Program-made: the position numbers and the translations under genes
The notes under the pieces: model-generated
Told to the model about the DNA's origin: nothing
Database searches by the model: none
What the model saw: only the letters and a program-made list of their open reading frames with translations
Source: Planctomicrobium piriforme
GTDB lineage: Bacteria; Planctomycetota; Planctomycetia; Pirellulales; UBA1268
DNA length: 64,000 bases
Reading direction: 5' to 3'
NCBI GenBank assembly: GCA_945869735.1
Contig: CAMBPQ010000002.1
Coordinates: 23,276-87,275, forward strand
Part shown: in pieces, positions 1 to 64,000 of the stretch
How positions within the stretch are numbered: position 1 is the first letter of the stretch
How the letters are laid out: each line of letters begins with the position of its first letter

Positions 1-545
1 GCCCATGGGCTCGAACGCACCTGCAGCAAGCGAACGGAACGTCGCAGCCTGCGGCTGAACTCGGACCATGCCTCGGCCGATGTCCGGCCGCCGACGGCGA
101 TGATGCTCACCGTCCGGGCAGGCCCACGGTCATCGAGATGCAGCTGCAGTCCGCGGGTCGGAAGCGCGGCCGTTTCGCCCGCCCAGCGGGCCGACGCATC
201 GAGGCCCGCCACCAGTTCCGCCACGACCGGCCGTAGCTGGTCGATGCCAATGTTGTAGACGACGAGCCGGGGTCGGACGGCGAGCATCCCAAAGGCGACC
301 GCCAGCACGAAGCCGACGAGCATCGCGACGGCCGTCCACGGCGACGTGCCCACCGCCGGCTGCAGAATCGCCAGGGGCCCCGCGACCACCAGCCCACACA
401 CCGCCGCGGCGAGGAGCGCCGCGTCGAGTTGGCCGGACATGGCCACGGGCCTGCGGCGGGCATGCAGACCCGCCAGCGCGACCAGGTAGGCCGCCAACGG
501 CAGGAGGGCGATCCACAGGGGAACCTGCGTCAGGGCGCTGCTCAT
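1..545 (-). CDS. Hypothetical membrane protein, 3' end runs off the window
   Basis: Read manually (not in ORF track): ATG at 545 gives MSSALTQVPLWIALLPLAAYLVALAG...RPRLVVYNIGIDQLRPVV..., open to base 1, with three hydrophobic segments. Confidence 0.75.
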   Translation of the reverse strand, partial: MSSALTQVPLWIALLPLAAYLVALAGLHARRRPVAMSGQLDAALLAAAVCGLVVAGPLAILQPAVGTSPWTAVAMLVGFVLAVAFGMLAVRPRLVVYNIGIDQLRPVVAELVAGLDASARWAGETAALPTRGLQLHLDDRGPARTVSIIAVGGRTSAEAWSEFSRRLRRSVRLLQVRSSPW

Positions 546-598
546 CAAAAATCCACCTGTGCGTCCCTGATCACGACGACTTCATATCCACAGACCAA

Positions 599-679
599 TC
601 AACGCCACGCCATCCACGCCAGCACCGCCAGCCATGCGGTCTCGACCACTATCGCGATGGTGAACCACCGTTGCGGCAT
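599..679 (-). CDS. Putative 26-aa single-TM peptide MPQRWFTIAIVVETAWLAVLAWMAWR
   Basis: ATG at 679 with GAGG 5 nt upstream; fully hydrophobic core; co-oriented and fills the gap between two genes. Confidence 0.45.
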   Translation of the reverse strand: MPQRWFTIAIVVETAWLAVLAWMAWR

Positions 680-725
680 GATGGCCTCGTCGGAGTCTGC
701 CACGGCTGCTCCATCGGACTTCCCG

Positions 726-1214
726 TCAGATCGGGTCGGGTACCACAAACGACAGGTCGCGGGAAAATGCCTCGTCAAACCCGTAGACATCGCGGAAGTC
801 CTCGCGCTTGTCGGCGCGGGTCTTGCGCATCTGCCCGATCTCGATCATGTTGAACACGATTTCGCCGATGTCGTCGGTCAGGCGGAGGCCCCAGGTCGCC
901 AGGACGGTGGGGGCGAGATAGCCGTATTGTTGCAGTCCATAGAGTCGGGCCGCCTCGCAGAGCTGCTGCCCGGAGACGTGCCGTTCGACCGCCCGGCGGC
1001 GGCGGCGGCCGGGGCGGGGCCGGGGCTCCCCTGATGTTTCGCTCTCTCCCTTCGGGAGCGGCTCCAACTCCTCGGCTGCCGGCTCCTGCCCCATCCCGAG
1101 CGACTCCTGGGCGAACGAGAGCGACTCGAGCACGAACAGGTAGGCATCGAGCGTGTACCGCCGATCCCGTTGCAGCAACTGGAAGAGTGGATGGGTGGGA
1201 TCGACGAGCGGCAT
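726..1214 (-). CDS. Planctomycete/Verrucomicrobia-restricted protein (Minf_1886 / TIGR04138-like)
   Basis: DRRYTLDAYLFV, HVSGQQLCE, WG...DDIGEIVFNMIE motifs. Confidence 0.85.
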   Translation of the reverse strand: MPLVDPTHPLFQLLQRDRRYTLDAYLFVLESLSFAQESLGMGQEPAAEELEPLPKGESETSGEPRPRPGRRRRRAVERHVSGQQLCEAARLYGLQQYGYLAPTVLATWGLRLTDDIGEIVFNMIEIGQMRKTRADKREDFRDVYGFDEAFSRDLSFVVPDPI

Positions 1215-1319
1215 CGAGGGTCCTCGGGTGGCCAGAGGACCGCAAGTATATCCCGCAGGGCCACACCGACGAGCAGACGACGTGGAACGCGAGCGCCGCT
1301 GACGGACTGGTCGGTCCGA

Positions 1320-2279
1320 TCAGCGAAGTTGTGCCGTCGGGGCGGTCGCCGCGGGGGGCGGGGCCTGTGCCTGCAGGTCGTCGAGCACGTACTTGTAGCC
1401 AAAGGGGGTCATCGGCTTGGCGAAGTCGCGGATCATGTCGAGCCCCTTGTCGATCAGGTTCGTGCGGGGGTCGAACTGGTAGACGTCACGGTCCTGCCCG
1501 CCCGGCTTGTAGATCTGGATCGCGAAAGGCATCAGGTCACTGGCCTGGAGGATCAGTTCCACCTTGGAGAAGCTGGAGGCGTCTGCCTGGAAGCGGGGCA
1601 ATGACTCGAGCCAGATCTGGTCGCGGACGCCCGGAGGCGTGACCAACCGCATCCAATACCTCTTTTTCAATGTGTCGGCCTTGGCGCCGAAGACGAACGG
1701 AAGCGGGCCGTCGCTGATCGCCTTGCCGCGCATCTCCGGAGGCAGTTTCGTCTCGCGCAACTGCCGTTCCGAGTGCCGAAACTCGTAGATGCTCTCGCCG
1801 TTGCACACCCAGTGTTCCCCGGTGTCGCCACCGCGGACCTCGTATCGTCGTGCCTCCGGGCTCCACTGCTTGGTTTCCTTGACGCGAAATAACCCCTTGT
1901 CGGGGGCCGCGTATTTCAGTTCCCCACTGCTCTCGGCGAACGCCAGTCGCTCCCCGGCGGCGTCGACTGGGCTCCATGCGTTGTATTCCCACTTGTGGAA
2001 CGTGCACGACCAGGTGCCGACGGCGGCGTTGCGGGTCTCCCAGGCTGCGAGTAGTTGGTCGAGCGCGGCCTGCTGCTCGGGCGTGAGCGCGGCCTGCTGC
2101 TGCGGCGCGGCCGGGGGCGCGACGGCCGCGACCCGCTGCGGCTGGGGTGGTGCGGCCGGAGGTGCCGCCACTTGGCCGAATGCCGTGGCGCCCGAGGAGA
2201 ACGTGGTGAGAAAGGCGGCAAGGGCCGCGGCGCAGCGGAATGTCATCGGCGGGCGACGGGTCATGGAAGCACTCCGCAT
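1320..2279 (-). CDS. Exported TIGR03009-like (LolA-like fold) planctomycete protein
   Basis: Signal peptide, Pro/Gln linker, GELKYAAPDKGLF, EHWVCNG, ISDGPLPFVFGAKA motifs; start may be at 2244. Confidence 0.8.
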   Translation of the reverse strand: MRSASMTRRPPMTFRCAAALAAFLTTFSSGATAFGQVAAPPAAPPQPQRVAAVAPPAAPQQQAALTPEQQAALDQLLAAWETRNAAVGTWSCTFHKWEYNAWSPVDAAGERLAFAESSGELKYAAPDKGLFRVKETKQWSPEARRYEVRGGDTGEHWVCNGESIYEFRHSERQLRETKLPPEMRGKAISDGPLPFVFGAKADTLKKRYWMRLVTPPGVRDQIWLESLPRFQADASSFSKVELILQASDLMPFAIQIYKPGGQDRDVYQFDPRTNLIDKGLDMIRDFAKPMTPFGYKYVLDDLQAQAPPPAATAPTAQLR

Positions 2280-2347
2280 GGCAGTTCAGGCAGGCGGCGG
2301 ACTCTAGCAGGCCCCGCTCAGCCGGGCGAGGCCGTTTTCCCGCGTGT

Positions 2348-2507
2348 TAGATCGCATTCGACTTCCGTGGAACGCCGGCTCGGGGGCGGCAAAAGTCTCG
2401 TCGCCGGGGCGCGGATACGCCCCAGGCTCCTCGAGCGTTCGCCGACCCCCGTGCCTCCCTCCTCCAAGCTGCCATCTCGCCGCTCCACCAAAGGCAGATG
2501 CGCTCGA
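2348..2507 (+). mobile_element. MITE-like structured repeat, module A copy 1 (160 bp)
   Basis: Ends TAGATCGCATT...GATGCGCTCGA; core CGCCGGCTCGGGGGCGGCAAAAGTCTCGTCGCCGGGGCG...CTCCTCGAGCGTTCGCCGACCCCC recurs at six other intergenic sites. Confidence 0.8.
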
Positions 2508-2538
2508 GCCGGCGTCTCCCACCCGCGCCGGCTGCGGG

Positions 2539-4542
2539 TCACGACTCCGACGCAGCCGCCAAGCGAAGCGCCGCAAGCTCACGGGCGAAGCCGCCCGAGA
2601 GAATCGGGAACCGGCACCAGGTCTTGGGATCGAGGTTCTGGTCGTCGAGATGGAAGGACGGTGCGTATCGCTCTCGCTTCCACTGGTTGCGGCTCCAGAG
2701 CGTAAAGAAGCGTTCCGTCCAGATGGCCAGCAGTTTCGCGTCATGCCCCGGAAATTCGTGCCGCAGACGGTGCCACGCCTCGAGGGGCGTCTGCTTGTCG
2801 CGGATGGCAGCCCGCTCGATCGCATCGAGCACGTCGTAGGGCATGAGGTCGGCCTCGTCGGTCTGACCAGACGCTCTCGGCCGCAGCTCCGCCGTCGGGG
2901 CCTGCACGTTGACCGCGGCGAGCGCGGGGATCGGGCCGACTCCCTCGGGGCCCGTCTGTTCCAGCCACCGCAGCCACCGCCGCAGGTAGGCCTTGTCGAT
3001 GCCAGCGATCGGAGCGATGCCGCCGGAGGTGTCGCCGTCCATGGTCGCGTAACCCACCGCCGCCTCGGAGCGGTTACTCGTCGAGACCAACAGGGCACCG
3101 GTGATGTTGGCGAGCATCCACACGCCCGGAGAGCGGACCCTTGCCTGGATATTCTGCAGGGCGACATCGTCGCGCTGCCACGTGAGTGGCCGGCCCACGG
3201 CACCGGTGACGATCTTCTCGTAGCCGCGGACGAGCGGCTCCACGTCGAACTCATGAAAGACCGCGCCGAGTGCCACCGCCAGGCTACGGGCCGCGTGTCG
3301 CGTGACGTCTCCCGAGTTGGCCGTCGACTGGTAGACGCAGGTCAGCGCCGTTTCCACGAGCGACCGCACGTCGGTGTCGGCGGCCCCTGCTACCGGCGAC
3401 AGGCCCATGCGGGCCGCCGCGGCCGGCAGCGTTAGTTCGGAGACGGCCAGCCGGACGGCGATCGCCGCCAGACAGGCCACGGCGGAAGAATCCGCACCGC
3501 CGCTCGCCGAGACGACGAAGCCCCGAGCGCGGCTTTTCCGCATGTAATCAAAGAGCCCGAGCGACACGGCTCTGGCAAACTCCTCCTCTTTGACATGCTG
3601 CCCTCGCTCCCAGGCGTCCCGGGCGTCATGCCCTGCGTCTTCTGAGGAGCCCGAGGCAGCGGGGGGCGTGAACGCCACCGCGACGCGGTCGCCTTCGGCC
3701 GCGTCCGGCACCGCCTCCACTGCAAGCCGCGCCTGCGCGAGCCGCAGAGCGTCGAGATCGACGACCGCGGTGGTCAACGCATGGTCGGTGAAGGAAAACC
3801 GACGGCCCGAGGCGAGCATCCTGCCGGCCGCCGCGACCATCACGCCGCCGTCGTAGACAGCGCGGCCTGCTTCGTTGCCCACGAGGTTCGCATAGACGTA
3901 GGCCGATGCGAATGCGCGGGATCCGTCTACGACAAACCGGCGGCGGATCTCATCCTTACCGAAGGCGAAGTGGCTCGCGGACGGATTGAGGATCACGTCG
4001 ATCCCGCGGGCCGTGAGCACAGCCCCCGGTCGATCGGCCACCCAGGCATCCTCGCAGATCTCGAAGCCGATGCGGACACCTCCGCAATCGAACCGCAGGT
4101 CGCCGATGGGCACGTCGCGGCCACCGAGAGACAGCGTGCCGCGGCGACCGCGGTGCCAGGGCCGGAACCACCGCGGCTCATAATGAATGCCGTCGCCCGC
4201 AAGATTCTGCTTGCAGGCGATGCCGGCGATCTGGCCGTCAGCCACCACGGCGGCGGCATCATACAGACCGCTTTCGAATCGCACGGGCAGCCCCACCGCC
4301 ACGATCATGCCGGCCGTGTGGGGCACGATCTCCCCGAGCACGTCGACGGCGAGCCGCTGCACGCCGGGGGATTGAAAGGCATCCTCGCAGCCGTAGCCCG
4401 TGATGCAGAGTTCGGGGAGGCAGAGGATGGAGACTCGGGCGTCACTCGCGGCCCGGATGGCTGCGATGATCCGGTCGCGGTTGCCGTCCCAGTCGAGCGG
4501 CGTCTGGTTGAGGGCCGAGCCGCCGACGCGGATCAGGTGCAT
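2539..4542 (-). CDS. nadE: Glutamine-dependent NAD+ synthetase
   Basis: N-terminal CN-hydrolase domain (PELCITGY, CKQNL, EICED) plus synthetase domain (SGGADS, NIQARVR, NRSEAAVGYATMDGD). Confidence 0.95.
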   Translation of the reverse strand: MHLIRVGGSALNQTPLDWDGNRDRIIAAIRAASDARVSILCLPELCITGYGCEDAFQSPGVQRLAVDVLGEIVPHTAGMIVAVGLPVRFESGLYDAAAVVADGQIAGIACKQNLAGDGIHYEPRWFRPWHRGRRGTLSLGGRDVPIGDLRFDCGGVRIGFEICEDAWVADRPGAVLTARGIDVILNPSASHFAFGKDEIRRRFVVDGSRAFASAYVYANLVGNEAGRAVYDGGVMVAAAGRMLASGRRFSFTDHALTTAVVDLDALRLAQARLAVEAVPDAAEGDRVAVAFTPPAASGSSEDAGHDARDAWERGQHVKEEEFARAVSLGLFDYMRKSRARGFVVSASGGADSSAVACLAAIAVRLAVSELTLPAAAARMGLSPVAGAADTDVRSLVETALTCVYQSTANSGDVTRHAARSLAVALGAVFHEFDVEPLVRGYEKIVTGAVGRPLTWQRDDVALQNIQARVRSPGVWMLANITGALLVSTSNRSEAAVGYATMDGDTSGGIAPIAGIDKAYLRRWLRWLEQTGPEGVGPIPALAAVNVQAPTAELRPRASGQTDEADLMPYDVLDAIERAAIRDKQTPLEAWHRLRHEFPGHDAKLLAIWTERFFTLWSRNQWKRERYAPSFHLDDQNLDPKTWCRFPILSGGFARELAALRLAAASES

Positions 4543-4554
4543 GGAGTTGGGCCG

Positions 4555-6477
4555 TCACCCCTGCGACGGTTCCTCGAGATAGGTGTAGCCCCCCAGCCCC
4601 TCCTCATAGAACTTGAGAAACCGGCCGGCCTGACTGTCACAGATGCGGCCCTCGCGGACCGCCTGCTCGATCGAGTCACGGAGCCGCTGAACGAGCTGGT
4701 TGGAGTCAAACTCGACATAGTCGAGCACCTCGCGGACGGTGTCGCCCTTGATCACGGCGTCGACCACCACCTCACCTCGTTCGTCGGTGCTGACGTGCAC
4801 TGCGTTGGTGTCGCCGAACAGATTGTGGAGGTCGCCGAGGATCTCCTGGTAGGCACCGATCAGGAAGGCTCCCAGGTAATACGGCTCGTGCTGCCAGGCG
4901 TGGAGTGGCAGCGTCCGCTTGACGTCGCGACGATCGATGAACTGATCGATCTTGCCGTCGGAATCACACGTCACGTCGCCGATCACGGCCGCCCGGGCCG
5001 GCCGCTCGTTGAGGCGATGGATCGGCATCACCGGAAAGAGTTGCTTGATGGCCCAGCTATCTGGAATCGACTGAAAGAGGGAGAAGTTGCAGAAATACGT
5101 GTCGGAGAGCGAGGCCTGCAGGCCCTCGAGTTCCTCGGGAACGAAGTCCAGGGTCTTCGTCAGCTTGTAAATGCGGCGGCAGATGGCCCAGTAGAGATTC
5201 TCGACCGCGGATCGCTGATCGAGCGGCAGGTAGCCGCTCGAAAACAGGTTCATCGCCGTGTCGAGCGACTGCTGTGAGTCGTGATAACTCTCGAGCAAAT
5301 TCCGCACGTTGATGTTTTGGTAGGTCTCCCAGAGGTCGTGCAGCGGCTGCTCGGCGTCGGACGGCGGCTCCGTCACGTCGCCCATGCCCCCCTGCTCCGA
5401 CACGCCTAGCACGCCGAAGATCAGCATGCTGTGGTAGGCGACGACGGCCCGGCCGCTTTCGGAAATGATCGTGGGATGCGGGACGCCCGCTTCGTCACAG
5501 GCGTTTTTCACGTGGTAGACCACGTCGTTGGCATATTCCTGCAGGCTGTAGTTGACGCTCGACTCGAAGTTGGTCTGGGAGCCGTCGTAGTCGACACCGA
5601 GGCCGCCGCCGACGTCGAGGTAGCGAAGACCGGCCCCCCGCTTGACGAGCTCCGTATAGATGCGCGACGCCTCGTTGAGGGCGGCCTTGATGTGACGGAT
5701 GTTGGTGATCTGGCTGCCTTGATGGAAGTGCAGGAGTTGCAGGCAGTCTTCCATCCCTCGGGCGGCCAGCAGATCGAGCCCCTTCACCAGTTCGCTTGCC
5801 GTCAGGCCGAACTTGGAACGAAACCCGCCGGACGACTGCCAGCGGCCGCTGCCACGCGTAGCCAGCTTGACCCGCATGCCGATCCGCGGCCGTACACCGA
5901 GTTTCTCGGCGTACTCGAGCACCAGGTGCAGCTCCGAAAAGCGTTCCACGACCGGGATGATCCGCCGCCCAATCTTCTGGGCAAGCATGGCCGTCTCGAT
6001 AAACTCCGCGTCCTTGAAGCCGTTGCAGATAATCGGTGTGTCGTTGTCGGCCAGAGCGATCACGGCCAAGAGTTCTGGCTTGCTGCCGGCCTCGAGGCCG
6101 AAGCGATACGGTTTGCCGAACCGCAGCACCTCCTCCACCACCTGTCGCTGCTGGTTGACCTTCACCGGATAGACGCAGCAGTAGTCGCCGCGATACCCGC
6201 TTTCCTTCATCGCGCTGGCGAACACGCCGTTGATCTCCCCCAGCCGATGCTGGAGGATCTCCGCGAAACGGAGGAGAATGGGCAAATCGATGCCCCGAAC
6301 TTGCAGCCGGTCGACCAACTGCTTGAGGTCGATGCTCTTCGTCGGATCCTTGTCGGGATGGACGAGCAGGTTCCCGTTGGGCCCCACCGAAAAGTAGCCA
6401 TTGCCCCAGCGTGCGACCTCGTACAGGTCGGCGGCATCCGCCGTGGTCCAATGCTCGAGATCGAGGTCAACCGCCAT
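4555..6477 (-). CDS. speA: Biosynthetic arginine decarboxylase
   Basis: YPVKVNQ PLP lysine, GLEAGSKPEL, HFHQGSQI, DVGGGLGVDY, TCDSDGKID; ATG at 6477 preferred. Confidence 0.95.
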   Translation of the reverse strand: MAVDLDLEHWTTADAADLYEVARWGNGYFSVGPNGNLLVHPDKDPTKSIDLKQLVDRLQVRGIDLPILLRFAEILQHRLGEINGVFASAMKESGYRGDYCCVYPVKVNQQRQVVEEVLRFGKPYRFGLEAGSKPELLAVIALADNDTPIICNGFKDAEFIETAMLAQKIGRRIIPVVERFSELHLVLEYAEKLGVRPRIGMRVKLATRGSGRWQSSGGFRSKFGLTASELVKGLDLLAARGMEDCLQLLHFHQGSQITNIRHIKAALNEASRIYTELVKRGAGLRYLDVGGGLGVDYDGSQTNFESSVNYSLQEYANDVVYHVKNACDEAGVPHPTIISESGRAVVAYHSMLIFGVLGVSEQGGMGDVTEPPSDAEQPLHDLWETYQNINVRNLLESYHDSQQSLDTAMNLFSSGYLPLDQRSAVENLYWAICRRIYKLTKTLDFVPEELEGLQASLSDTYFCNFSLFQSIPDSWAIKQLFPVMPIHRLNERPARAAVIGDVTCDSDGKIDQFIDRRDVKRTLPLHAWQHEPYYLGAFLIGAYQEILGDLHNLFGDTNAVHVSTDERGEVVVDAVIKGDTVREVLDYVEFDSNQLVQRLRDSIEQAVREGRICDSQAGRFLKFYEEGLGGYTYLEEPSQG

Positions 6478-6617
6478 GCCTACCCCAATCGGGGAACCGA
6501 GCCGCGCGTGGTCACCGTCGACGCGACGGGCCCACAGCAGCAACTGCTTGTCAGCAGTGTAGCGTCAGCCGCCGCCGAGGCCATGCCAATCCTCGGCGCC
6601 GAGGCCGCCGCGGAGCT

Positions 6618-8102
6618 TCAGACGCGGACCCGCGTCCACCCGGGCCGCGCAAAGATTGCGAGCATCGCGACTCCGCGGGCCGTAAGGTCCGCCGCCATCG
6701 CGAGCCACGCGCCGTAGGCCCCCAGCCCGAGGCCCCGCACGCTCCCGAGCCCGACCGGCAGCGGCACCACGTCCCACGCGAGAACCATCGCCAGCGGCAG
6801 ACGGATGGCGACCAATCCAAGGAAGTTGACGAGCATGGGTGGGCGGGTCGCGCCGCCGCCGCGCAGGCCACCCGAGAGGACCATCAACAGGGCCAGAGGC
6901 GGCTGGGCGAAGGCCACGATCCGGACGAGTGAAGCCGCGAGTCCGGCGACGGGCGATCCGGCCGTGGAGCCGCCGACGAACCACCTGGCGAGTGGCTCCG
7001 CACACCAGAAGAAGATTACTCCGGCGGCCGTCATCAGCGACACACACGCCAGCGCCGCGAGCCAGACACTTCCGCGGGCCCGACGTTCGTCGCGTGCCCC
7101 GAGAAACTGCCCGGCGAGCGTCGCCGCCGCCACCTGAAAAGCACTGCCCGGCAGAAACGCGAGCGACTCGATCGTGACTGCCACGGCGTGAGCCGCCGCA
7201 TCGACGTTGCCCAGGCGGTTGACGATCGAGAGGAAGGTGAGGTGGCAGGCCGCATTGGCGACCGCGTCGACGCCGGCGGGCAGTCCCACACGGGTGATGC
7301 GTCGCAGCCACGACGCGTCTGGCCGCCAATCGCCGGGCAGCGGCCGAAGCCCCCGCCGCTTTCGCGACAGCAGCGCGACAACGCAAACCGCGCCGCAGCC
7401 GTAGCCCGCGAGCGTGCCCCATGCGAGACCATCCCAACCGAGCCGTGGGAGGCCCCACAGCCCGGTGCCGAGGGCGAAACTGGCAGCCGCATTGACGACG
7501 TTCACCACGGACATGGCGATGAGCCCTGCCACCATGTCGCCTGCCCCCCGGAGGCTCGCGACGCCGATGGCGATCACCATCATCGCGGGCAGCGCGGGCA
7601 TCACGATCCCCAGGTACCGCGTCGCGAGCAGGCTACTCTCTGCCGGCAGGCCGAGCATGGACACGATCCGGCTGCCCTGCAGGCTCACCAGCAGCACGAC
7701 GGCAAGCGTTAGCACGGCGGCGACGAGAAAACTCTGCGCTATCGCCCGCCTGGCACCTTGCATGTCGCCGGCTCCGACCCGGCGGGCGACGAGGGCTGTC
7801 GCTGCGACGGCCGGCAAAGTGAAGGCAACGGGAACGAAGGCGAGGCAGTAGGCGACGAGCCCCACCGCTGCCAGCGGTTCGGCGCCCGTGAAGAGATTGC
7901 CCGCGATCCACTTGTCGACGAATCCCACCGTGAGCGCGAGCACCTGCTCGAGCAACACGGGGACTACCAGCCGCACGAGGGGCCGGAGCGTGCCTGCTGC
8001 ACCATGAACCACAGCCGCCGGCGGGTCATCCAGCGACACCACGGCTAAAGCGTATCCGCTTGCGGGAGAGCGGCGAGATGGCACCTTGGAAGAGGGAGGC
8101 AA
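6618..8102 (-). CDS. MATE family efflux transporter
   Basis: About 12 TM segments in two repeats; LRGAGD...N and LRGGGATR motifs; true start uncertain (possibly ~8041) because the ORF start lies inside a repeat. Confidence 0.88.
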   Translation of the reverse strand: MPPSSKVPSRRSPASGYALAVVSLDDPPAAVVHGAAGTLRPLVRLVVPVLLEQVLALTVGFVDKWIAGNLFTGAEPLAAVGLVAYCLAFVPVAFTLPAVAATALVARRVGAGDMQGARRAIAQSFLVAAVLTLAVVLLVSLQGSRIVSMLGLPAESSLLATRYLGIVMPALPAMMVIAIGVASLRGAGDMVAGLIAMSVVNVVNAAASFALGTGLWGLPRLGWDGLAWGTLAGYGCGAVCVVALLSRKRRGLRPLPGDWRPDASWLRRITRVGLPAGVDAVANAACHLTFLSIVNRLGNVDAAAHAVAVTIESLAFLPGSAFQVAAATLAGQFLGARDERRARGSVWLAALACVSLMTAAGVIFFWCAEPLARWFVGGSTAGSPVAGLAASLVRIVAFAQPPLALLMVLSGGLRGGGATRPPMLVNFLGLVAIRLPLAMVLAWDVVPLPVGLGSVRGLGLGAYGAWLAMAADLTARGVAMLAIFARPGWTRVRV

Positions 8103-8115
8103 GGGGGTCGGCGAT
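8046..8115 (-). mobile_element. Module A copy 2 (3' half only)
   Basis: Minus strand CGCCGACCCCCTTGCCTCCCTCTTCCAAGGTGCCATCTCGCCGCTC...GGATACGCTTTA aligns to the 3' half of copy 1. Confidence 0.7.
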
Positions 8116-8140
8116 ACCCCATCGAGCCCGCTCCCGGCAC

Positions 8141-9418
8141 TCAGGCGAAGAGTTCCTTGATCACCTTACCGGAGTTGGCGATCTTCATCGGCCGACCGTT
8201 CTTGGCCGTGAAGGTCGTCTCAAGTGAGACGCCGAGCGACTTGAGCACGCTGGCCATCAGGTCCTGCGACGAGTAGGCCTCGGACACCACTTCCTTACCG
8301 TCAGAACTCGTCTCACCGACCACGACACCCCGCTTGAAGCCGCCGCCACCAACGACGACGCTCCAGCTGCGGGCCCAATGGTCGCGGCCGCCGCCCCCAT
8401 TGATGTTCGGAGTGCGGCTGAACTCACCCATCCACATGACCACCGTGTCGTCGAGCATGCCGCGGTCAGCCAAATCAGCCACGAGGGCGCTCATCGCCTG
8501 ATCGAGCATGGGCAGTTTTTGGTCCTGCAGCGTCGGAAAGATGTTGGCGTGGTTGTCCCAGCCTCCGAGATCGACCTCAACGAACGGCACCCCCGCCTCA
8601 ACCAGCCTGCGGGCCATCAGGCAGCCGCGGCCAAAGCCGCTTGCGCCGTACTTCTCCTGGATGTCCTTGGGCTCCTTCATCACCTTGAAGGCGTCCATCT
8701 GCGGACTCGTCATGAGCTTGACCGTCTTGTCGAGCACCTTGGCGTGATCATCAGCAGACGCACCGCGACGCTCGCCGATAAACCGTTTCTCGATGGTGGC
8801 CAGCATTTCCATCCGCTGCGCGAGCCTCGCCGGATCGACGCCCATCTCAAGGTTGCGGACGTTGCCGTTGGAGTCGACGACAAACGGTGACCAGGTCATG
8901 CCCAGAAAACCCGGCCCCACGCTACCGCCCCCCACCGACACGAACGGCGGAATCTCGAGATTCGGCACCTGATCGGCCAGCTCGTGGGAAATCACGGCGC
9001 CGTAACTTGGATGCTCAACATTGGGGTTGGGGACGTAGCCGGTGTGCATGTAGTACCGACCCCGCATGTGGTCGGCCTCGCGCGTGCTCATCGACCGGAC
9101 GATCGCCATGTGATGCATCTGCTTCGCCATGAGCGGCATGTGCTCACAGATGGCGACGCCGTCGGCACTGGTCGAGATCTGCTTGAACGGCCCGCCGGTC
9201 GGGGCGCCTGGCTTGAGGTCCCAGATGTCCATGCTGCTCGGCCCGCCCCCCATCCACAGCATGATCGCGGCCTTGTGCCGCTTCTTCATGTCGGTGGCAT
9301 TGGCGAGGATCGAGTTGGTGAATGCGGTCGCCGGGGCAGCGAGCGCGGCGGCCCCCGCCATGTGGTTCATGAAATGGCGGCGGCTCATGCCGTCCGGAAC
9401 ATCGATGAAGCGGGCCAT
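8141..9418 (-). CDS. DUF1501 family protein with Tat-like signal
   Basis: SRRHF twin-Arg, LWMGGGPSSMDIWDLKP, GWDNH, MGEFSRTP, GRDHW. Confidence 0.9.
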   Translation of the reverse strand: MARFIDVPDGMSRRHFMNHMAGAAALAAPATAFTNSILANATDMKKRHKAAIMLWMGGGPSSMDIWDLKPGAPTGGPFKQISTSADGVAICEHMPLMAKQMHHMAIVRSMSTREADHMRGRYYMHTGYVPNPNVEHPSYGAVISHELADQVPNLEIPPFVSVGGGSVGPGFLGMTWSPFVVDSNGNVRNLEMGVDPARLAQRMEMLATIEKRFIGERRGASADDHAKVLDKTVKLMTSPQMDAFKVMKEPKDIQEKYGASGFGRGCLMARRLVEAGVPFVEVDLGGWDNHANIFPTLQDQKLPMLDQAMSALVADLADRGMLDDTVVMWMGEFSRTPNINGGGGRDHWARSWSVVVGGGGFKRGVVVGETSSDGKEVVSEAYSSQDLMASVLKSLGVSLETTFTAKNGRPMKIANSGKVIKELFA

Positions 9419-9545
9419 AGCGGAGACTCCTGAGGGCTGGCGAGGTGGAAATCGCCAATGAAATCGTCGGTTAAAGTATGGTTTATTCCCAACCCGACCG
9501 CCAGCCCGGGGTCGGTCTCAAAAACCTGAAAACCAGCCGGCTATC

Positions 9546-9569
9546 GCGAATGCCGCCGGCGGCATTCGC
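9546..9569. repeat. Perfect 24-bp palindrome directly after the DUF1549/1553 stop codon
   Basis: GCGAATGCCGCC GGCGGCATTCGC. Confidence 0.8.
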
Positions 9570-11261
9570 TCAGTGCTTGATGATGAACTCGTTCGAGTTT
9601 AGCACGGCCCACCAAACGTCTTGAAGGGCCCCCACCATGTCGCCCTTGCGGGCCGCCACCATCCGGTTGGCCATCGACAGCTCGGAACTCGAGGGCTTCC
9701 GGGCCAGAGCCGCCATGTAAAGCGTGTCAATCTTGTTGCCGTCGTTGATCGAACTGCTGGCGACCTTGTCGAGAAACCCGCCCTTGCCGGTCGAGACAGC
9801 GCTCTTGACCAGCTCACCGTTGAACATCATCAGCACCTGTGGAATCGACCCGTTGAAGGTCGTCGCGTCGTCCCCCTCATCGGTGCCGAAGGCGATGATA
9901 AACTGCGAGAGCCACGCATCCTTCTTCTTCGCCGCTTCCTCTCCGCGAGCCGCCTCATCGGCCTCGGTCGCGGTCAGCAGCGATTCATAGAGCTCTTCGG
10001 CCTGCATCTGACGCAGGTAGAAGTGGGTGAACTTCGGCTTCTCGCCCAGGGCCGGGTCGTCGCGGAGGTTTCCTGCGGTGGTCCGGCTGGAGACTGCGTA
10101 GGGCTTCGAGAGGACCAGCCAGCGGGCGAGTTCCTTGAGATCGAAACTCTGTTCACGAAAACGCTCCGCCAATCCGTCGAGCAGCTCTGGGTGCGACGGC
10201 GGGTTGTGCTCCCCGAGATCATCGACGGGCTTCGTGAAACCGTACCCGAAGAAATGCCCCCACATCCGATTGGCGATCGCCTTGGAAAAAAATGGGCTCG
10301 CCTTGATCAACTGGGCGAGTTCCTTGCGCCGATGCACGCCATAGGCCGTGCCGTCGTCCATCTTCGCGGGAAGGTAACCGCTCTTGGGGACCTCGGTGCC
10401 GTCGACGAACACCGGATAAGCGACCTTCATCAGCCCGTTACGGAGCTCGTAATACAGCTCCGCCTCCTCCGGGTTGCCGCCCTCGCCGGCGAAGTCTTCG
10501 TCCACGAGTTCGAACCACTGGCTATCCTTCGATCCGTCGAATCGCCGAAGTGCACGTGTCTGCCGAAAAAACGCGTTCAACTCCCAGAACTGATTTTGTT
10601 TTCCCTTATTGAACGGGTGGTTGTGGCACTGCGTGCACTGCACCTGGAGGCCGAGGAAGATCTGCGCCGTCTTGGCAGTGGCCTGCACGCCGTTTTCGAC
10701 CCCCATTTCCTCCATCTTTCCGCTGAGAAAATTCGTCGCGCCGTTAAAGCCCTCGATTTCCTTACGGTTGGCGTTGGCTCCCATCGCGGTGACGAGATCC
10801 TCCATCAACCGGTCGTACGGCAGATTCTTCGAGAAGGCCCGCCGCAGATACTGACGCATGCCAGGACGATTGACCCTCTCGTTGGTCACGTCGCGACCGA
10901 TCAGAACGGTTGTCCAGACATCGGTCCAGTGGCGGGCGTACTCATCGAGGTAATCGTCGCCGAGCAACCGCGACACCAGATCCGCCCGCTTGGTGGGCGA
11001 TGAATCGCTCAGGAACTGATGCAGTTCCTTGACATTAGGAATCCGACCAATCAAGTCGAGGTGCACCCGCCGGCACCATTCCCCCTCCGTGGCGGACGGG
11101 GATGGCTGCAGGCCCGACTCCGTCCATGCGGACAATGTTTGTTCGTTGATGAACTTGACCTGCGGGATTCCGTAGTGATCGGCGTCGCTTTCGGCGGCAC
11201 CCGCCACCGCTGAAGCGAAAATCGCCACCACCGGAAAAAGCATGGTCAACTGCTTGCGCAT
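9570..11261 (-). CDS. DUF1549/DUF1553 (PSD1) planctomycete exported protein
   Basis: EWCRRVHLDLIGRIP, VQCTQCHNHPF, NRMWGHFFGYG, PSHPELLD; ATG 11261 gives a signal peptide. Confidence 0.9.
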   Translation of the reverse strand: MRKQLTMLFPVVAIFASAVAGAAESDADHYGIPQVKFINEQTLSAWTESGLQPSPSATEGEWCRRVHLDLIGRIPNVKELHQFLSDSSPTKRADLVSRLLGDDYLDEYARHWTDVWTTVLIGRDVTNERVNRPGMRQYLRRAFSKNLPYDRLMEDLVTAMGANANRKEIEGFNGATNFLSGKMEEMGVENGVQATAKTAQIFLGLQVQCTQCHNHPFNKGKQNQFWELNAFFRQTRALRRFDGSKDSQWFELVDEDFAGEGGNPEEAELYYELRNGLMKVAYPVFVDGTEVPKSGYLPAKMDDGTAYGVHRRKELAQLIKASPFFSKAIANRMWGHFFGYGFTKPVDDLGEHNPPSHPELLDGLAERFREQSFDLKELARWLVLSKPYAVSSRTTAGNLRDDPALGEKPKFTHFYLRQMQAEELYESLLTATEADEAARGEEAAKKKDAWLSQFIIAFGTDEGDDATTFNGSIPQVLMMFNGELVKSAVSTGKGGFLDKVASSSINDGNKIDTLYMAALARKPSSSELSMANRMVAARKGDMVGALQDVWWAVLNSNEFIIKH

Positions 11262-11344
11262 GATGCCCTCCGAAACCGGAAAAGCCAGGATATAAAGCAC
11301 GAATGCATTGTATTCGGTGGCACTCATCCAGCCTATTCCCAGCG

Positions 11345-11503
11345 CCAGGCCCCCATCGGCGCCTGAGGCGGCGAGAAGGTACCTCGGAGATGGTAGGCAA
11401 GAGGGTCGGCGAACGCTTGAGGAGCGCCTGAGCCGCCGCGGCCCTCAGCGACGAGACCTTGCCGCCCCCGAGCCGGCGATACCCATAATCCGAAGAACTT
11501 GAG
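11345..11503 (-). mobile_element. Module A copy 3 (variant middle hairpin)
   Basis: Minus strand TATCGCCGGCTCGGGGGCGGCAAGGTCTCGTCGCT...GCTCCTCAAGCGTTCGCCGACCCTC; ends degenerate. Confidence 0.7.
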
Positions 11504-11522
11504 AGCCCGGAGAGAGCCCGCG

Positions 11523-12101
11523 TCAGGTCGCGACCGGCCTGGCCGACTCGACCCGCGGCTTTTGCGCACCGCCAGCGACTTCGGGGCCGACGAACTCGAG
11601 GATGGCACGGGGGCCGGCATCGCCCAGACGAGGCGTCGCCAACTTGAGGATCCGCGTATATCCACCGGGACGGTCCGTGAACCGGGGTGCGATCTTTTCG
11701 AACAGGATCCGCGCGGCGTGCTTGTCACCCAGCAACTGGATCACCCGGCGACGGGCCTTCACGGCCGGCGCCATGGCCCGGGCCCACTGGTTCCACTGGT
11801 CGCCTGCCCGCCACTGCTTCCAGGCGGCCGAGTCCCGATCTGCCGTCGTGCCGAACTGGCCAGCGTGCTGGGCCGCTACCAAGCCGTGCTTGGCGACGGT
11901 AACGCACCGCTCAACCAGCGGCCGCACCTCCTTGGCCTTCGCCACGGTGGTCACGATCCGGCCGCGCACCTTGGCCGCCCCCAGCTCACCAGCCTCCACC
12001 TCACGTTCGGTGAGCATGAGCGCCGACGCGAGGTTGCGAAGTAACGCCCGCTGGTGCGAGGGGCTCCGGCCGAGAACTCGACCCTTCCTACGATGGCGCA
12101 T
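11523..12101 (-). CDS. rplQ: 50S ribosomal protein L17 with long internal insertion
   Basis: MRHRRKGRVLGRS...HQRALLRNL, RPGGYTRILK. Confidence 0.96.
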   Translation of the reverse strand: MRHRRKGRVLGRSPSHQRALLRNLASALMLTEREVEAGELGAAKVRGRIVTTVAKAKEVRPLVERCVTVAKHGLVAAQHAGQFGTTADRDSAAWKQWRAGDQWNQWARAMAPAVKARRRVIQLLGDKHAARILFEKIAPRFTDRPGGYTRILKLATPRLGDAGPRAILEFVGPEVAGGAQKPRVESARPVAT

Positions 12102-12167
12102 GGCAGATTCCTTGAATGTCTTTCGATGCTTGAAGTGGAAAATACGGCGGCTTCGACAGCCTGCCGG

Positions 12168-13157
12168 TCAGGCATTCGCTCCGGCGGGAACGTCCATCCC
12201 AAGATGGAGCCCCAACTCCCGAAGCTTCTCCTCGATTTCCTGCAGCGTGGTCTCGCCGAAGTTCCGCACCTCGAGCAGCTCCTCGCGGGACCGCGACACG
12301 AGATCCCGGAGAGACTCAATGCCCGCCTCGTGGAGGCAGTTATTCGCACGCAGCGACATCCGCAGATCCGACACGAGCATGCCAAGGCGACTCTCGAGAG
12401 GAGCCTCCACGGCAAACAGACTCGCGGCGCCCGGCAACGGCACGCCCAGACCCGGCTTCGTGTAACCCACGAACGGGTTGAGGTGCTTCCGCAGGATCTT
12501 TGCCGCCTCGACGAGGGCCATTTCCGGCGTCACAGTGCCGTTGGTCCAGATCTCCATCGTCAACTTGTCGTAGTTGGTCTTTTGGCCGACGCGCGTCTCT
12601 TCGACCTCGTACTTGACGCGGGTGACCGGACTAAACACCGCATCGACCGGAATGATTCCGATCTCGTGCGAGGCCTGACTCTGCTCGCCCGACGGCACGT
12701 AACCACGGCCGTTCTCCACGACCATCTCAAGCTCGAACGGCACGTCGTCGGTCAACGTCGCCAGCACCAGGTCCTTATTGATGATTTCCACTGCCTCGTC
12801 GGTCTGGATGTCGGCACCCGTGATCGGACCACGCGTGCTCTTCTCGACGCGAAGCACTCGCGTCGAGTCGCTATGGTTCTTCACCACGAGGCTCTTGATT
12901 GCGAGCACGATGTCGGTGACGTCCTCGAGCACGCCCTTGATCGTCGTAAACTCGTGAAGCGAACCCGCCAACTTGATCTGCGTGACCGCGCTTCCTTCGA
13001 GACTCGACAAGAGCACGCGCCGCAGGCTGTTGCCCACCGTCGTGCCAAAACCCCGCTCGAAGGGTTCCGCGGTGAACTTGCCGTAGATCGACGTCAGCGT
13101 CTTGGGGTCGGCAGTGACCGCACCGGGCAGCTCGAGACCACGCCAGCGGATATGCAT
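12168..13157 (-). CDS. rpoA: RNA polymerase alpha subunit
   Basis: [33 protein letters not shown]. Confidence 0.98.
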
Positions 13158-13175
13158 GCGAAACTCCTTAGAAAA

Positions 13176-13802
13176 TCACTTGGAACAAAGTTCGATGATC
13201 AGATTCGCCTGGACGGGGATCGATACATCCTCCGCCGCAGGCAACCGATCGATGCGACCCTCAGGGATCGACCCATCGGCACGCGAGAGAAAGTCGGGGA
13301 TGTCACGGCGAAACTCGGCAAGCGCCGCGTGCACGAGTTGCAGGCTCTTCACCCGATTCTTCACCCTCACGAGGTCACCAGCCTTCACCTGATAGCTGGG
13401 CACGTCAACTCGCCGGCCATTGATCGTGATGTGGCCGTGCAACACCACCTGGCGGGCAGCCGCCCTCGACGGAGCGAAGCCAAGGCGGTGAATGACATTA
13501 TCCAGCCGGCGCTCGAGCAATGACATGAGCGTCTCACCCGTATTGCCCTTGCCCCTCGCGGCACGAGCAAAATAGGTGCGAAACTGCCGCTCGAGCACAC
13601 CGTAGTAGTGCTTGACCTTCTGCTTTTCGCGGAGGTGCAGCCCGTAATCCGTCGGCTTGCTGCGCCGCTTCTGCACCATGCCAGGAGGCGTAGGACGCCG
13701 CTCGATGGCGCACTTCGGAGTGTCGCAGCGACTCCCCTTCAGAAACAGTTTGAGTCCGTCGCGACGGCAGAGGCGGCAGACAGGTCCGGTAATGCGTCCC
13801 AT
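13176..13802 (-). CDS. rpsD: 30S ribosomal protein S4 (Cys-containing type)
   Basis: CRLCRRDGLKLFLKGSRC, LERRLDNV. Confidence 0.97.
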   Translation of the reverse strand: MGRITGPVCRLCRRDGLKLFLKGSRCDTPKCAIERRPTPPGMVQKRRSKPTDYGLHLREKQKVKHYYGVLERQFRTYFARAARGKGNTGETLMSLLERRLDNVIHRLGFAPSRAAARQVVLHGHITINGRRVDVPSYQVKAGDLVRVKNRVKSLQLVHAALAEFRRDIPDFLSRADGSIPEGRIDRLPAAEDVSIPVQANLIIELCSK

Positions 13803-13869
13803 GATGGCGTTCGCTTGCAGGAAAAAGGTACGAGGCGGGAAACGATTCTGTGAACAGGAACCGAGGTGA

Positions 13870-14247
13870 TCAGACGCGGCGCTTCTTCGGGGGCCGGCAA
13901 CCGTTGTGAGGCAGCGGAGTGACGTCTTCGATACTGCGGACGTTCATGCCGGCTGCCTGAAGGGCGGTGATCGCACTTTCACGACCACTGCCAGGCCCTT
14001 TCACCCGGACCTCCAACTCCTTGACCCCGAACTTGGCAGCCTTTTCGGCAGCCTGCTGGGCGGCACACTGCCCGGCGAACGGAGTGCCCTTGCGACTCCC
14101 CTTAAATCCACACGTGCCACCACTCGCCCAGCAGAGCGTGTCGCCCCGGGTGTCGGTAATCGTGACGGTCGTGTTGTTGAAACTCGCCACGATGTAGGCG
14201 ATGCCCGCCGTCACGCTCTTTTTCTTTGTTTTTGCAACCTTCGACAT
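13870..14247 (-). CDS. rpsK: 30S ribosomal protein S11
   Basis: [26 protein letters not shown]. Confidence 0.98.
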
Positions 14248-14334
14248 GCTCGTTGATCTCGCGTCGGAACTTGGGGTTGTGATGAGGGGAACTGCGGGCA
14301 GGAACCACGCCTCTGCGGGGAGGCAACGCCAGGC

Positions 14335-14718
14335 TTACTTGAGGTCCTTAACACCCTTCTTACCGGCAACCGTCTTCTTCGGCCCCTTGCGTGTCCGGGC
14401 ATTCGTGCGAGTCCGCTGACCACGGACCGGCAGGCCGCGCCGATGCCGCAGACCGCGGTAGCTGCCGATGTCCTTGAGACGGGAGATGTTTTGGGCAACC
14501 TGCCGCCGCAACTGCCCCTCGACGGTGTAGTCCTTTTCGAGGAGGGCGGCGAGGCGGGCCAGTTCGTCCTCGTGCAGATCCCGGGCCCGTCCAAGCGGAT
14601 CGACGCCTGCCTTGAAACAAATCTCACGAGCGACCCTCGCTCCGACCCCGTACAGATACTGTAGGGAGTAGATGGTCTTCTTCTCGGAGGGGATGTCGAC
14701 GCCCATCAGACGCGGCAT
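14335..14718 (-). CDS. rpsM: 30S ribosomal protein S13
   Basis: [26 protein letters not shown]. Confidence 0.98.
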
Positions 14719-14919
14719 GGCTTGCTTTCCGAATCGCGGTGGCTAGGGACGATGTTGTTTGTTGCAGACGTTGTTTTCGGCATGGTGTCGACGACCGCCT
14801 TTTTGCGTCGGGCACGACCGCACGGCGATGTCACCAATCCGAACAAGGCCGTCATCCAAGACGGCCTCACTCGGCTGTGCCGACCACGGTCGGCCACCGG
14901 CATCGCCAACGATCATCCG

Positions 14920-15033
14920 TCACCCCTGCCGCTGCTTGTGCCGCGGGTCAGCGCAGACCACGAATACGACGCCGCGGCGTCGAACGATCTTGCACTTCTC
15001 ACACATGCGACGGACGCTGGCGCGAACCTTCAT
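14920..15033 (-). CDS. rpmJ: 50S ribosomal protein L36 (zinc-ribbon type), not in ORF track
   Basis: Manual translation [37 protein letters not shown]. Confidence 0.97.
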
Positions 15034-15097
15034 GGACAAACTCGTGACGACGGCCGCTGGGCCTGAGACTGACTGAATGACACCAACCGAGCCTCAA

Positions 15098-15126
15098 ACT
15101 ATAAAACCCTCCTCCGGCCGTCACAA
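15098..15126 (-). promoter_or_regulatory. Sigma70-type promoter for rpmJ-rpsM-rpsK-rpsD-rpoA-rplQ
   Basis: TTGTGA (15126-15121), 17 nt, TATAGT (15103-15098), about 65 nt upstream of rpmJ. Confidence 0.7.
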
Positions 15127-15169
15127 GGGGGTGGCCAGATTCCCGTAGAGTCTGCGTTTTTAACCGCCC

Positions 15170-15329
15170 TAGAGCGGATCTGCCTTCGGTGGAGCGGCAC
15201 GATGGCGGCGTCAAGGACGTAGACGAGGGGGTCGGCGACCGCTCGAGGAGCCTTGGGCGTATCCTCGCCCCGGCGACGAGAATTTTGCCGCCCCCGAACC
15301 GGCGATACACCACAGTCGAATGCGCTTGA
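15170..15329 (-). mobile_element. Module A copy 4 (160 bp), between map and the alpha-operon promoter
   Basis: Minus strand TCAAGCGCATTCG...GGCAGATCCGCTCTA; near-identical core to copy 1. Confidence 0.8.
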
Positions 15330-15345
15330 GTGCTCTGGAAGGGCG

Positions 15346-16167
15346 TCACGCGGCCGATCCGGCGGGATCCAGTTTCTCATCGGCGGAGGGGGGGGCGGTG
15401 AGCACCTTCGGACCGCTTTCCGTGATGGCCACGGTGTGCTCGAAATGGGCGCTGGGCCGGCCGTCCACGGTCGACTGGGTCCAGTAATCCTGGAGCGCCC
15501 GCACTTTTTTCGACCCCATGTTCACCATCGGCTCCACCGCGATCACCAACCCTGGCTCCAGTTCAAAGTCATGGTTTTTGCGAAACGCCGGCGTGCAAAA
15601 GTTTGGCACCTGCGGGTCCTCGTGCATGGTGCGGCCGATGCCGTGCCCCACGAAGTTCTCGACAACAGAGAATCCGTGGTCCCGCACGAATCTCGCCATC
15701 TCGGTGGCCACGTCGCTCCAGCGACTCCGACTGGCCATCAGTTCGATCGCCAGGCCCAGCACGCCCGCCGTGCAGTCGAGCAACCGTTGAACGTCGGCTT
15801 CAACCTCGCCAACGGGATGCGTGACGGCTGAGTCACCGCACCAGCCGCCGACGCTGCAGCCGGTATCGATGCTGACCACGTCTCCCGGCCGCAGTTGCCT
15901 TGGCCCCGGGATCCCGTGCACGACCTCGTCGTTGACCGAGATGCAGCACACCGCCGGAAACGGCACCTTACCGGGAACACCCTTGAAGAGCGGCACGGCG
16001 CCGTGATCGAGAAAGAACTTCTCCACGGCGGCATCGATCTCGCCCGTCGTCACACCGGGCTTGACCATCGACCTGGCAAGTTGGTGGGCGCCCCAGACAA
16101 CGAGACCGGAACGGCGCATCATCGCGATTTCACGCGGAGACCGAAGATTCACCACGACAGCACTCAC
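15346..16167 (-). CDS. map: Methionine aminopeptidase type I
   Basis: [36 protein letters not shown]; start approximate. Confidence 0.96.
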
Positions 16168-16251
16168 CGGAGGACGGGAAAGGGAACGACCCAAGTCTTC
16201 GAAGTATACCGCCGGGATGTGCCCGGGCGACCGCTCACCAAAGACCTATCA

Positions 16252-16824
16252 TCAACTGCGGGCTGTGCGCTCGAACCGCCGCACCGCGATCTTGACGCGA
16301 TCGAAAATCTCCTCGGCGGTGCCGAGCCCGTCGATCGAGGCGAGCTTGCCTTGCCGCAAGTAGTAGTCGAGCAGCGGTGCGGTCTGCACCTCGAAACTCG
16401 TGATCCGCTTCGAGAAGATCTCCGGGTCATCATCCTCCCGCCTGCGGGCGAGCATCCGGCGCACGAGTTCGTCCCGGGGCACAGCCAGTTCAATCACCCC
16501 ATCGACGGTCATCGCCCTGCGCTCGAGCAGGTCGTCGAGCGTCTCTGCCTGCGGCAGCGTCCGTGGAAAACCATCGAGCAGGCAGCCGCTGCGACAGTCT
16601 GGCGCCTGAAGCCGCCGGCTCACCATGCCGACGATGATCGGGTCGGGCACCAGTTGCCCTTGCTCCATGAAGTTGGCGGCCTCGACGCCTGCAGGCGTCC
16701 GAGAACGCACCTCGGCCCGCAGCATCTCACCGGTCGAAAGGTGGGGCACTTTGAGGAACTCCACCAACCGCTGGCATTGCGTGCCTTTTCCCGCTCCCGG
16801 CGGACCGATGAGGATGATCCGCAT
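16252..16824 (-). CDS. adk: Adenylate kinase (short LID type)
   Basis: GPPGAGKGTQ, HLSTGEMLR, LLDGFPRT. Confidence 0.97.
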   Translation of the reverse strand: MRIILIGPPGAGKGTQCQRLVEFLKVPHLSTGEMLRAEVRSRTPAGVEAANFMEQGQLVPDPIIVGMVSRRLQAPDCRSGCLLDGFPRTLPQAETLDDLLERRAMTVDGVIELAVPRDELVRRMLARRREDDDPEIFSKRITSFEVQTAPLLDYYLRQGKLASIDGLGTAEEIFDRVKIAVRRFERTARS

Positions 16825-16926
16825 GACTAGTCCACGTCGCTGACGGAAGGGCTGGTCGGACGGCTTGTCGGCCGCGCATATGAAGCCGCGAACGATGCCT
16901 CCCGGCGCCGGCCGACCGTGATCCGC

Positions 16927-18288
<1,362 letters not shown>

Positions 18289-18333
18289 GGTGGGGGACTC
18301 CTCCGAGTGACGCTGCAATCAGGAGCCCATACC

Positions 18334-18840
18334 CTAACCGCCGGCAGGCTTTTTCCGCGATGCCTTCTTGGTCTTGCGAACCAGTGGAGCAGGACCGGGC
18401 AGTTCCGACACCGAACCACCCGCCGCAAGAATCTTGGCCTTGGCCTGAGCGCTAAAATGGTGGGCCGAGACTTTGAGGGCCTTCGAAATCTCTCCCTCGC
18501 CCAGGATCTTGATCTGCTGCCAGATGCCCTTGGCGACTCCGGAAGCCCGCAGCGTTTGCGGCGTGACATCGCTCCCGGAGGCGAAAGCCTCCTCGAGACG
18601 CGAGACGTTCACACCTTTGACGATCAAGCCGTGACTATTGTGGAAACCACGTTTCGGAATACGGCGAATGAGCGGCGTGCCGCCACCCTCGAAGATCGAA
18701 GGCGACGACCAACCGGCGAGTTGCCCCTGCCCCTTGTTGCCACGCCCGGCCGTACGGCCACGGCCCGAACCCGGACCTCGACCCACACGGAGCCGCCTGC
18801 TGTGCTTGTGAATGCCCTTGTTGACGTCGTTGAGTTTCAT
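18334..18840 (-). CDS. rplO: 50S ribosomal protein L15
   Basis: RVGRGPGSGRGRTAGRGNKGQ, FEGGGTPLIRRIPKRGF. Confidence 0.97.
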   Translation of the reverse strand: MKLNDVNKGIHKHSRRLRVGRGPGSGRGRTAGRGNKGQGQLAGWSSPSIFEGGGTPLIRRIPKRGFHNSHGLIVKGVNVSRLEEAFASGSDVTPQTLRASGVAKGIWQQIKILGEGEISKALKVSAHHFSAQAKAKILAAGGSVSELPGPAPLVRKTKKASRKKPAGG

Positions 18841-18898
18841 GACGATTTGCCTTGATATGGACCGCTCTGGGCGGGCACGTGATTCGGAGATTCGCTGT

Positions 18899-19390
18899 TC
18901 AGGAGAGGGTCACGCCGCGCAATCGCTCGACTTCAGACTTTGTCCGCAGTTGCTTGAGTCCCTCGATCGCGGCCTTGACCAGGTTCACAGGGTTTGTGGA
19001 GCCGTGGGCCTTCGTCAACACGTCACGGATACCCGCCGATTCGCAGACAGCGCGAACCGCGGCGCCGGCGATGATGCCCGTGCCCGGGCCGGCCGGGAGC
19101 ATGATCACCTTGGACGTTTCGTAGCGTCCCTCGACGCGGTGCGGAATGGTGCCCGCTTCGACCGGCACTTCAATCAGGTTCTTCATGCCATCCTTAATGG
19201 CCTTCTCGACCGCCGGTGGCACTTCGTTGGCCTTGGCGTAGCCGCAGCCGACCTTTCCCCGCCCGTTCCCCACCACGACGAGACCCGCGAAGCTGAAGCG
19301 GCGACCGCCCTTCACGACGGTCGCGCAGCGGCGAACCTTAACAACCTTCTCGGCGAACTCGCCGGAGCGGGATTCTTTGCCAGTGGACAC
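18899..19390 (-). CDS. rpsE: 30S ribosomal protein S5
   Basis: VVKGGRRFSF, PAGPGTGIIAG. Confidence 0.97.
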   Translation of the reverse strand: MSTGKESRSGEFAEKVVKVRRCATVVKGGRRFSFAGLVVVGNGRGKVGCGYAKANEVPPAVEKAIKDGMKNLIEVPVEAGTIPHRVEGRYETSKVIMLPAGPGTGIIAGAAVRAVCESAGIRDVLTKAHGSTNPVNLVKAAIEGLKQLRTKSEVERLRGVTLS

Positions 19391-19434
19391 GAGGAACTGC
19401 CTCCGTTGATCTAAACCTGTTCTCGGACGTTGAA

Positions 19435-19803
19435 TCAGAACTCGAGCCCGGCCGCGCGGGCGGCATCGGCGAGTGCAGCTACCCGGCCGTGATAGCGGAA
19501 TGCACCACGATCGAAGCAGACCTGCTTTACGCCGGCAGACTTGGCACGCTCGGCGACGGCCTTGCCGATGACCTCCGCCGCCTGCTTATTGCCACCAAAA
19601 CCGAGCCCGTCACGCAGCGACTTGTCGGTGGAACTGGCCGATGCCAGCGTCCGACCAGTCGAATCGTCGACGATCTGCGCAGAGATGTGTTTGTGGGAGC
19701 GAAACACCGTGAGTCGTGGCCTTTCGGACGTACCCCGGATGGAGCGACGCACGCGAAACCGCCGCCGCTCACGCTGCCTAAGAATCGTTCGTGAATGATC
19801 CAT
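19435..19803 (-). CDS. rplR: 50S ribosomal protein L18
   Basis: [25 protein letters not shown]. Confidence 0.97.
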
Positions 19804-19814
19804 TGTTGATGCCT

Positions 19815-20360
19815 TTACTTCGTGACGGCCTTGCCGGCCTTGCGGCGGACCTGCTCGTTCTCGTACCGGATGCCCTTGCCCTTGTAGGGCTCCGGCTTCC
19901 GAAGCGACCGCACCTCGGCCGCGAACTGGCCGACGACTTGCTTGTCGATGCCCTTGATCGTGATGTGCGTTTGGTCCGGGCAGGTCACGTTGAGACCGGC
20001 AGGGATTTCGACCTGCAGTTCGTTGGCAAAGCCAACGCGAAGCTGCAGCACGTTTTTCTGAATCGCGGCGAGGTAGCCGACGCCCACGATCTCGAGTTTC
20101 TTCTCAAACCCCTTCGAGACCCCCTCGACCATGTTGGCGGCGAGCGCTCGCATGAGACCGTGCACCGAACGCGCGAGGCGGCCGTCGCCGTCGCGGGTGA
20201 CCTTGATCGCACTAGCGGCCGAGTCCACCTCCACCGTGACAGACGGGTGAAGACGCTGCTCGAGTTTGCCGAGCGGCCCCTCGACGGTGAGCGCACCGCC
20301 GGACACGGCGGCCTTCACGCCCTTGGGGATCGAAACTGGATTTTTACCGATGCGGGACAT
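19815..20360 (-). CDS. rplF: 50S ribosomal protein L6
   Basis: [20 protein letters not shown]. Confidence 0.98.
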
Positions 20361-20380
20361 CGCCTGCCTGACCTTTCGGA

Positions 20381-20776
20381 CTACCAGATCTCACAAAGAA
20401 CTTCACCACCGAGTTTCTTCTGCCGCGCCTCGCGATCGCTCACCACGCCGCTCGACGTGGAAAGGATCGAGATTCCCAGCCCGCCAAGCACCGGCCGTAG
20501 CCGCGCCGACCGACTGTAGACACGACGACCGGGCGTACTGACGCGACGGATGTGTCGGATCAACCGCTCGCCGTTGGGGCCATATTTCAAATCCAACTGA
20601 ATGTGGGGAACGGGGTCGGCTTCGACCTCTCGCCACTCCCAGATGAAACCTTCTCGCTTGAGCACTTCCGCCAGCCCACGCTTCACCTTTGAGCTCGGCA
20701 CGTCGACGGTAGCGCGTTCCACTCGCACCGCGTTGCGGATGCGGGTCAGCATGTCGGCGATGGGGTCGGTCATCAT
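20381..20776 (-). CDS. rpsH: 30S ribosomal protein S8
   Basis: DPIADMLTRIRNA, GGEVLC. Confidence 0.98.
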   Translation of the reverse strand: MMTDPIADMLTRIRNAVRVERATVDVPSSKVKRGLAEVLKREGFIWEWREVEADPVPHIQLDLKYGPNGERLIRHIRRVSTPGRRVYSRSARLRPVLGGLGISILSTSSGVVSDREARQKKLGGEVLCEIW

Positions 20777-20855
20777 GTCAACTGGGCCCTCTTCTGAAAT
20801 CTCGCTCGTCGCAGGACATTGTTCGATCGTGTGTGGGGTGTCATCCGGATTCCGC

Positions 20856-21041
20856 CTACCAACTCGCCTTTTTGACGCCCGGAATGAGCCCTTGGTCAGC
20901 CAACTTCCGGAAGCAGATGCGGCAGGTGCCGAACTTGCGGTACACGGCCCGCGGCCGGCCGCAGAGCATGCAACGGCGGACGATCCGCGAGGAGTACTTA
21001 GGCTTGCGCTTCGCTGCCGCGATCTTAGATTTACTTGCCAT
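20856..21041 (-). CDS. rpsN: 30S ribosomal protein S14 (type Z, zinc-binding)
   Basis: [23 protein letters not shown]. Confidence 0.97.
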
Positions 21042-21129
21042 GGTTCTTCAGTGCGTGCTGCGGGACTGGTCCGTATTCATCGTTGAGTTGAGTGATTGAA
21101 GCGCCCGCGTTGCGGGCCGAGGGTTGCCG

Positions 21130-21738
21130 CTACGCCGCGACGTCCCCTTCCTTCTTAAGAGGCATACCCATGGCGACCAGGAACTGCCTCGCGTCGTCGT
21201 CGCTGCGAGCCGACGTGACCAACGTGATGTTCATGCCCTGGGGACGGGTGTATTTATCGGGGTTGATTTCCGGAAACACCATCTGCTCGGAAAGGCCCAG
21301 GCTGTAGTTGCCATGGCCGTCAAAAGCCGTGCTCGAAAGACCGCGGAAATCCCGCACCCGGGGCAGGGCCACGGACACAAGCCGGTCGAGAAACTCATAC
21401 ATCCGCCGGCCTCGGAGCGTGACCTTGCAGCCAATCGGCAGGTTCTCACGAAGCTTGAAACCCGCCACCGCAGCCTTTGAGATCGTCGCGATCGGCTTTT
21501 GTCCGCTGAGCTGAGCGAGCGCCCCAAGCGCTTCCTCGAGAAACTTCTTTTCAGTAACAGCTGCGCCGACGCCCATGTTCACGACGATCTTTTCGAGTTT
21601 CGGAATCGCATGAGGGTTGGTGGTGCCGAGGACCTCTGCCAACTGTGGCCGCACCTTGGTGATGTAGTGCTCAAGCATCCGCGGCGTACCCGCGGGCCCG
21701 ACTGGCGCCGACTCTACTACTTTGCTCTTCTTGGCCAT
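21130..21738 (-). CDS. rplE: 50S ribosomal protein L5
   Basis: KIVVNMGVG, GCKVTLRG, RVRDFRG. Confidence 0.98.
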   Translation of the reverse strand: MAKKSKVVESAPVGPAGTPRMLEHYITKVRPQLAEVLGTTNPHAIPKLEKIVVNMGVGAAVTEKKFLEEALGALAQLSGQKPIATISKAAVAGFKLRENLPIGCKVTLRGRRMYEFLDRLVSVALPRVRDFRGLSSTAFDGHGNYSLGLSEQMVFPEINPDKYTRPQGMNITLVTSARSDDDARQFLVAMGMPLKKEGDVAA

Positions 21739-21821
21739 CTCGAACGATCCTTGAAAGATTCCCTACGCTGGTCAATCGTGTTCGTTGTATTCGCTGATTA
21801 TGTGTTCGCTTCTCGCCCAGG

Positions 21822-22181
21822 TTAGCCGCCGGCAGCCTTGGCCCGGGCACGCTTCAGCGTTCCGAGGTCGGCGCCGCACCTGCGACAGACACGGATCTTG
21901 CCACCATCGGCCGACACCTTCGCACCAAGACGGGCCGCCTTGTCGCACGCTGTGCAGACAACGAGCACGTTCGATACGTCGATCGGCATCTCCTTGCTGA
22001 GCCGGCCCCCCTGCGGGTTCTTCTGACTGCGGCGAATATGGCGGTAGACGCGATTCACGCCCTCCACCACGATCCGCTGGCAGCCTTCCTTCTCCGGAAG
22101 TACCGACAGCACCTTGGCGCGGGTGCCCTTGGCATTGCCCGTCCGCACTTCGACGATATCGCCCGATCGGATCAACATCAC
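21822..22181 (-). CDS. rplX: 50S ribosomal protein L24
   Basis: [15 protein letters not shown]. Confidence 0.95.
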
Positions 22182-22546
22182 ACCACCTCGCTCGCCAGAC
22201 TGACGATCTTCATGAAGTTGCGGTCGCGAAGTTCGCGGGCCACGGCCCCGAAGATACGCGTGCCTTTGGGATTCTTTTCGTTATCGATGATCACGCAGGC
22301 GTTGGAGTCGAAGCGGACATAACTGCCGTCGTCGCGACGCGTCGGCTTCTTCACCCGGACGATGACAGCCTTCACGACCGCCTTCTTCTTCACTTCACTG
22401 CCTGGAATCACACTCTTGACGCTGCAGACGATAATGTCACCCAGGCCGGCAGTCCGCCGACGACTCCCGCCAAGAACCTTGAAGCACATCACTTCCTTCG
22501 CACCAGTGTTGTCTGCGACAGCGAGTCGCGTCTGCATCTGGATCAT
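22178..22546 (-). CDS. rplN: 50S ribosomal protein L14
   Basis: [21 protein letters not shown]. Confidence 0.98.
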
Positions 22547-22908
22547 GTCGCCCGTCCTTCCACCACTTTGCCGCTACCAGTGGCTGCGGCCGCCTCGGCC
22601 TTCGCCGCGGTTTCTCTGAGCTGGGTGGCCCGGGCTCCGCTCCGCAGCGAGGCCACGTCGACGGCCGTGCTTTTCTTCACAACTCGAACGAGCTCCCAAC
22701 GCTTCAGGCGGCTCCGCGGCCGGCACTCGACGATCTCAACGAGGTCGCCGTTGTGCGAATCGTCGTTCTCGTCGTGCACATGACACACCGTCCGCCGGTG
22801 AAGAATTCGACCGTACTTCGGATGCCGAACGACACGTGGAATCTCCACGCGTCGCGTCTTGCTCGCGGCGTCGCTCGTCACCGTGCCTGTTTCCACTCGC
22901 TTCGGCAT
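22543..22908 (-). CDS. rpsQ: 30S ribosomal protein S17 with C-terminal extension
   Basis: [20 protein letters not shown]. Confidence 0.95.
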
Positions 22909-22951
22909 GAACTCGTTCCTGGGATTATCTCGTTTCAGTGTCTCGTGTCAG

Positions 22952-23305
22952 TCAGATGCCGCTTTGCGTTCGCTTTTTGAACGTCGGCTTCCGGGCCACG
23001 TCGCCCTGACCGCTGGCCTTGAGTTTGGCTCGGCCGCTGGCATGGCGCTTCTTCGCATGCTTGTCATGCTGTGGCGATTCGTTCGCGGCTTCGGCGGCGA
23101 CGGCCGGAGCCAGCGTGCCACGCTGGGAAAGAATGGTTTGGCACCGGGCGATCGTTCGCCGCTGCTTCTTCATCTCCGACGGTGCAGCGATCTTCTCGGT
23201 CTGCGCCTTAATCCGCAGGCGGAAAAGTGTTTCCGCCGCGTCCTTCCAGACAAGCCGAATTTGCTCGTCGCCCATGTCCCGCAACTCTTTGACCTTGGCC
23301 ATCAT
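22952..23305 (-). CDS. rpmC: 50S ribosomal protein L29 with basic C-terminal extension
   Basis: Position between rplP and rpsQ; LFRLRIK...RRTIARCQTIL core. Confidence 0.92.
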   Translation of the reverse strand: MMAKVKELRDMGDEQIRLVWKDAAETLFRLRIKAQTEKIAAPSEMKKQRRTIARCQTILSQRGTLAPAVAAEAANESPQHDKHAKKRHASGRAKLKASGQGDVARKPTFKKRTQSGI

Positions 23306-23315
23306 GTCTCTTTCC

Positions 23316-23732
23316 TTACATCACCCGACGCTTCACGAACCGCACGCGAACTGGCATCTTGTGTGCCAGCCGGGCCAGGCACATCCGCGCGGCGTCCTCG
23401 GCCACGCCGCCAATCTCATACAGAATCATGCCCGGCTTGATCACTGCAGCCCAATACTCCGGCTCACCCTTACCCTTACCCATACGGGTTTCGAGTGGGA
23501 TCGACGTAATCGATTTGTGTGGGAACACGCGCACGTACAGCCGTCCCTCCGTGCGGAGGTACTGCTGAGCCGCAATGCGGCCAGCCTCGATCGTCGCCGC
23601 AGGAAGCCATCCCGGCTGTTCGGCCTGAAGACCGAAATCGCCGAAGACGACGCGATTCCCGCGAGAGGCGTCACCTCTTATACGACCTCTTTGGCTTTTT
23701 CGGTGCTTGACCCTCTTGGGCATCAGCGCCAT
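23316..23732 (-). CDS. rplP: 50S ribosomal protein L16
   Basis: MPKRVKHRK, TRMGKGKGEPEYW. Confidence 0.98.
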   Translation of the reverse strand: MALMPKRVKHRKSQRGRIRGDASRGNRVVFGDFGLQAEQPGWLPAATIEAGRIAAQQYLRTEGRLYVRVFPHKSITSIPLETRMGKGKGEPEYWAAVIKPGMILYEIGGVAEDAARMCLARLAHKMPVRVRFVKRRVM

Positions 23733-24366
23733 CGCCAGTCTCCTCGTACATGCCTTGGTTGACCCACACTTGTATCCCGATGTTGCCCTGCGCCGTGGGA
23801 GCCTCGCAGAACCCGTAGTCTATCTTCGCCCGGAGCGTGGAGAGCGGCATTGAGCCGGCAATCGCCTTCTCACACCGCGACATCTCGGCACCGCCAAGTC
23901 GTCCAGCAAGCTGGATCTTCACGCCCTTGGCGCCCGCGTCCATCGTCGTGTCGAGAGCACGCTTGAGCGTGCGTCGGAAAGCCGCACGCTTCGAGAGTTG
24001 GTCGGCGATGTCCTCCGCGATGAGCTGCGCCTGAATCTCGGGACGGCTGACCTCTTCGACCTTGAGGTTCACGCGGCGTCCGAGCAACTCCTGGAGTTCG
24101 TCCTGCAGGCGATCCACCTCTTGGCCCTTGCGGCCGATGATCACACCCGGACGCGCCGAAAAGAGGATCACCTTGACCTCGTCGCGCGTCCGCTCGATCT
24201 CCACCTTGGGGATGGCAGCCGCACGGTACTTGGTCTTGAGGAACTTCCGCACGCGGACGTCCTCGAGCAGGAGAGCCTTGAACTCCTTCTTCGTCGCGTA
24301 CCAGCGGCTCTTCCACGGTTCCGTGATACCGGTGCGGAAGCCGACGGGGTGGACTTTTTGACCCAT
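23671..24366 (-). CDS. rpsC: 30S ribosomal protein S3
   Basis: MGQKVHPVGFR, RPGVIIGRKG, GRLGGAEM, PLSTLRAKIDY. Confidence 0.98.
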   Translation of the reverse strand: MGQKVHPVGFRTGITEPWKSRWYATKKEFKALLLEDVRVRKFLKTKYRAAAIPKVEIERTRDEVKVILFSARPGVIIGRKGQEVDRLQDELQELLGRRVNLKVEEVSRPEIQAQLIAEDIADQLSKRAAFRRTLKRALDTTMDAGAKGVKIQLAGRLGGAEMSRCEKAIAGSMPLSTLRAKIDYGFCEAPTAQGNIGIQVWVNQGMYEETGDGADAQEGQAPKKPKRSYKR

Positions 24367-24376
24367 GGTTACTTCC

Positions 24377-24739
24377 TCACTTCGCCGCTTCTTGGCCGGT
24401 CACAGACACGACCGTATCGAGCGACACTTTGATGTGCGACATCCGACGTTTGATCCCGAACGCCATCCCGCGAGCCCGCGGGCGAATGCGCTTGAACATC
24501 GGCCCACCGTCGATCCGTGCGTCGATCACCACAAGATCGTCCACGCCGGGAGCCTGACGGTGCTCGGCGTTGCCGAGGGCGCTCTTGATCACTTTCTCGA
24601 GCATCCGAGCCCCGCGGTGCGGCTGAAACCTCAGGATATCGAGGGCCTCGTCGGCGAACTTTCCGCGCACGAGGTCCGCCAGCGCCCGCACCTTGCGAGG
24701 GCTGATCCGGGCGTATTTGTGGGTGGCTGAGTAGGGCAT
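24377..24739 (-). CDS. rplV: 50S ribosomal protein L22
   Basis: RISPRKVR, RPRARG, SHIKV. Confidence 0.97.
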   Translation of the reverse strand: MPYSATHKYARISPRKVRALADLVRGKFADEALDILRFQPHRGARMLEKVIKSALGNAEHRQAPGVDDLVVIDARIDGGPMFKRIRPRARGMAFGIKRRMSHIKVSLDTVVSVTGQEAAK

Positions 24740-24761
24740 GAATCACCTTGGTCACCACGGG

Positions 24762-25049
24762 TTATTTACCCGGGGGAGCCGCCTCCTTCACCTTGCCGCC
24801 GTGCCCGCGGAACGTCCGCGTCGGCGAAAACTCACCGAGTTTATGGCCGACCATGTCCTCGCTGATCATCACCTTCACATGCTGCTTGCCGTTGTGCACC
24901 ATGAACGTCAGCCCGATGAACTCGGGAACGATCGTGCACGACCGCGACCACGTCTTGATCGGGTCGCGCTTGCCACTGGCAAGCTGCGCTTCAACCTTTT
25001 CGAACACACGGGGGTCGACATACGGCCCCTTTTTTGCACTGCGTCCCAT
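24762..25049 (-). CDS. rpsS: 30S ribosomal protein S19
   Basis: [19 protein letters not shown]. Confidence 0.98.
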
Positions 25050-25051
25050 GA

Positions 25052-25909
25052 TTACCTCAGCTTCAACTGGCCGTAACGGCGGCTCTTCCGCCGACGAATG
25101 ATCGCCGTACTCGACGCCTTGCGGGGCTTTCGCGTCCCGCCGCCCTTCGCACTCTTTCCCGTCGGACTGACGGGGTGCCGACCACCCTTGGTACGGCCTT
25201 CACCACCGCCGTGGGGATGGTCGACGGGATTCATCGCCGTGCCGCGGACGTGCGGGCGAATGCCCATCCAGCGTGACCGTCCAGCCTTCCCAAGGCGAAC
25301 ATTCATGTGCTCCGAGTTTCCGATCGATCCGATCGTCGCCCGGCACGCCGCCGGTACGCGGCGGATTTCGCCGGACGGCAGCGTGATCTGAGCCCACTGA
25401 GCCTCGCGTGCCACCAAGACCGCCGACGAGCCAGCGGAACGGCACAGCCGGCCGCCGCGGCCCGCCTGCAACTCGATGTTGTGGATCTGCATCCCCAGGG
25501 GAATCGCCGACATCGGGAGACAGTTGCCAACCTCCGGCGGTGATGATTCGCCGCTCATCAGCGTGGCACCGACGACGAGGCCCTCGGGCGCGAGAATGAA
25601 ACGCTTTTCGCCGTCGGCATAGTGCAGGAGGGCGACCCGGCATGTGCGGTTGGGATCGTACTGAATCGAGTGCACGTTGCCCGGCACGCCGTCCTTGTTG
25701 CGACGGAAGTCGATCAGCCGATAGTGCTGCATGTGGCCACCGCCACGGTGACGCGCGGTAATCTTGCCCTGATTGTTGCGGCCGCCCTTCTTGTGCTTGC
25801 GGACGCGAAGCCCCTTCGGCGCACCGGCACCCGGCGTGAGCTCAGCAAAGTCAGAAACGCTCGCGCCGCGGCGACCGGGACTCGTCGGGTTGTAGCTGCG
25901 GATACCCAT
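25052..25909 (-). CDS. rplB: 50S ribosomal protein L2
   Basis: [28 protein letters not shown]. Confidence 0.99.
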
Positions 25910-25946
25910 GGGATCGTGTCGTGCTCGAGGAGTGCGGTGCTACAGG

Positions 25947-26267
25947 CTAGAACAGGTTGATCTTGAACTCGGGCTTGAGCGTCACGACAGCCTTCTTCCA
26001 GGCCTTCGTGCTGGTGCGGCGAACCCGACTGCGACGCATCTTGCCGATGCGGTTTTGCACGGCCACCTTCTCGACCCTGACGTTGAACATTTCCTCGACG
26101 GCGCGGCGGATGTCGGCCTTATTGGCCTCTTTGACCACCTCGAAGGAGTACGCGTTGTGGCGATTCGCGCGATGCATGCCCTTCTCGGTGACGAGGGGAC
26201 GCAGGATCACCTGATGGGGCGCAAGGCGGGGCGAAAAAGCCGGGAGGGGAGCGATGGGCACTGACAT
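25947..26267 (-). CDS. rplW: 50S ribosomal protein L23
   Basis: RPLVTEK, WKKAVVTL. Confidence 0.96.
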   Translation of the reverse strand: MSVPIAPLPAFSPRLAPHQVILRPLVTEKGMHRANRHNAYSFEVVKEANKADIRRAVEEMFNVRVEKVAVQNRIGKMRRSRVRRTSTKAWKKAVVTLKPEFKINLF

Positions 26268-26270
26268 GGC

Positions 26271-27008
26271 CTACTTCGTCTCCTTCTTCGAGGCACTGCC
26301 TAGCGACTTCTTCGCCGCGGGCTTGGCAGCCTTTGCGGGCTTCGCGAAGACCTTCTTCTTGGCACCGGCAGCTGGGTTGTTGGCAGCCACTGCTGAGGCA
26401 CGGAAGGCGTCGATTGCGGCCTTTGTCATGACGATCGAACGAGGCCGAAGGATCGACCATGCATTCAGTTCGGCCACAGGGGCCACCGACAACCCTTCGA
26501 TGTTGCGGGCACTCTTCCAGAAGTTGGCGTCGTGCTTTTCGGGCGCGACGAGCACCGTTTTCTCGCCGAGCCCAAGTTTCTTGAGCATGCCCGCCACGAT
26601 GGCGGTCTTCGGGGCAGCGATGGAAATCGAGTCGATGAGCTTGACTTCGTCGTCGGCAATCCGCGAAGCGAGGGCCATGCGAGTGGCCTGCTGCAGAGCC
26701 TTGCGGGGCATGCGCCAGCCGAAATCGCGAGGCCGCTTGGCGAAGATGTGACCACCGCCACGCCGCGTGCCGCTGCGCCGACCGCCGGCACGAGCGTTAC
26801 CCGTACCCTTCTGTTTATAAAGCTTCCGTGTCGACCCGGCGACCTCTCCACGAGTCTTGGTCTTTTGCGTGCCCTGCCGCTGATTGGCCTGGTACATGAC
26901 GACGGCGTCGTGCAGCAACTGCTTGCTCACACGAGGAGCGATTTCCGAAGGGTCGATCTCGTAAGACCCAACCTGATTACCAGAAATGTCGTAGACGGCG
27001 ATGTTCAC
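26271..27008 (-). CDS. rplD: 50S ribosomal protein L4 with Lys/Ala-rich tail
   Basis: KTRGEVAGSTRKLYKQKGTGNARAG, GGGHIFAKRPR. Confidence 0.97.
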   Translation of the reverse strand: MNIAVYDISGNQVGSYEIDPSEIAPRVSKQLLHDAVVMYQANQRQGTQKTKTRGEVAGSTRKLYKQKGTGNARAGGRRSGTRRGGGHIFAKRPRDFGWRMPRKALQQATRMALASRIADDEVKLIDSISIAAPKTAIVAGMLKKLGLGEKTVLVAPEKHDANFWKSARNIEGLSVAPVAELNAWSILRPRSIVMTKAAIDAFRASAVAANNPAAGAKKKVFAKPAKAAKPAAKKSLGSASKKETK

Positions 27009-27778
27009 TTGCCACCAGCCTTCTTCTTGCCGGCCGTGGCCGCTGGGGTACCGACCCGTCGGATCTTGTTGGTCTGCATCACGGTGACGTACGAACCATT
27101 CGGGCCCGGCACGGCCCCACGAACAAGAAGCAGGTTTTGCTCCTTGTCGATACGGACAAGTTTCACGTTCCGCATCGTCGAACGCTCATTGCCGTAGCGG
27201 CCGGCCATTCGCTTGCCCTTGAACACACGCCCCGGCGATGTGTTCATGCCCGTACCGCCCTGATGGCGGTGCACCTTCTTCACGCCGTGGCTCGCCCGCT
27301 GGCCTTTGAAACCATGACGCTTCATGACGCCGGCGGTGCCCCGGCCCTTGGTGGTGCCGGTGACGTCAACGAACTCGACGCCCTCAAAAAGGTCGACGGT
27401 CAACACCTGACCGACCTCCGCACCTTCATACGTGCCGCGAAGTTCACGAACGAACCGCTGTGGCTCGCAATCGGCTTTTGGAACAACAGGCACGCCACCC
27501 TCGGCCCGCCGCTTGGCCCGCCGACTGTCGAGTTTGGCGACCTGGCCACGAATGCTCTTGCTGGCCAACCGGCGGGGCTTGTCGAGAAACCCGATCTGCA
27601 CGGCCGCATAACCGTCGCGATCGGACGAACGGACAGTCATCACGGGACACGGCCCGGCTTCGATCACGGTCACGGGAACCACAGTGCCATTGGCGTCGAA
27701 AATCTGGGTCATTCCGACCTTGCGGCCCAGCAGGCCCTTGCGGCCTTTTTTCTCGGGTGTCTTTGTCAATGCAGCCAT
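27005..27778 (-). CDS. rplC: 50S ribosomal protein L3
   Basis: GRKVGMT, GYAAVQIG, KGRGTAGVMKRHGF, GAVPG; start approximate. Confidence 0.97.
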   Translation of the reverse strand: MAALTKTPEKKGRKGLLGRKVGMTQIFDANGTVVPVTVIEAGPCPVMTVRSSDRDGYAAVQIGFLDKPRRLASKSIRGQVAKLDSRRAKRRAEGGVPVVPKADCEPQRFVRELRGTYEGAEVGQVLTVDLFEGVEFVDVTGTTKGRGTAGVMKRHGFKGQRASHGVKKVHRHQGGTGMNTSPGRVFKGKRMAGRYGNERSTMRNVKLVRIDKEQNLLLVRGAVPGPNGSYVTVMQTNKIRRVGTPAATAGKKKAGGK

Positions 27779-27987
27779 GATGATCGCCGTCGCGACACGA
27801 GCCATGTCCGCAGACGCCATGAGCGACTGCAGCGGTGCCGTGCCTCGTATTCACGCTCGAAGCCGTTGGCTGCGGGAGCACCAGGGACATTTGTCCCCGA
27901 CCTTACCCGCAACGCCTTCCAAGCATGCCGTGTCGTGCGCTCCTGTGATGAATCCTTGTTCCACGAACCCGTCGCGGCCGCTGCCCC

Positions 27988-28032
27988 GACAGAACCTAAC
28001 TGGACAGAACCTAACTGGACGGAACCTACCTG
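27988..28032. repeat. 3 x 15-bp tandem repeat spanning the rpsJ stop codon
   Basis: GACAGAACCTAACTG / GACAGAACCTAACTG / GACGGAACCTACCTG. Confidence 0.9.
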
Positions 28033-28352
28033 GACGAAGCCTTAATCTTGATGTCGACTCCCGCAGGGAGACTCAACTTATTGAGTGCCTCGATCGTCTT
28101 GGCCGTGGCCTGGACGATGTCAATCACCCGCTTGTGTGTTCGAATCTCGAACTGCTGCCGAGCCTTTTTGTCGACGTGGGGGCTGGAGAGCACGGTGTAC
28201 CGTTCGATCCGCGTCGGCAGCGGAATGGGGCCGTGCACCTCAGAGTTTGTCCGCTTGGCCGTGTCGACGATCTCAGCCGCGCTCTGGTCGAGCACGGCAT
28301 GGTCGTAGGCCTCCATGCGAATGCGGATAATCTCTTGTGTCGGACCGGCCAC
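28026..28352 (-). CDS. rpsJ: 30S ribosomal protein S10
   Basis: [36 protein letters not shown]; GTG at 28352 preceded by GGAG. Confidence 0.98.
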
Positions 28353-28520
28353 AGGGCAACTCCAATGAATCCAAACGACGAAGACGAACCGGAAGACGTC
28401 CAACCGCACATCGCCAGCGGCACGCATGCCGCCAACGCCTGGAAAACCCTTGGGAAAGGGCTCCCTGCAACGTCATTCTCCTGCCCGGGGGGCTGGGACA
28501 TCGCAGCGATCGAGCTCCGA

Positions 28521-28549
28521 AATCTAAAGTCGCCCCCGGGCAGTGTCAA
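28521..28549 (-). promoter_or_regulatory. Sigma70 promoter of the S10 operon
   Basis: TTGACA (28549-28544), 17 nt, TAGATT (28526-28521); leader of about 160 nt to rpsJ. Confidence 0.8.
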
Positions 28550-28687
28550 CACACGGGGTTTTTCGCCGTACTTTACGGGAACTCGCCCCCTGAAATGCCC
28601 GCGACGCCCACCACCCCATTCCGTTCCGCACCACGCACGCGATTGCCACCCGTTTTCCCATCGCTCGCGCTCCGGGCTTGCTGAGAA

Positions 28688-28720
28688 CAGGAAGCCCCCA
28701 TCGCGAGCGCGGGGAATCCG
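28688..28720 (+). repeat. Isolated REP-like unit downstream of fusA
   Basis: CAGGAAGCCCCCATCGCGAGCGCGGGGAATCC matches units at 38731, 38961 and 62307. Confidence 0.65.
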
Positions 28721-28744
28721 GCCCGCCACCCCACCAGCCGCCTC

Positions 28745-30844
28745 TTACATGAACGCATCGGCCGTTTCCGCCGGGGCTGGACCGTATTTCAGGGGCGCCA
28801 TCGTAAAACTCGCCCGCCCCTGGCTCACGCTCCGCACGGCGGCCGAGTAGCCAAACATGCTCGCCAAGGGGGCTTCCGCCGTGAGCACGGTGGCACCACC
28901 GCGGATCTCGGTGGCCGTGATGATCGCCCGCCGCTGCTGGAGGTCGTTAATCACGTCGCCCAGGTGCTCCTCGGGCACCGTCACCTCGACCCGCATCACC
29001 GGCTCCAGGAGCACAGTGCCGGACTTGGCGAGCATGTTTTCGATCGCGTCGGCTGCGGCGATCCGGATGGCGATGTCAGAAGGGGGCGGCTCGGGGATCG
29101 GGCTCTCGACGACCACAATCCGCACACCCCACAGGGGGCAGCCCTTGAGGCCACCTCGCTCCGCAGATTCGCGGACGCTCTGCGTCATCGTCGCGGCGAT
29201 GGCGAGGAGTGTTTCGCTCTCGGGGAACCAGCCCTGCTCGACCGTCACCGGCGCTTGATCCGCGGTGGGCTCGGCCGCGAGCGTGACCGTGGCCACGAGC
29301 GTCTGGCCGGCCACCTGGCGGTTGGACTCGCCGCTCACGCGAACCTCCCTGCCGAGCGTCTCCTTGTAGCTCACCCGTGGCTTGTGGACTCGACACTTGA
29401 GCTTGAAATCCCGCTCCAGTCGGTGCCGGATGACTTCCAGATGGAGCTCGCCCATGCCTGAAATCAAGGTCTGCCCCGTCTCGTCGCTCTCGACAGCCCG
29501 GAAGGTCGGATCCTGCCGCTTCATCATCTCGAGCGTCTCGGCGAGTTTCTTCCGCTCGAGGCTCGTTTCGGGCTCGATCGCCATCGAGATCACGGTCTCG
29601 GGGAACGTGATCGCCTCCAGCACGACGGGAGCGTTTGCGTCGCAGAGCGTGTCGCCCGTGACGCTCGCTCGCGGGCCGATCACCCCCACGATATCGCCCG
29701 CGAATGCCTCGTCGATCTGCTCGCGGCGATCGGCCTGCACGTGCCAGAGCTGGGCGATGTTTTCCTTCTTCTGCTTGAGCGGGTTCCAGGCCCTGCTGCC
29801 CGCCTTGAGGGTGCCCGAATAGACGCGGACGAAGTACAGGTCGCCATGCTTCTCGGCGATGATCTTGAACACAAGGCCGCAAAACGGGGCCTTCGGATCG
29901 GTGCCTCGCACGATCGTGGTGGGCGTCTTGGCCGTCGGATCAAGGCCCTCCACCGGCGGCACGTCGGCCGGACTCGGCAGGTACCAGGCCACGGCGTCGA
30001 GCACCGGCTGGACCCCGATGCAGTCGAGGGCGGAGCCGGCCAGGATCGGCACGACCTTCCTTTGAATCGTGGCCTGACGGATTGCCTTCCGCATGAGGTC
30101 GGCGGGAATCGCCGCCTCCTGCATCGCCAGCTCCGCGATCTCGTCGGAAAAGTCGAAGAGCGTGGCGACGAGTTGCTCGCGGTAGAGGGCCGCCTCGTCG
30201 GCGAGTTCCTCCGGAATCGGCGCGGCCGTGACCTTCGTGAGCGCCTCGCCACCGGCGAGCGCCTCGTCCTTGGGTGGGAAGCTCAGCAGTTTCATCTCGA
30301 CCAGATCGATGATCCCGCGGAACGGATCCTTCACGTGGGGCGGCCCGAGGCCCTGCGGGAGGTGGAGGATCAGCGGCTTCGCCCCCAACCGCTTCTCGAT
30401 CTGGCCGACGGTGCCGAAGAAGTCGGCCCCCTCACGATCGAGCTTGTTGACGAGCGCGAGCCGGGGCACGCCGTATTTGTCGGCCTGCCGCCAGACCGTC
30501 TCGCTCTGGGCTTCGACCCCTTCGCGGGCACTGAACACCACCACCGCCCCGTCGAGCACGCGGAGGCTGCGCTCCACCTCGGCCGTGAAATCGACGTGGC
30601 CGGGCGTGTCGATCAGGTTGACGGTCACGTTCTTCCACTGGAACGACACGGCCGCGGAATAGATCGTGATCCCCCGCTCCTGCTCCTCGGGATCGAAGTC
30701 GGTGATCGTGGTGCCGCGATCCACCTCGCCGAGCCGGTGGCTCGTCTTCGTGAAAAAGAGCATCCGCTCCGTCAGCGTGGTCTTGCCGGCGTCGATGTGG
30801 GCGACAATGCCGATGTTGCGGATGTTTTCGATCGTGCGTGCCAT
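28745..30844 (-). CDS. fusA: Elongation factor G (divergent paralog-like)
   Basis: AHIDAGKTT, ERGITI, DTPGHVDF, NKLD, GMGELHLE; ATG overlaps the argS stop (TGATG). Confidence 0.9.
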   Translation of the reverse strand: MARTIENIRNIGIVAHIDAGKTTLTERMLFFTKTSHRLGEVDRGTTITDFDPEEQERGITIYSAAVSFQWKNVTVNLIDTPGHVDFTAEVERSLRVLDGAVVVFSAREGVEAQSETVWRQADKYGVPRLALVNKLDREGADFFGTVGQIEKRLGAKPLILHLPQGLGPPHVKDPFRGIIDLVEMKLLSFPPKDEALAGGEALTKVTAAPIPEELADEAALYREQLVATLFDFSDEIAELAMQEAAIPADLMRKAIRQATIQRKVVPILAGSALDCIGVQPVLDAVAWYLPSPADVPPVEGLDPTAKTPTTIVRGTDPKAPFCGLVFKIIAEKHGDLYFVRVYSGTLKAGSRAWNPLKQKKENIAQLWHVQADRREQIDEAFAGDIVGVIGPRASVTGDTLCDANAPVVLEAITFPETVISMAIEPETSLERKKLAETLEMMKRQDPTFRAVESDETGQTLISGMGELHLEVIRHRLERDFKLKCRVHKPRVSYKETLGREVRVSGESNRQVAGQTLVATVTLAAEPTADQAPVTVEQGWFPESETLLAIAATMTQSVRESAERGGLKGCPLWGVRIVVVESPIPEPPPSDIAIRIAAADAIENMLAKSGTVLLEPVMRVEVTVPEEHLGDVINDLQQRRAIITATEIRGGATVLTAEAPLASMFGYSAAVRSVSQGRASFTMAPLKYGPAPAETADAFM

Positions 30845-32703
30845 CACATCTTCTCGACAGTGCCGATGCCGAGCAGTTCGAGGCCTCGGCGGAGGACGCG
30901 GCCCGTGAGGTCGCAAACTGCAAGCCTGCTGTCGCGGTCGGCCCCCTCGGCCTTGAGCACCGGGAGCGCGTCGTAAAACGTCGAATAGCAGCCGGCGAGA
31001 TCGTAGAGCCAGGCCGTGAGCACGTTGGGCCGCGAGTCGGCTTCGACGTCCTCCAGGGCCTCGCCGAACCGCAGCAGTTCCAGGGCCAGCGCCCGCTCCT
31101 TGGGGTCAGACACCAGCACGCCGCGGCAGTCCCGACGCAGTTGGCCGCGGTCGACCGCCCCCTTCGTGAAGATCCCCTCCACGCGGGCCACGGCGTATTG
31201 CATGTAAGCCGCGGTGTTGCCGGTGAGCTGCAGCATCTTGTCGAAACTGAAGACGTAGTCGGTCGTGCGGTTCTGCGAGAGATCGGCGTATTTGATGGCC
31301 CCGATGCCCACCGTCTCGGCGACGTGCCGGCGATCCTCGGCCGTCATTCCGGCCCGACCTTCGTCGTCCGTGCCGACCACGGCGGCGGCCCGGTCGACAC
31401 CCTCGTCGAGCAGCGCCTCGAGGCCCACCGTGTCGCCGGCCCGTGTCTTGAAAGGCTTGCCGTCCTCGCCGAGCACCGTGCCGAAGGCGACATGTACGAG
31501 GTCCACGTCGGCGACGCCATCCACGCCCCAGCGGCGGGCCGCCTCAAAGACCTGCTCGAAGTGCTGGCTCTGCCGATGATCGACCACGTAGAGCATCCGG
31601 TCGGGCTTCCAGTGCTCCAGCCGCCACTGGATCGTGGCCAGATCGGTCGTGGCATAGAGAAACGCGCCGTCGGCCTTGCGTATGAGGAGCGGTGGATCGT
31701 CCTCGCCGCCCAGGAAGATCCCGATCGCCCCTCTGCTCTCCCGGGCAAGGCCCTTCGCCACCAGGTCGTCCACCGTCGCCGCCAGCAGCGGCTGAAAAAA
31801 GCTCTCGCCGAGCGTGTGGTCAAACGTCACATGCAGCCGGCGGTAGATGCGGTCGATCTCGCCGCGGCAGACCGGCATGAACCGCTCCCACAGGGCTCGG
31901 TTCTCCGGGTCGCCCTCGTGGAGCTTTGCCGTCTCCGCGAGCACCTCGCTGCCGGCGGCCGGATGCTGCGCGGCGAGGGCCCCGGCGGCCGGGTCAGCAG
32001 CCAACTCTTCGGGCTTCGCATCCGCCACCTTCCGCACAAGCCTGTAGAGCCGGCCCAGTTCGGCCGTGGGATCGGCAGCGAAGGCCGCGTCGTCGCGGCA
32101 ATGCTTCCAGCCCCAGAGGATCATTCCAAACTGCGTGCCCCAGTCCCCAAGGTGGTTGTCGGTGATCACGTGATGACCCCGGAATCGCAGAATCCTCGCG
32201 ATTGCGTCGCCAATCACGGTCGAGCGGATATGACCCACGTGCATCGGTTTGGCGACGTTGGGAGAACTGAAGTCGACGACGACCGTTCTCGGCTTCACAA
32301 CCAGCGCCACGCCCAGCCGCTCGTCGGCCACCGCCCGGCCAACCGCGGCGGCGAGGGCGGAATCCTGCACGCGGACATTGATAAATCCCGGACCAACCGG
32401 GTCGCCTGGCGGCTGGAACAGCGTGCCGTATCCCGGAGCCGCCTCCAGCCGGCGAATGATCTCGACCGCCACGTCGCGCGGCTTTTTCCCGGCCCGCTTG
32501 GCCAGTGCCATCGCCATCGTGCCGGAGTAGTCACCAAACTTGGCGTCGGCCGTCTCGCGGACCTGCTCGAGCAGCCCGGGCATCTCGTGGGCCGCGATCG
32601 CCACGCCGCCGTCGGCCGCGAGCGACTCCAGCGCTGCGCGAAACGCGGCTCGCAGTGCGGACCGGAAGTTGACCCGGGCCGATGGGCCATCGTCCGCCAT
32701 CAT
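30844..32703 (-). CDS. argS: Arginyl-tRNA synthetase
   Basis: SPNVAKPMHVGHIRS (HIGH), DWGTQFG, IKYADL, C-terminal EKM. Confidence 0.97.
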   Translation of the reverse strand: MMADDGPSARVNFRSALRAAFRAALESLAADGGVAIAAHEMPGLLEQVRETADAKFGDYSGTMAMALAKRAGKKPRDVAVEIIRRLEAAPGYGTLFQPPGDPVGPGFINVRVQDSALAAAVGRAVADERLGVALVVKPRTVVVDFSSPNVAKPMHVGHIRSTVIGDAIARILRFRGHHVITDNHLGDWGTQFGMILWGWKHCRDDAAFAADPTAELGRLYRLVRKVADAKPEELAADPAAGALAAQHPAAGSEVLAETAKLHEGDPENRALWERFMPVCRGEIDRIYRRLHVTFDHTLGESFFQPLLAATVDDLVAKGLARESRGAIGIFLGGEDDPPLLIRKADGAFLYATTDLATIQWRLEHWKPDRMLYVVDHRQSQHFEQVFEAARRWGVDGVADVDLVHVAFGTVLGEDGKPFKTRAGDTVGLEALLDEGVDRAAAVVGTDDEGRAGMTAEDRRHVAETVGIGAIKYADLSQNRTTDYVFSFDKMLQLTGNTAAYMQYAVARVEGIFTKGAVDRGQLRRDCRGVLVSDPKERALALELLRFGEALEDVEADSRPNVLTAWLYDLAGCYSTFYDALPVLKAEGADRDSRLAVCDLTGRVLRRGLELLGIGTVEKM

Positions 32704-33104
32704 CGTGTCGCAGCCCCGGCGGCGGGCACGGGCACAGGCACGGCATCGCTCCAGAGGTGCTCGAGGTCCCAGTATTCGCGGGCCTCGGCGTCGAAGAGGT
32801 GCACCATCACGTTCCCGTAGTCGAGGACGATCCAGCGGCCTTCTTCGTAGCCCTCGCCCCCCCGTTTACGGTCCTTGAGCTCCTTCTTGAGCACGGTCTC
32901 TATCTCGTCGGCCATGGCATGCATCTGCCGCCGGCTCGATCCAGTGGCGATCACAAAGTAGTCGAAAACAGGCGTAATCTTCCGAAGATCAAGCACCCGC
33001 ACATCGATGCCCCGCATCTCCTCGGCCAACCGTGCGGCGGCGAGTGCGAGCTCCTTAGCGCGGTCGGCGGAGGCGGTCGTTGGTTCCGTGAGCGGCATGG
33101 TCAT
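32700..33104 (-). CDS. rsfS: Ribosome silencing factor
   Basis: DYFVIATG, WIVLDYGNVMVHLF...R.YWDLEHLW. Confidence 0.95.
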   Translation of the reverse strand: MTMPLTEPTTASADRAKELALAAARLAEEMRGIDVRVLDLRKITPVFDYFVIATGSSRRQMHAMADEIETVLKKELKDRKRGGEGYEEGRWIVLDYGNVMVHLFDAEAREYWDLEHLWSDAVPVPVPAAGAATR

Positions 33105-33916
33105 GACTTCGATTGTAGCGTTCGAACGGCCAGAGCGATGCCGTGCAGGACGAGGTCGGGGCTCTCGATTGCGCCCGGGAGCGCGTCGCGGACGATCCCA
33201 CGGGAGCCGCCCGTCAAAAATACCTCGGGCCGGCCGCCGAGAACCGCTGCCGCCTCGGCGACGAGCCGCGACACGGCCCCTCGCATCCCGAAGCCGATGC
33301 CGGCGGCGATCGCCGTCTGGGTGGAACGACCGGGCATCACCGGAAACGTGCCATGGTCGAGCTCGGCAACCGCGGGCAGCCGGCTCGTGCCCTCGGCGAG
33401 GGCACGCGAGAGGAGTTCGGGACCGGGGAGAATGGCCCCGCCGAGGAACCGGCCGTCGATTGACACAAGATCCACGGTCGTGGCGGTGCCGCAGTCGACG
33501 ATAATGGCCGGACAGTCGGGAGCCTTGGCGGCCGCCGCCGCCGCCGCCGCCGCGAGTCGGTCGATCCCCACGCGACTCGGCTCATCGACATCGACCACGA
33601 GCGGCAGGTGTTCTCGGACGACCCGCCGCTGACGGATCGGGCGGTGCCGCGTGACCGACACCTCCGCGACGGCGGCCTCCAGCCGTGCGGCGGCGGCGTC
33701 GTGCACGCTCGCCACGAGGATCAGAGCCGATCCCGGCGCGACCCGGTCGAGCCAGTTCTGGAGGTTCGACGGGCGAAACTCCCGACTGATGAGGTCCTGG
33801 CGGCCCGTCACCGCCGGCCATGCCGCCGTCCGACCGGGTTCGTCGACCACCACGGCCATTTTGATGCGAGTGTTCCCCACGTCGGCCACCACGATCGTCT
33901 CGCCGCTCGCCGTCAT
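33101..33916 (-). CDS. coaX: Type III pantothenate kinase
   Basis: DVGNTRIK, GIDR, VDCGTATT, GGAILPG, LTGG. Confidence 0.93.
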   Translation of the reverse strand: MTASGETIVVADVGNTRIKMAVVVDEPGRTAAWPAVTGRQDLISREFRPSNLQNWLDRVAPGSALILVASVHDAAAARLEAAVAEVSVTRHRPIRQRRVVREHLPLVVDVDEPSRVGIDRLAAAAAAAAAKAPDCPAIIVDCGTATTVDLVSIDGRFLGGAILPGPELLSRALAEGTSRLPAVAELDHGTFPVMPGRSTQTAIAAGIGFGMRGAVSRLVAEAAAVLGGRPEVFLTGGSRGIVRDALPGAIESPDLVLHGIALAVRTLQSKS

Positions 33917-34914
33917 GACGGCTGCCTCCGGTGGTCGAGTTCGACGACGACCGCCCGTAGGAGCGTGTCGAGCCCCTGCCCTGTCACGGCGCTGACGCCG
34001 ATCACGTCGCGGCCGATCTCGCGGGCGAACTCTGCGCGGATCGCGTCGGCATCCGGCAGTTCGCTCTTGCTCATCACGACGATCTCGGGCCGCTCTCCGA
34101 GCGACTCGTCGTAGAGCACCAGTTCGTCGCGAATCGCCCGGTAGTTCGCCAGGGGATCGCTCCCGTCAACGGGCATCGGTTCCACGAGGTGCACGAGAAT
34201 CCCGGCCCGTTCCACGTGTCGGAGGAACTCGTGTCCTAGGCCGATGCCCGCGTGCGCCCCCTCGATGAGGCCCGGTAGGTCGGCGAGCACGAAGCTCCTG
34301 TCCCGCGAGATCGCGACGATTCCCAGGATCGGCGTCTTCGTCGTGAAGGCGTAATCGGCGATCTCGGGCCTAGCTCGTGACAAGCGCGAGAGAAGCGTGC
34401 TTTTACCCGCGTTTGGCTTGCCCACGAGCCCCACGTCGGCGATGACCTTGAGTTCCAGCAGCAGCCGACGAGACTCCCCCTTCTCACCCGGCGTCGTTTC
34501 GCGGGGCGCGCGGTTGGTCGACGACTTGAAGTGCGCGTTGCCCCAGCCGCCGCCCCCCCCTTTCGCCGCCACGATCCAGTCGCCCGGCGCCGCGAGGTCC
34601 TTGAGGGCAAGGCCGCTGGCCTCGTCAATCACGATCGTGCCCGGGGGTACGAGCAGCGTCAGATCCCCCGCGTTGCGTCCATGGCAGTTGGAAGAGCCGC
34701 CCGCGGCGCCATGCTGAGCCCGCCACTGCTTGCGGTGGGCGAGTGCTGCGAGCGAGTCGACTCCCGGCTCGGCACGGAGAATGACGCTCCCGCCGTCACC
34801 GCCGTCACCGCCAGCGGGCCCGCCAAGCGGCACGTATTTCTCGCGCCGGAAACTACACATGCCTTGGCCACCATTCCCGGCGGCCACTTCGATCTGCACG
34901 CGGTCCACGAACAC
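33913..34914 (-). CDS. obgE: GTPase ObgE (short, no C-terminal domain)
   Basis: FRREKYVP.GGP.GGDGG, GKPNAGKST, DLPGLIEGAH. Confidence 0.96.
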   Translation of the reverse strand: MFVDRVQIEVAAGNGGQGMCSFRREKYVPLGGPAGGDGGDGGSVILRAEPGVDSLAALAHRKQWRAQHGAAGGSSNCHGRNAGDLTLLVPPGTIVIDEASGLALKDLAAPGDWIVAAKGGGGGWGNAHFKSSTNRAPRETTPGEKGESRRLLLELKVIADVGLVGKPNAGKSTLLSRLSRARPEIADYAFTTKTPILGIVAISRDRSFVLADLPGLIEGAHAGIGLGHEFLRHVERAGILVHLVEPMPVDGSDPLANYRAIRDELVLYDESLGERPEIVVMSKSELPDADAIRAEFAREIGRDVIGVSAVTGQGLDTLLRAVVVELDHRRQPS

Positions 34915-34962
34915 GCCGGCACCTTCAGAAAGTCACCGGACGAACGTTACCGCACCTACAGG

Positions 34963-35217
34963 TCAGGCCGAGGCTTGGGCCACAATGTTCACACGGCGGC
35001 CTTCCCGATCAAACATCACCACGCCGTCGGAGAGGGCGAAGAGCGTGTAATCGGTGCCCATGCCGACGTTGGAGCCTGGGTGAAACTTCGTGCCGACCTG
35101 GCGAACCAGAATGTTTCCGGCCTGCACCTTCTCGCCACCGAATTTCTTCACGCCCCGCCGTTGGGCTTTGGAATCCCGACCGTTGCGGCTGGAACCCTGA
35201 CCTTTTTTATGTGCCAT
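34963..35217 (-). CDS. rpmA: 50S ribosomal protein L27
   Basis: [16 protein letters not shown]. Confidence 0.98.
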
Positions 35218-35237
35218 TGCTCTCGTCTCCCGGCCGG

Positions 35238-35266
35238 ATAATCGGCACCACGTAGTCTACTGTCAA
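35238..35266 (-). promoter_or_regulatory. Possible promoter for the rpmA-obgE-coaX-rsfS-argS-fusA run
   Basis: TTGACA (35266-35261), 17 nt, GATTAT; the -10 is imperfect. Confidence 0.4.
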
Positions 35267-35315
35267 AGCGGCCGGGACGCTCGCCGCGGCTGCACGAGGG
35301 GCCATCCTGGGCCTT

Positions 35316-37124
35316 TCACAAGGCTCCGAATCCGTTTTCGTATCGGAAAACCCAGGCGTGGTCAATGCCCTCGTGCACAGCCACGGCTGCCGCGTAGAGG
35401 TCGGGGCCGCGGGCACCGAACAGCCCGCTGAGGATCAGGGCGGTGACAGCCTTCGCGCGGGCCTCGTCCTCGAGTGCCAACAGCTTCTCCCTGCGGGCCC
35501 CACTCTCTTCCGTCTTCGTGCTCAAGTCCTCGGCGATACGCTTCACCTCGGCTGCGTCGAGGCCCTCGAAGGCTGGCCGCAGCGCGTCGATCGCCGCCAG
35601 CGCGTCGCTCCCGCCGATCGCCGCACGATCGGCGTCGATCGTCCGCAGCGTCGCCAGCGCCCGAGCCTTCGCCACCGCGTCGTTAAGCCACTCGATCCGC
35701 CGCGCCGCCGTCCCAAACGCCTCTGCCGCGGCGGCTCGCCGCGCATCGACGTCGGGCTTCTCCTCCAGCATCCGCACGACCGTGGCCAGCGACTCAAGCG
35801 GTTTCTTGGCCACGGCTTCGGGGGTCAGGCCGATGGCTTGGAGGGCAGCGCGACGCTTTTGTTCCTGTGCTGCGTCGACCGGTCCGGCCGCCGCGGCGGC
35901 GAGTTCCTCAACCGCCACCACGCCCAGATCACCAACTAGCTGCCGCAGCGCCACGATGGGATCCGCAGGCGGCTTGAGGTCGGCCGCCGCTCGGAGCACC
36001 ACTTCGAGCGGTTTGAGGCTTGCCGCGCCACCGCCACCCTCGGGCCCCAAGAGGTCCGCCCAGCCGAGCCCCAGGGCATCGAGACCGGCGACGGGCTGCG
36101 ATTTCGAATAGCCCGGCCAGCCGACCGCGGCGATCAGTCTGCCCCCGAGCGTCATCCGCTCGAACATTCCCGCGAAGCCGACGCTCATCTCCCGGTCGCC
36201 CTCGACACGGGCGTCACCTGGCCGCCAGAAATCGAGCCGCAGACTCTCGAGTGTTTCCTCGATGTGACTCCCCGGGAGATCATCCGGCTTGATCACCGTC
36301 CCGGGCTTCTGCCGCCAGCGGATCGCATTGGTCAGGCCACGGACGTAAATCGAGAAAAAGTCGATTCGCGGGTCGACATCCTCCCAGATGGCCACGCCCC
36401 ACCGCTCCTCGCCCGGAGCCATGTCGGAGGCAGACATCTCGGTGCTGTCGAGCAGCCTCCGCTTCGGATCCTCGCGGAGGCGGATCGCGTTCATGGCGGA
36501 GGGCACGAGCCGGTCGAGATACCCGCGATAGGAAGCGAGCCCCTCGCCATCTTCCACCGACTCGAGACTTTCGAGCACGAAGTGGGGCAGGAACCGCACG
36601 GGCTTCTCGAACGACTCCGTCTCGCGAAGCGCGGAATCAACGTCGCCTTGCTCCCCCTTCCCCATCACCATCCGGTGGCCACCGACGTTTTTCACGCGAT
36701 AGAGGAGATACCAGATCCGCTTTCGCTGCATGCGGAGATCGGCCTCTGGCACGTCGACGTCCAGCATGCGCGGGGGCTTAAACGCAAACTCGAGGCACCA
36801 GATATCACGGGGATATTCGCGGCCTCGCGCCCGCTCCACGAACGTCGTGTTGGCAGCCGCCACCTTCGGCGTCCACTGCAGGTCGGCCTGCCCTTCCGTG
36901 ACCTCCAGAAGATCAGCCCGCACAAGGGCGTTGTCTGTGGCTCGATCGGGAGCGATGACTGTGAGCACCCCGGATGCCAGACGGCGGAATCCCTCCGGGT
37001 CGGCGGCGGCCGCGCGGGCCGCGGCATGCACAAGCACGAGGCAGAGGATGGCAACGGCAGCGCTGCCGGGAGCAACGGGACGCGACTGCGGGCCACCCCG
37101 GGCGGATTCACAAAAGGTCGACAT
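35316..37124 (-). CDS. Exported hypothetical protein: globular N-terminal domain plus Ala-rich helical C-terminal region
   Basis: ORF-track frame 35316..37832; ATG at 37124 gives a signal-like AVAILCLVLVHAAARA; domain rich in aromatic motifs (IWCLEFAFKP, IWYLLYRVKN, WGVAIWEDVDP, LDFWRPGD). Confidence 0.75.
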   Translation of the reverse strand: MSTFCESARGGPQSRPVAPGSAAVAILCLVLVHAAARAAAADPEGFRRLASGVLTVIAPDRATDNALVRADLLEVTEGQADLQWTPKVAAANTTFVERARGREYPRDIWCLEFAFKPPRMLDVDVPEADLRMQRKRIWYLLYRVKNVGGHRMVMGKGEQGDVDSALRETESFEKPVRFLPHFVLESLESVEDGEGLASYRGYLDRLVPSAMNAIRLREDPKRRLLDSTEMSASDMAPGEERWGVAIWEDVDPRIDFFSIYVRGLTNAIRWRQKPGTVIKPDDLPGSHIEETLESLRLDFWRPGDARVEGDREMSVGFAGMFERMTLGGRLIAAVGWPGYSKSQPVAGLDALGLGWADLLGPEGGGGAASLKPLEVVLRAAADLKPPADPIVALRQLVGDLGVVAVEELAAAAAGPVDAAQEQKRRAALQAIGLTPEAVAKKPLESLATVVRMLEEKPDVDARRAAAAEAFGTAARRIEWLNDAVAKARALATLRTIDADRAAIGGSDALAAIDALRPAFEGLDAAEVKRIAEDLSTKTEESGARREKLLALEDEARAKAVTALILSGLFGARGPDLYAAAVAVHEGIDHAWVFRYENGFGAL

Positions 37125-37369
37125 ACAGACTCGCCATCCCCGCCGGGCCGCGATGCTCGAGGGCTTCAGCATAGTCATCCATCGGCTTTTTTTGCGGAAA
37201 AGCCCATGCACAGCCATCAACGCCGAACTTTCCTTGATTGCCCAGATACCCCAAGCAACACTATCGATAGGGTTATTCGTCGCACTGGAAAACTGGTCTC
37301 CACCGTCCACCCCGTCCGACAGACACTTCCAGTGGCGGCTTGGCACCTCAGGCCACTTGGTTCCACGAC

Positions 37370-37651
37370 ATGCTGCAAAAGAATCCACTCCAGCCGCCGC
37401 TGCCCACGAGATTGCCCGCCTGGGCTGCAGAGGCACCGTCTCAGCCGAGCCGCACTTCCCCATTCGTCTCGGCGGAGGACTTCGACGGCACGGGAATCCT
37501 GGCGGGCATGGATCCCTGTGAGTCGTTGTACTGGTGGATGCCGGAACTCTACGGCCCTGACCCTGCCCGCCGCTGCGACGCAGACGCTGCCGCCGCAATC
37601 GCGATTCAGGCCACCCGCCGGACACCCTCCCGCACAACTGCCGCGGCCTGA
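37370..37651 (+). CDS. Possible small hypothetical protein
   Basis: ATG 37370; protein-like segment FDGTGILAGMDPCESLYWWMPELYG; fills an otherwise empty ~480-bp gap; 3' end overlaps parA. Confidence 0.35.
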   Translation: MLQKNPLQPPLPTRLPAWAAEAPSQPSRTSPFVSAEDFDGTGILAGMDPCESLYWWMPELYGPDPARRCDADAAAAIAIQATRRTPSRTTAAA

Positions 37652-38466
37652 TCAACTTCCGCCGCCAGTGCGGCGTAGTCTTCCGCCCCGTGAGACTCGG
37701 GGGCGTAGTCGAAGATCGATTGCCCGAAACTCGGCGCCTCGGCCAGGCGGATGTTGCGGCGGATTTTGGTGGCGAACAGTTTTCCGCAGCCCCAGGCCGG
37801 GTGAGCACCACTTCCCGCCGCGAAGAATGCATCGACGTCCCTGCCGATCTCGCCGGCCAAGCGGGTCGCCGCCTCGTGCATGCAGAGCACGACTCCGAGC
37901 AGCCGGAGCCTGGGATTCACTCGCTCCGACACGAGTTCGATTGTTTCCAGCAGCTTGCTCAGGCCGTGCAGGGCAAGAAAATGCGGCTGGAGCGGCAGGA
38001 GCACCTCGCCCACCGCCGCCATGGCGTTGAGTGAGAGGAGCCCGAGTGAGGGCGGACAGTCGACGATGACATAGTCGAACGCCGGGCCAGCCAGACCGGC
38101 CCCAGCCGCGCCGGCCTGAAATCGTGGGTCGGCTGCCATGCGACTTCGCAGGATCGATTCGCGGCCCGACTTCCCCGCGAGCGCCAGTTCCGCGGCCGAG
38201 AGGTCAATGTGAGCCGGCACCACCGAGAGCGTGTCGCTCACGGAAACGCAGGCTGCGGCGAGCGGCTGATCGGCCGTGAGCACATCGAAGACGGTCGGCC
38301 CATGGGCTCCCGATGTCACGCCCACGTGCAGCGTCGCGTGCGCCTGCGGATCGAGGTCGATCAGACAGACGTGCCTGCCGGCCCGTGACAGCGCGACCGC
38401 GAGGTTCACCGATGTGGTGGTCTTGCCGACTCCACCCTTTTGGTTGGCCACGGCGATCGACCGCAT
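37606..38466 (-). CDS. parA: ParA/Soj family ATPase (no adjacent ParB)
   Basis: NQKGGVGKTTT, IDLDPQAHAT, DCPPSLG, IRRNIRLAEAPSFG; ATG at 38466. Confidence 0.92.
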   Translation of the reverse strand: MRSIAVANQKGGVGKTTTSVNLAVALSRAGRHVCLIDLDPQAHATLHVGVTSGAHGPTVFDVLTADQPLAAACVSVSDTLSVVPAHIDLSAAELALAGKSGRESILRSRMAADPRFQAGAAGAGLAGPAFDYVIVDCPPSLGLLSLNAMAAVGEVLLPLQPHFLALHGLSKLLETIELVSERVNPRLRLLGVVLCMHEAATRLAGEIGRDVDAFFAAGSGAHPAWGCGKLFATKIRRNIRLAEAPSFGQSIFDYAPESHGAEDYAALAAEVDQAAAVVREGVRRVA

Positions 38467-38600
38467 GAGTAGTTTCCTTATGCCCGCGAAGTGCCCGGAA
38501 ATGCCCGCCGCGAGCAGAGTGGGAGGATAGGGGGCGGCAGCCACCCCCTCAAAGCCCGATTTCAGCCCGGGTTTTAGCCCAATCGACTCCCATCCGCCCC

Positions 38601-39036
38601 GAGAGCGCATTCGACTTACGTGGATCGCCGGCTCGGGGGCGACAAAAGTCGCTGCTGCGCGGTCCTGCGGATTGTGGCTGGGGCGAGGATACGCCCCAGG
38701 CTCCTCGAGCGTTCGCCGACCCCCTCACCTCCCGTCAGGAAGTCCCAAGCGCAAGCGCGGGGAATCCGGGAAGCATCGATTTGATACCGGATTGGTTCAC
38801 CGGCGGTGACATGCTCGCCGCCGGAGGATTTTGCTACAGGATGCTCGGGTGGCCGACTGGGGAATATCTCGTGAGTCGCAAAGATTCCCCGGCGTCTGCG
38901 CGTGCCCCCGACCGGCTCCTCACGATCAAGAATCGGTTCGATCATCCGTGCGGCTTGCCTCCCGTCAGGAAGCCCCAAGCACAACCGCGGGGAATGCGGG
39001 TAGCACCCCGCCCCGCTCCACAGCTGATGCGATCCA
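38601..39036 (+). mobile_element. Composite element: module A copy 5 interrupted by a REP-flanked module B
   Basis: A left part 38601-38732; REP 38731-38765; B core ~38775-38935; REP 38961-38995; A-like right end CCGCTCCAC...GATGCGATCCA to 39036. Confidence 0.72.
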
Positions 39037-39039
39037 GCA

Positions 39040-39582
39040 TCAGGGCAGTTGGTGCCTCGTGGCCTCGATCCAGGTCCGCAGCCCCTTGTGAAGCCGCCCC
39101 AAGGCAACGCGGCCGGGCCGGCCCGCCACCGTCAGCCAGCCCTCGGCATCGAGGTCGATCGCCACCAGCGTTGTCGGCCGCTGGCTGTCCGCAGTGTCGA
39201 AAAAAGCCAGCGCGTGGTCCCAGGCATCGGCCGGCCGACGATTTCCGTCTGGTGTCGGCCACGTAAAGTTGGCGTCCTCCACCAGCCCGCGGCGCAGGTG
39301 CACCAACCCCGGCGCCCGCGACACATCCCGCCGGTCGACGGCAACAAGGCGGCCCGTCACCGGATCGACCGCAAGCTGCCAGAGTTCCACCCGCGGCGCC
39401 CCTTGGATACTGCGGGCGGCTTCAGCACCATAGAAGCCCAGGCACTGCCGCGTCTGATTCCATTGAAACCACACGGCGAATGCGGCCAGCGCGACGGCGA
39501 GCGTGAGGAGGCCGATCACAAGGGTAGTCCCCGGGCCACTCTTGTCGGCAGCTGCGGGCGGGCGGGAGGCGGCGGTCATCAC
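39040..39582 (-). CDS. Hypothetical membrane-anchored protein
   Basis: One N-terminal TM (LVIGLLTLAVALAAFAVWFQW) followed by a soluble domain. Confidence 0.7.
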   Translation of the reverse strand: MMTAASRPPAAADKSGPGTTLVIGLLTLAVALAAFAVWFQWNQTRQCLGFYGAEAARSIQGAPRVELWQLAVDPVTGRLVAVDRRDVSRAPGLVHLRRGLVEDANFTWPTPDGNRRPADAWDHALAFFDTADSQRPTTLVAIDLDAEGWLTVAGRPGRVALGRLHKGLRTWIEATRHQLP

Positions 39583-39699
39583 GTTGGTGGCTCCAGCGTC
39601 GCGGCGTCAAAGCCCACTGTATACTCGGACTCCCAAGGGTCTGCCGACTCAAGACTTCCGCAGCATTTCAGGCCCTTCTTCGCGACCGGAGACGCCCGC

Positions 39700-39927
39700 A
39701 TGGCCAACGCCTTCGACCCGTATCGAGAAGCCCTTGTCGTGGAGAACCACATCGTCTGGCCGAACGCCTATGAGGACTGGTCCGAGGCCGACAAGGCACG
39801 CGTCGAGACCCTGCTACACGCCAGCCCCCGCGAGGCAGCCGACCTCGATTACCTCCGACAACACACCGGCTTTGCGCGGGTCATCACCGTGACGGCCGCG
39901 GATATCGACCGCGTGAGCGTCGCCTGA
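39700..39927 (+). CDS. Small hypothetical protein (75 aa) coupled to aroB
   Basis: MANAFDPYREALVVENHIVWP...LDYLRQHTGFARVITV; stop 2 nt before the aroB start. Confidence 0.75.
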   Translation: MANAFDPYREALVVENHIVWPNAYEDWSEADKARVETLLHASPREAADLDYLRQHTGFARVITVTAADIDRVSVA

Positions 39928-39929
39928 CC

Positions 39930-41045
39930 GTGACCACGATCCGCGTTCATTTGCCCGGCACCGCCGCGGCCTCAGATCTCGCGAACGACCGCTCGTATGA
40001 CATCGTCTGCGGCGGCGGAACACTCCGTTCGATCGGTGGGCTGGTTCGCGATGCCGGGGGCCGGCGCGCGGTCGTTGTCAGCGACGCGGCGGTGGTCACG
40101 ACCCATGCAGCCCAGGTCCTCGCCTCGCTCGTAACCGCCGGTGTCGACGCCGCCCTTCTCGAGGTGCCGTCCGGAGAAGCGTCAAAATCGATCGATGCCG
40201 CGGGCTGCCTCTGGAACGAGTTCGCCCGGCAGGCCGTCGATCGCGACACCCACGTCGTCGCCGTGGGTGGTGGCGTGGTCGGAGACCTCGCCGGGTTTGT
40301 GGCTGCCACGTTCGCCCGCGGTCTATCCGTCTGGCAGGTGCCGACCACGCTCGTGGCCCAAGTCGACAGCGCCATCGGCGGGAAAACAGGGATCAATCTC
40401 GAATCGGGCAAAAATCTAGTGGGGGTGTTCTGGCAGCCCCGTGGGGTTGTCGCCGACATCGACACGCTGGCAACGCTGCCGCCACGGGAGTTTATCAGCG
40501 GGCTTGCCGAGGTGGTGAAGTACGGAATGATCATCGATGCCGCGTTTTTCGCCTGGCTCGAGGAGCATGCGGCGGCCATATTGGCTCGGGAATCAGCCGC
40601 CCTCACGCATGCTGTTGAGCGGTCGGCCGCCATCAAAGCCGACGTCGTCGGACGCGACGAGCGGGAAATATCGGGGCTGCGGGCCGCGCTCAACTACGGC
40701 CACACCTTTGCGCACGCCTACGAGACGGCGGCTGGGTTTGGCACGCTCCTGCATGGTGAAGCGGTGGCCATCGGCATGGCACGGGCCGCCCGTCTTGCGG
40801 AACGGCTGGGCAGGCTCTCGCACGACGTCGTAGCCCGTCAGGACGCGTTGCTCCGCCTGCTTCAGCTCCCCGTCGCGCCGCCCGCGGGCCTCCACGACGC
40901 CGCACCGCTGATCGCGATCATGGGCCGAGACAAGAAGACGGTGGGCGGGAAACTGAGGTTCGTGCTTCCCAGCCGGATCGGGCACGTAGAACTCGTGGAC
41001 GGCGTGCCGGACGACGTCGTCCACGCCGTTCTACAGCAGGCGTAG
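39930..41045 (+). CDS. aroB: 3-dehydroquinate synthase
   Basis: GGGVVGDLAGF, PTTLVAQVDSAIGGKTGIN, EVVKYG, LNYGHTFAH, HGEAVAIG. Confidence 0.96.
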   Translation: MTTIRVHLPGTAAASDLANDRSYDIVCGGGTLRSIGGLVRDAGGRRAVVVSDAAVVTTHAAQVLASLVTAGVDAALLEVPSGEASKSIDAAGCLWNEFARQAVDRDTHVVAVGGGVVGDLAGFVAATFARGLSVWQVPTTLVAQVDSAIGGKTGINLESGKNLVGVFWQPRGVVADIDTLATLPPREFISGLAEVVKYGMIIDAAFFAWLEEHAAAILARESAALTHAVERSAAIKADVVGRDEREISGLRAALNYGHTFAHAYETAAGFGTLLHGEAVAIGMARAARLAERLGRLSHDVVARQDALLRLLQLPVAPPAGLHDAAPLIAIMGRDKKTVGGKLRFVLPSRIGHVELVDGVPDDVVHAVLQQA

Positions 41046-41160
41046 AGCGGGTCTGGCTGACGTGGAGCGTTGGTTCGGGGGCGGCAAAAGTCTCGTCGCT
41101 CTATCGCCGCGGCGGCCCGACGCTCCTCGAGCGTTCGCCGACCCCCTCGCCTCCCTCAAC
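41043..41160 (+). mobile_element. Module A copy 6, left end coincides with the aroB TAG stop
   Basis: TAGAGCG, 11 nt, CGTGG...GGTTCGGGGGCGGCAAAAGTCTCGTCGC...CTCCTCGAGCGTTCGCCGACCCCC; right end not recognisable. Confidence 0.75.
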
Positions 41161-41193
41161 CGGTTTCCCCTCCCCGACGCGAGTGGTTGAGCG

Positions 41194-41267
41194 GACCAGG
41201 GGGTGGAGCGATTCGCTCCACCCCCTGGTCGCCAGAGACCAGGCGCTGGAGCGATTCGCTCCAGCGC
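41194..41267. repeat. Two palindromes sharing the core GGAGCG-ATT-CGCTCC
   Basis: 41194-41230: 17-bp perfect arms around ATT; 41243-41267: 11-bp perfect arms around ATT. Confidence 0.85.
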
Positions 41268-41535
41268 GCCCCGGGCGGTCGCTGCCGCCGCCTCCATTGG
41301 TTTCCCGAACGAGCAGGGAAAAAAGCTTTTTTTCAAGCACATTTCTCCACCACCCCCTTTTTTTGACGTGCCGTGCCGCGAGTTGGCATGGCACGTGCAT
41401 GTCTTCCAGAGATGTGGGGGTGGCCCAACTAGATCTCCGACCTCGCAGATGTGCGTGGGCGGCGGAACTGACGGACCGCCTCTCGACATTCGTTGCTTTC
41501 CGTCGGCTACTGGTGACGTTGCAAGGAGTTCGCTC

Positions 41536-41664
41536 ATGAACCATTCCCTTTCGGTTGATTCTCCGGCCTGCGCAGCGAAGGCGTGCTGGGCTCTGACCCA
41601 GGCAGACGTGCTGCTCTGCGTCCTGCCGATTGCCGTGTTCCTGTCGATCGTATCGCTCGTCTGA
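41536..41664 (+). CDS. Putative 42-aa peptide with C-terminal TM segment
   Basis: AAGGAG SD 7 nt before ATG; MNHSLSVDSPACAAKACWALTQADVLLCVLPIAVFLSIVSLV. Confidence 0.5.
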   Translation: MNHSLSVDSPACAAKACWALTQADVLLCVLPIAVFLSIVSLV

Positions 41665-41722
41665 ACGTGAATAGATTGCTCCAAGTTTTTTCCGGGGTTC
41701 TTTCATCGAAAGGGCAATCATC

Positions 41723-41833
41723 GTGAACAGTCACGCTTCCCAGTCCCGCCGTCGGTCTGCCCAGATCACTTCATCGCTGCTCGTCAGTTGCCTGCTTGCC
41801 TTGTCGGCGGTCGCCTTGGTGATCGCCGGCTGA
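41723..41833 (+). CDS. Putative 36-aa peptide with C-terminal TM segment
   Basis: AAAGGG upstream of GTG; MNSHASQSRRRSAQITSSLLVSCLLALSAVALVIAG. Confidence 0.4.
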   Translation: MNSHASQSRRRSAQITSSLLVSCLLALSAVALVIAG

Positions 41834-41909
41834 ACGTATGTCGGTCTGTTTGCCGTCGCCACCGACGGCGGCTTAGGTCCGATTCACTCTCATCTCCATC
41901 AGGTGCCCT

Positions 41910-42329
41910 ATGCAATCCCTATTCTCTCAGCAGACGCGGTGGATCGTCGCGACGTTCGTGAGCGGCTTTTTGATGACCGCTTCTGCGACAGGCGTTTTCG
42001 CCGGAGATTTTGGGCCCCGTGAGGATGTGGCCGGCCTTGTGGAAACGCTGGTGGCGTCAAACGATTTGAAGCCGGCTCCCTCGGTCGGATCGCCGACGCT
42101 GGCGAGTCGGTCCGGCGGTTCAGTCATCGGTCCGGTCGCTTCACGCTCGACGCCTGAGGTTCGTGGTGCGGCTTCGACACGTGAGCTCTTCTCCAACTCA
42201 AAGGCCGTCGTGCCGCTGCTCGTGAGTGATCTCGAGCCCTCGGTTATCTCCGTCGCTCGCCCCATGGTGGGCAGTTTAGTAGGTGCCCGGCCGTTGATGC
42301 CGTGGTCCAGGTCCTCTGCCTCGCGTTGA
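41910..42329 (+). CDS. Exported low-complexity hypothetical protein
   Basis: AGGT SD; signal peptide ending GVFA; Ser/Pro-rich body. Confidence 0.6.
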   Translation: MQSLFSQQTRWIVATFVSGFLMTASATGVFAGDFGPREDVAGLVETLVASNDLKPAPSVGSPTLASRSGGSVIGPVASRSTPEVRGAASTRELFSNSKAVVPLLVSDLEPSVISVARPMVGSLVGARPLMPWSRSSASR

Positions 42330-42360
42330 TTCAGCGACAACAGTGGTTCAACTTCCTGTC

Positions 42361-42393
42361 CAGTTTCCCCCCGCCAGTTTCCCCCCGCCAGTT
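42361..42393. repeat. 2.4 x 14-bp tandem repeat CAGTTTCCCCCCGC
   Basis: 42361-42374, 42375-42388 and a partial third copy. Confidence 0.8.
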
Positions 42394-42417
42394 CAACATT
42401 CTCGAGGTCTTCAAATC

Positions 42418-42912
42418 ATGGACACCATCATCCATTCCGCTGGCGAATCGTCGCTCCGGTCAGTCGGCATCAACGAAATCGTGATCGTTGATGGGACGTG
42501 CGATCGCTACGGCGACTTCGTTCAGGCAGCGCAGGCGGGTGAGGTTGGCGTCCATTTCTGCGTCGATGGCAGATCGGCCGTGAGACTGTCTCGCCGGTTT
42601 CGGGCTGATGCCTGGCTGGTAGCTGCCGAACTTCCCGACATGTCGGGCTTCGACCTGCTCGACATGCTCTCGCCGCACGTCCTCCAAGGGGGCGTCGATC
42701 CGCTGCTTTCAGGATCACGGATCTCACTCGACCAGATCGGTCACGGAATGCGGTCCGGGATCTTCATCGTGTCCGACGCATATCGGCTCGAAGACGAGCA
42801 GCGGGCCCTGACGTCTGGAGTTGCGGGGTATCTCGTCCGGCCAATCACGCTCGACGTCATTCGGGCGACCAGGATTCCCTCTTGCATGTCTCCGGTCACG
42901 GCCATGGGCTGA
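42418..42912 (+). CDS. Atypical single-domain response regulator (pseudo-receiver)
   Basis: IVIVDG, WLVAAELPDMSGFDLL, IFIVS, ALTSGVAGYLVRP; ATG at 42418. Confidence 0.75.
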   Translation: MDTIIHSAGESSLRSVGINEIVIVDGTCDRYGDFVQAAQAGEVGVHFCVDGRSAVRLSRRFRADAWLVAAELPDMSGFDLLDMLSPHVLQGGVDPLLSGSRISLDQIGHGMRSGIFIVSDAYRLEDEQRALTSGVAGYLVRPITLDVIRATRIPSCMSPVTAMG

Positions 42913-42996
42913 GCCTGCCCGTCGATGCAGGTTCGGCATCAAAGCTGTCGTCGCAGCAGTCTGAAGAGTGCTCGCATCCGGCCCAAGATGGACACT

Positions 42997-43257
42997 ATGC
43001 GGATACCTCCTTCTTTGGCCGCAACCGCCGTGGTGCTGATCGGCCTCGCGCACGGTCCGACAGCGTTTCCGCAGAACGATTGGCAGTTTCCCGACCCTTA
43101 TTTTGGGATCCTTGAAATCGAGAAGTCGCATCCGTCGCCATCCGCTGAGCGGCGGTATCGAGCCGAGGTGGCGCCTCCCCCCAAGGAGCGATTGCCCGCC
43201 CGTCAACGCCAGCGACTGTTCCGACCGCGCTCGCGGCCCGCGACCGTCGGCCGTTGA
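42997..43257 (+). CDS. Small exported hypothetical protein (86 aa)
   Basis: Signal peptide; WQFPDPYFGILEIEK; Arg/Pro-rich tail. Confidence 0.55.
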   Translation: MRIPPSLAATAVVLIGLAHGPTAFPQNDWQFPDPYFGILEIEKSHPSPSAERRYRAEVAPPPKERLPARQRQRLFRPRSRPATVGR

Positions 43258-43308
43258 TCCCGACGCGGGTTTCGGTCCGCCAATCATGGGGATTCTGATC
43301 GCGACGGA

Positions 43309-45198
43309 ATGACGATGAAGACACGGGGGCGGAACTCACGGCACGGGCTTGCCTGGGGGAATCAGCGCCCCGCAGGCCGAGATCTCTTTCGGTTCTTGCT
43401 CGTCGTGGTGGGGGTCGCAGCGGTTCTTGTCCCTCGGGCTCATGCCATCGTCAGTAGCAACACCGGTGCGTCACCGCCGTTTACAGGCACGGTGATCAAC
43501 TACCAGGTCGGGGCAGGCACCTTCTACGATCTTGGCTTTTTCGGCGGCCGGGCCACCGTCGCCAACATCGAGGCGGGCGCGATCTGGAACGGCCACGAGA
43601 CGCTTGCAGGCCGGGTCTCCCAGTACCTGGCCGATCCGGCCATCGTCGACACCGGCACGACGCAACTCGGCCAGCTCGACTGGCACGCCACGATGGTCGG
43701 CCAAACGATCGGTGGGGCCGGCCAGCTGTATTTCCATCAGGCCGGCATCGCTCCCGCGGCGCAGCTCTGGTCTGCCTCCATCGCCACCCAATGGCTCGCT
43801 TCGGGCACCGCCGAGTTCGTCGGCGGCTTCGATATCACCGACCAGAGCTTTTTTTACGCCTACACCAAAGCGATGCGGAACGGCGTCGTCTCCGGCAGCG
43901 CAACGCTCCGCGCCAGCGTCGTCAACAGCAGCTGGGGCAACAGCGGCGACTCCGCCGGCAACAGCCGCTACACGATCGCGATCGACGCGCTCGCCCTCGA
44001 GGACAACGTGGTCACGGTCGTCGCGGCCGGTAACTCCGGCCCCATGGCTAACACCGTGGGCGGGCCCGCGACGGGCTACAACGTGATCGCGGCCGCGGCC
44101 CTGACCGGCGACCAGACCGTTCCGGTCTATTCGCAGGTGGCGGATTTCTCCAGCCGGGGCCCGAGCGACTTCTTCAATCCCGTCTCGGGAACCATGATCC
44201 CTGGTGTCCGCCCCACGGTCGACATCACGGCGCCCGGCGACGACCTCACGCTCGCTTTCTACGGCGGCCTGACCGGCGGCCGCCTCTCCGGGACGGCCGT
44301 GACAGGCACGGCTTTTTACATTCCCAACATGGACGGCACGAGCTTTTCGGCCCCGATCGTCGCAGGCGCCGCGGCGTTGATGGTGGACGCCGGCACGTTA
44401 TTCGTCGACGGCGGTGCCGCAAGCAGTGAGATGCTCGACGCCCGTGTCATCAAGGCGGCCATGCTCACGGCCGCCCGTGCGCCCACGGGCTGGAACAACG
44501 GGCAGTCAACAGTGGGGGGCGTGGTGACGACGACACAGGCTCTCGACTACGCCAGCGGCGCCGGCATTCTCGACCTCGACACCGCGTATCGTGTGTACTT
44601 GGGTGATCCCGCGGCGGTCACGATCGATGGCATCACCTACATCGAAGCCGGCATCAACACAACGCTCGGTGTGTTGGGATCGGCGGGCGGCAGCGGGCTC
44701 AAGCACCGCGGCTGGGATCTGGGCAGTGTGCTCAACAGCGGGACATGGGGGGCCGGCGGCACCAACGTCTACTCCTTCGGCACGCCGCTTACCGCCGGCG
44801 ACACGCTCACCGCCGCGCTCACCTGGTTCGCCGACCGCACGCTCGGCAGCTCTCTCACGTCGGCCGTCGACGTGGCCCTCAGCAACCTCGTGCTCGAGGT
44901 TTGGCGGAGCGACGGACTCAGTGGCGATGCGCTGGTAGCCCAGTCCAACGCGACCTACAGCACCACGGAGTTTCTCCGCTTTGCAGTGCCGGAGACGGGC
45001 ACCTACAGCATGCGGGTCGTGGGGCTCGACCAGATCTACAATGTCGCCCCCACGCCCGACACCAGCACGGCCTACGCGCTGGCATGGCAGGCGGTGCCCG
45101 TGCCCGAACCGGCGCCACTGGTCCTCGCGGGCATCGCCCTCGTGGCAGTGGCCACTCGATGGCGGGGAAGAAAGCGATCCAGCAGCGACACGGCGTGA
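43309..45198 (+). CDS. S8 (subtilisin-like) serine peptidase with PEP-CTERM sorting signal
   Basis: NIEAG, DWHAT, AAGNSG, GTSFSAP; C-terminal VPEP + TM + basic tail. Confidence 0.88.
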   Translation: MTMKTRGRNSRHGLAWGNQRPAGRDLFRFLLVVVGVAAVLVPRAHAIVSSNTGASPPFTGTVINYQVGAGTFYDLGFFGGRATVANIEAGAIWNGHETLAGRVSQYLADPAIVDTGTTQLGQLDWHATMVGQTIGGAGQLYFHQAGIAPAAQLWSASIATQWLASGTAEFVGGFDITDQSFFYAYTKAMRNGVVSGSATLRASVVNSSWGNSGDSAGNSRYTIAIDALALEDNVVTVVAAGNSGPMANTVGGPATGYNVIAAAALTGDQTVPVYSQVADFSSRGPSDFFNPVSGTMIPGVRPTVDITAPGDDLTLAFYGGLTGGRLSGTAVTGTAFYIPNMDGTSFSAPIVAGAAALMVDAGTLFVDGGAASSEMLDARVIKAAMLTAARAPTGWNNGQSTVGGVVTTTQALDYASGAGILDLDTAYRVYLGDPAAVTIDGITYIEAGINTTLGVLGSAGGSGLKHRGWDLGSVLNSGTWGAGGTNVYSFGTPLTAGDTLTAALTWFADRTLGSSLTSAVDVALSNLVLEVWRSDGLSGDALVAQSNATYSTTEFLRFAVPETGTYSMRVVGLDQIYNVAPTPDTSTAYALAWQAVPVPEPAPLVLAGIALVAVATRWRGRKRSSSDTA

Positions 45199-45210
45199 CG
45201 CGTCGCCGGG

Positions 45211-46551
45211 TTACCAGCGGCCCTCGATGGCCAGGCCCCCCATGTCGGCCGTCGGCATGGGAACGACGCGAACCTCCATCCCGGCGAAGTGCATCTCTGT
45301 CATGTTCACCGCCCGCGAACTCGCCCACGCCAGATACCAGCCAAGGAACACCTGCGATGGATAGTGGGCGTTGTCGGTCATCCGGGAAAAGCCGACGAAC
45401 GTCGAGCAGACGTAAAGCGTGCCCTTGAGCAGCGGGCTCTCCACCATCTCGGCGGCGGCGAGGAATGGGACCGCGCCAATAAAGGCGTGGCCACTCACGC
45501 CGTTGTTGTCGTTGAAGAAATGCCACTGGCTGCCGACACCGTCGGACGGACGCGAGGCCCCGGTCGCGAGCTGCAGCACATAGACCGGTGGCCCACCCAC
45601 GACGAACATCCGCAGCGACCGCGAGCCCCACTCGCCGACGACGTCTCCCGCGGGGTTGCCCTCAAACACCAGCCCCGTCGCCGCCGCGACTCCGAAAATC
45701 GGCAGGAGGTACCGCCCCTCACCGATGTCCTTGCAGTCCGAAAAGAAGGTGCCCACGCTCGTCGGCTCCACGCCTCGCTGCCAGGCGCCCTGCATCGTAT
45801 CGTCGAAGCCGGTGTTGGCCATCAAAGCCCCTGCGCCGAACGCGGCCGACAGGCAGACGAGGCTGTCGCAGGAGTAGAAGTTACGGTAGTCCTCGAGCAC
45901 CTGATATCCCACCCGAGCCGTGCGGGGAAAACGGCTCCGCGACCACGGGAGTTCTGGTGGCGGCGACGCGAGCAACTCCTCGCGGTCGAGCGGTGGCAGG
46001 GCGTAGATAGGCTCGGCCGCCGGTGACATCTGGGCGGCCAACTCAACGGTGACGCTCTCGGCATCTGGTTCGGTCTGCCAATCGCCAACCAGTTCGATCC
46101 CCTGCCCCCCGGCTGCCGAGCCCGAGAGTTTCTGCGTCTCCACGACCGCGGCGATCCACGCCCCTGTGGTGGCGGGTACGACGCGGACCACCACCCGCTG
46201 CCGGCGAGGCGGCCATGACTCGAGCAGGGAGCCAGGCGGCTCGACCCACGCTGACTCGATCCGCCCCTCACGGGGCGGCGTGGCGAGGAAGTCGGGCTCC
46301 ACGGCCCGCGTCACCGGCCACTCGGCCGACACCGTGGCGAGCGTCCGCCGCCAGAGTTGCATGCCATCGGCTGCCGGCAGGAACATGCCGGCGGCATCCT
46401 CGGCGCGCAGCGTCGCCGGGGCGAACAGCGCCAGCACCAGAGCCGTCCAAACAAGGCTCTTGCTGAGGGTTCGCCACACCGACACGGATGTGGGGTCGAG
46501 GGAAGAGTTCATGAGCGGCGGAACTCTCCCAGCCGCGCAGGCCGGGGGCAA
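45211..46551 (-). CDS. PAP2-like phosphatase with extra N-terminal exported domain
   Basis: ASRP, VSGHAF, FSRMTDNAHYPSQV; probable start ATG 46512. Confidence 0.75.
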   Translation of the reverse strand: MPPACAAGRVPPLMNSSLDPTSVSVWRTLSKSLVWTALVLALFAPATLRAEDAAGMFLPAADGMQLWRRTLATVSAEWPVTRAVEPDFLATPPREGRIESAWVEPPGSLLESWPPRRQRVVVRVVPATTGAWIAAVVETQKLSGSAAGGQGIELVGDWQTEPDAESVTVELAAQMSPAAEPIYALPPLDREELLASPPPELPWSRSRFPRTARVGYQVLEDYRNFYSCDSLVCLSAAFGAGALMANTGFDDTMQGAWQRGVEPTSVGTFFSDCKDIGEGRYLLPIFGVAAATGLVFEGNPAGDVVGEWGSRSLRMFVVGGPPVYVLQLATGASRPSDGVGSQWHFFNDNNGVSGHAFIGAVPFLAAAEMVESPLLKGTLYVCSTFVGFSRMTDNAHYPSQVFLGWYLAWASSRAVNMTEMHFAGMEVRVVPMPTADMGGLAIEGRW

Positions 46552-46658
46552 GCCTGGTTTCCCCTGTCAAAGCGGGGGAGCCGGGAAGCCCGGGCGAGCA
46601 TGCTCCCGCACCCTGCTGCCGGCCGCAGTCGCGACGGCCGCGCAAACGTCGCTCTCGC

Positions 46659-47325
46659 TCAGGGACTCGTGGGGCCCGATTGGTGCGGGCCTGTCGAGAC
46701 GGAGTCGATCCTTCCATCCTCCATGGAGGCGATCCGCTGGATGAGCTCCATCGTGATCCGCCCATTCTCGGCATCGAGGGCGCTGGTCGGCTCATCGCAG
46801 ACCAGCAGCCGCGGCGAGTGGACGAGCGCCCGGGCAATCGCGACCCGCGACCGCCTCCAGCCCGCGATCAACAGCGGGACAGCCGCATTTTCCACCGCCG
46901 TCAGGCTGGCAGGAGGTTGTACGACTGGAAGACGAAGCCCACGTTGTCGCGGCGGAAGCGGACTTTCGCCGCTTTGCGCATGGCAACGAGGTCACGCCCA
47001 AGGACGACGACGTCGCCAGCCAACGGTTCCAGCGTGCCGGCGACGATCGAGACCAGCGTCGTCTTGCCGCAGCCGCTCGGCCCGACGAGCATCAGCATCT
47101 CGCCATAGGGGACGTCGAGGTCGAGGGCGGGAGAAGGGCCCTGCACGTCAGCCACGGCTCGTCCCCCTTCAGCCGCGGAACACAATGGCGGGATCGACGA
47201 CCAGCACCTTGCGGATCGACAGCAGACTCGCCAGGAGCACGATCAGGAGCACCTGCCACGGCATGAAGAAGGAGAGCCCGGTCAAGATGCCTTCTGGAGC
47301 GCCCACGAGCGTGGCGGGCCCTTCA
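46659..47325 (-). pseudogene. Remnant of a DevA/LolD-type ABC ATPase and a DevC-type permease
   Basis: GPSGCGKTT...VFQSYNLLPA, then a frameshift near 46903; RVAIARAL...DEPTSALD with no LSGGQ and no H-loop; upstream SQIRDI joined to a LLSIRKVLVVDPAIVFRG C-terminus. Confidence 0.8.
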
Positions 47326-47461
47326 ATGTCGCGGATCTGGCTGATGGTGAGCGACATCCCGTGGGCACACTCACCAACCCCCGGAAAACCGTGGCCGAAA
47401 ACATGGCCTGAGCCAGGCTCTGGTATCCTGTGGCCCCGCGAAGCCAGAGGAAGGTGCAGCC

Positions 47462-49342
47462 GTGCCGAATCAAGCCGGGACCGAAGCCGGTCCGAACGAC
47501 GCCACGATCGTCGACGATGCACGGATCACGGAGGTGCTCTCGCGATGGTGGGGCTTCGACCACCTTCGGCCGCTCCAGTCCGAGGCCATCAAGGCCGCCC
47601 TCGAGGGGCGTGACTCGCTGGTCGTGATGCCGACGGGCGGGGGCAAAAGCCTCTGCTACCAGCTGCCGCCGCTGGTGGGTGAATCGACCGACGTCGTGAT
47701 CTCGCCGCTGGTCGCGCTGATGAAGGACCAGGTCGACGCGCTCGAGGCGATCGGCTACCCAGCCGCGGCGCTCCACGGCGGGATGTCGCAGGAGGAACGG
47801 GCGGACGTTCGCGACCGTCTGGCGGCTGGGGAGCTCCGGCTGCTCTTCGCCGCGCCCGAACGGCTGGTAAACACGGGCCTCCTCGACGTGCTCGCCCGCG
47901 TCGGCGTGAAACGGTTCGCGATCGACGAGGCCCACTGCATCAGCCACTGGGGGCACGACTTCCGTCCGGAATACCGGCAGCTTGCCCTCCTCCGCGACCG
48001 CTTTCCCTCGGCCAGCATCCACGCCTTTACCGCCACCGCCACGCCGCGCGTCCGCGATGACATCGCCCGCCAACTCAGCCTCCGCGATCCGGCCACGCTC
48101 GTGGGCACGTTCGACCGGCCGAATCTCGTCTATCGGGTCGTGCCCCGGACCGACCGCATTGCGCAGACGCTGGCGATCCTCGGCCGGCATAAGGGGGAGG
48201 CCTCGATCGTCTACTGCATCTCGCGCAAAGAAACGGAGCGGCTCGCCGAGCGGCTCGCGGCCGATGGCATCTTGGCCCAGCCCTACCATGCCGGCCTCGA
48301 TCCACGGCAGCGGCACAAGACCCAGGAGGCGTTCGCCCGCGAGACGATCGACGTGGTGGTCGCCACCGTCGCCTTTGGTATGGGGATCGACCGCTCCGAC
48401 GTTCGCCTGGTGCTGCACACGTCGCTCCCCAAGAGCCTGGAGGCCTACCAGCAGGAGACCGGCCGCGCCGGCCGCGACGGGCTCGCCGCCGAATGCGTGC
48501 TCCTCTATTCGTCGGCCGACGTCTTCAGTTGGGAGTCGCTCGTTCGCAAGAGCGCCGCGGAGTCGGATCTCGACCCCGAAGAGCAGGAGCGGCTCATCGC
48601 CTCCCAGGCGGAACACCTGCACGCGATGCGCCGCTATGCGCAGGCCGCCCGCTGCCGCCATGCGGCCCTCTCGGAATATTTCGGCCAGGCGTATCCCGGC
48701 GAAACCTGCGGGGCCTGCGATGTGTGCCTCGGTGAGACCGAGAGCCTCCCCGACGCAGCGGTCATAGCCCAGAAGATCATCTCGTGCGTGGCCCGCGTGC
48801 AGGAACGGTTCGGCGTCCGCCACGTCTGCGAGGTGCTCCGGGGCGCGAAGACAGACGGCATTCTCCGCCACGGCCACGACCAACTTTCCACCTTCGGCCT
48901 ACTCGTATCGCTCGACCAACGGGCGGCGGAAAACCTCGTCCATCAACTCCTCGATCAGGAGCTGCTCTCCCGAACCGGCGGCGATCGCCCGGTCGTCACG
49001 CTCAACGACCGCTCCTGGGAGGTTCTGCGAGGACAGCGGTCCGTGATGCTGCTGGAGCCACGGGCCGGCAAGACGGCGAAGACAACGAAGGCCGACGCTG
49101 ACGATTGGCAAGGCGTGGATCGCGACCTGTTCGAGCGGCTGCGAAAGTGGCGCCGGCGGATCGCCGAGGCCCGCGGCAAGCCCGCCTGGACGATCCTCGA
49201 CGACAAGGCGCTGCGGGCAATCGCGCGGGAAAAACCCGCCTCGCCCGCCGCCCTGCTCCGCTGCAAGGGTATCGGCGAGAAACGGCTGGCCGATTTTGGT
49301 GATGACATTCTCAATCTCGTCAACGGACGTGACGACGGGTAA
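47462..49342 (+). CDS. recQ: ATP-dependent DNA helicase RecQ with HRDC domain
   Basis: MPTGGGKSLCYQ, DEAHCISHWGHDFRP, QETGRAGRDG, C-terminal Cys cluster, HRDC. Confidence 0.97.
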   Translation: MPNQAGTEAGPNDATIVDDARITEVLSRWWGFDHLRPLQSEAIKAALEGRDSLVVMPTGGGKSLCYQLPPLVGESTDVVISPLVALMKDQVDALEAIGYPAAALHGGMSQEERADVRDRLAAGELRLLFAAPERLVNTGLLDVLARVGVKRFAIDEAHCISHWGHDFRPEYRQLALLRDRFPSASIHAFTATATPRVRDDIARQLSLRDPATLVGTFDRPNLVYRVVPRTDRIAQTLAILGRHKGEASIVYCISRKETERLAERLAADGILAQPYHAGLDPRQRHKTQEAFARETIDVVVATVAFGMGIDRSDVRLVLHTSLPKSLEAYQQETGRAGRDGLAAECVLLYSSADVFSWESLVRKSAAESDLDPEEQERLIASQAEHLHAMRRYAQAARCRHAALSEYFGQAYPGETCGACDVCLGETESLPDAAVIAQKIISCVARVQERFGVRHVCEVLRGAKTDGILRHGHDQLSTFGLLVSLDQRAAENLVHQLLDQELLSRTGGDRPVVTLNDRSWEVLRGQRSVMLLEPRAGKTAKTTKADADDWQGVDRDLFERLRKWRRRIAEARGKPAWTILDDKALRAIAREKPASPAALLRCKGIGEKRLADFGDDILNLVNGRDDG

Positions 49343-49397
49343 CCTGCTTGTCGGCGCGCGACCTTCGCCCGCTTTCTTCGCACTCCACGAGGTCTTC

Positions 49398-50474
49398 ATG
49401 TCCGCCATCACGTCCTCCCTGCACCATCTCGGCCAGAGTCTCTGGCTCGACAACATCACACGAACGATGCTCGATGACGGCACGCTCGCCCGTTACATCC
49501 GTGACCTCTCCGTGACCGGCCTGACGAGCAACCCCACGATCTACAACCTCGCAGTTAAGAACAGCACCGCCTACGACGCCGCGATCGCTGCGAAGGTGAA
49601 GCAGGGGCTTGCTGGCGAGCACCTCTTCTTCGAACTCGCCATCGAAGACCTTGTGCGGGCCGCCGACCTCTTCCGGCCGGTGTATGACCGCAGCGGTGGA
49701 CTCGACGGCTGGGTGTCGCTGGAGGTGTCGCCGCGGCTGGCGTACGACACGGCGAGCACACTGGCCGCCGCCCGCGATCTGCACGCGCGGGCAGCGCGAC
49801 CGAACCTGTTCATCAAGATCCCGGGCACCAAGGAGGGCCTGCCTGCCATCGAGGAGGCGATCGCCGCGGGCGTACCGGTGAACGTGACCCTGCTGTTCAC
49901 CCACGACCACTATCTTGCCGCGGCCGAGGCCTACCTGCGGGGCATCGAGCGGCGGATCGACGCGGGCCTCGACCCGCGGGTCTGCTCAGTGGCATCGCTC
50001 TTCATCAGCCGCTGGGATGGGGCCACGGCAAAGAGACTGCCCGCCGGTCTCGCCAACACGCTGGGCGTCGCCATCGGCGGCCAGACCTACGCCACCTACC
50101 GCGCGCTTTTGGCCGCGGACCGCTGGCAGCGGCTGGCCAACTTCGGGGCGCTGCCGCAACGGCTCCTGATGGCAAGCACAGGCACCAAGGATCCTACCCT
50201 CTGCGACTGTCTCTACGTACGGGACCTAGCCGCCCCGCACACGATCAACACGATGCCCGAAGCGACGCTCCTGGCGTTCGCCGATCATGGCACGCTCGGC
50301 GGCGTGCTCTCGTCAGGGGGCGGCACGAGCGGCCGCACGCTCTTCGACGTGTCGAGGGCCGGCGTCGATCTCACGGCCCTCGGCCACGACCTCCAGACGC
50401 AGGGTGCGGCGTCCTTCGTGAAGAGCTGGGACGAGCTCCTGCAGGTGATCGACGCCAAGGTGCAAGCTGCGTAG
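49398..50474 (+). CDS. tal: Transaldolase
   Basis: LWLDNI, GLTSNPTI, VSLEVSP, NLFIKIP, VNVTLLF, ASTGTK; GAGG + ATG at 49398. Confidence 0.94.
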   Translation: MSAITSSLHHLGQSLWLDNITRTMLDDGTLARYIRDLSVTGLTSNPTIYNLAVKNSTAYDAAIAAKVKQGLAGEHLFFELAIEDLVRAADLFRPVYDRSGGLDGWVSLEVSPRLAYDTASTLAAARDLHARAARPNLFIKIPGTKEGLPAIEEAIAAGVPVNVTLLFTHDHYLAAAEAYLRGIERRIDAGLDPRVCSVASLFISRWDGATAKRLPAGLANTLGVAIGGQTYATYRALLAADRWQRLANFGALPQRLLMASTGTKDPTLCDCLYVRDLAAPHTINTMPEATLLAFADHGTLGGVLSSGGGTSGRTLFDVSRAGVDLTALGHDLQTQGAASFVKSWDELLQVIDAKVQAA

Positions 50475-50630
50475 AGCGCATTGTGGATAGATGTATCGAC
50501 GAGTTGGTGACTCGGGCGAGGGAGGCAAGGGGGTCGGCGAACGCCCGAGGAGCCTTGGGCGGATCCTCGCCCCGGCGACGAGACTTTTGCCGCCCTCGAG
50601 CCGGCGATCCACGCACGTCAAAGCGATCTC
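50472..50630 (-). mobile_element. Module A copy 7 (159 bp), right end coincides with the tal TAG stop
   Basis: Minus strand GAGATCGC...GCTCGAGGGCGGCAAAAGTCTCGTCGCCGGGGCG...AATGCGCTCTA. Confidence 0.8.
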
Positions 50631-50643
50631 GGGAGCGGTGCGG

Positions 50644-51585
50644 TCATTTGCCGCGCAGGGTCTGTGACGGCGTCTCGCCGAACTGCCGGCGGTAGAGGCC
50701 GGCAAAGCGACCCAGTTCACAGACCCCGTGGCGGGTGAGAACCCGGGCGACGGTGTCGCGGACGGGATCTCCGTCGCGGAGCGACCGGCGCACCGCGTAA
50801 AGGGCCTGCAGCCGGACGAACTGCCGCGGCGCGATGCCATATGTGTCATGAAACACCCGCGTCAGCGTGCGCGGATGGACGCCCGCGGCGGATGCGAGGT
50901 CGGCGATCGACCGATGGGCAGATGGATCGCCTTCGAGGACCGCGACGACACGCCGCACCACGTCCGTGCGGTCAACCCTGGGCCGACCTAGGAGGGCCTT
51001 ACCCGATTCCCGTGGGCCGACGCACGATATGGCGGCCCTCATCACGCGGTCCGCCACCTCCGTCTCTGCGACCGCTGACGCCTCGTCGAGCGTTGCTGCT
51101 CGCGTCACGTGCTCCACAAGTTGCTTGAGACGCCGGACATGCAGCGGATCCGCCCGCAGGACATGGCTCGTCGTGTCGCGAGCGACGAAAGAGTTTTCCG
51201 GCAGGGCGATCGAGCACCATGCGTGCGACCGCTTCTTGACTTGGATGCAGAACTCGCTGCCTGGCGGGATGACCAACAGGGATCGATCGTTGAGTACCTC
51301 TCCGTTGACGACATGCTGATGCGGATCGCCGAGCGGCATGTAGATGAGCGTACCGTTGTGCGTGTTGCCGCCGAAGCAGAGGTTGCCGCCCCCCTCAAAC
51401 GCCATCTGCAGCACCAAGGGCCCCACCTGCCGCACTGTCAGCTGCCAGACCGGCGTCTCGACACCATCGCACGCGAGCCGCAGATTGGCCCCCTGGACAG
51501 CTTCACCCCAGGCATCGAAATCGTCGAACGTTTTCTGCATATGGATAGATTTCCGCGTCCCGCAGCCCCCGCGGCAATGGGCCAT
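50644..51585 (-). CDS. AraC family transcriptional regulator
   Basis: C-terminal double HTH (IADLASAAGVHPRTLTRVF; HGVCELGRFAGLYRRQFGETPSQTL); divergent from the sulfatase. Confidence 0.9.
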   Translation of the reverse strand: MAHCRGGCGTRKSIHMQKTFDDFDAWGEAVQGANLRLACDGVETPVWQLTVRQVGPLVLQMAFEGGGNLCFGGNTHNGTLIYMPLGDPHQHVVNGEVLNDRSLLVIPPGSEFCIQVKKRSHAWCSIALPENSFVARDTTSHVLRADPLHVRRLKQLVEHVTRAATLDEASAVAETEVADRVMRAAISCVGPRESGKALLGRPRVDRTDVVRRVVAVLEGDPSAHRSIADLASAAGVHPRTLTRVFHDTYGIAPRQFVRLQALYAVRRSLRDGDPVRDTVARVLTRHGVCELGRFAGLYRRQFGETPSQTLRGK

Positions 51586-51726
51586 CTTTTTGGCCGAATG
51601 TGCATTGCTGAAAAAACGCCGACCACCTGGAATGCAGGATTCTAATTACGATTGAGTTGGGTTATTTTCAAGAGGCGGGTTCGTTCGGCCGTCTCACGAT
51701 CTCGGTGCCACCCTTTGGAGTTCATG

Positions 51727-53273
<1,547 letters not shown>

Positions 53274-53276
<3 letters not shown>

Positions 53277-53507
53277 AGCACCGGTGCACCGTGGGACTCC
53301 GGGTCGCAGCTGAAACGGTGCCGGATTGGTTCGCCGGGGGTGGCATGCTCGGCTCCTCACGATCGGGAGGTTTCAGCATCTGGAGGATGCTGCCCGGCAG
53401 CCAAGTGACACCTCGGCTGTCGCTTCGGCTGCCTCAGCCGGCAACGGCCACGAGGGCGTTGCAGGCGTGAAGTCAGCATCCCGGCTTCTGCGCGTGCCAC
53501 CCCCGGG
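53274..53507 (+). mobile_element. Rearranged module B copy with an A-type left end at the sulfatase TAG stop
   Basis: TAGAGCA, 9 nt, CGTGG; GTGCCGGATTGGTTCGCCGGGGGTGGCATGC; CCCGGCTTCTGCGCGTGCCACCCCCGG. Confidence 0.7.
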
Positions 53508-54230
53508 TCAGCCCTCGCCCAGATAGGCGTCGCGGACGCGGCGGTCGGCAGCGAGCTCGGTGCCTGTGCCCGAGAGCGTGATCCGTCCCGTCTCGAGCAC
53601 GTAGCCGCGGGCCGCGAGTTTGAGAGCGGCGCGGGCGTTCTGTTCCACGAGCATCACGGCGATGCCTCGCTCCGTGAGCGACGCGATCACCTCGAAGACC
53701 TTCGCGACGATCAAAGGTGCCAGGCCGAGTGACGGCTCGTCGAGCAGGAGCAGCCTCGGCCGTCCGACGAGGGCCCGGCTAATGGCCAGCATCTGCTGCT
53801 CCCCGCCTGAGAGCGTGCCACCGGGTTGCTCCAGCCGCTCGCCCAGCACCGGAAACAGCCCGCAGGCCTCATCGATGTCGGTGCGGAGCCGGCCGCGGTC
53901 GGTCTGCGTGAACCCGCCCAACTCAAGGTTTTCCCGAACGGTGAGCCGGGGAAAGATCCGGCGGCCCTCCGGCGCATGGCCGATTCCCAGCCGCATGATC
54001 TGATCCGGTTTGAGGCCGCCGAGCGGGCCGCCAGCAAACCGAATGCTCCCAGCGCGGGTCGGGACCACGCCTGAGATGGCCATCAGGAGCGTCGTCTTGC
54101 CGGCGCCGTTAGCGCCAATGAGCGCCACCAACTCGCCATCGTCGACGTCGAGCGACACCCGGTCAACGGCCCGGATGGGGCCGTATCCCGCCTCGAGATC
54201 ACGGATTTCCAACAGCGGCATCGTGGTCAC
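53508..54230 (-). CDS. livF: LIV-family ABC transporter ATP-binding subunit
   Basis: GANGAGKTT, PEGRRIF, LSGGEQQML, LDEPSLGLAP. Confidence 0.93.
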   Translation of the reverse strand: MTTMPLLEIRDLEAGYGPIRAVDRVSLDVDDGELVALIGANGAGKTTLLMAISGVVPTRAGSIRFAGGPLGGLKPDQIMRLGIGHAPEGRRIFPRLTVRENLELGGFTQTDRGRLRTDIDEACGLFPVLGERLEQPGGTLSGGEQQMLAISRALVGRPRLLLLDEPSLGLAPLIVAKVFEVIASLTERGIAVMLVEQNARAALKLAARGYVLETGRITLSGTGTELAADRRVRDAYLGEG

Positions 54231-55576
54231 GCCTCCCCGCCCAGATAGGCCTCGATCACCTTCTCGTCGCGGCGGACCTCCGCGGGCGTACCCTCGGCGA
54301 TCTTCACGCCGTGATCCAGCACGGCTACCTTGTCGCTGACCCGCATCACGACATTCATGTGGTGCTCGATCAGGAGCACGGTCACGCCCCTGGCCCGGAT
54401 TCGCTCCACGAGGGAGGCTAGGTCGGTCGTCTCCGCAGGATTCATCCCGGCGGCGGGCTCGTCGAGGAGCAGGAGCAAGGCGCCCGTGGCGAGCGCCCGG
54501 GCGATCTCCAGCCGCCGCTGATCACCATACGGGAGCTGGCCCGCGATGCGGTTGGCCTCACCTGCGAGCCCCACAAACGCGAGTTCCTCCAGCGCCCTCC
54601 CCTGGGCCACGGACTCGGCCCGCCGGTTGGCCGGCGTGCGGAAGAGCATGGCCGCCACACCTCCGGGGATCGTCCGATCGAGGCCGATGAGCACGTTTTC
54701 GAGCACCGTCATGTTGGAGAACAGCCGGATGTTTTGGAATGTCCGCGCAATCCCCGCCTGGGCGACCACGTGGGTCGAGCGACGGCCGCGATTCCAGACC
54801 GTGAGGGTGCCGGCCGTGCCGAGCAGCAAGCCAAACAGCAGGCCGGCGATGCCCCGCCAACGGATCCTTGCTTTGCCGGCGGCGAGGCGGTCGAGCACCT
54901 CCTCCTTGATCGCGAGCTTCTCGGGGGTCGACGTGGTCCCGGTCCGCTCGGAATCGGTCGCATCGGGAATCGTCCCGGGTCCGACGCGTCGGGCAGTGAC
55001 GGCAGCCTGCAACTCGTTGCGGACGGCTTGTGCCTCGTCGAGCTGACGCTTGATGGCGAGCACGTCCGTGCCGTCAGCGCTGACCACCCGCCACTTACCC
55101 GCCATCTGGTCGATCGCGAGTTCGGCACGGAAATAGCCTCGCAGACGGTCGGCCGCACCCCCGACCGTGAACGGCTCGCCCGTGATCATTCCCCGTTTTA
55201 CGACCGCCATCCACAGCCGATCGACGTCGACGGCCGCCGCTGCGAAGAGCAGCCCGGTGAGCACCCCAAGGCCAAGCGCTGACCAGAAGACCCCTGGCGT
55301 GAACGCCCGCTCCAGCCGTCGACCACGAAATCGCACTGTGCCGCCTGTCGGCTCGTAGATGCCGCTGATGCAGTTGAAGGCCGTCGTCTTGCCAGCACCG
55401 TTGGGGCCAATGACCGACACAACGCCGCCCACCGGCACCTCGAGATGTAGCTCAGAGACCGCCACTAGTCCGCCGAACCTGATGGTGAGGCGGTCGACGT
55501 CCAGCAGCATCGCCGCACCGATCGGCGGCGCCGCGCGCAAGGCGGAGGTCGGGCTGCCAGAGCCGTCGCGACTCAT
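54227..55576 (-). CDS. livG: LIV-family ABC ATP-binding subunit with a large TM-containing insertion
   Basis: GPNGAGKTT, ARTFQNIRLF, LPYGDQRRLEIARAL, DEPAAG, IEHHM. Confidence 0.9.
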   Translation of the reverse strand: MSRDGSGSPTSALRAAPPIGAAMLLDVDRLTIRFGGLVAVSELHLEVPVGGVVSVIGPNGAGKTTAFNCISGIYEPTGGTVRFRGRRLERAFTPGVFWSALGLGVLTGLLFAAAAVDVDRLWMAVVKRGMITGEPFTVGGAADRLRGYFRAELAIDQMAGKWRVVSADGTDVLAIKRQLDEAQAVRNELQAAVTARRVGPGTIPDATDSERTGTTSTPEKLAIKEEVLDRLAAGKARIRWRGIAGLLFGLLLGTAGTLTVWNRGRRSTHVVAQAGIARTFQNIRLFSNMTVLENVLIGLDRTIPGGVAAMLFRTPANRRAESVAQGRALEELAFVGLAGEANRIAGQLPYGDQRRLEIARALATGALLLLLDEPAAGMNPAETTDLASLVERIRARGVTVLLIEHHMNVVMRVSDKVAVLDHGVKIAEGTPAEVRRDEKVIEAYLGGEA

Positions 55577-56688
55577 GGATGCTCCTTGTGGAGTTCGGCG
55601 GCCATCCGCCGCGAGGGAACCAGGCCCTCTGGCCGATACCGCATCACGAGCACGAGCGCCAGGCCGAAGATCGCCAGCCGCCAGCCGCTAAACGAGAGCA
55701 GACTCGAGCCCGAGGGGTTGATGTTCCACTGCTGGATCGCCGCGTCAGCCCATGGCGCCAGCACCGTGTCGAAGCCGACGAGGAGGGCCACGCCGAGGAG
55801 GGTGCCGGGAATGCTGCCGAGGCCGCCGAGGATCACCGCGCAGAGCACCATGATCGAGCGGTTGAAGTCATAGGCATTGGGATCGGCTGTGGTCGACAGG
55901 CTGGCCGCGTAGAGGCAGCCCGCCAGACCGGCGACGGCCGACGACATCGCGAAGGCGGAGAGCTTCACGCGGGTCGCGGAGATACCCATCGCCGAGGCTG
56001 CGAGTTCGTCCTCCCGGACGGCCACCCACGCCCGGCCCAGCCGCGACTGCTCGAGCCGCCGCATCGCCACCACCACCACAGCGAGTGCCGCGAGGGCGAG
56101 GTAGTAAAACCACCGGGGATCGATCGCGAACGCAAGGCCGAGGTCGGTGCCACCGATTACCACGCCCTTCCCCGGCGGTGGCACGGGATTGAGGCCCTTC
56201 ATGCCTCCCGTGATCTGTTCCAGATTCCGGAGCGTCACCTTCACGACCTCGCCAAATCCGAGCGTGACGATCGCGAGGTAATCACCTCGCAGCCGTAGCG
56301 TCGGCGCACCGAGCGCCAGCCCGATCGCGGCTGTCGCCAGTACGCTCACTGCGGCGGCCGTGACGAACCGCATCTGGAACGGATACATCGGCACCGTCAG
56401 GATCGCAAACACATAGGCCCCGATGCCGAAGAAGGCGGCGATCCCCAGGTGGACGAGGCCCGTGTAGCCGACCATCACGTTGAGGCCGAGTGCGAGAATG
56501 CAGTAGATGAAGAGGGTCGTCACCTGACCACCGAGGGCTCCACCAAGCGCCGGCACCACCAGCGGGGCGACCGCACACACGACCAGCGCCACCAGTTCCC
56601 ACCGTTCGCGGACGAACGCTACGAGCCGCTCGCGAAGCGGCACCGCCCCGGTCACGTCGTGCATTCCGCTGGGGCGATCGTTCAGCAT
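55573..56688 (-). CDS. livM: LIV-family ABC permease
   Basis: LGLNVMVGYTG, LRLRGDYLAIVTLGFGE, VREDE.AA; ATG 56688 overlaps the livH stop. Confidence 0.92.
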   Translation of the reverse strand: MLNDRPSGMHDVTGAVPLRERLVAFVRERWELVALVVCAVAPLVVPALGGALGGQVTTLFIYCILALGLNVMVGYTGLVHLGIAAFFGIGAYVFAILTVPMYPFQMRFVTAAAVSVLATAAIGLALGAPTLRLRGDYLAIVTLGFGEVVKVTLRNLEQITGGMKGLNPVPPPGKGVVIGGTDLGLAFAIDPRWFYYLALAALAVVVVAMRRLEQSRLGRAWVAVREDELAASAMGISATRVKLSAFAMSSAVAGLAGCLYAASLSTTADPNAYDFNRSIMVLCAVILGGLGSIPGTLLGVALLVGFDTVLAPWADAAIQQWNINPSGSSLLSFSGWRLAIFGLALVLVMRYRPEGLVPSRRMAAELHKEHP

Positions 56689-57599
56689 CACACTTTCTCC
56701 TTCGTGCCCCGGCCCAACAGGCCCTCGGGGCGGAACACGAGGATCACGATCAGGATCACGAACACGATCGCACCAGTCCATCGCTCTCCGACGTAGGCAC
56801 TCGATAGCGACCTCACCAGACCGATCACCAGACCGCCCACGACGGCCCCGGGGATACTGCCGATCCCGCCCAGCACCGCAGCTGTAAACGCATAGAGCCC
56901 GTTTTGAAAGCCCATCTGAAAACTGATCGTATTGATGTAGAGACCGTAGATCACGCTCGCCGCGCCGCCCAAAAAGCCTCCCACGAAAAACGTAAACGCG
57001 ATCACCCGGTCGACGTCGATGCCGACGAGCGCTGCCGCGGTGGGGTCCTGCGAGACGGCTCGCATCGCCTTACCGAGCCGCGTCGACTTCACCAGCAGCG
57101 ACAGCGCGACCATCAGCGGAATCACCACCACCAGCACGAGTAGGTCCTTGGCGGTGAACTGCAGCCCATCGCCAGCGAGGAGGTTCGCGGCCGGCAGGAG
57201 CTCCGGAAAGGAGCGGTCCGCGGGTCCGAGCCAGAAGAGCCCGATGTTCATAAAGATGAAGGAGACGCCGATCGCCGACACGAGCGGCGCCAACTTCGGG
57301 GCGTTGCGGAGCGGACGGTAGACGATCCGATCAACCGCCACATTGAGCCCGCCGCAGAATAGACCACAGAGCAGCACCAACAGCACCACGCCACACCAGG
57401 TCGTCACCATGCCGCCTCCGGCGAGTCCGAAGGCCGACACCAACGTCAGCGCCAGGCAGGCGCCCAGCATGATCAGGTCGCCGTGTGCGAAATTGATCAG
57501 ACGGATGATGCCGTAGACCATCGTGTAGCCGAGCGCCACCAGCGCCACGAGGGCGCCGTTGGTGATTCCGATCAAGCATTGCTGGAGAAAGAACTGCAT
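56688..57599 (-). CDS. livH: LIV-family ABC permease
   Basis: LGYTMVYGII.LINFAHG, AVLGGIGS, FRPEGLLG. Confidence 0.93.
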   Translation of the reverse strand: MQFFLQQCLIGITNGALVALVALGYTMVYGIIRLINFAHGDLIMLGACLALTLVSAFGLAGGGMVTTWCGVVLLVLLCGLFCGGLNVAVDRIVYRPLRNAPKLAPLVSAIGVSFIFMNIGLFWLGPADRSFPELLPAANLLAGDGLQFTAKDLLVLVVVIPLMVALSLLVKSTRLGKAMRAVSQDPTAAALVGIDVDRVIAFTFFVGGFLGGAASVIYGLYINTISFQMGFQNGLYAFTAAVLGGIGSIPGAVVGGLVIGLVRSLSSAYVGERWTGAIVFVILIVILVFRPEGLLGRGTKEKV

Positions 57600-57608
57600 G
57601 GGTGCGCC

Positions 57609-58829
57609 TCAGGGCGCGACGACCTCGTCACCGGCGTCGAGGATCTCCTCGAACCTGAACGCCCCGTCTTTCACGCCGCTCACCGTCAGCGTCCGCATCG
57701 ACGTGTCACCGTTAGAGTCAAAACCCCAGCGGCCCAGCGCCCCGTCGAAGTCGCGGATCGCGAGGGCCTTGTCGGTGATCGCCCGGCGGTCCTTCGTGCC
57801 GGCCTCCCGAATCGCCCGCAGGGCCACGCAGGCAGCCTCGTAGCCGTAGACGGCGTAGGCCTCCGGCAGTTCGCCGTATTTCCTCCGGTAGCGCTCCACG
57901 AACTCACTCCCCTTTCCTGTCAACTTCTCGGGGGGTAGGCCGCCGAAGGTGACGAAGCATCGCCCCTCGAGGTTGGCGGCGCCGGCCGAGTCAATGAAGA
58001 CCTGCTCCCGGCAGCCGTCGGGCACCATAAACAGGGCCGTGATCCCGGCGCTGACCATGTCCTTGGCGAGCTGTCCGCCCTTGCTCTGCGTCGTGCCGCC
58101 GAAGTAGACGAGATCGGGGTTAGCCGCCTTGATGCTCGCCATCAGCGACTTGAACTCTTGGGCCTTGGCGTCAATCGAATCGTGGCCGAGCACTTCGATA
58201 CCGATCTCACGGCAGCGCTCGTCGAAGAGGTCGGCGATCCCCTTGCCGTAGACCTCGTTGTCGTCGAGGATGGACACTCGCTTGATCCCGCGATTCTTCG
58301 CCCAATCAGCCGAAAGCGGCCCCTGCAGGTCGTCGGCCGGCACCACCCGCACGTAGTTGAGGCGGCCCGTCGGACGATAGACGCCCGGCTCTCCCGGCGC
58401 TCCGAGGCCCGGCTTCGTGAGGCCTACGGCCGTGTTGGCCGGTGACACCATCAGCAGGTCGCCAAGGTTCAGAATCGGCATCGATACCTTGGCCGCACCC
58501 GAGTTGAAGGTGCCGATGTAGGCCACGACGTCGGGGTCCTGAAGCGCCCGCCGAGCATTGGCCGCTTCCGCCTCGCTCGTCCATTGCCCCGCCGCAGCCG
58601 TGGAATCGTCGAGGTCGAGATACTCGAGTCGAAACGGCCCCACCCTGCCCTCGGCCTCCTCGATGGCCATGCGGATGCCACGAACGAGGGTATCTGACTG
58701 CTGCTTGGCGCTGCCGGTTCGGGGCAGGCTCGACACGATCTTCACAAGCGTCGGGTCGGCTGGACGGCAGCCGACCGCGCCCAGCAGGCAGGCCGCCAGC
58801 GCCCACGACGTATATTTCCATCCAACCAT
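57609..58829 (-). CDS. LIV-family substrate-binding lipoprotein
   Basis: Lipobox LLGAVGC; IGTFNSG, YGKGIAD, YGYEAA; substrate not determinable. Confidence 0.88.
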   Translation of the reverse strand: MVGWKYTSWALAACLLGAVGCRPADPTLVKIVSSLPRTGSAKQQSDTLVRGIRMAIEEAEGRVGPFRLEYLDLDDSTAAAGQWTSEAEAANARRALQDPDVVAYIGTFNSGAAKVSMPILNLGDLLMVSPANTAVGLTKPGLGAPGEPGVYRPTGRLNYVRVVPADDLQGPLSADWAKNRGIKRVSILDDNEVYGKGIADLFDERCREIGIEVLGHDSIDAKAQEFKSLMASIKAANPDLVYFGGTTQSKGGQLAKDMVSAGITALFMVPDGCREQVFIDSAGAANLEGRCFVTFGGLPPEKLTGKGSEFVERYRRKYGELPEAYAVYGYEAACVALRAIREAGTKDRRAITDKALAIRDFDGALGRWGFDSNGDTSMRTLTVSGVKDGAFRFEEILDAGDEVVAP

Positions 58830-58862
58830 GGGCTTGAATGTAGGGGTCGAGGCAAAACCGCG

Positions 58863-61250
58863 TCAAACCGGCGGCTTCGCCACCATCCGCCACGCACGGT
58901 GGATCCGCTCGTTGCGAAAATCCTCCGGGATCGTCCGGTTGGTGATCTCGCGGATCGCGTACAGCGACGCGAGCCGCTCGCTGGCGAAATGGAAGCGACG
59001 GAAGTTCGTCGAAAAAAAGACCACGCCCCCGGGCACGAGGTTTTCCGCGACCAATTCCAGGAGTTCCGCATGGTCACGCTCGATGTCCCACGGCGTCTCG
59101 CTCTTCGCCGACCGGGAAAACGTCGGCGGGTCGACGACAACTAGCTCGAATAGCGGCTCGCCGCGGCGAGCACGATGCTCGAGAAACGCACGGGCTTCGT
59201 CTCGCACGACCCGATGCCGGCCTGCGTCCTTGAATCCATTCCTCGAGAGGTTTGTCTGCGTCCAGTCGAGATAGGTGTTTGATAGGTCGACGCTTGTCGT
59301 CTCGATCGCGCCACCGGCGGCGGCATACACGGAAAAACTGCCCGTGTAGCAGAAGAGGTTGAGAAATCGCTTCCCCACTGCTTCGTCGCGGACCAGCGCC
59401 CGCGTCTGCCGGTGGTCGAGAAACAGCCCCGTGTCGAGATAGTCGGAGAGGTTGACCTCGAACTCGAGCCCCCCCTCCTTCACCGTGAGCACCGCCCGGC
59501 GGGCGTCGACCTTCTCGTACTGATCGCCCCCCCGCTGCCGCCTCCGCACTTTCAGGAACGTCTGGTTCGGTGGCACTCCCAGTTCCGCCGCGGCCGCCTC
59601 GAGCATCCTGTCGAGCCAGACCTCATGCTCAATCTCGGTCCGCTCGTGCGGTCGGTCATACTCGGCGGCGTGGAGCCAGCCCGAGTACCAGTCGATCACC
59701 AGCGGGATTTCGGGGATGTCGCGATCGTAGATCCGGAAAGCCTCGATGCCCTGACGGCGGGCCCACTTGGAGAGATGCTTGAACCGTTTGGCGAGCCGGC
59801 GGCGGAAGTCACCGATCTGGTCGACGGTTGTGCGGGCCCGCGGCCAGCCGGCGGCGGCGTCAACGGGCGGCTCGTCAGGGTGAACTCCCCGAGGCTCGTC
59901 GAACGTTGACCGATCCCGCCTCGCCCCGTGGTCCTCGGACGATGCATCGCTGGGCGATTCGTCTTGATGGCCAGCGGTGATGTCGGGCGCAGGAGGGGCG
60001 GACTGGCGGGAATGGATCTCCACCTCGATCAGCCGGCAGGCAATCGGGCCGTTCATCAGGGCGACGCGGTGCGTGGGGCGAAGGCCGAGGTGGCCGGCCG
60101 CGGGGGTGTCGGCGGCGAGGATCGCGGCCCGCCAGCCCCCACCGTGGGCCACGAGCCAGTCGCCGAGGCGACGAAACAAGGCTCCAGCGCGAGGCAGCGG
60201 GAGCCGCTCGCCATACGGCGGATTCGTGACTATCAGTCCGGCGGGGGAGGCTGGCTGCGCCTGCTCGAAGTGACCGTGCTCAATCCTGATGAACTCCGCC
60301 ACGCCGGCCGCCGCGGCGCAGGCCCGCGCTGCCTCGACAGCCCGCGGGTCGAGATCGCTCATCGTGAAGGATCCGCGCGGTGCATGGACCCGGGCCTCGG
60401 CTTCCACCACAAGGCGGTCGGCGAGGGCCTTGTCGCAGTCGCGAAATCGGAAGAAGCCATGCCCCTTGCGTCGCGCCCGCCAGAGGCCCGACGGCATTCC
60501 CGCGGCGATCGTCGCCGCTTCGATCACCAGCGTGCCCGAGCCGCACATCGGATCGAGAATCGGTTCCAGTTCCGCTCCGTCACCGCCCGTGGCCGCCCCC
60601 GGCTGCCACCAGCCCGCGATCGCGAGGATGCCCGCGGCAAGCACCTCCGAGAGTGGTGCCTCGACCTCACCCATCCGCCAGCCCCGCTGATGCAGCGATC
60701 GGCCGGCCGCATCCCGGAAGATCGTGGCCACGTCGCCCACCAGGTGGAGCGCAAGGCGGAGCGTCGCCCCGCGGAGCTGCACGCTTGGCCGCCTGCCGCT
60801 GGGAGTTCGCAACTGATCGACGACCGCGTCCTTGACGATCTGCGCCGCATAAAGCGAGTGCGTCAGGAACGTGTCGTGAATCGCGGTGTCGACGCGGAGC
60901 GTCTCGGAGACTTTGAGTTGCTCGGTCCAGTCGATCTCCTGCATCGCCCGGTAAAGGCTCTCGGGCGAGTCCACGCGAAACCGTCCCAGCGGCTCGAGGA
61001 CCCGGATCGCCGTACGGCACTCGAGCACTGCGCGATAGAGCGTCTCGCGTTCACGGCCCGGCTCCGCCGTGAACTCGATGGTCCGCCGGCCGACCCGGAA
61101 ATCTCGGGCACCGACAGCCTCGAGTTCCCTCACCAGCACCCACTCGAGCCCCTCGAGCGTCCGTGCCGTGAGCCGCGGCGGCTCGTCGATGGACGGCGCG
61201 GGCAGTGGCCGGGGAGCGGCAGGAACGAGGGGAAAACGAGGTTCGCTCAT
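58863..61250 (-). CDS. rlmKL: Bifunctional 23S rRNA methyltransferase RlmKL
   Basis: THUMP region, DPMCGSGT, TNPPYGER, DTGLFLDHR, LNLFCYTG, VDPPTFS; ATG at 61250. Confidence 0.93.
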   Translation of the reverse strand: MSEPRFPLVPAAPRPLPAPSIDEPPRLTARTLEGLEWVLVRELEAVGARDFRVGRRTIEFTAEPGRERETLYRAVLECRTAIRVLEPLGRFRVDSPESLYRAMQEIDWTEQLKVSETLRVDTAIHDTFLTHSLYAAQIVKDAVVDQLRTPSGRRPSVQLRGATLRLALHLVGDVATIFRDAAGRSLHQRGWRMGEVEAPLSEVLAAGILAIAGWWQPGAATGGDGAELEPILDPMCGSGTLVIEAATIAAGMPSGLWRARRKGHGFFRFRDCDKALADRLVVEAEARVHAPRGSFTMSDLDPRAVEAARACAAAAGVAEFIRIEHGHFEQAQPASPAGLIVTNPPYGERLPLPRAGALFRRLGDWLVAHGGGWRAAILAADTPAAGHLGLRPTHRVALMNGPIACRLIEVEIHSRQSAPPAPDITAGHQDESPSDASSEDHGARRDRSTFDEPRGVHPDEPPVDAAAGWPRARTTVDQIGDFRRRLAKRFKHLSKWARRQGIEAFRIYDRDIPEIPLVIDWYSGWLHAAEYDRPHERTEIEHEVWLDRMLEAAAAELGVPPNQTFLKVRRRQRGGDQYEKVDARRAVLTVKEGGLEFEVNLSDYLDTGLFLDHRQTRALVRDEAVGKRFLNLFCYTGSFSVYAAAGGAIETTSVDLSNTYLDWTQTNLSRNGFKDAGRHRVVRDEARAFLEHRARRGEPLFELVVVDPPTFSRSAKSETPWDIERDHAELLELVAENLVPGGVVFFSTNFRRFHFASERLASLYAIREITNRTIPEDFRNERIHRAWRMVAKPPV

Positions 61251-61423
61251 GGTTTCAAACGACTCTACCCGCGGCAGACCGCAACAGCCATGACACCGCC
61301 TGCCTCCGCACCATTCCGCTTGCCTTCCACGTCGCCGGGACGGTAAGACCCACGGCATCGCGACATCACGACACCGTGACCGCGCGGCGGTGCGGAACGT
61401 ACCCCGACGAATGCGATCAGACC

Positions 61424-62071
61424 ATGAACCAGTTGCGACGCCTGTACCGCAGCATGATGAGGAGCACCCGCCGGAAGGCGGGGCTGATCCCACGCCAGTT
61501 CCGCAGGGACCGTGTGCTCTTCATCCACGTACCCAAATGCGCCGGCTCGGCCTTCCTCGACGCCTACCTCGGCTTTCAGACCGGCCACGTGACGGCGCAG
61601 GACTACCATGATGCCGATCCCGACTTCTTCGCGGCGGCCTATGTGTTCGCGTTCGTCCGCAACCCGCTCGCTCGGTTCGTCTCGGCCTACAACCACATCC
61701 AAACCGACGACCTCTGGCCTGTCCTACCCGCAGTGCGGCTGCTCGTCGACCGTCAGGGGGCCACGGTCTCGGAGGTCGCGGCGTCCCTGCGGCCCGACTC
61801 GGAACTCCTCCGCATGCCGTGGTTCACGCCGCAGCACACGTTTCTCGAGGTGCGGGGTCGGTGCGCCGTGAACCGTGCGTTCAAGACCGAATCGTTCGCG
61901 GCGGACCTCGAGGTCATCACGGCCGATGTTCCGATCCGGCTTCGCCTCTCCACCGAGGTCAACCGCCGCGGCCGGGAGCAAACGCCTCCTGACGCGGGGC
62001 TCTCCGCCGAGTCGGTGGCCAACCTCCGCCGCATCTACAGCCGCGACTTCACGCTCTTCGGCTACTACTGA
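61424..62071 (+). CDS. Sulfotransferase family 2 domain protein
   Basis: FIHVPKCAGS (PAPS-binding loop), FVRNPLARFVSAY, IYSRDFTLFGY. Confidence 0.85.
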   Translation: MNQLRRLYRSMMRSTRRKAGLIPRQFRRDRVLFIHVPKCAGSAFLDAYLGFQTGHVTAQDYHDADPDFFAAAYVFAFVRNPLARFVSAYNHIQTDDLWPVLPAVRLLVDRQGATVSEVAASLRPDSELLRMPWFTPQHTFLEVRGRCAVNRAFKTESFAADLEVITADVPIRLRLSTEVNRRGREQTPPDAGLSAESVANLRRIYSRDFTLFGYY

Positions 62072-62148
62072 CAAGGCACCCAAAAAGTCTGGTCCATCCC
62101 ACTCCTGTTCGGCACGATGGGGGCTTGAGTGGTGGGTCGGAGATTCTT

Positions 62149-62512
62149 GATCGTGAGGAGCCGGGTGTGGCACGCGCAGAAGCCGGGAATGTTTGCGACT
62201 CACGAGCTATGCCCCGTCGGCCAGGCGAGCATCCCGTAGCAAAATCCCCAGCGCCGAGCATGCCACACCCGGCGAACCAATCCGGCACCGTATCAATGCC
62301 GCCCGTATTCCCCGCGCTCGCGCTTGGGGCTTCCCGACGAGAGGCGGCGTCTCCGGATCGTGAGGAGCCGGGTGTGGCACGCGCAGAAGCCGGGAATGTT
62401 TGCGACTCACGAGCAATGCCCCGTCGGCCAGGCGAGCGTCCCGTAGCAAAATCCCCGGCGCCGAGCATGCCACACCCGGCGAACCAATCCGGCACCGCAT
62501 CAATGCCGCCCG
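62149..62512 (-). repeat. Two tandem module B units (207-bp period) separated by a REP-like unit
   Basis: GATCGTGAGGAGCCGGG at 62149 and 62356; near-identical cores; REP at 62307-62334. Confidence 0.9.
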
Positions 62513-62531
62513 CATCAGCCCTTGGGCGCAT

Positions 62532-64000
62532 TCACCCAGAATGTGCCACAGGCTCCGGAAAGCGGTCCTGGATTGCCTGCACGGAGAGAGGCTCCGTCCG
62601 CATGCCCTCCATCGCGAGGACGCAGGCCTCGGCCGCCGGTAGCGTGGTGATGCAGGGGACACCGTAGAGCACGCTCGCGGCCCGGATCCGGCCTTCGTCG
62701 GTCCGCGCCCCCTTGCCCCGCGGTGTGTTGAAGATCAGTTGCACTCGGCCGTCGATCAGATGATCGATCAGATTCGGATGACCCTCCTGTAGCTTCTTCA
62801 CCACCTCGACGGCGATACCGGCCTCGGTGAGCGTCCGCGCCGTGCCCGACGTCGCGATCAACTCGAAGCCGAGCGTCACCAGCCGCCGCGCCAGGCCCAC
62901 CATCGCCTCCTTCGCCTGGGTGCTCGCCACGCTGAGGAAGATCCGGCCCTGCTCGGGAAGCAGGATGCCGGCCGCGATCTGGCTCTTGGCGAAGGCGATG
63001 CTGAAGCGGTCGCTCACGCCCATCACCTCGCCCGTGCTCCGCATCTCGGGACCCAACGCGATGTCGACCCCGGCGAACTTCACGAACGGAAACACGCTCT
63101 CCTTCACGCTCACGTGGGCGGGCAACGGGTCGGCCGTTATACCCTGCTCCGCGAGGCTCAGGCCGGCCATCACCTTGACCGCCACCTTCGCCACCGGCAT
63201 CCCCGTCGCCTTGGCCACGAAAGGCACCGTGCGGCTGGCCCGCGGATTGACCTCGATCACGTAGATCGCCTGACCGCTGGTCCCGTCAACGCCGGTCTCC
63301 TTCTTGACCGCGAACTGCACGTTCATGAGGCCGATGACGCCCAGGCTTTTCGCCAGCCCCGTCGCCGCTGCCTTGATTCCGGTGATCACCTCCGGCGACA
63401 GGCTGTGCGGCGGGATGCAGCAGGCTGAGTCACCCGAATGGACGCCCGCCTCCTCGATGTGCTCCAGCACGCCGGCCACGATCACGTCCTTCCCGTCGCA
63501 GATGCAGTCGACGTCGACCTCGATCGCATCCTCGAGAAAGCGGTCGATGAGGACGGGCTGCCCCTGCGCGACGATAAACGCCTCGGCGACGTACCGCTCG
63601 AACTGCACGTGGTCGTAACAGATCTCCATGGCCCGGCCGCCGAGCACGAAACTCGGCCGCACGAGGCTCGGAAAGCCAATCCTCGCCACCTCGCGGCGGG
63701 CCTGTTCGAGCGTCCGTGCGATGCCGCTGGCCGGCTGCTTGAGGCCGAGTCGGTCGAGCAGTTCGCGGAACTGCTCGCGGTCTTCCGCCATTTCGATCGT
63801 ATCGACGGAGGTCCCGATGATCGGCAGGCCGGCGGCATGCAGCGCCCGGGCGAGGTTGAGCGGCGTCTGCCCGCCGAGCTGCACGATCACACCATCGGGC
63901 TCGATGCGATCGGCGATGTTGAGCACGTCCTCGCAGGTGAGTGGCTCGAAGAAGAGCATGTCGCTCGTGTCGTAGTCGGTGCTGACGGTCTCTGGGTTGG
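62532..64000 (-). CDS. carB: Carbamoyl-phosphate synthase large subunit, 5' part outside the window
   Basis: QLGGQTP, RPSFVLGGRAM, EEAGVHSGDS, EVNPRASRT, EMRSTGEV, MGS domain. Confidence 0.97.
   Translation of the reverse strand, partial: NPETVSTDYDTSDMLFFEPLTCEDVLNIADRIEPDGVIVQLGGQTPLNLARALHAAGLPIIGTSVDTIEMAEDREQFRELLDRLGLKQPASGIARTLEQARREVARIGFPSLVRPSFVLGGRAMEICYDHVQFERYVAEAFIVAQGQPVLIDRFLEDAIEVDVDCICDGKDVIVAGVLEHIEEAGVHSGDSACCIPPHSLSPEVITGIKAAATGLAKSLGVIGLMNVQFAVKKETGVDGTSGQAIYVIEVNPRASRTVPFVAKATGMPVAKVAVKVMAGLSLAEQGITADPLPAHVSVKESVFPFVKFAGVDIALGPEMRSTGEVMGVSDRFSIAFAKSQIAAGILLPEQGRIFLSVASTQAKEAMVGLARRLVTLGFELIATSGTARTLTEAGIAVEVVKKLQEGHPNLIDHLIDGRVQLIFNTPRGKGARTDEGRIRAASVLYGVPCITTLPAAEACVLAMEGMRTEPLSVQAIQDRFPEPVAHSG

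Follow-up and report, generated by a model that had tools for sequence, protein, structure and literature searches.

Copies of the repeat in the 64-kb window

The 64-kb stretch of DNA analysed here, in the following referred to as the window, harbors seven copies of a short non-coding repeat, each of which was placed by a profile search within a few bases of the position given in the original prediction. The three full copies read as described there. In the first (2348-2507, plus strand; HMM positions 2-161, 172 bits), a TA at 2348-2349 is followed by a 156-bp element at 2350-2505 and by GA at 2506-2507. This copy is located 31 nt downstream of the stop codon of a gene on the minus strand (2539-4542), to which it is antisense. 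The second full copy, at 15170-15329 on the minus strand (15170-15328 in the profile search), reads TC, 156 bp (15327-15172) and TA. It is oriented in the sense of a minus-strand gene (15346-16194) and begins 19 nt past the TGA stop codon of that gene; in G022, the closest relative, the corresponding orthologous site (locus L002) is without an insertion and reads TTCG. The third, at 50472-50630 on the minus strand (50473-50630 in the profile search), consists of 157 bp plus TA, has a variant right arm and resides between convergent genes, and its TA at 50472-50473 together with the terminal G of the element (50474) forms the TAG stop codon of the plus-strand gene at 49296-50474.

The other four copies are incomplete. 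At 8046-8194 (minus strand; HMM positions 13-161, 58 bits) lies a degraded copy in which the right arm and the right terminal repeat are clear (8046-8115) and the left part is weak, while the copy at 11365-11494 (minus strand; HMM positions 11-140, 84 bits) is devoid of recognizable termini and has an apical hairpin of the GGGCCGC/GCGGCTC type in its core. The left terminal repeat and core of a subfamily with a 21-nt insert are found at 38601-38736 (plus strand; HMM positions 2-116, 99 bits), where the copy stops at CCTCCC and a different repeat, GTCAGGAAG.CCCAAGCGCAAGCGCGGGGAAT..., starts. Similarly, the copy detected by the profile search at 41043-41162 on the plus strand comprises the left terminal repeat and the core and is missing the right arm; here, the flanking TA and the first G of the element make up the TAG stop codon of the plus-strand gene at 39930-41045. 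The stem variants noted previously, GCTCGGGG/CCTCGAGC, GCTCGAGG/CCTCGGGC, GTTCGGGG and, at 38601, GGCGAC/GTCGCT, are all present in the sequence, and a 27-base core pattern matched three times in the window as opposed to not at all in 100 shuffles. The density in the window is, as noted before, about one copy per 9 kb, compared to about one per 12-13 kb genome-wide.

Copy number, boundaries and distribution of the family

That the repeat would occur in many copies throughout the genome was borne out by 274 BLAST loci and 241 nhmmer hits. The latter add up to 32,981 bp and account for 1.04% of the genome of this lake planctomycete, the assembly of which is a MAG with a completeness of 95% and a GC content of 67%; 36 of these 241 copies overlap with ORFs called by a crude gene finder. 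The element has a modal length of 156 bp, or of 177 bp in the form with the 21-nt insert, and is bounded by imperfect terminal inverted repeats of 24-26 bp, GAGCGCATTCGACTTACGTGGATCG... and ...CTCCACCAAAGGCAGATGCGCTC. The position of the ends is conserved, the information content of 58 paired ends dropping to zero at exactly the fourth base beyond GAGCGCAT...ATGCGCTC. In agreement with the proposed lineage specificity, the element is found in 23 of the 25 genomes of the genus and in none of 16 genomes representing other families in the order. Rfam covariance models yielded no match in the window at the gathering score (best permissive hits with E=4-8 and 12-13 bits), there was no match to the element among plasmid records, and we found no paper in the literature that describes this repeat family.

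Target sites and position relative to genes

Ten clean empty sites were identified in the closest relative, and in each comparison the filled site is longer by 158 bp, which corresponds to the 156-bp element plus TA. The empty sites read CTAG, TTAG and CCAG (two each), CTAT, CTAA, CTGA and TTCG; TA is still present in six of them, and the other four are not TA today. The comparison of filled and empty sites, which had been suggested along with the original prediction, hence revealed a 2-bp duplication of TA, while the presence/absence differences between the sister species show past mobility only. A target duplication that is longer and of variable length, extending past CTA/TAG, was rejected, as there is no information content farther out than ±3 and the flanks do not match.

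The insertion sites are of the CTAG/TTAG type and frequently fall on stop codons. The ratio of observed to expected CTAG is 0.32 in this genome, compared to 0.31 in 670 kb of sequence taken from other genomes. The copies are biased towards the 3' ends of genes: 79, 91 and 13 of them are located between convergent, tandem and divergent genes, respectively, compared to 428, 1337 and 436 background intergenic regions, and a stop codon overlaps with the terminus of the element at 58 of the 249 adjacent 3' gene ends. Because CTAG and TTAG sites are very rare in this GC-rich genome and often stop codons, the copies gather at 3' gene ends in either orientation, and among those between tandem genes 43 are sense and 48 antisense.

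A cognate IS630-family insertion sequence in congeners

A search for an autonomous transposase with matching ends identified a 1013-bp insertion sequence (IS) in five congeners (copies L125-L129), which carries the ends GAGCGCGTCTGACATAGGACTAGCG / GAGCGCGTCCGGCCTACGTGTAGCG and is intact or in two frames in G002, G007, G012, G024 and G043. Its transposase, with 308 amino acids in L128, scores 184.5 bits on the IS630 model NF033545 (cut-off 100) and also matches PF13358 and PF01710. Over its first 26 bases, each end of the MITE is identical to the right end of the IS at about 20, and 17 of 27 bases agree with the left end of the IS. TA is present on both sides of four of the five IS copies (L125-L128), the right end of L129 being ambiguous. 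The matching IS with its near-identical ends and TA flanks, together with the TA duplication, supports the assignment of the repeat to the non-autonomous elements of the TA-targeting IS630/Tc1 type that had been made in the original prediction.

The abundance of the MITE exceeds that of the IS about 50-fold. An intact cognate transposase was not found in this 95%-complete MAG, in which a sequence search with the IS recovered only deleted remnants (C26:1008-1501, C22:386-546, C11:15880-16020 and C24:11726-11958); copies of insertion sequences often fail to assemble in MAGs. As the IS query matched only these remnants in this genome and never the MITE core, the interiors of the two elements are unrelated. 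A full-length element bounded by MITE ends was also sought here, and the 26 pairs of ends lying 300-5000 bp apart turned out to be neighboring MITEs. Since only remnants of the cognate IS have been kept, the MITE copies of this genome are probably stranded.

Loss of the flanking TA dinucleotides

Only 9 of the 106 full copies of this genome have TA on both sides, compared to 16.6 expected, and the duplication is therefore invisible here without empty sites. The lost flanking TAs have almost always become GA or TC, the ratio of such changes to transitions being 92:12 at the flanks and 340:307 at internal A/T sites. For some copies, the same flank has changed differently in the two sister species. 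Among full copies pooled from other genomes, TA/TA was found in 17 of 24. Separately, three copies from G007 and G016 are all TA/TA, the IS being present in G007, and in G022 TA/TA applies to about 3 of 13 copies.

Three candidate explanations for this loss were rejected. Ordinary decay with age is insufficient, as the number of TA flanks is not correlated with the divergence of the copies (rho -0.07, p=0.5), and the least diverged copies are already without one TA. Inheritance of the flanking dinucleotides from a master copy is contradicted by the flank classes, for which copies alike in internal sequence show no clustering (permutation p=0.32); the nearest-neighbor copy shares the flank class in 4 of 106 cases compared to 8.9 expected. 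A genome-specific depletion of CTAG would leave the retention of TA/TA in other genomes unaccounted for, given that the depletion is the same elsewhere. We infer that most of the surviving copies have been immobilized by losing one flanking TA, while copies with TA on both sides would have been repeatedly excised as long as the transposase was active.

Conservation and folding of the core

The core of the element, approximately 85 nt located between the ends, shows a cross-species conservation of at least 90%, compared to 50-70% for the ends, and core 20-mers have 101-130 exact occurrences in this genome. At about 30 loci in other genomes, solo cores without recognizable transposon ends reside between genes. 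In four clean orthologous pairs, 314 of 336 core positions are identical as opposed to 78 of 95 in the right arm (p=0.002), and the rate of change of the core in orthologous copies is about one third of that of the right arm. The original prediction had regarded the structure as being under selection or needed for spread. The constraint on the core speaks for the former. A requirement of the core for transposition is unlikely by analogy to ISY100, for which the 24-bp repeats appear to be sufficient in cis and mini-transposons with 30 bp per end are equivalent to the full-length element (PMC2170065).

Possible folds were evaluated on a sequence-only cross-species alignment by counting pairs with double-sided change relative to 500 shuffles. 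The covarying three-way junction proposed initially did not withstand this analysis: its closing stem and second hairpin have 5 double-sided pairs compared to 4.3 after shuffling, 187 of the 500 shuffles doing no worse, and what had been taken as covariation were one-sided G.U/A-U changes. As there is no excess of compensatory change across species, the junction was dropped in favor of a rod, a fold exclusive of the three-way junction, which has 14 double-sided pairs compared to 5.8 after shuffling, a number attained in 0 of 500 shuffles; the core helices are nearly invariant, and a few dozen cells provide the basis for this covariation. In the predicted rod, which the covariation thus supports, G5CGGC is paired with GCCG-A-C5, CUCG with CGAG, and GCC with GGC, in addition to the apical hairpin GGGCG/CGCCC. 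The latter is the sole part of the initial fold that was correct and occurs in at least three stem versions. The copies of this genome fit both folds alike, with 90.7% paired in the junction and 90.9% in the rod. A.C mismatches occur at about the same frequency as G.U pairs, so that the fold is compatible with either strand and with RNA or DNA.

Discussion

Apart from the conservation of its core and the loss of the flanking TAs, the family is an ordinary IS630-type MITE. It is highly probable that this IS630-family MITE has been mobilized in trans by its cognate IS, that its passenger core is constrained, and that its copies are now relics. The IS630-family transposase of the 1013-bp IS would move the MITE in trans by cutting and pasting it into TA, preferably within CTAG or TTAG, whereby the TA would be duplicated. 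The passenger core of the MITE, about 85 nt in length, bears no relation to the interior of the IS; it may fold into an imperfect rod when single-stranded and would be kept constrained after insertion. With the cognate IS present only as fragments, the approximately 250 copies in this genome would be relics.

It might also be speculated, albeit tentatively, that in freshwater Pirellulales the element is primarily a structured RNA with a function of its own, or else a module that acts as single-stranded DNA or binds proteins, the IS630 ends being a mere vehicle. The host may then keep the cores, for example as a site for processing, stability or a nucleoid protein. The lower conservation of the ends across species, the solo cores between genes, the slow change of the core in orthologues and the compensatory changes that back the rod are consistent with such a role, as is the fact that ISY100 needs just its terminal repeats in cis and not its interior (PMC2170065). 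However, the copies between tandem genes are oriented without preference with respect to the gene upstream, Rfam is without a match, and sequence conservation is tighter than pairing alone would demand. In addition, gene conversion between copies (concerted evolution) could mimic the constraint, and about 250 copies per 3-Mb genome are more typical of selfish spread. Slightly more doubtful still is that the core represents a domesticated, host-selected RNA, single-stranded DNA or protein-recognition module on IS630 ends, the non-random loss of one TA, at some copies arising independently in sister species, marking useful copies that have been systematically immobilized; if so, excision would remove the copies that are still mobile, or cleavage by the transposase would mutate the flank.

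A MITE with a 4-bp duplication of CTAG, as for IS1380- or IS5-type elements, consisting of 154 bp (AGCGCAT...ATGCGCT) plus CTAG, is highly improbable. The consensus flanks CTAG/AGCGC...GCGCT/CTAG could be read in this way, and 158 bp is also the sum of 154 and 4, but at the empty CTAA and CTAT sites (L012, L003) the filled copy still reads ...GAGCGC. Because the terminal G is present at such targets, it is part of the element rather than of the duplicated target; moreover, the IS copy L127 is flanked by CTA...TAA, and the cognate transposase is of the IS630 family. Equally implausible is a REP/REPIN- or ERIC-like palindrome spread by a RAYT tyrosine transposase or by recombination rather than by a DDE transposase, as the intergenic, highly folded and abundant nature of the repeat and the imperfect target duplication of most copies here are outweighed by terminal inverted repeats of 24-26 bp that match an IS630-family IS, by empty sites that give precisely +158 bp at TA, and by a length of 156 bp compared to REPs, which are palindromes of 20-40 bp with a GTAG/CGTC tag and RAYT association but no terminal inverted repeats or target duplication (PMC3733652).

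As an IS630-family MITE, the element resembles the insertion sequences of this family (IS630, ISY100 and the 1013-bp L125-L129), the repeats of which span 24-26 bp and start with GAGCGC, the ends of the 1013-bp IS being about 77% identical to those of the MITE. The TA is likewise duplicated by these insertion sequences, and CTAG is preferred, as reported for IS630 (Tenzen and Ohtsubo 1991, as cited in PMC2170065). Unlike them, the MITE is without a transposase and has an unrelated interior.

Similar small elements have been described in other bacteria. In Neisseria, the Correia elements (CREE/NEMIS) form an abundant group of MITEs that measure about 100-155 bp, have inverted repeats of about 26 bp and TA duplication, are folded, adjoin genes and affect transcripts. 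The likeness is one of description, no sequence similarity being expected; no cognate transposase is known for Correia elements, whereas the present family has one, and persistence of a core beyond the decay of the ends is not known from them. The RUP element of Streptococcus pneumoniae is a small MITE of 107 bp that inserts at TA and for which mobilization in trans by an IS630-family transposase, that of IS630-Spn1, has been proposed. It differs from the present MITE in phylum and sequence and is not known to have a conserved passenger core common to many species. ERIC/IRU of enterobacteria, an imperfect palindrome of about 127 bp in transcribed intergenic regions, is conserved across species well beyond neutral expectation; in contrast to the present MITE with its transposase partner and target duplication, ERIC is not known to have a transposase partner or a clear target duplication.

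For the annotation of MAGs of freshwater Pirellulales, the family is of relevance as its copies make up about 1% of the genome, break assemblies, rebuild stop codons and give rise to spurious ORFs. The passenger core is a candidate case of a transposon that spreads, or is retained for, a functional module. If the loss of TA reflects the survivorship of immobilized copies, it would provide a test that separates frozen from mobile MITEs by sequence only, and such survivorship, if true, would predict which flank changes block IS630-type excision.

Copies, ends and gene context

Module A was originally predicted to be a MITE-like family with defined ends, and a profile built from the copies of this genome placed all seven copies of this non-coding repeat in the window within a few bases of the positions first proposed. 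The three copies described as complete agree in sequence with that description, with 2348-2507 on the forward strand consisting of TA, 156 bp and GA, 15170-15329 on the reverse strand of TC, 156 bp and TA, and 50472-50630, also on the reverse strand, of 157 bp plus TA. The window corresponds to C2:23276-87275 of an assembly of 3.17 Mb (66.7% GC, 128 contigs), in which BLAST located 274 merged MITE loci and nhmmer 241 hits; 106 of the nhmmer hits are full length, and the 241 make up 1.04% of the DNA. Copies are most often 156 bp long, and the consensus, GAGCGCATTCGACTTACGTGG...CCACCAAAGGCAGATGCGCTC, is flanked by CTA on the left and by TAG on the right. The end positions are indeed conserved: over 58 paired ends, the information content reaches zero precisely at the fourth base beyond GAGCGCAT and ATGCGCTC.

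A 21-nt insert gives rise to a subfamily of 177 bp. About 46 copies genome-wide, including that at 38601-38736 in the window, carry such an insert of 21-23 nt (GCCGCTGCGCGGTCCTGCGGATT-like) after AAAAGTC in the core, by which the GTCGCC motif is duplicated and a small hairpin is added. A second repeat family, ...CGTCAGGAAGCCCCAAGCGCAAGCGCGGGGAAT...CCGCTCCACACCGCTG, adjoins or interrupts module A copies; it occupies 38733-39036 in the window and also forms the left flank of the copies at C10:64736, C14:23564, C41:13737, C67:8030, C8:10929, C94:210 and C98:6029. As at least eight module A copies have this left flank in common, the two repeats seem to have been copied as composite units.

Genes were called with a simple GC3-based procedure (2329 genes, 81% coverage). 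MITE copies lie between convergent genes in 79 cases, tandem genes in 91 and divergent genes in 13, compared with an intergenic background of 428, 1337 and 436, respectively. Among the 249 gene 3' ends next to a copy, 58 have a stop codon that overlaps the element terminus; in the window genes at 39930-41045 and 49296-50474, the TAG stop is composed of the TA flank and the terminal G of the element. Copies between tandem genes are oriented about equally often in sense (43) and antisense (48) to the upstream gene.

Target site and partner transposon

To compare filled and empty sites, the 150 bp on either side of each of 57 copies were joined and searched in the closest relative, the sister species G022. 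Ten clean empty sites were obtained; the filled alleles exceed them in length by 158 bp (156 + 2), as expected for the proposed TA duplication. The empty sites read CTAG (twice), TTAG (twice), CTAT, CTAA, CCAG (twice), CTGA and TTCG. Even at the CTAA and CTAT targets, the inserted copy begins with GAGCGC; the duplication is therefore TA, and a duplication of CTAG was rejected. The target site agrees with the preference of IS630 for a TA inside CTAG (Tenzen and Ohtsubo 1991, cited in PMC2170065). No tetranucleotide is more under-represented in this genome than CTAG, with 819 sites and an observed/expected ratio of 0.32; TTAG/CTAA come next. At the site orthologous to the window copy at 2348-2507, the sister species (G022:C261:5400-5960) contains unrelated sequence of about 140 bp, and neither the element nor an empty site.

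A search for IS630-type DDE domains yielded only fragments in this genome and intact genes in its congeners. The autonomous partner with matching ends that had been envisaged was identified as a 1013-bp IS at five loci (L125-L129) in five species, flanked by TA on both sides in L125-L128 and with an ambiguous right end in L129. Its ends are GAGCGCGTCTGACATAGGACTAGCG and GAGCGCGTCCGGCCTACGTGTAGCG, those of the MITE GAGCGCATTCGACTTACGTGGATCG and GAGCGCATCTGCCTTTGGTGGAGCG, and about 20 of the first 26 bases of the MITE ends are identical to those of the right end of the IS. For the related ISY100, the 24-bp repeats are apparently sufficient in cis (PMC2170065). The interior of the IS and the MITE core are unrelated in sequence. 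The 308-aa product of L128 matches NCBIfam NF033545 'IS630 family transposase' with 184.5 bits (cut-off 100), as well as PF13358 and PF01710. In L125-L127 and L129 the gene is divided into two frames, split at the same place. The split gene (IS positions ~24-1000) comprises a 151-aa HTH part and a DDE part of 232-276 aa, L128 having one frame of 324 codons, and it may be subject to a programmed -1 frameshift.

In this genome the IS persists only as deleted remnants, at C26:1008-1501, C22:386-546, C11:15880-16020 and C24:11726-11958. The last is internally deleted, retaining IS positions ~101-215 and 919-1009, and adjoins a MITE copy (C24:11563-11731); it is a possible snapshot of the origin of short non-autonomous derivatives.

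Flanking TA dinucleotides

Of the 106 full copies, 9 retain TA at both ends, 66 at one end and 31 at neither; under independence, 16.6 copies with both TAs would be expected (odds ratio 0.26, p=0.0023). In other genomes 17 of 24 full copies are TA/TA, as are four of five IS copies; copies in genomes G007 and G016 are TA/TA, and the sister species resembles this genome. CTAG depletion is equal here and elsewhere (observed/expected 0.32 versus 0.31 in 670 kb of related MAG loci). In the 106 full copies the number of TA flanks bears no relation to copy divergence, nor do copies of one flank class group together in sequence.

We favor the reading that, as long as the transposase was active, copies with two intact TAs were repeatedly excised, those that persist presumably having been immobilized by a change in the flank that prevents cleavage. 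Alternatively, the transposase might cause lesions at its own cleavage site, or the flank might be a local mutational hotspot. TA was replaced by GA or TC in 92 cases and by transitions in 12, the corresponding numbers at internal A/T sites being 340 and 307 (p=3e-13); of TA dinucleotides in the flanks generally, 31 of 45 were kept. At two orthologous copies, a flank that reads GA in one species reads TC in the other. The substitution spectrum within MITE copies is unusual in that A:T-to-C:G transversions match transitions in frequency (340 versus 307).

Fold and conservation of the core

The MITE consensus folds stably on either strand, with energies of -76.9 and -85.5 kcal/mol (z about -4). 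The minimum-energy fold is not the three-way junction of the original prediction but a rod, in which G5CGGC pairs with GCCG-A-C5 below an apical hairpin; the two are mutually exclusive since both use GGGGGCGGC. In 121 distinct cores, 49 from loci of other genomes and the rest from this genome, either fold pairs about 91% of cells and the helices are nearly invariant. In a cross-species alignment of 115 cores of other genomes, built with a sequence-only model, the rod shows double-sided change at 14 pairs (shuffle mean 5.8) as well as 34 further pair types (24.9 in shuffles), neither value being reached in any of 500 shuffles. The three-way junction has five double-sided pairs versus 4.3 in shuffles (187/500 reach this) and 18 further pair types versus 18.0 (313/500), with 87.6% of cells paired. 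Changes at G36-G40 are compensated at C100-C104 in 16 cells, compared with two cells and many C-C clashes for the partners first proposed, 84-86. As its compensatory change remains at shuffle level, the three-way junction was rejected in favor of the rod. The apical hairpin is common to both models and occurs in at least three stem versions, all of which fold (GGGCG-AGGAUA-CGCCC, GGGCCG-CGG-CGGCCC and CGCC-GCG-GCGG). In the core, A.C mismatches are about as numerous as G.U pairs, so that either strand may be the one that folds, as RNA or as DNA.

Core 20-mers occur exactly 101-130 times in this genome, terminal 20-mers 5-20 times. Across species, conservation is at least 90% at positions ~25-57 and 78-106, compared with 50-70% at the ends. 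Other genomes have about 30 loci at which the core, bare of recognizable transposon ends, lies immediately between the starts and stops of genes. Four clean orthologous copies are shared with the sister species, in which 314 of 336 core positions are identical compared with 78 of 95 in the right arm (p=0.002) and 16 of 24 in the flanking trinucleotides (p=0.0003); their mostly coding flanks are ~92% identical. Thus, the core changes about one third as fast as the arm, although gene conversion among copies might also account for its similarity.

More than 100 contigs in public genomes carry an exact core 20-mer, and almost all of them belong to freshwater Planctomycetota/Pirellulales MAGs. Within the genus, 23 of 25 genomes have the MITE, compared with 0 of 16 from other families of the order; the MITE matched no Rfam family and no plasmid record, and a literature search retrieved no paper on it. 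To the description of this family, the present analysis adds a named partner IS, the rod in preference to the three-way junction, the comparison of orthologous copies and the statistics of the flanking TA.

Follow-up and report, generated by a model that had tools for sequence, protein, structure and literature searches.

The window, the whole 64,000-nucleotide stretch that was analysed (C2:23276-87275), contains at 38601-39036 a non-coding sequence of 436 bases located in the spacer between parA and orf180. The initial annotation described it as a REP-flanked module B placed inside a module A, and offered two explanations: either one element serves as the landing site of the other, or both are modules of a single mosaic family. 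The question raised by the locus is which of these relations holds and how the arrangement arose. The host assembly is a 95%-complete MAG of 3.17 Mb in 128 contigs, with 65% G+C.

Anatomy of the composite and census of its modules

Repeat searches and module-HMM profile searches divide the sequence between 38603 and 39034 into A-left, which ends in CCTCCC, a REP, the B core (BC), a linker, a second REP, and a degraded A-right (Table 1). The initial annotation had proposed the same layout at the same coordinates, with A breaking at CCTCCC, and the HMM matches (E=6e-28 for A and 6e-44 for B) bear it out. A-left of the window has its left boundary at 38602/3, starts with the TIR GAGCGCATTCG, ends with ACCTCCC, and belongs to subfamily 'ins21', which carries a 21-nt insert. 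The REP1 region is a direct repeat, 48 nt long and 90% identical, of positions 38958-39005. REP2 has the rare variant AAGCACAACCGC, which weakens its hairpin. The linker that follows BC in the window is also found 3' of BC in the ('BC','BC') and ('BC','-') REP context classes and in a remnant of an IS630-family element on contig C26.

The right TIR of the window copy is decayed to GATGCGATC. Alignment of the region 39005-39036 to a 'REP flank + A-right' consensus gives a score of 35, which is reached by none of 5000 shuffles and by 1 of 5000 random genomic windows. The A-like right end extending to 39036 is thus degraded but supported, as had been proposed. The score of the 27-nt A-right part on its own is reached by 29 of 5000 shuffles and 30 of 5000 random windows. 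Better-preserved equivalents of A-right are located at C58, C30, and C26 of the same genome; the C58 and C30 copies end in ...CCGC(C/T)..GCTCCACCAAAGGCA(G/A)ATGCG(C/T)TC, which is a clear A-right.

The left end of the element is 134 nt from the start codon of parA, and its right flank is 3 nt from the stop codon (TGA) of orf180. The orf180 gene is here ~10 codons shorter than in the congeners G015 (L134) and G014 (L147), and alignment with these two genomes shows that the homologue of their orf180 C-terminal coding tail sits beyond the element. The 3' end of orf180, within its former last ~10 codons, thus appears to be the place where the composite was inserted. A search of the whole window against Rfam gave no match at gathering score; the lone sub-threshold match, to a nematode snoRNA model whose gathering score is 60, has 23 bits and is spurious. 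A tRNA scan of the window found none.

Table 1 Features of the composite, its flanking genes, and other module copies in the window.
Feature	Position	Strand	Description	Basis
GA dinucleotide	38601..38602	+	Site where the left TA target duplication should be; decayed	End consensus of 66 full A copies
A-left module	38603..38733	+	Part of the IS630-derived MITE	AL model positions 2-110, nhmmer E=6.4e-28
REP1	38734..38775	+	CGTC-tagged imperfect hairpin repeat, GTCAGGAAGTCCCAAGCGCAAGCGCGGGGAATCC...	REP model E=2.4e-9
B core (BC)	38778..38931	+	Imperfect palindrome, 154 nt	BC model positions 2-153, E=5.6e-44
Linker	38932..38963	+	ATCGGTTCGATCATCCGTGCGGCTT; last 7 nt GCCTCCC (conserved REP 5' flank)	Same linker after BC elsewhere
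REP2	38964..39004	+		REP model positions 1-41, E=2e-9
REP 3' flank and degraded A-right	39005..39034	+	Right TIR (CCCCGCCCCGCTCCAC-AGCTGATGCGATC)	Local alignment score 35
CA dinucleotide	39035..39036	+	Site where the right TA duplication should be; decayed	Same 66-copy end consensus
parA	37606..38466	-	Syntenic in congeners	Pfam AAA_31, CbiA, ParA
orf180	39040..39582	-	Conserved hypothetical, 180 aa	tblastn identity 50-62% in 13 congeners
Tandem B array without A ends	62145..62501	-	BC-REP-BC, period 207; example of B on its own, without A	
BC copy split by module 'C'	53312..53509	+	BC matched in two parts, with about 58 nt of hits in between	BC model positions 2-68 and 75-140
Simple A copy used as reference	2348..2505	+	A-left and canonical right arm, no REP	

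Two other loci of the window had been read as mixtures of A and B parts. The A-type left end at 53274 is no better than 30% of shuffles, and its TAG is the stop codon of a sulfatase gene. The A-like 3' fragment at 62085-62140 does not hold against the A consensus, where 1093 of 5000 shuffles do as well, and has marginal support from the copy at 15170 only. The match to that copy is 15 nt long, and 6 of 5000 shuffles and 20 of 5000 random windows do as well. The module that splits the BC copy at 53312 is a fourth repeat of about 110 nt (module 'C', 53363-53470), with the sequence CAGCATCTGGAGGATGCTG...GGCAGCCAAG..GACACCT..GGCTGTCGCTTCGGCTGCC...; the insert recurs at C14 about 23900-24100 in the same genome and at locus L119 of G015.

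The census was carried out by iterated nhmmer searches over all contigs with module HMMs. It comprises about 248 copies of A-left (110-112 nt), about 135 of the canonical A right arm (45-48 nt), about 498 of REP (about 42 nt), and about 105 non-overlapping copies of the B core (154 nt). A-left, REP, and BC total roughly 850 copies, and the modules occupy ~2% of the genome. The REP consensus is ...GCCTCC-CGTC-AGGAAGCCCC..., and the CGTC tag is present in every context class. The REP hairpin is composed of a stem of CCCC/GGGG and GCG/CGC, an AA bulge, a CGAG loop, and the tail GGGTGGCA; two REP subtypes are present in the genome. The BC model also matches the opposite strand of many other BC copies, which is a palindrome signature.

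The modules are arranged in clusters with a recurrent grammar. Plain A, composed of A-left and a right arm, occupies at least 85 loci. REPs form 64 singletons, 57 inverted doublets, and 23 alternating triplets, and there are further clusters of REP-BC-REP units and tandem arrays. A typical inverted doublet, with REP' and REP 3 nt apart and no A or BC nearby, is located at 28645-28721 of the window. At ~40 loci A-left runs directly into a REP. Composites have the forms A-left-REP-A-right (13 loci), A-left-REP-BC-(linker)-REP-(A-right) (about 8 loci), and A-left-REP-24 nt-full A. Of the 105 BC copies, 74 have an adjoining same-strand REP at 5', 69 have one at 3', and 47 have both; tandem periods are 207-235 nt. 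The composite C67:8033-8616 has the order A-left-REP-BC-REP-24 nt-A-left-right arm, and its two A-left copies are 97% identical, far closer than typical pairs, which suggests a local duplication or gene conversion.

Co-occurrence and junction positions across the genome, proposed as a check in the initial annotation, link the modules. A same-strand REP follows 39 of the 205 A-left copies whose 3' end is intact, compared with 0.08 expected, and in 38 of these cases the offset is identical. None of the 205 copies is followed by a REP on the opposite strand.

Module A and its cognate insertion sequence

IS630 elements target CTAG and duplicate TA. The end consensus of 66 full A copies is C-TA-GAGCGCAT ... 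ATGCGCTC-TA-G. The left TIR reads GAGCGCAT(T/C)CG, and the right TIR ...(C)AGATGCGCTC, the reverse complement of which is GAGCGCATCTG. TA flanks are present in about 58-65% of the 66 copies, and most of the others have GA or TC. Among the flanks of the full copies (for example 2346-2349 and 2506-2509), GA or TC stands in place of TA in about 35-40%, so that CTAG becomes CGAG or CTCG.

Intact or near-intact IS copies of about 1.0 kb with CTAG flanks are present in the congeners G007, G012, and G002. The TIR of the congener IS is GAGCGCGTC, and the ORF at G007:C61 encodes an intact DDE_3 transposase of 308 aa. The right end of the IS, ...CCGCTACACATAAACCGGACGCGCTC-TA or ...GGCTACCGCTACACATAAACCGGACGCGCTC-TA, takes in the transposase stop codon and is homologous to A-right. 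Because of this homology, the end consensus, and the CTAG site with its TA, we classify A as a MITE of an IS630-family element that targets CTAG and duplicates TA; the link to IS630 suggested in the initial annotation was correct. The IS-derived part of A is limited to its outermost parts, and the long core of A-left does not originate from the IS.

In the genome under study, DDE_3 transposase is present as fragments only, the best of which is frameshifted (C26:1009-1823, L001). This remnant is composed of the left TIR GAGCGCGTTTGAG, a Shine-Dalgarno sequence and ORF start (MKPDSKEFRG...), frameshifted DDE_3 pieces, BC, the linker, a REP, and A-right, and the N-terminus of its transposase is 87-96% identical to that of the congener IS. 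The IS is represented by intact copies in congeners and is decayed in the genome under study. The family is probably immobile now, since the assembly is devoid of an intact transposase. C26:1009-1823 is the sole recognisable IS630-family copy in the genome; it is internally deleted, has its 3' part replaced by BC-linker-REP before the right TIR, and directly abuts an inverted A-left copy.

Relation of the REP-BC cassette to module A

The locus probably represents a copy of a composite, non-autonomous transposable element, in which IS630-MITE ends surround a REP-BC-linker-REP cassette that stands in place of about 19 nt. The REP-like hairpin family from which the cassette is built is genus-specific. 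In composites, the 19 nt or so of the plain element (TCCTCCAAGGTGCCATCTC) are replaced by REP, which makes no clean interruption of A, and no target duplication was found around the cassette in A. At its right end, the C26 IS remnant matches the window segment spanning BC, the linker, REP2, and A-right (38776-39036) with 91-94% identity, and the REP of the remnant has the same rare variant as REP2. This identity and the common variant indicate that the BC-linker-REP2-A-right block was copied as a unit.

The motif GCCTCCC, with at most one mismatch, is located 5' of 166 of the 457 REPs that do not adjoin A and matches 0 of 2000 random 7-mers. CCGCTCC is present within 28 nt 3' of 29% of the REPs not adjoining A, compared with 9% of random 28-nt windows. 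The motifs of both junctions are thus part of the REP unit, and GCCTCCC is not an A-specific target. REP-bearing A-left copies are found with similar frequency in all three structurally distinct subfamilies, varA (11 of 75), varB (8 of 53), and ins21 (9 of 27). They do not cluster in the A-left tree (29 changes compared with 30.8±1.5 when shuffled) or in a nearest-neighbour test (7 compared with 5.9 expected), both of which have low power due to the star-like phylogeny. The three-subfamily result is independent of these two tests and is the only robust one of these arguments for modularity. The parts appear to behave as shuffling modules of a mosaic, and not as the product of one clean nested insertion.

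The distribution of the modules among relatives is consistent with such shuffling. A and/or B are present in all 15 congeners. Searches of 10 other families of the order gave no convincing match to A or B, with the one marginal match of a B query in G016 (E=6.6e-4), and A and B are confined to one genus. The exact REP core is also present in three named MAG species that were independently assembled in other studies, and these matches put the genome under study in Pirellulales (Planctomycetota). Congener G009 has many A-left copies, 94-97% identical to the consensus of the genome under study, that are joined to a different right arm, which indicates that the core is better conserved across species than the mobile ends. 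The G009 right arm (L105-L115), CGCCTACCCGCCCTCGCT...GATGCGCTCTA, is entirely different and closer to the right end of the IS. In G015, many BC copies are flanked by another REP hairpin, AAGCCGACCGGCCGTGAGGCCGCGGG (L117-L120); the pattern of hairpin and flank suggests that the stem was exchanged while the junction to BC was retained. L120 is the sole locus with the AAGCCGACCGGCCGTGAGGCCGCGGG hairpin 5' of BC, and the 3' flank GGGGAATGCGG..GCAT is kept there. G006 contains BIME-like alternating arrays of two REP subtypes. The modules are uncoupled between species. The explanation of the initial annotation that A and B are modules of a single mosaic family fits these results: the junction is found in three subfamilies, the motifs are present on free REPs, and congeners have different combinations.

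The orthologous site was compared in the 13 congeners that keep the parA-orf180-aroB synteny. The parA-orf180 spacer is about 95-145 nt long without a module match in all 13 of them, and 573 nt long here. The comparison thus confirmed the absence of the whole composite from 13 of 13 syntenic congeners, and it yielded no A-only allele among them. We hypothesize that the composite reached the site as a unit, moved in trans by an IS630-type transposase acting on the A termini. Transposition as a unit at this site is inferred, because the flanks are GA and CA, not TA and TA, and the right TIR is degraded. Recombination or template switching may have created the composites and shuffled their parts, using short motifs common to A and REP (left, GCCTCCC; right, GGTGsCA...CGCC..GCTCCAC), and B arrays may grow through unequal exchange between direct REPs. 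Since the congeners are distant, with ParA identity of at most 85%, a sequential insertion in this lineage, A first and the cassette later, could also have produced the site.

Another explanation, which we regard as unlikely, is true nesting, in which an independently mobile REP or REP-BC-REP repeatedly landed in A after CCTCCC, and each composite is a separate insertion. The identical junction at 38-39 loci in three A-left subfamilies is what such insertions would produce, more than 400 REPs and most B arrays are located outside A, and Y1 (HUH) transposase genes are present in at least 8 congeners. However, GCCTCCC is also found 5' of REPs without A nearby and so travels with REP, about 19 nt of A are replaced and not interrupted, without a duplication, and the 91-94% identity of the cassette and A-right to the IS remnant argues for descent as a block. 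The claim that one element is the landing site of the other is thus not supported in the form given. No RAYT, which the initial annotation had suggested, was found in the genome under study by PF01797 or by tblastn with congener Y1 proteins, and no IS110 gene, which was searched for by analogy with dRS3- and REP-targeting IS110 elements. IS110 genes are present in congeners as well, but the congener Y1 loci examined (G003 and G001) have no REP-model matches, and the congener IS110 loci examined have no adjoining REP.

We also considered that the REP hairpins and their flanks (GCCTCCC ... GGTGGCA..GCTCCAC) are crossover sites of a putative site-specific recombinase that builds REP-BC arrays and swaps MITE arms. 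This is a long shot, and no recombinase or active transposase was found in this 95%-complete MAG. If true, the locus would belong to a system in which non-coding modules are exchanged as cassettes, and it would be the first mosaic of NIME type to be seen outside Neisseria.

It is similarly improbable that REP and/or BC, and the A core, have been domesticated as structured signals in RNA or DNA (for instance terminators, sites of protein binding, or stabilisers of mRNA 3' ends), and that the mosaic results from selection for function. Gene context was obtained with an iterated codon-usage caller, an in-house and crude tool that gives a coding fraction of 80%; an earlier caller based on position-specific composition, with 71% coding, was dropped. 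A-left is located 69 times between convergent and 11 times between divergent genes, in a genome with as many spacers of the one type as of the other (320 and 322). A-left, REP, and BC are all enriched in convergent and depleted in divergent spacers, and 28 of about 498 REP copies were called genic. The position of the modules mainly downstream of genes would agree with a function, but they have no orientation bias relative to flanking genes (33 compared with 39 for A-left, 97 with 112 for REP, and 21 with 22 for BC). The distribution is that of selfish DNA. Conservation of the modules across the whole genus, in which ParA is at most 85% identical to that of the window, and the variation of the REP stem between species with its flanks kept, would also agree with a function.

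BC can be drawn as a hairpin of 55 pairs with 89% of cells paired, and the mismatches of its consensus are all G·T on the + strand (5-6, with no A·C), which is a small hint of a function. Since RNAalifold on the HMM alignment gave a poor consensus, the covariation of BC was evaluated on the MFE fold of the consensus sequence, with slid partners and shuffles as controls. Compensatory changes, in 87 cells of 20 pairs compared with 27-89 cells for slid partners, are not in excess. Neither the copies in the window nor the consensus fold better than dinucleotide shuffles, whether treated as DNA or as RNA (z from +0.2 to -1.9); the REP consensus hairpin is imperfect, with z in the same range. The absence of an Rfam match and the stem-breaking variant in REP2 at the locus further argue against domestication.

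An artefact of assembly or binning, with repeats mis-joined in a MAG of 128 contigs, many of which end inside B or REP (21 of 105 BC copies are at contig edges), is extremely improbable, as the same junctions are present on dozens of contigs and inside long contigs with conserved flanking genes, the REP is found in three MAG species independently assembled in other studies, and the modules are present in 15 congeners. A CRISPR-like reading of REP-BC-REP was rejected, since the 'spacer' BC is itself a conserved repeat.

Resemblance to known repeat mosaics

RUP of Streptococcus pneumoniae is a MITE derived from IS630/Tc1-mariner and linked to IS630-Spn1. Like RUP and other IS630 MITEs, A is small and non-coding, has short TIRs and a TA duplication in CTAG, matches an IS that is intact in congeners in its TIRs and right sub-terminal sequence, and is located at gene ends in high copy number. 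Unlike RUP-type MITEs, A belongs to an unrelated sequence family, its left arm holds a long conserved core that is not from the IS, and its right arm occurs in several interchangeable versions, one of which has the REP/palindrome cassette.

BOX elements of Streptococcus pneumoniae have the structure boxA-boxB(n)-boxC. The composite has a similar organization, A-left-(REP-BC)n-REP-A-right, with fixed end modules around a variable number of internal tandem modules. It has no sequence relation to BOX, its internal modules are also free, in hundreds of copies and arrays outside the ends, and its ends are identifiable IS630 termini.

In the NIMEs of Neisseria, dRS3 hairpins flank RS elements, and in 2007 these arrays were said to be unseen outside Neisseria (PMC1797815). 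The REP-BC arrays resemble NIMEs in that repeat units ~150 nt long, in direct arrays, are flanked by a short GC-rich hairpin that has CGTC as its 5' tag and GGGAAT in its 3' half, in the mixing of arrays with other repeat types, and in that no dedicated transposase is evident. They differ from NIMEs in that the dRS3 consensus ATTCCC-N8-GGGAAT is not matched beyond a GGGGAAT half, there is essentially one core family (BC) with module C in place of more than 100 RS families, the arrays are short (1-3 units), and the host is a planctomycete. Neisseria dRS3 is classed as CGTC-1 in the superfamily of CGTC-tagged REPs, which was reported without a dedicated transposase (PMC3733652, Di Nocera et al. 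2013). The unpaired CGTC tag of the superfamily is present in the REP described here, which departs from the rules for CGTC-1 to CGTC-4 (an 8-9-bp stem from A/T pairs, a 4-5-nt loop, and a CCA tail; PMC3733652). By its sequence the REP resembles the superfamily and is no member of CGTC-1 to CGTC-4 as defined.

The ~500 extragenic hairpins, which occur as singletons, inverted doublets, and alternating triplets, include two subtypes, and are located downstream of genes, are also similar to the BIME/REP (PU) sequences of Enterobacteria and to the REPIN/RAYT system of Pseudomonas (PMC3116915). In contrast to these, the tag is CGTC and not GTAG, the genome has no RAYT, and RAYT-like genes of congeners are not flanked by REPs.

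With an architecture that parallels the BOX, BIME, and NIME mosaics, the designation of the locus as an undescribed system was overstated. The composite adds a new family to a well-known class of selfish DNA, the mosaics, and is not a new biological system. The locus illustrates, in an uncultured freshwater genus of Pirellulales, how a REP/palindrome cassette can take the place of a MITE arm; fixed short motifs appear to be the sites where the A-left, REP, and BC families recombine. With this locus, mosaics of NIME- and BOX-like architecture and CGTC-tagged REPs without a dedicated transposase are extended to Planctomycetota. Copies of the modules explain many contig breaks, and we advise masking them in annotation and comparative work on the clade.

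Follow-up and report, generated by a model that had tools for sequence, protein, structure and literature searches.

The repeat locus and its genes

At about 62 kb of the window, the 64,000-nucleotide stretch analyzed here (C2:23276-87275 of genome G000), a sulfotransferase-family gene on the plus strand and carB on the minus strand converge with their stop codons facing each other, and a tandem repeat sits between them. The genome of origin, G000, is a 95%-complete metagenome-assembled genome (MAG) of 3.17 Mb in 128 contigs, with a GC content of 66.7%. The direct repeat runs on the minus strand (62138-62308 and 62345-62515), its two units measuring 171 nt each, being 94% identical and following one another with a period of 207 nt. 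We refer to the hairpin-forming part of the unit as module B and to the REP-like unit that accompanies it as R. From the carB side towards the sulfotransferase-family gene, the features are as follows:

62503-62531, minus strand: degenerate REP-like R remnant ATGCGCCCAAGGGCTGATGCGGGCGGCA, between unit 2 and the carB stop codon (62532-62534)
62356-62502, minus strand: module B tandem unit 2 (the 5' unit in the orientation of the element), a long imperfect hairpin with outer stem GCCGGGTGTGGCATGC/GCGTGCCACACCCGGC and inner stem GCCGGGGATTTTGC/GCAAACATTCCCGGC
62297-62347, minus strand: full REP-like unit R, CCGCCTCTCGTCGGGAAGCCCCAAGCGCGAGCGCGGGGAATACGGGCGGCA, separating unit 2 from unit 1
62149-62295, minus strand: module B tandem unit 1 (the 3' unit in the orientation of the element), with the same derived outer-stem changes as unit 2
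62075-62148, minus strand: linker from unit 1 to the stop codon of the sulfotransferase-family gene

The 36-nt "spacer" of the tandem is part of the full R at 62297-62347, and the only intact part of the R remnant at 62503-62531 is the tail typical of B-linked R units (...GCGGGCGGCA). The hairpin cores of the two B units differ at 5 of 160 positions (97% identical). For the minus strand of unit 1, folding gives a single long imperfect hairpin with a minimum free energy (MFE) of -87.9 kcal/mol and a z-score of -4.9 against dinucleotide shuffles, compared with only -63.2 kcal/mol and a z-score of -1.3 for the plus strand; the minus strand of unit 2 (62345-62515) likewise forms a single long hairpin, of -95.1 kcal/mol. 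A preliminary description of this DNA had proposed the tandem duplication with its 207-bp period, the outer and inner stems, which occur in both units and are used by the minus-strand fold, and the setting between convergent genes, found here and at a second locus at 53.3 kb; all of these stand. Approximately 55 nt (CCATCCCACTCCTGTTCGGCACGATGGGGGCTTGAGTGGTGGGTCGGAGATTCT, approximately 62102-62155) between the sulfotransferase-family gene and unit 1 are absent from the orthologous junction of the sister species G022, where B comes directly after the shared linker.

Other copies in the window

Two more loci of the window, both on the plus strand, contain B-related sequence:

38728-39001, plus strand: R-B-R copy inside a larger composite repeat, with B at 38777-38924
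53311-53372, plus strand: mini-B, the 5' arm fused to the 3' tail (CATGCTCG joined to GCTCCTCACGATCGGGAG)
53374-53480, plus strand: module X, a low-copy repeat, 107 nt long here and also present on contigs C14, C24, C59, C92 and C94
53479-53509, plus strand: lone 3'-arm fragment of B, CCCGGCTTCTGCGCGTGCCACCCCCGG, abutting the stop codon of the convergent gene

The match of the 171-nt unit at 38764-38934 (plus strand) was confirmed as a B copy, and its 3' arm still has the ancestral form GTGCCCCCGACCGGC. At 53.3 kb the arm matches were confirmed as well (53311-53353 and 53479-53509), but the locus is not the hairpin with a replaced interior that it had been taken for. It is a mosaic of a mini-B, module X and a separate 3'-arm piece, so that the two "arms" that appear to pair come from different fragments. 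In the mini-B the entire interior of the hairpin has been deleted at a GCTC microhomology, and deletion of a whole hairpin between microhomologies is the classic fate of long palindromes. Module X is about 100 nt long, has small hairpins of its own and is 92 to 95% identical at C14:23869, C24:59, C59:14191, C92 and C94; at all three loci checked (C14, C24 and C59) it lies directly 3' of a B copy.

A high-copy family docked to a REP-like unit

Where the preliminary description counted four copies, BLAST of the unit against G000 gave 179 matches, 104 of them near-full at 80 to 91% identity, so the genome holds 104 near-full copies. They are found on most contigs and amount to 0.65% of the DNA of G000. 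The repeat breaks the assembly: contig ends lie no more than 300 nt away from 61 of the 179 matches.

When the copies were aligned with their flanks, nearly every B was directly preceded, in the same orientation, by R, a 51-nt sequence (TTGCCTCCCGTCAGGAAGCCCCAAGCGCGAGCGCGGGGAATGCGGGTGGCA), and a second R usually followed on the 3' side too. R itself has 386 matches in G000, 247 of them nearly full, and most are solitary; being high-copy and mostly solitary, it behaves as a REP-like unit. Its core (CCCGTCAGGAAGCCCCAAGCGCGAGCGCGGGGAAT) has a 7-bp stem, an AA bulge and a CGAG loop, with a CGTC-like tag in front. R sometimes forms arrays of alternating orientation (for example, at locus k5 of G022), and it was also seen embedded within another MITE-like repeat. 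Around B, the R units are direct repeats and the polarity of B relative to R is always the same, without the alternation of REP units that characterizes BIMEs. The 5' junction is constant, R ending in ...GGCA and B starting with T[C/T]GAGACGG, whereas the 3' end of B is variable. The left boundary of homology falls at R positions 1 to 12 in 76 of the 104 copies and at the 5' edge of a 433-nt composite subfamily in 16 further copies; the right boundary is either B position ~150 to 160 or the end of the second R. The architectures seen were R-B-R, R-B, B-R-b, R-B-R-b and R-B-R-B. Arrangements of the type B-R-B or B-R-b occur at 26 places, with periods of 207 to 211 nt and 226 to 230 nt, and include six tandems of two full copies. 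As in REP/BIME systems, there is a high-copy, short, palindromic intergenic unit placed in regular arrays with other motifs.

The 433-nt composite is a non-coding repeat with at least 30 copies at 95 to 100% identity (for example, C3:58119-58551, C113:3560-3992, C20:6022-6453 and C57:8998-9428). It has sharp ends (GGTCCTTCGGGG...CCCCGGATGGACC) with an imperfect terminal inverted repeat (GGTCCTTCGGGGAACTTTGTGGG...CCCATGAAAACCCCGGATGGACC), contains B(6-167), R and b(1-31), and causes many contig breaks. No ORF and no obvious target duplication were found in it. A multi-kilobase insertion sequence (IS) containing B was rejected, the only larger surrounding repeat being this ORF-less composite.

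Using genes called by a GC3-based ORF filter, 93 of the 104 copies are intergenic. Most of the 11 copies that appear to overlap a gene do so at one end of a long ORF call, and this crude filter may over-extend ORFs. Among the copies for which both neighbors are known, 34 are located between convergent genes, 4 between divergent genes and 32 between co-directional genes; the latter split 16:16 by orientation relative to transcription, favoring neither. REPs and MITEs usually show this pattern, in which gene 3' ends are tolerated and promoters are avoided. The even split together with the 3'-end preference speaks against any function dependent on the sense of the mRNA around B.

Distribution among relatives

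By BLAST, B was present in 19 of 24 congeneric genomes, with identities from 96% (G022) down to ~70% (G005 and G011) and a copy number that ranged from 0 to more than 100. Outside the family, a BLAST sample of 16 genomes yielded one marginal match (G035, E = 4.6e-4). A covariance model was built from an alignment of 12 species and searched against 201 genomes of the order; it found B in 11 of them, all within the family of the window and belonging to four genera, and none in the ~185 genomes of the other families of the order. An exact scan for the 23-nt 5' arm over one genome per GTDB species returned 49 stretches, nearly all from MAGs labelled Pirellulales, Planctomycetaceae or Planctomycetota, many of them from lake metagenomes. 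B is a family-specific repeat of freshwater Pirellulales.

Some of the 5'-arm loci (L056, L060-L066 and others) come from third-party-annotation (TPA) MAGs labelled "uncultured Candidatus Kuenenia sp.", and one from a Comamonadaceae bin. Judging by their repeat content, these contigs are probably mislabelled or misbinned sequence of the Pirellulales family.

Tandem B arrays were also found in the independently assembled G011 and G022. In G011 (locus L011, G011:C104:1-470) the tandem has a period of 229 nt, and the element that precedes B is a small palindrome, GGCAGGCTTGCAGCCTGCC, and not R, which indicates that the docking partner of B differs between species.

Pairing of the hairpin within and between species

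The preliminary description had pointed to a T:A to G:C double change in the outer stem as a compensatory swap. The difference does exist: pair B30-B133 is G:C in 87 of 101 copies (the consensus), U:A in 2, and U opposite C in 6. However, U:A is confined to the two tandem units at 62 kb and so represents one event, and at the orthologous locus G022 retains the consensus G in the 3' arm, which makes the change a derived one in G000. Within this genome, moreover, the outer stem is 93.0% paired compared with 92.6% in column shuffles, and RNAalifold on 101 copies did not recover the hairpin, within-genome covariation being negligible. As evidence of compensation, the swap alone is therefore weak; with pairing close to that of the shuffles, the within-genome set is uninformative, which leaves the comparison between species as the informative one.

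Four outer-stem changes separate the tandem units from the family consensus, all toward perfect pairing, from GCCGGCGGTGACATGC/GCGTGCCACCCCCGGC to the arms listed above for unit 2. Quasipalindrome template switching, established in Escherichia coli mutagenesis, can rewrite one arm on the template of the other in one step, and the four-change cluster looks like one such event.

Between species, hardly any variation is seen in the arms (C)CGCATTGGTTCGCCGGCGGTGACATGCTCG and CTGCGCGTGCCCCCGACCGGCTCCTCAGCATC, whereas inner stem and apical loop have been replaced without losing their pairing. Inner-stem replacements include ACTTTGC/GCAAAGT versus ATTTTGCG/CGCAAAAT and GGAGCC/GGCTCC versus GGAACC/GGTTCC, with GTTGAG/CTCAAC in G220. 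The outer stem has a variant with one extra nucleotide in both arms (G014 and G015) and another with a C insertion matched by an A-to-G change (the subfamily of G011, G001 and G012). For the covariation counts, 30 sequences representing 12 species were aligned with plain MAFFT, and the alignment was shuffled 500 times. RNAalifold returned the hairpin with 29 pairs; 97.0% of the positions were paired compared with 94.5% in shuffles, two-sided changes were seen in 9 pairs compared with 2.4, and the covariation score was 0.113 compared with 0.068, with none of the 500 shuffles reaching the observed value in any of the three measures. Sliding the partner columns by 1 to 3 positions reduced pairing to 35 to 47% and left 0 or 1 covarying pairs. 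Two wobble pairs, U.G (30 of 30 sequences) and G.U (29 of 30), are invariant. Two other alignments were left out of the counts: A2, made with the covariance model, was contaminated by weak reverse-strand matches, and A3, which covers more genera, has the replaced G220 stem one column out of register and was read by eye.

Pairing of the hairpin is maintained across species, and the proposal that the stem is the conserved part of the unit holds, since additional copies preserve pairing through two-sided changes. The element has a clear polarity, with covariance-model scores of 50 to 148 bits in the forward direction versus 22 to 38 bits in reverse. Nevertheless, the covariation is no proof of an RNA, both because template switching would mimic compensatory evolution and because the folding advantage of the element strand in G000 (-88 versus -63 kcal/mol) is absent from most other species.

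Gain and loss between sister species

At the carB-side site, the orthologous interval of G012 is empty, with the same convergent pair and stop codons ~30 nt apart. G022 has B there, and its contig ends inside B. Three congeners (G015:C32, locus L019; G014:C470, locus L020; G023:C46, locus L021) have a different large palindromic repeat, GGGGCTGCCCGTGCCCCGGAGCCGGCG...CGTCCGGCGACGGGGCATGGGCAGCCCC, at the place orthologous to ~62520, at the 3' end of carB, and in G014 this repeat is in tandem. The convergent intergenic site 3' of carB is a recurrent landing place for repeats.

The flanks of 20 G000 loci were queried in G022, and 13 syntenic intervals could be compared. Four loci (k0, k7, k9 and k19) had R-B(-R) in G000 and a solo R in G022, one (k16) had R-B-R-B in G000 and R alone in G022, and two (k2 and k15) had R-B-R in G000 and either no repeat or a different repeat in G022. 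At k6, G022 has a hairpin-deleted, "arms-only" B, the same kind of deletion as in the mini-B at 53.3 kb, and at several loci B was common to both genomes. At k7 the filled and the empty site differ by precisely one [B+R] unit (~207 nt). Both R units of k19 are composite: the upstream one combines the resident head with an incoming tail (GCGGACGGCA), and in the downstream one the head is incoming (GCCGCCCGACAGG) and the tail resident (GGGTAGCA). B at k0 is accompanied by these same incoming sequences at head and tail. Such chimeric R units point to a crossover inside the R core.

No target-site duplication was found at any of the filled/empty orthologous sites compared between G000 and G022. 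Genome-wide, the two R units around a B have an identity of 0.82 versus 0.78 +/- 0.09 for random pairs of R, indicating that the second R is not a fresh duplication of the first. Only the R upstream of B has the tail GGGTGGCA, and at three informative sites the boundary falls exactly at R...GGCA, which could indicate a site-specific enzyme. These comparisons have to be read in both directions, as recombinational deletion between the two R units would give the same filled/empty picture as insertion.

Search for a partner enzyme or a known RNA

Searches with PF01797 (Y1; RAYT/IS200), PF01548 (IS110) and PF07282 (TnpB) gave no match in the 95%-complete G000, and control genomes were matched. The absence of a transposase from a MAG of this completeness is weak evidence, since MAG assemblies routinely lose multi-copy IS. 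Of 61 family genomes, 12 have IS110 genes; the B-rich G000, G022, G193, G138, G220 and G097 are not among them, and the covariance model found no B near the IS110 genes of the family. With these protein families absent and IS110 not co-occurring with B, RAYT/IS200, IS110 and TnpB were rejected as partners. An IS200/IS605-derived PATE or omega-RNA was rejected likewise, there being no TnpA (Y1) or TnpB gene, and so was an IS110-type REP-targeting module of the ISPpu9/ssr9 kind, for which the genome has no DEDD transposase of PF01548.

Any autonomous B element would be expected to be bounded by the arm sequences GGTTCGCCGGCGGTGRCATGCTCG ... CTGCGCGTGCC..CCGGCTCCTCA. No autonomous IS with B termini was found in G000 or in the fetched loci, where it should be considered that MAGs often miss assembled IS copies. 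No coding IS containing B was found either.

The search of the whole window against Rfam at gathering thresholds gave 0 matches, and the best candidate by E value in the region 61950-62650 was isrG, at 15.9 bits against a threshold of 100. Scans of B for sigma-70-like promoters and intrinsic terminators found no motif. A small-ORF reading of the reverse strand was discarded, as the subfamilies are not alike in their indels and stem replacements.

Comparison with known repeat systems

The preliminary description called the element REPIN-like. In the broad sense of a dispersed, non-coding, hairpin-forming repeat this is correct, and B shares with the REPINs that depend on RAYTs (PMC3116915) its nature as an abundant dispersed hairpin of ~100 to 150 nt, found around REP-type sequences and evolving within the genome. 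In the strict sense it is not, as a REPIN consists of an inverted REP pair together with a RAYT and B has neither: the flanking R units are direct, so there is no inverted REP doublet, and the genome has no RAYT/Y1 gene. A REPIN was thus rejected, the arms of B being moreover unrelated to R.

The closest class is that of the REP/BIME mosaics of enterobacteria and pseudomonads (PMC3733652; PMC3333891). As in these, a short GC-rich REP-like hairpin (R, ~390 matches) is combined with other modules in regular mosaics, the arrays are intergenic at gene 3' ends, and they come and go between close relatives. They differ in that the partner of R is a 150-nt hairpin and not a linker motif, and in that the flanking R units are direct and not alternating. 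No dedicated transposase is known for the CGTC-tagged REP superfamily (PMC3733652), nor was one found for R or B, and R begins with CCCGTCAGG. Unlike in CGTC REPs, however, the CGTC of R is 6 nt from the stem instead of adjacent to it, and there is no RAYT.

The likeness to ERIC/IRU elements of Enterobacteriaceae and to Correia/NEMIS elements of Neisseria lies in the imperfect, non-coding intergenic palindrome of ~130 to 150 nt with tens to hundreds of copies, which forms a single long hairpin and has hairpin-deleted or insertion-bearing variants. B is without sequence or Rfam similarity to them. Correia elements, in addition, have TA duplications and IS-like terminal inverted repeats; for B, by contrast, no target duplication is seen, and its point of entry lies beside or within a REP unit.

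For the entry of a [B+R] unit at R, the best mechanistic analogue is ssr9 of ISPpu9, an IS110-family element of Pseudomonas putida. This small non-coding module is found alone in REPs, forms its own circle bounded by repeated boxes and needs the IS110 transposase (bioRxiv 10.1101/2025.01.17.633520). In contrast, neither G000 nor the other B-rich genomes have an IS110 transposase, and the crossover point in R appears variable.

B is a new family within the REP/BIME/ERIC-like mosaic repeats and is ordinary selfish DNA; by analogy, it resembles a foldback MITE or an ERIC element.

Spread and maintenance of B

Taken as a whole, it is likely that B is a non-autonomous, non-coding palindromic repeat of ~145 to 165 nt that is docked to R and is spread and lost by recombination between R cores. 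The differences of one [B+R] unit, the chimeric R units and the lack of duplications fit R-R recombination; with transposition that makes duplications, whether cut-and-paste or copy-paste, they are at odds. Either a [B+R] circle would integrate and excise, or an R-B-R donor would supply B by ectopic gene conversion, and the same exchange between R units, when unequal, or slippage, may generate tandem R-B-R-B arrays such as the one at 62 kb. The hairpin may be kept because its folded form, as single-stranded DNA (ssDNA) or RNA, is recognized or tolerated, or alternatively because template switching on the hairpin makes the arms match again and again, a second route with which the four outer-stem changes of the tandem units agree. 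Copies in 3' untranslated regions may incidentally affect mRNA ends, as REP and ERIC elements do. What speaks against this account is that B lacks this R in other species and yet has nearly invariant arms in four genera, which suggests that B has its own recognition by a putative factor.

Alternatively, B could be a classical MITE, mobilized in trans by a transposase that recognizes the arms as (sub)terminal inverted repeats, with R as a mere target preference; we regard this as unlikely. B is small, non-coding and multi-copy (104 copies of ~165 nt), and it has inverted repeats, namely imperfect arms (GCCGG-CGGTGRCATGC / GCGTGCC..CCGGC) located 12 to 20 nt inside the ends of the unit. These arms have stayed almost invariant in four genera while the interior was replaced, as happens with transposase binding sites, but no IS with B arms was found and G000 is without Y1, IS110 and TnpB. 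The constant 5' junction with R (...GGCA) would suit a defined terminus, but the 3' end is variable and the chimeric R of k19 puts the crossover within R, not at a fixed end. REP sequences are known IS targets (PMC1525189), and the ssr9 module of ISPpu9 in P. putida circularizes alone and sits in REPs (bioRxiv 10.1101/2025.01.17.633520); the IS110 genes of this family, nonetheless, are absent from B-rich genomes and never adjacent to B. The 433-nt composite, sharp-ended and 95 to 100% identical between copies, does indicate recent mobility of something in G000. With regard to target-site duplication B does not behave as a classical MITE, there being none at the filled/empty sites or in the comparison of the two R units (0.82 versus 0.78).

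Quite doubtful, too, is the more elaborate reading of B as a mobile cassette that has no transposase of its own, passes from one REP unit to another and has a hairpin selected as a folded ssDNA or RNA signal.

A functional structured RNA, either an independent small RNA or a 3'-untranslated-region module, whose hairpin would be under purifying selection and would have multiplied by hitch-hiking on REPs, seems to us very unlikely. Significant cross-species covariation with compensated indels is what such an RNA should leave behind, but covariation in a DNA palindrome can also come from hairpin-templated template switching. The two invariant wobble pairs (U.G in 30/30 and G.U in 29/30) and the polarity of the covariance-model scores speak in its favor, as does the stronger folding of the element strand in G000 (-88 kcal/mol, and -63 for the complement), an asymmetry that is missing, however, in most other species. 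The orientation of B relative to flanking transcription is unbiased (16 versus 16), it has no promoter-like or terminator-like motif and no Rfam relative, comparison of sister species shows copies freely lost, shortened or stripped of the hairpin, and the copy number varies from 0 to more than 100 among congeners, all of which argue against an RNA function.

That the 62-kb tandem is an assembly artefact of a repeat-rich MAG is extremely improbable: the repeat does break assembly (61 of 179 matches within 300 nt of contig ends), but the two units differ at 5 core positions and in their flanks (R remnant and carB stop on one side, full R on the other), G000 has at least six full-full tandems of the same architecture, G022 has B at the orthologous place, and tandems recur in the independent assemblies of G011 and G022.

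Significance of the B family

The biological value of the B family is modest. Its practical value lies in annotation and assembly, as B and R explain many contig breaks in lake MAGs, and the two fill convergent intergenic regions and could be mistaken for regulatory RNAs. The covariation between genera, with indels compensated in both arms, makes the family a test case for distinguishing selection on a hairpin from hairpin-templated mutational correction. Were the cassette reading true, B would be a structured module docked to REPs, with [B+R] units exchanged at the R core and a hairpin conserved in four or more genera of freshwater Pirellulales; its mode of mobilization, and possibly an RNA- or protein-binding function, would be new for REP/BIME systems. 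The filled/empty sites are a clean natural example of a long palindrome gained or lost together with one REP unit, leaving chimeric REPs and no duplication, and they bear on how REP/BIME mosaics that have no transposase grow.
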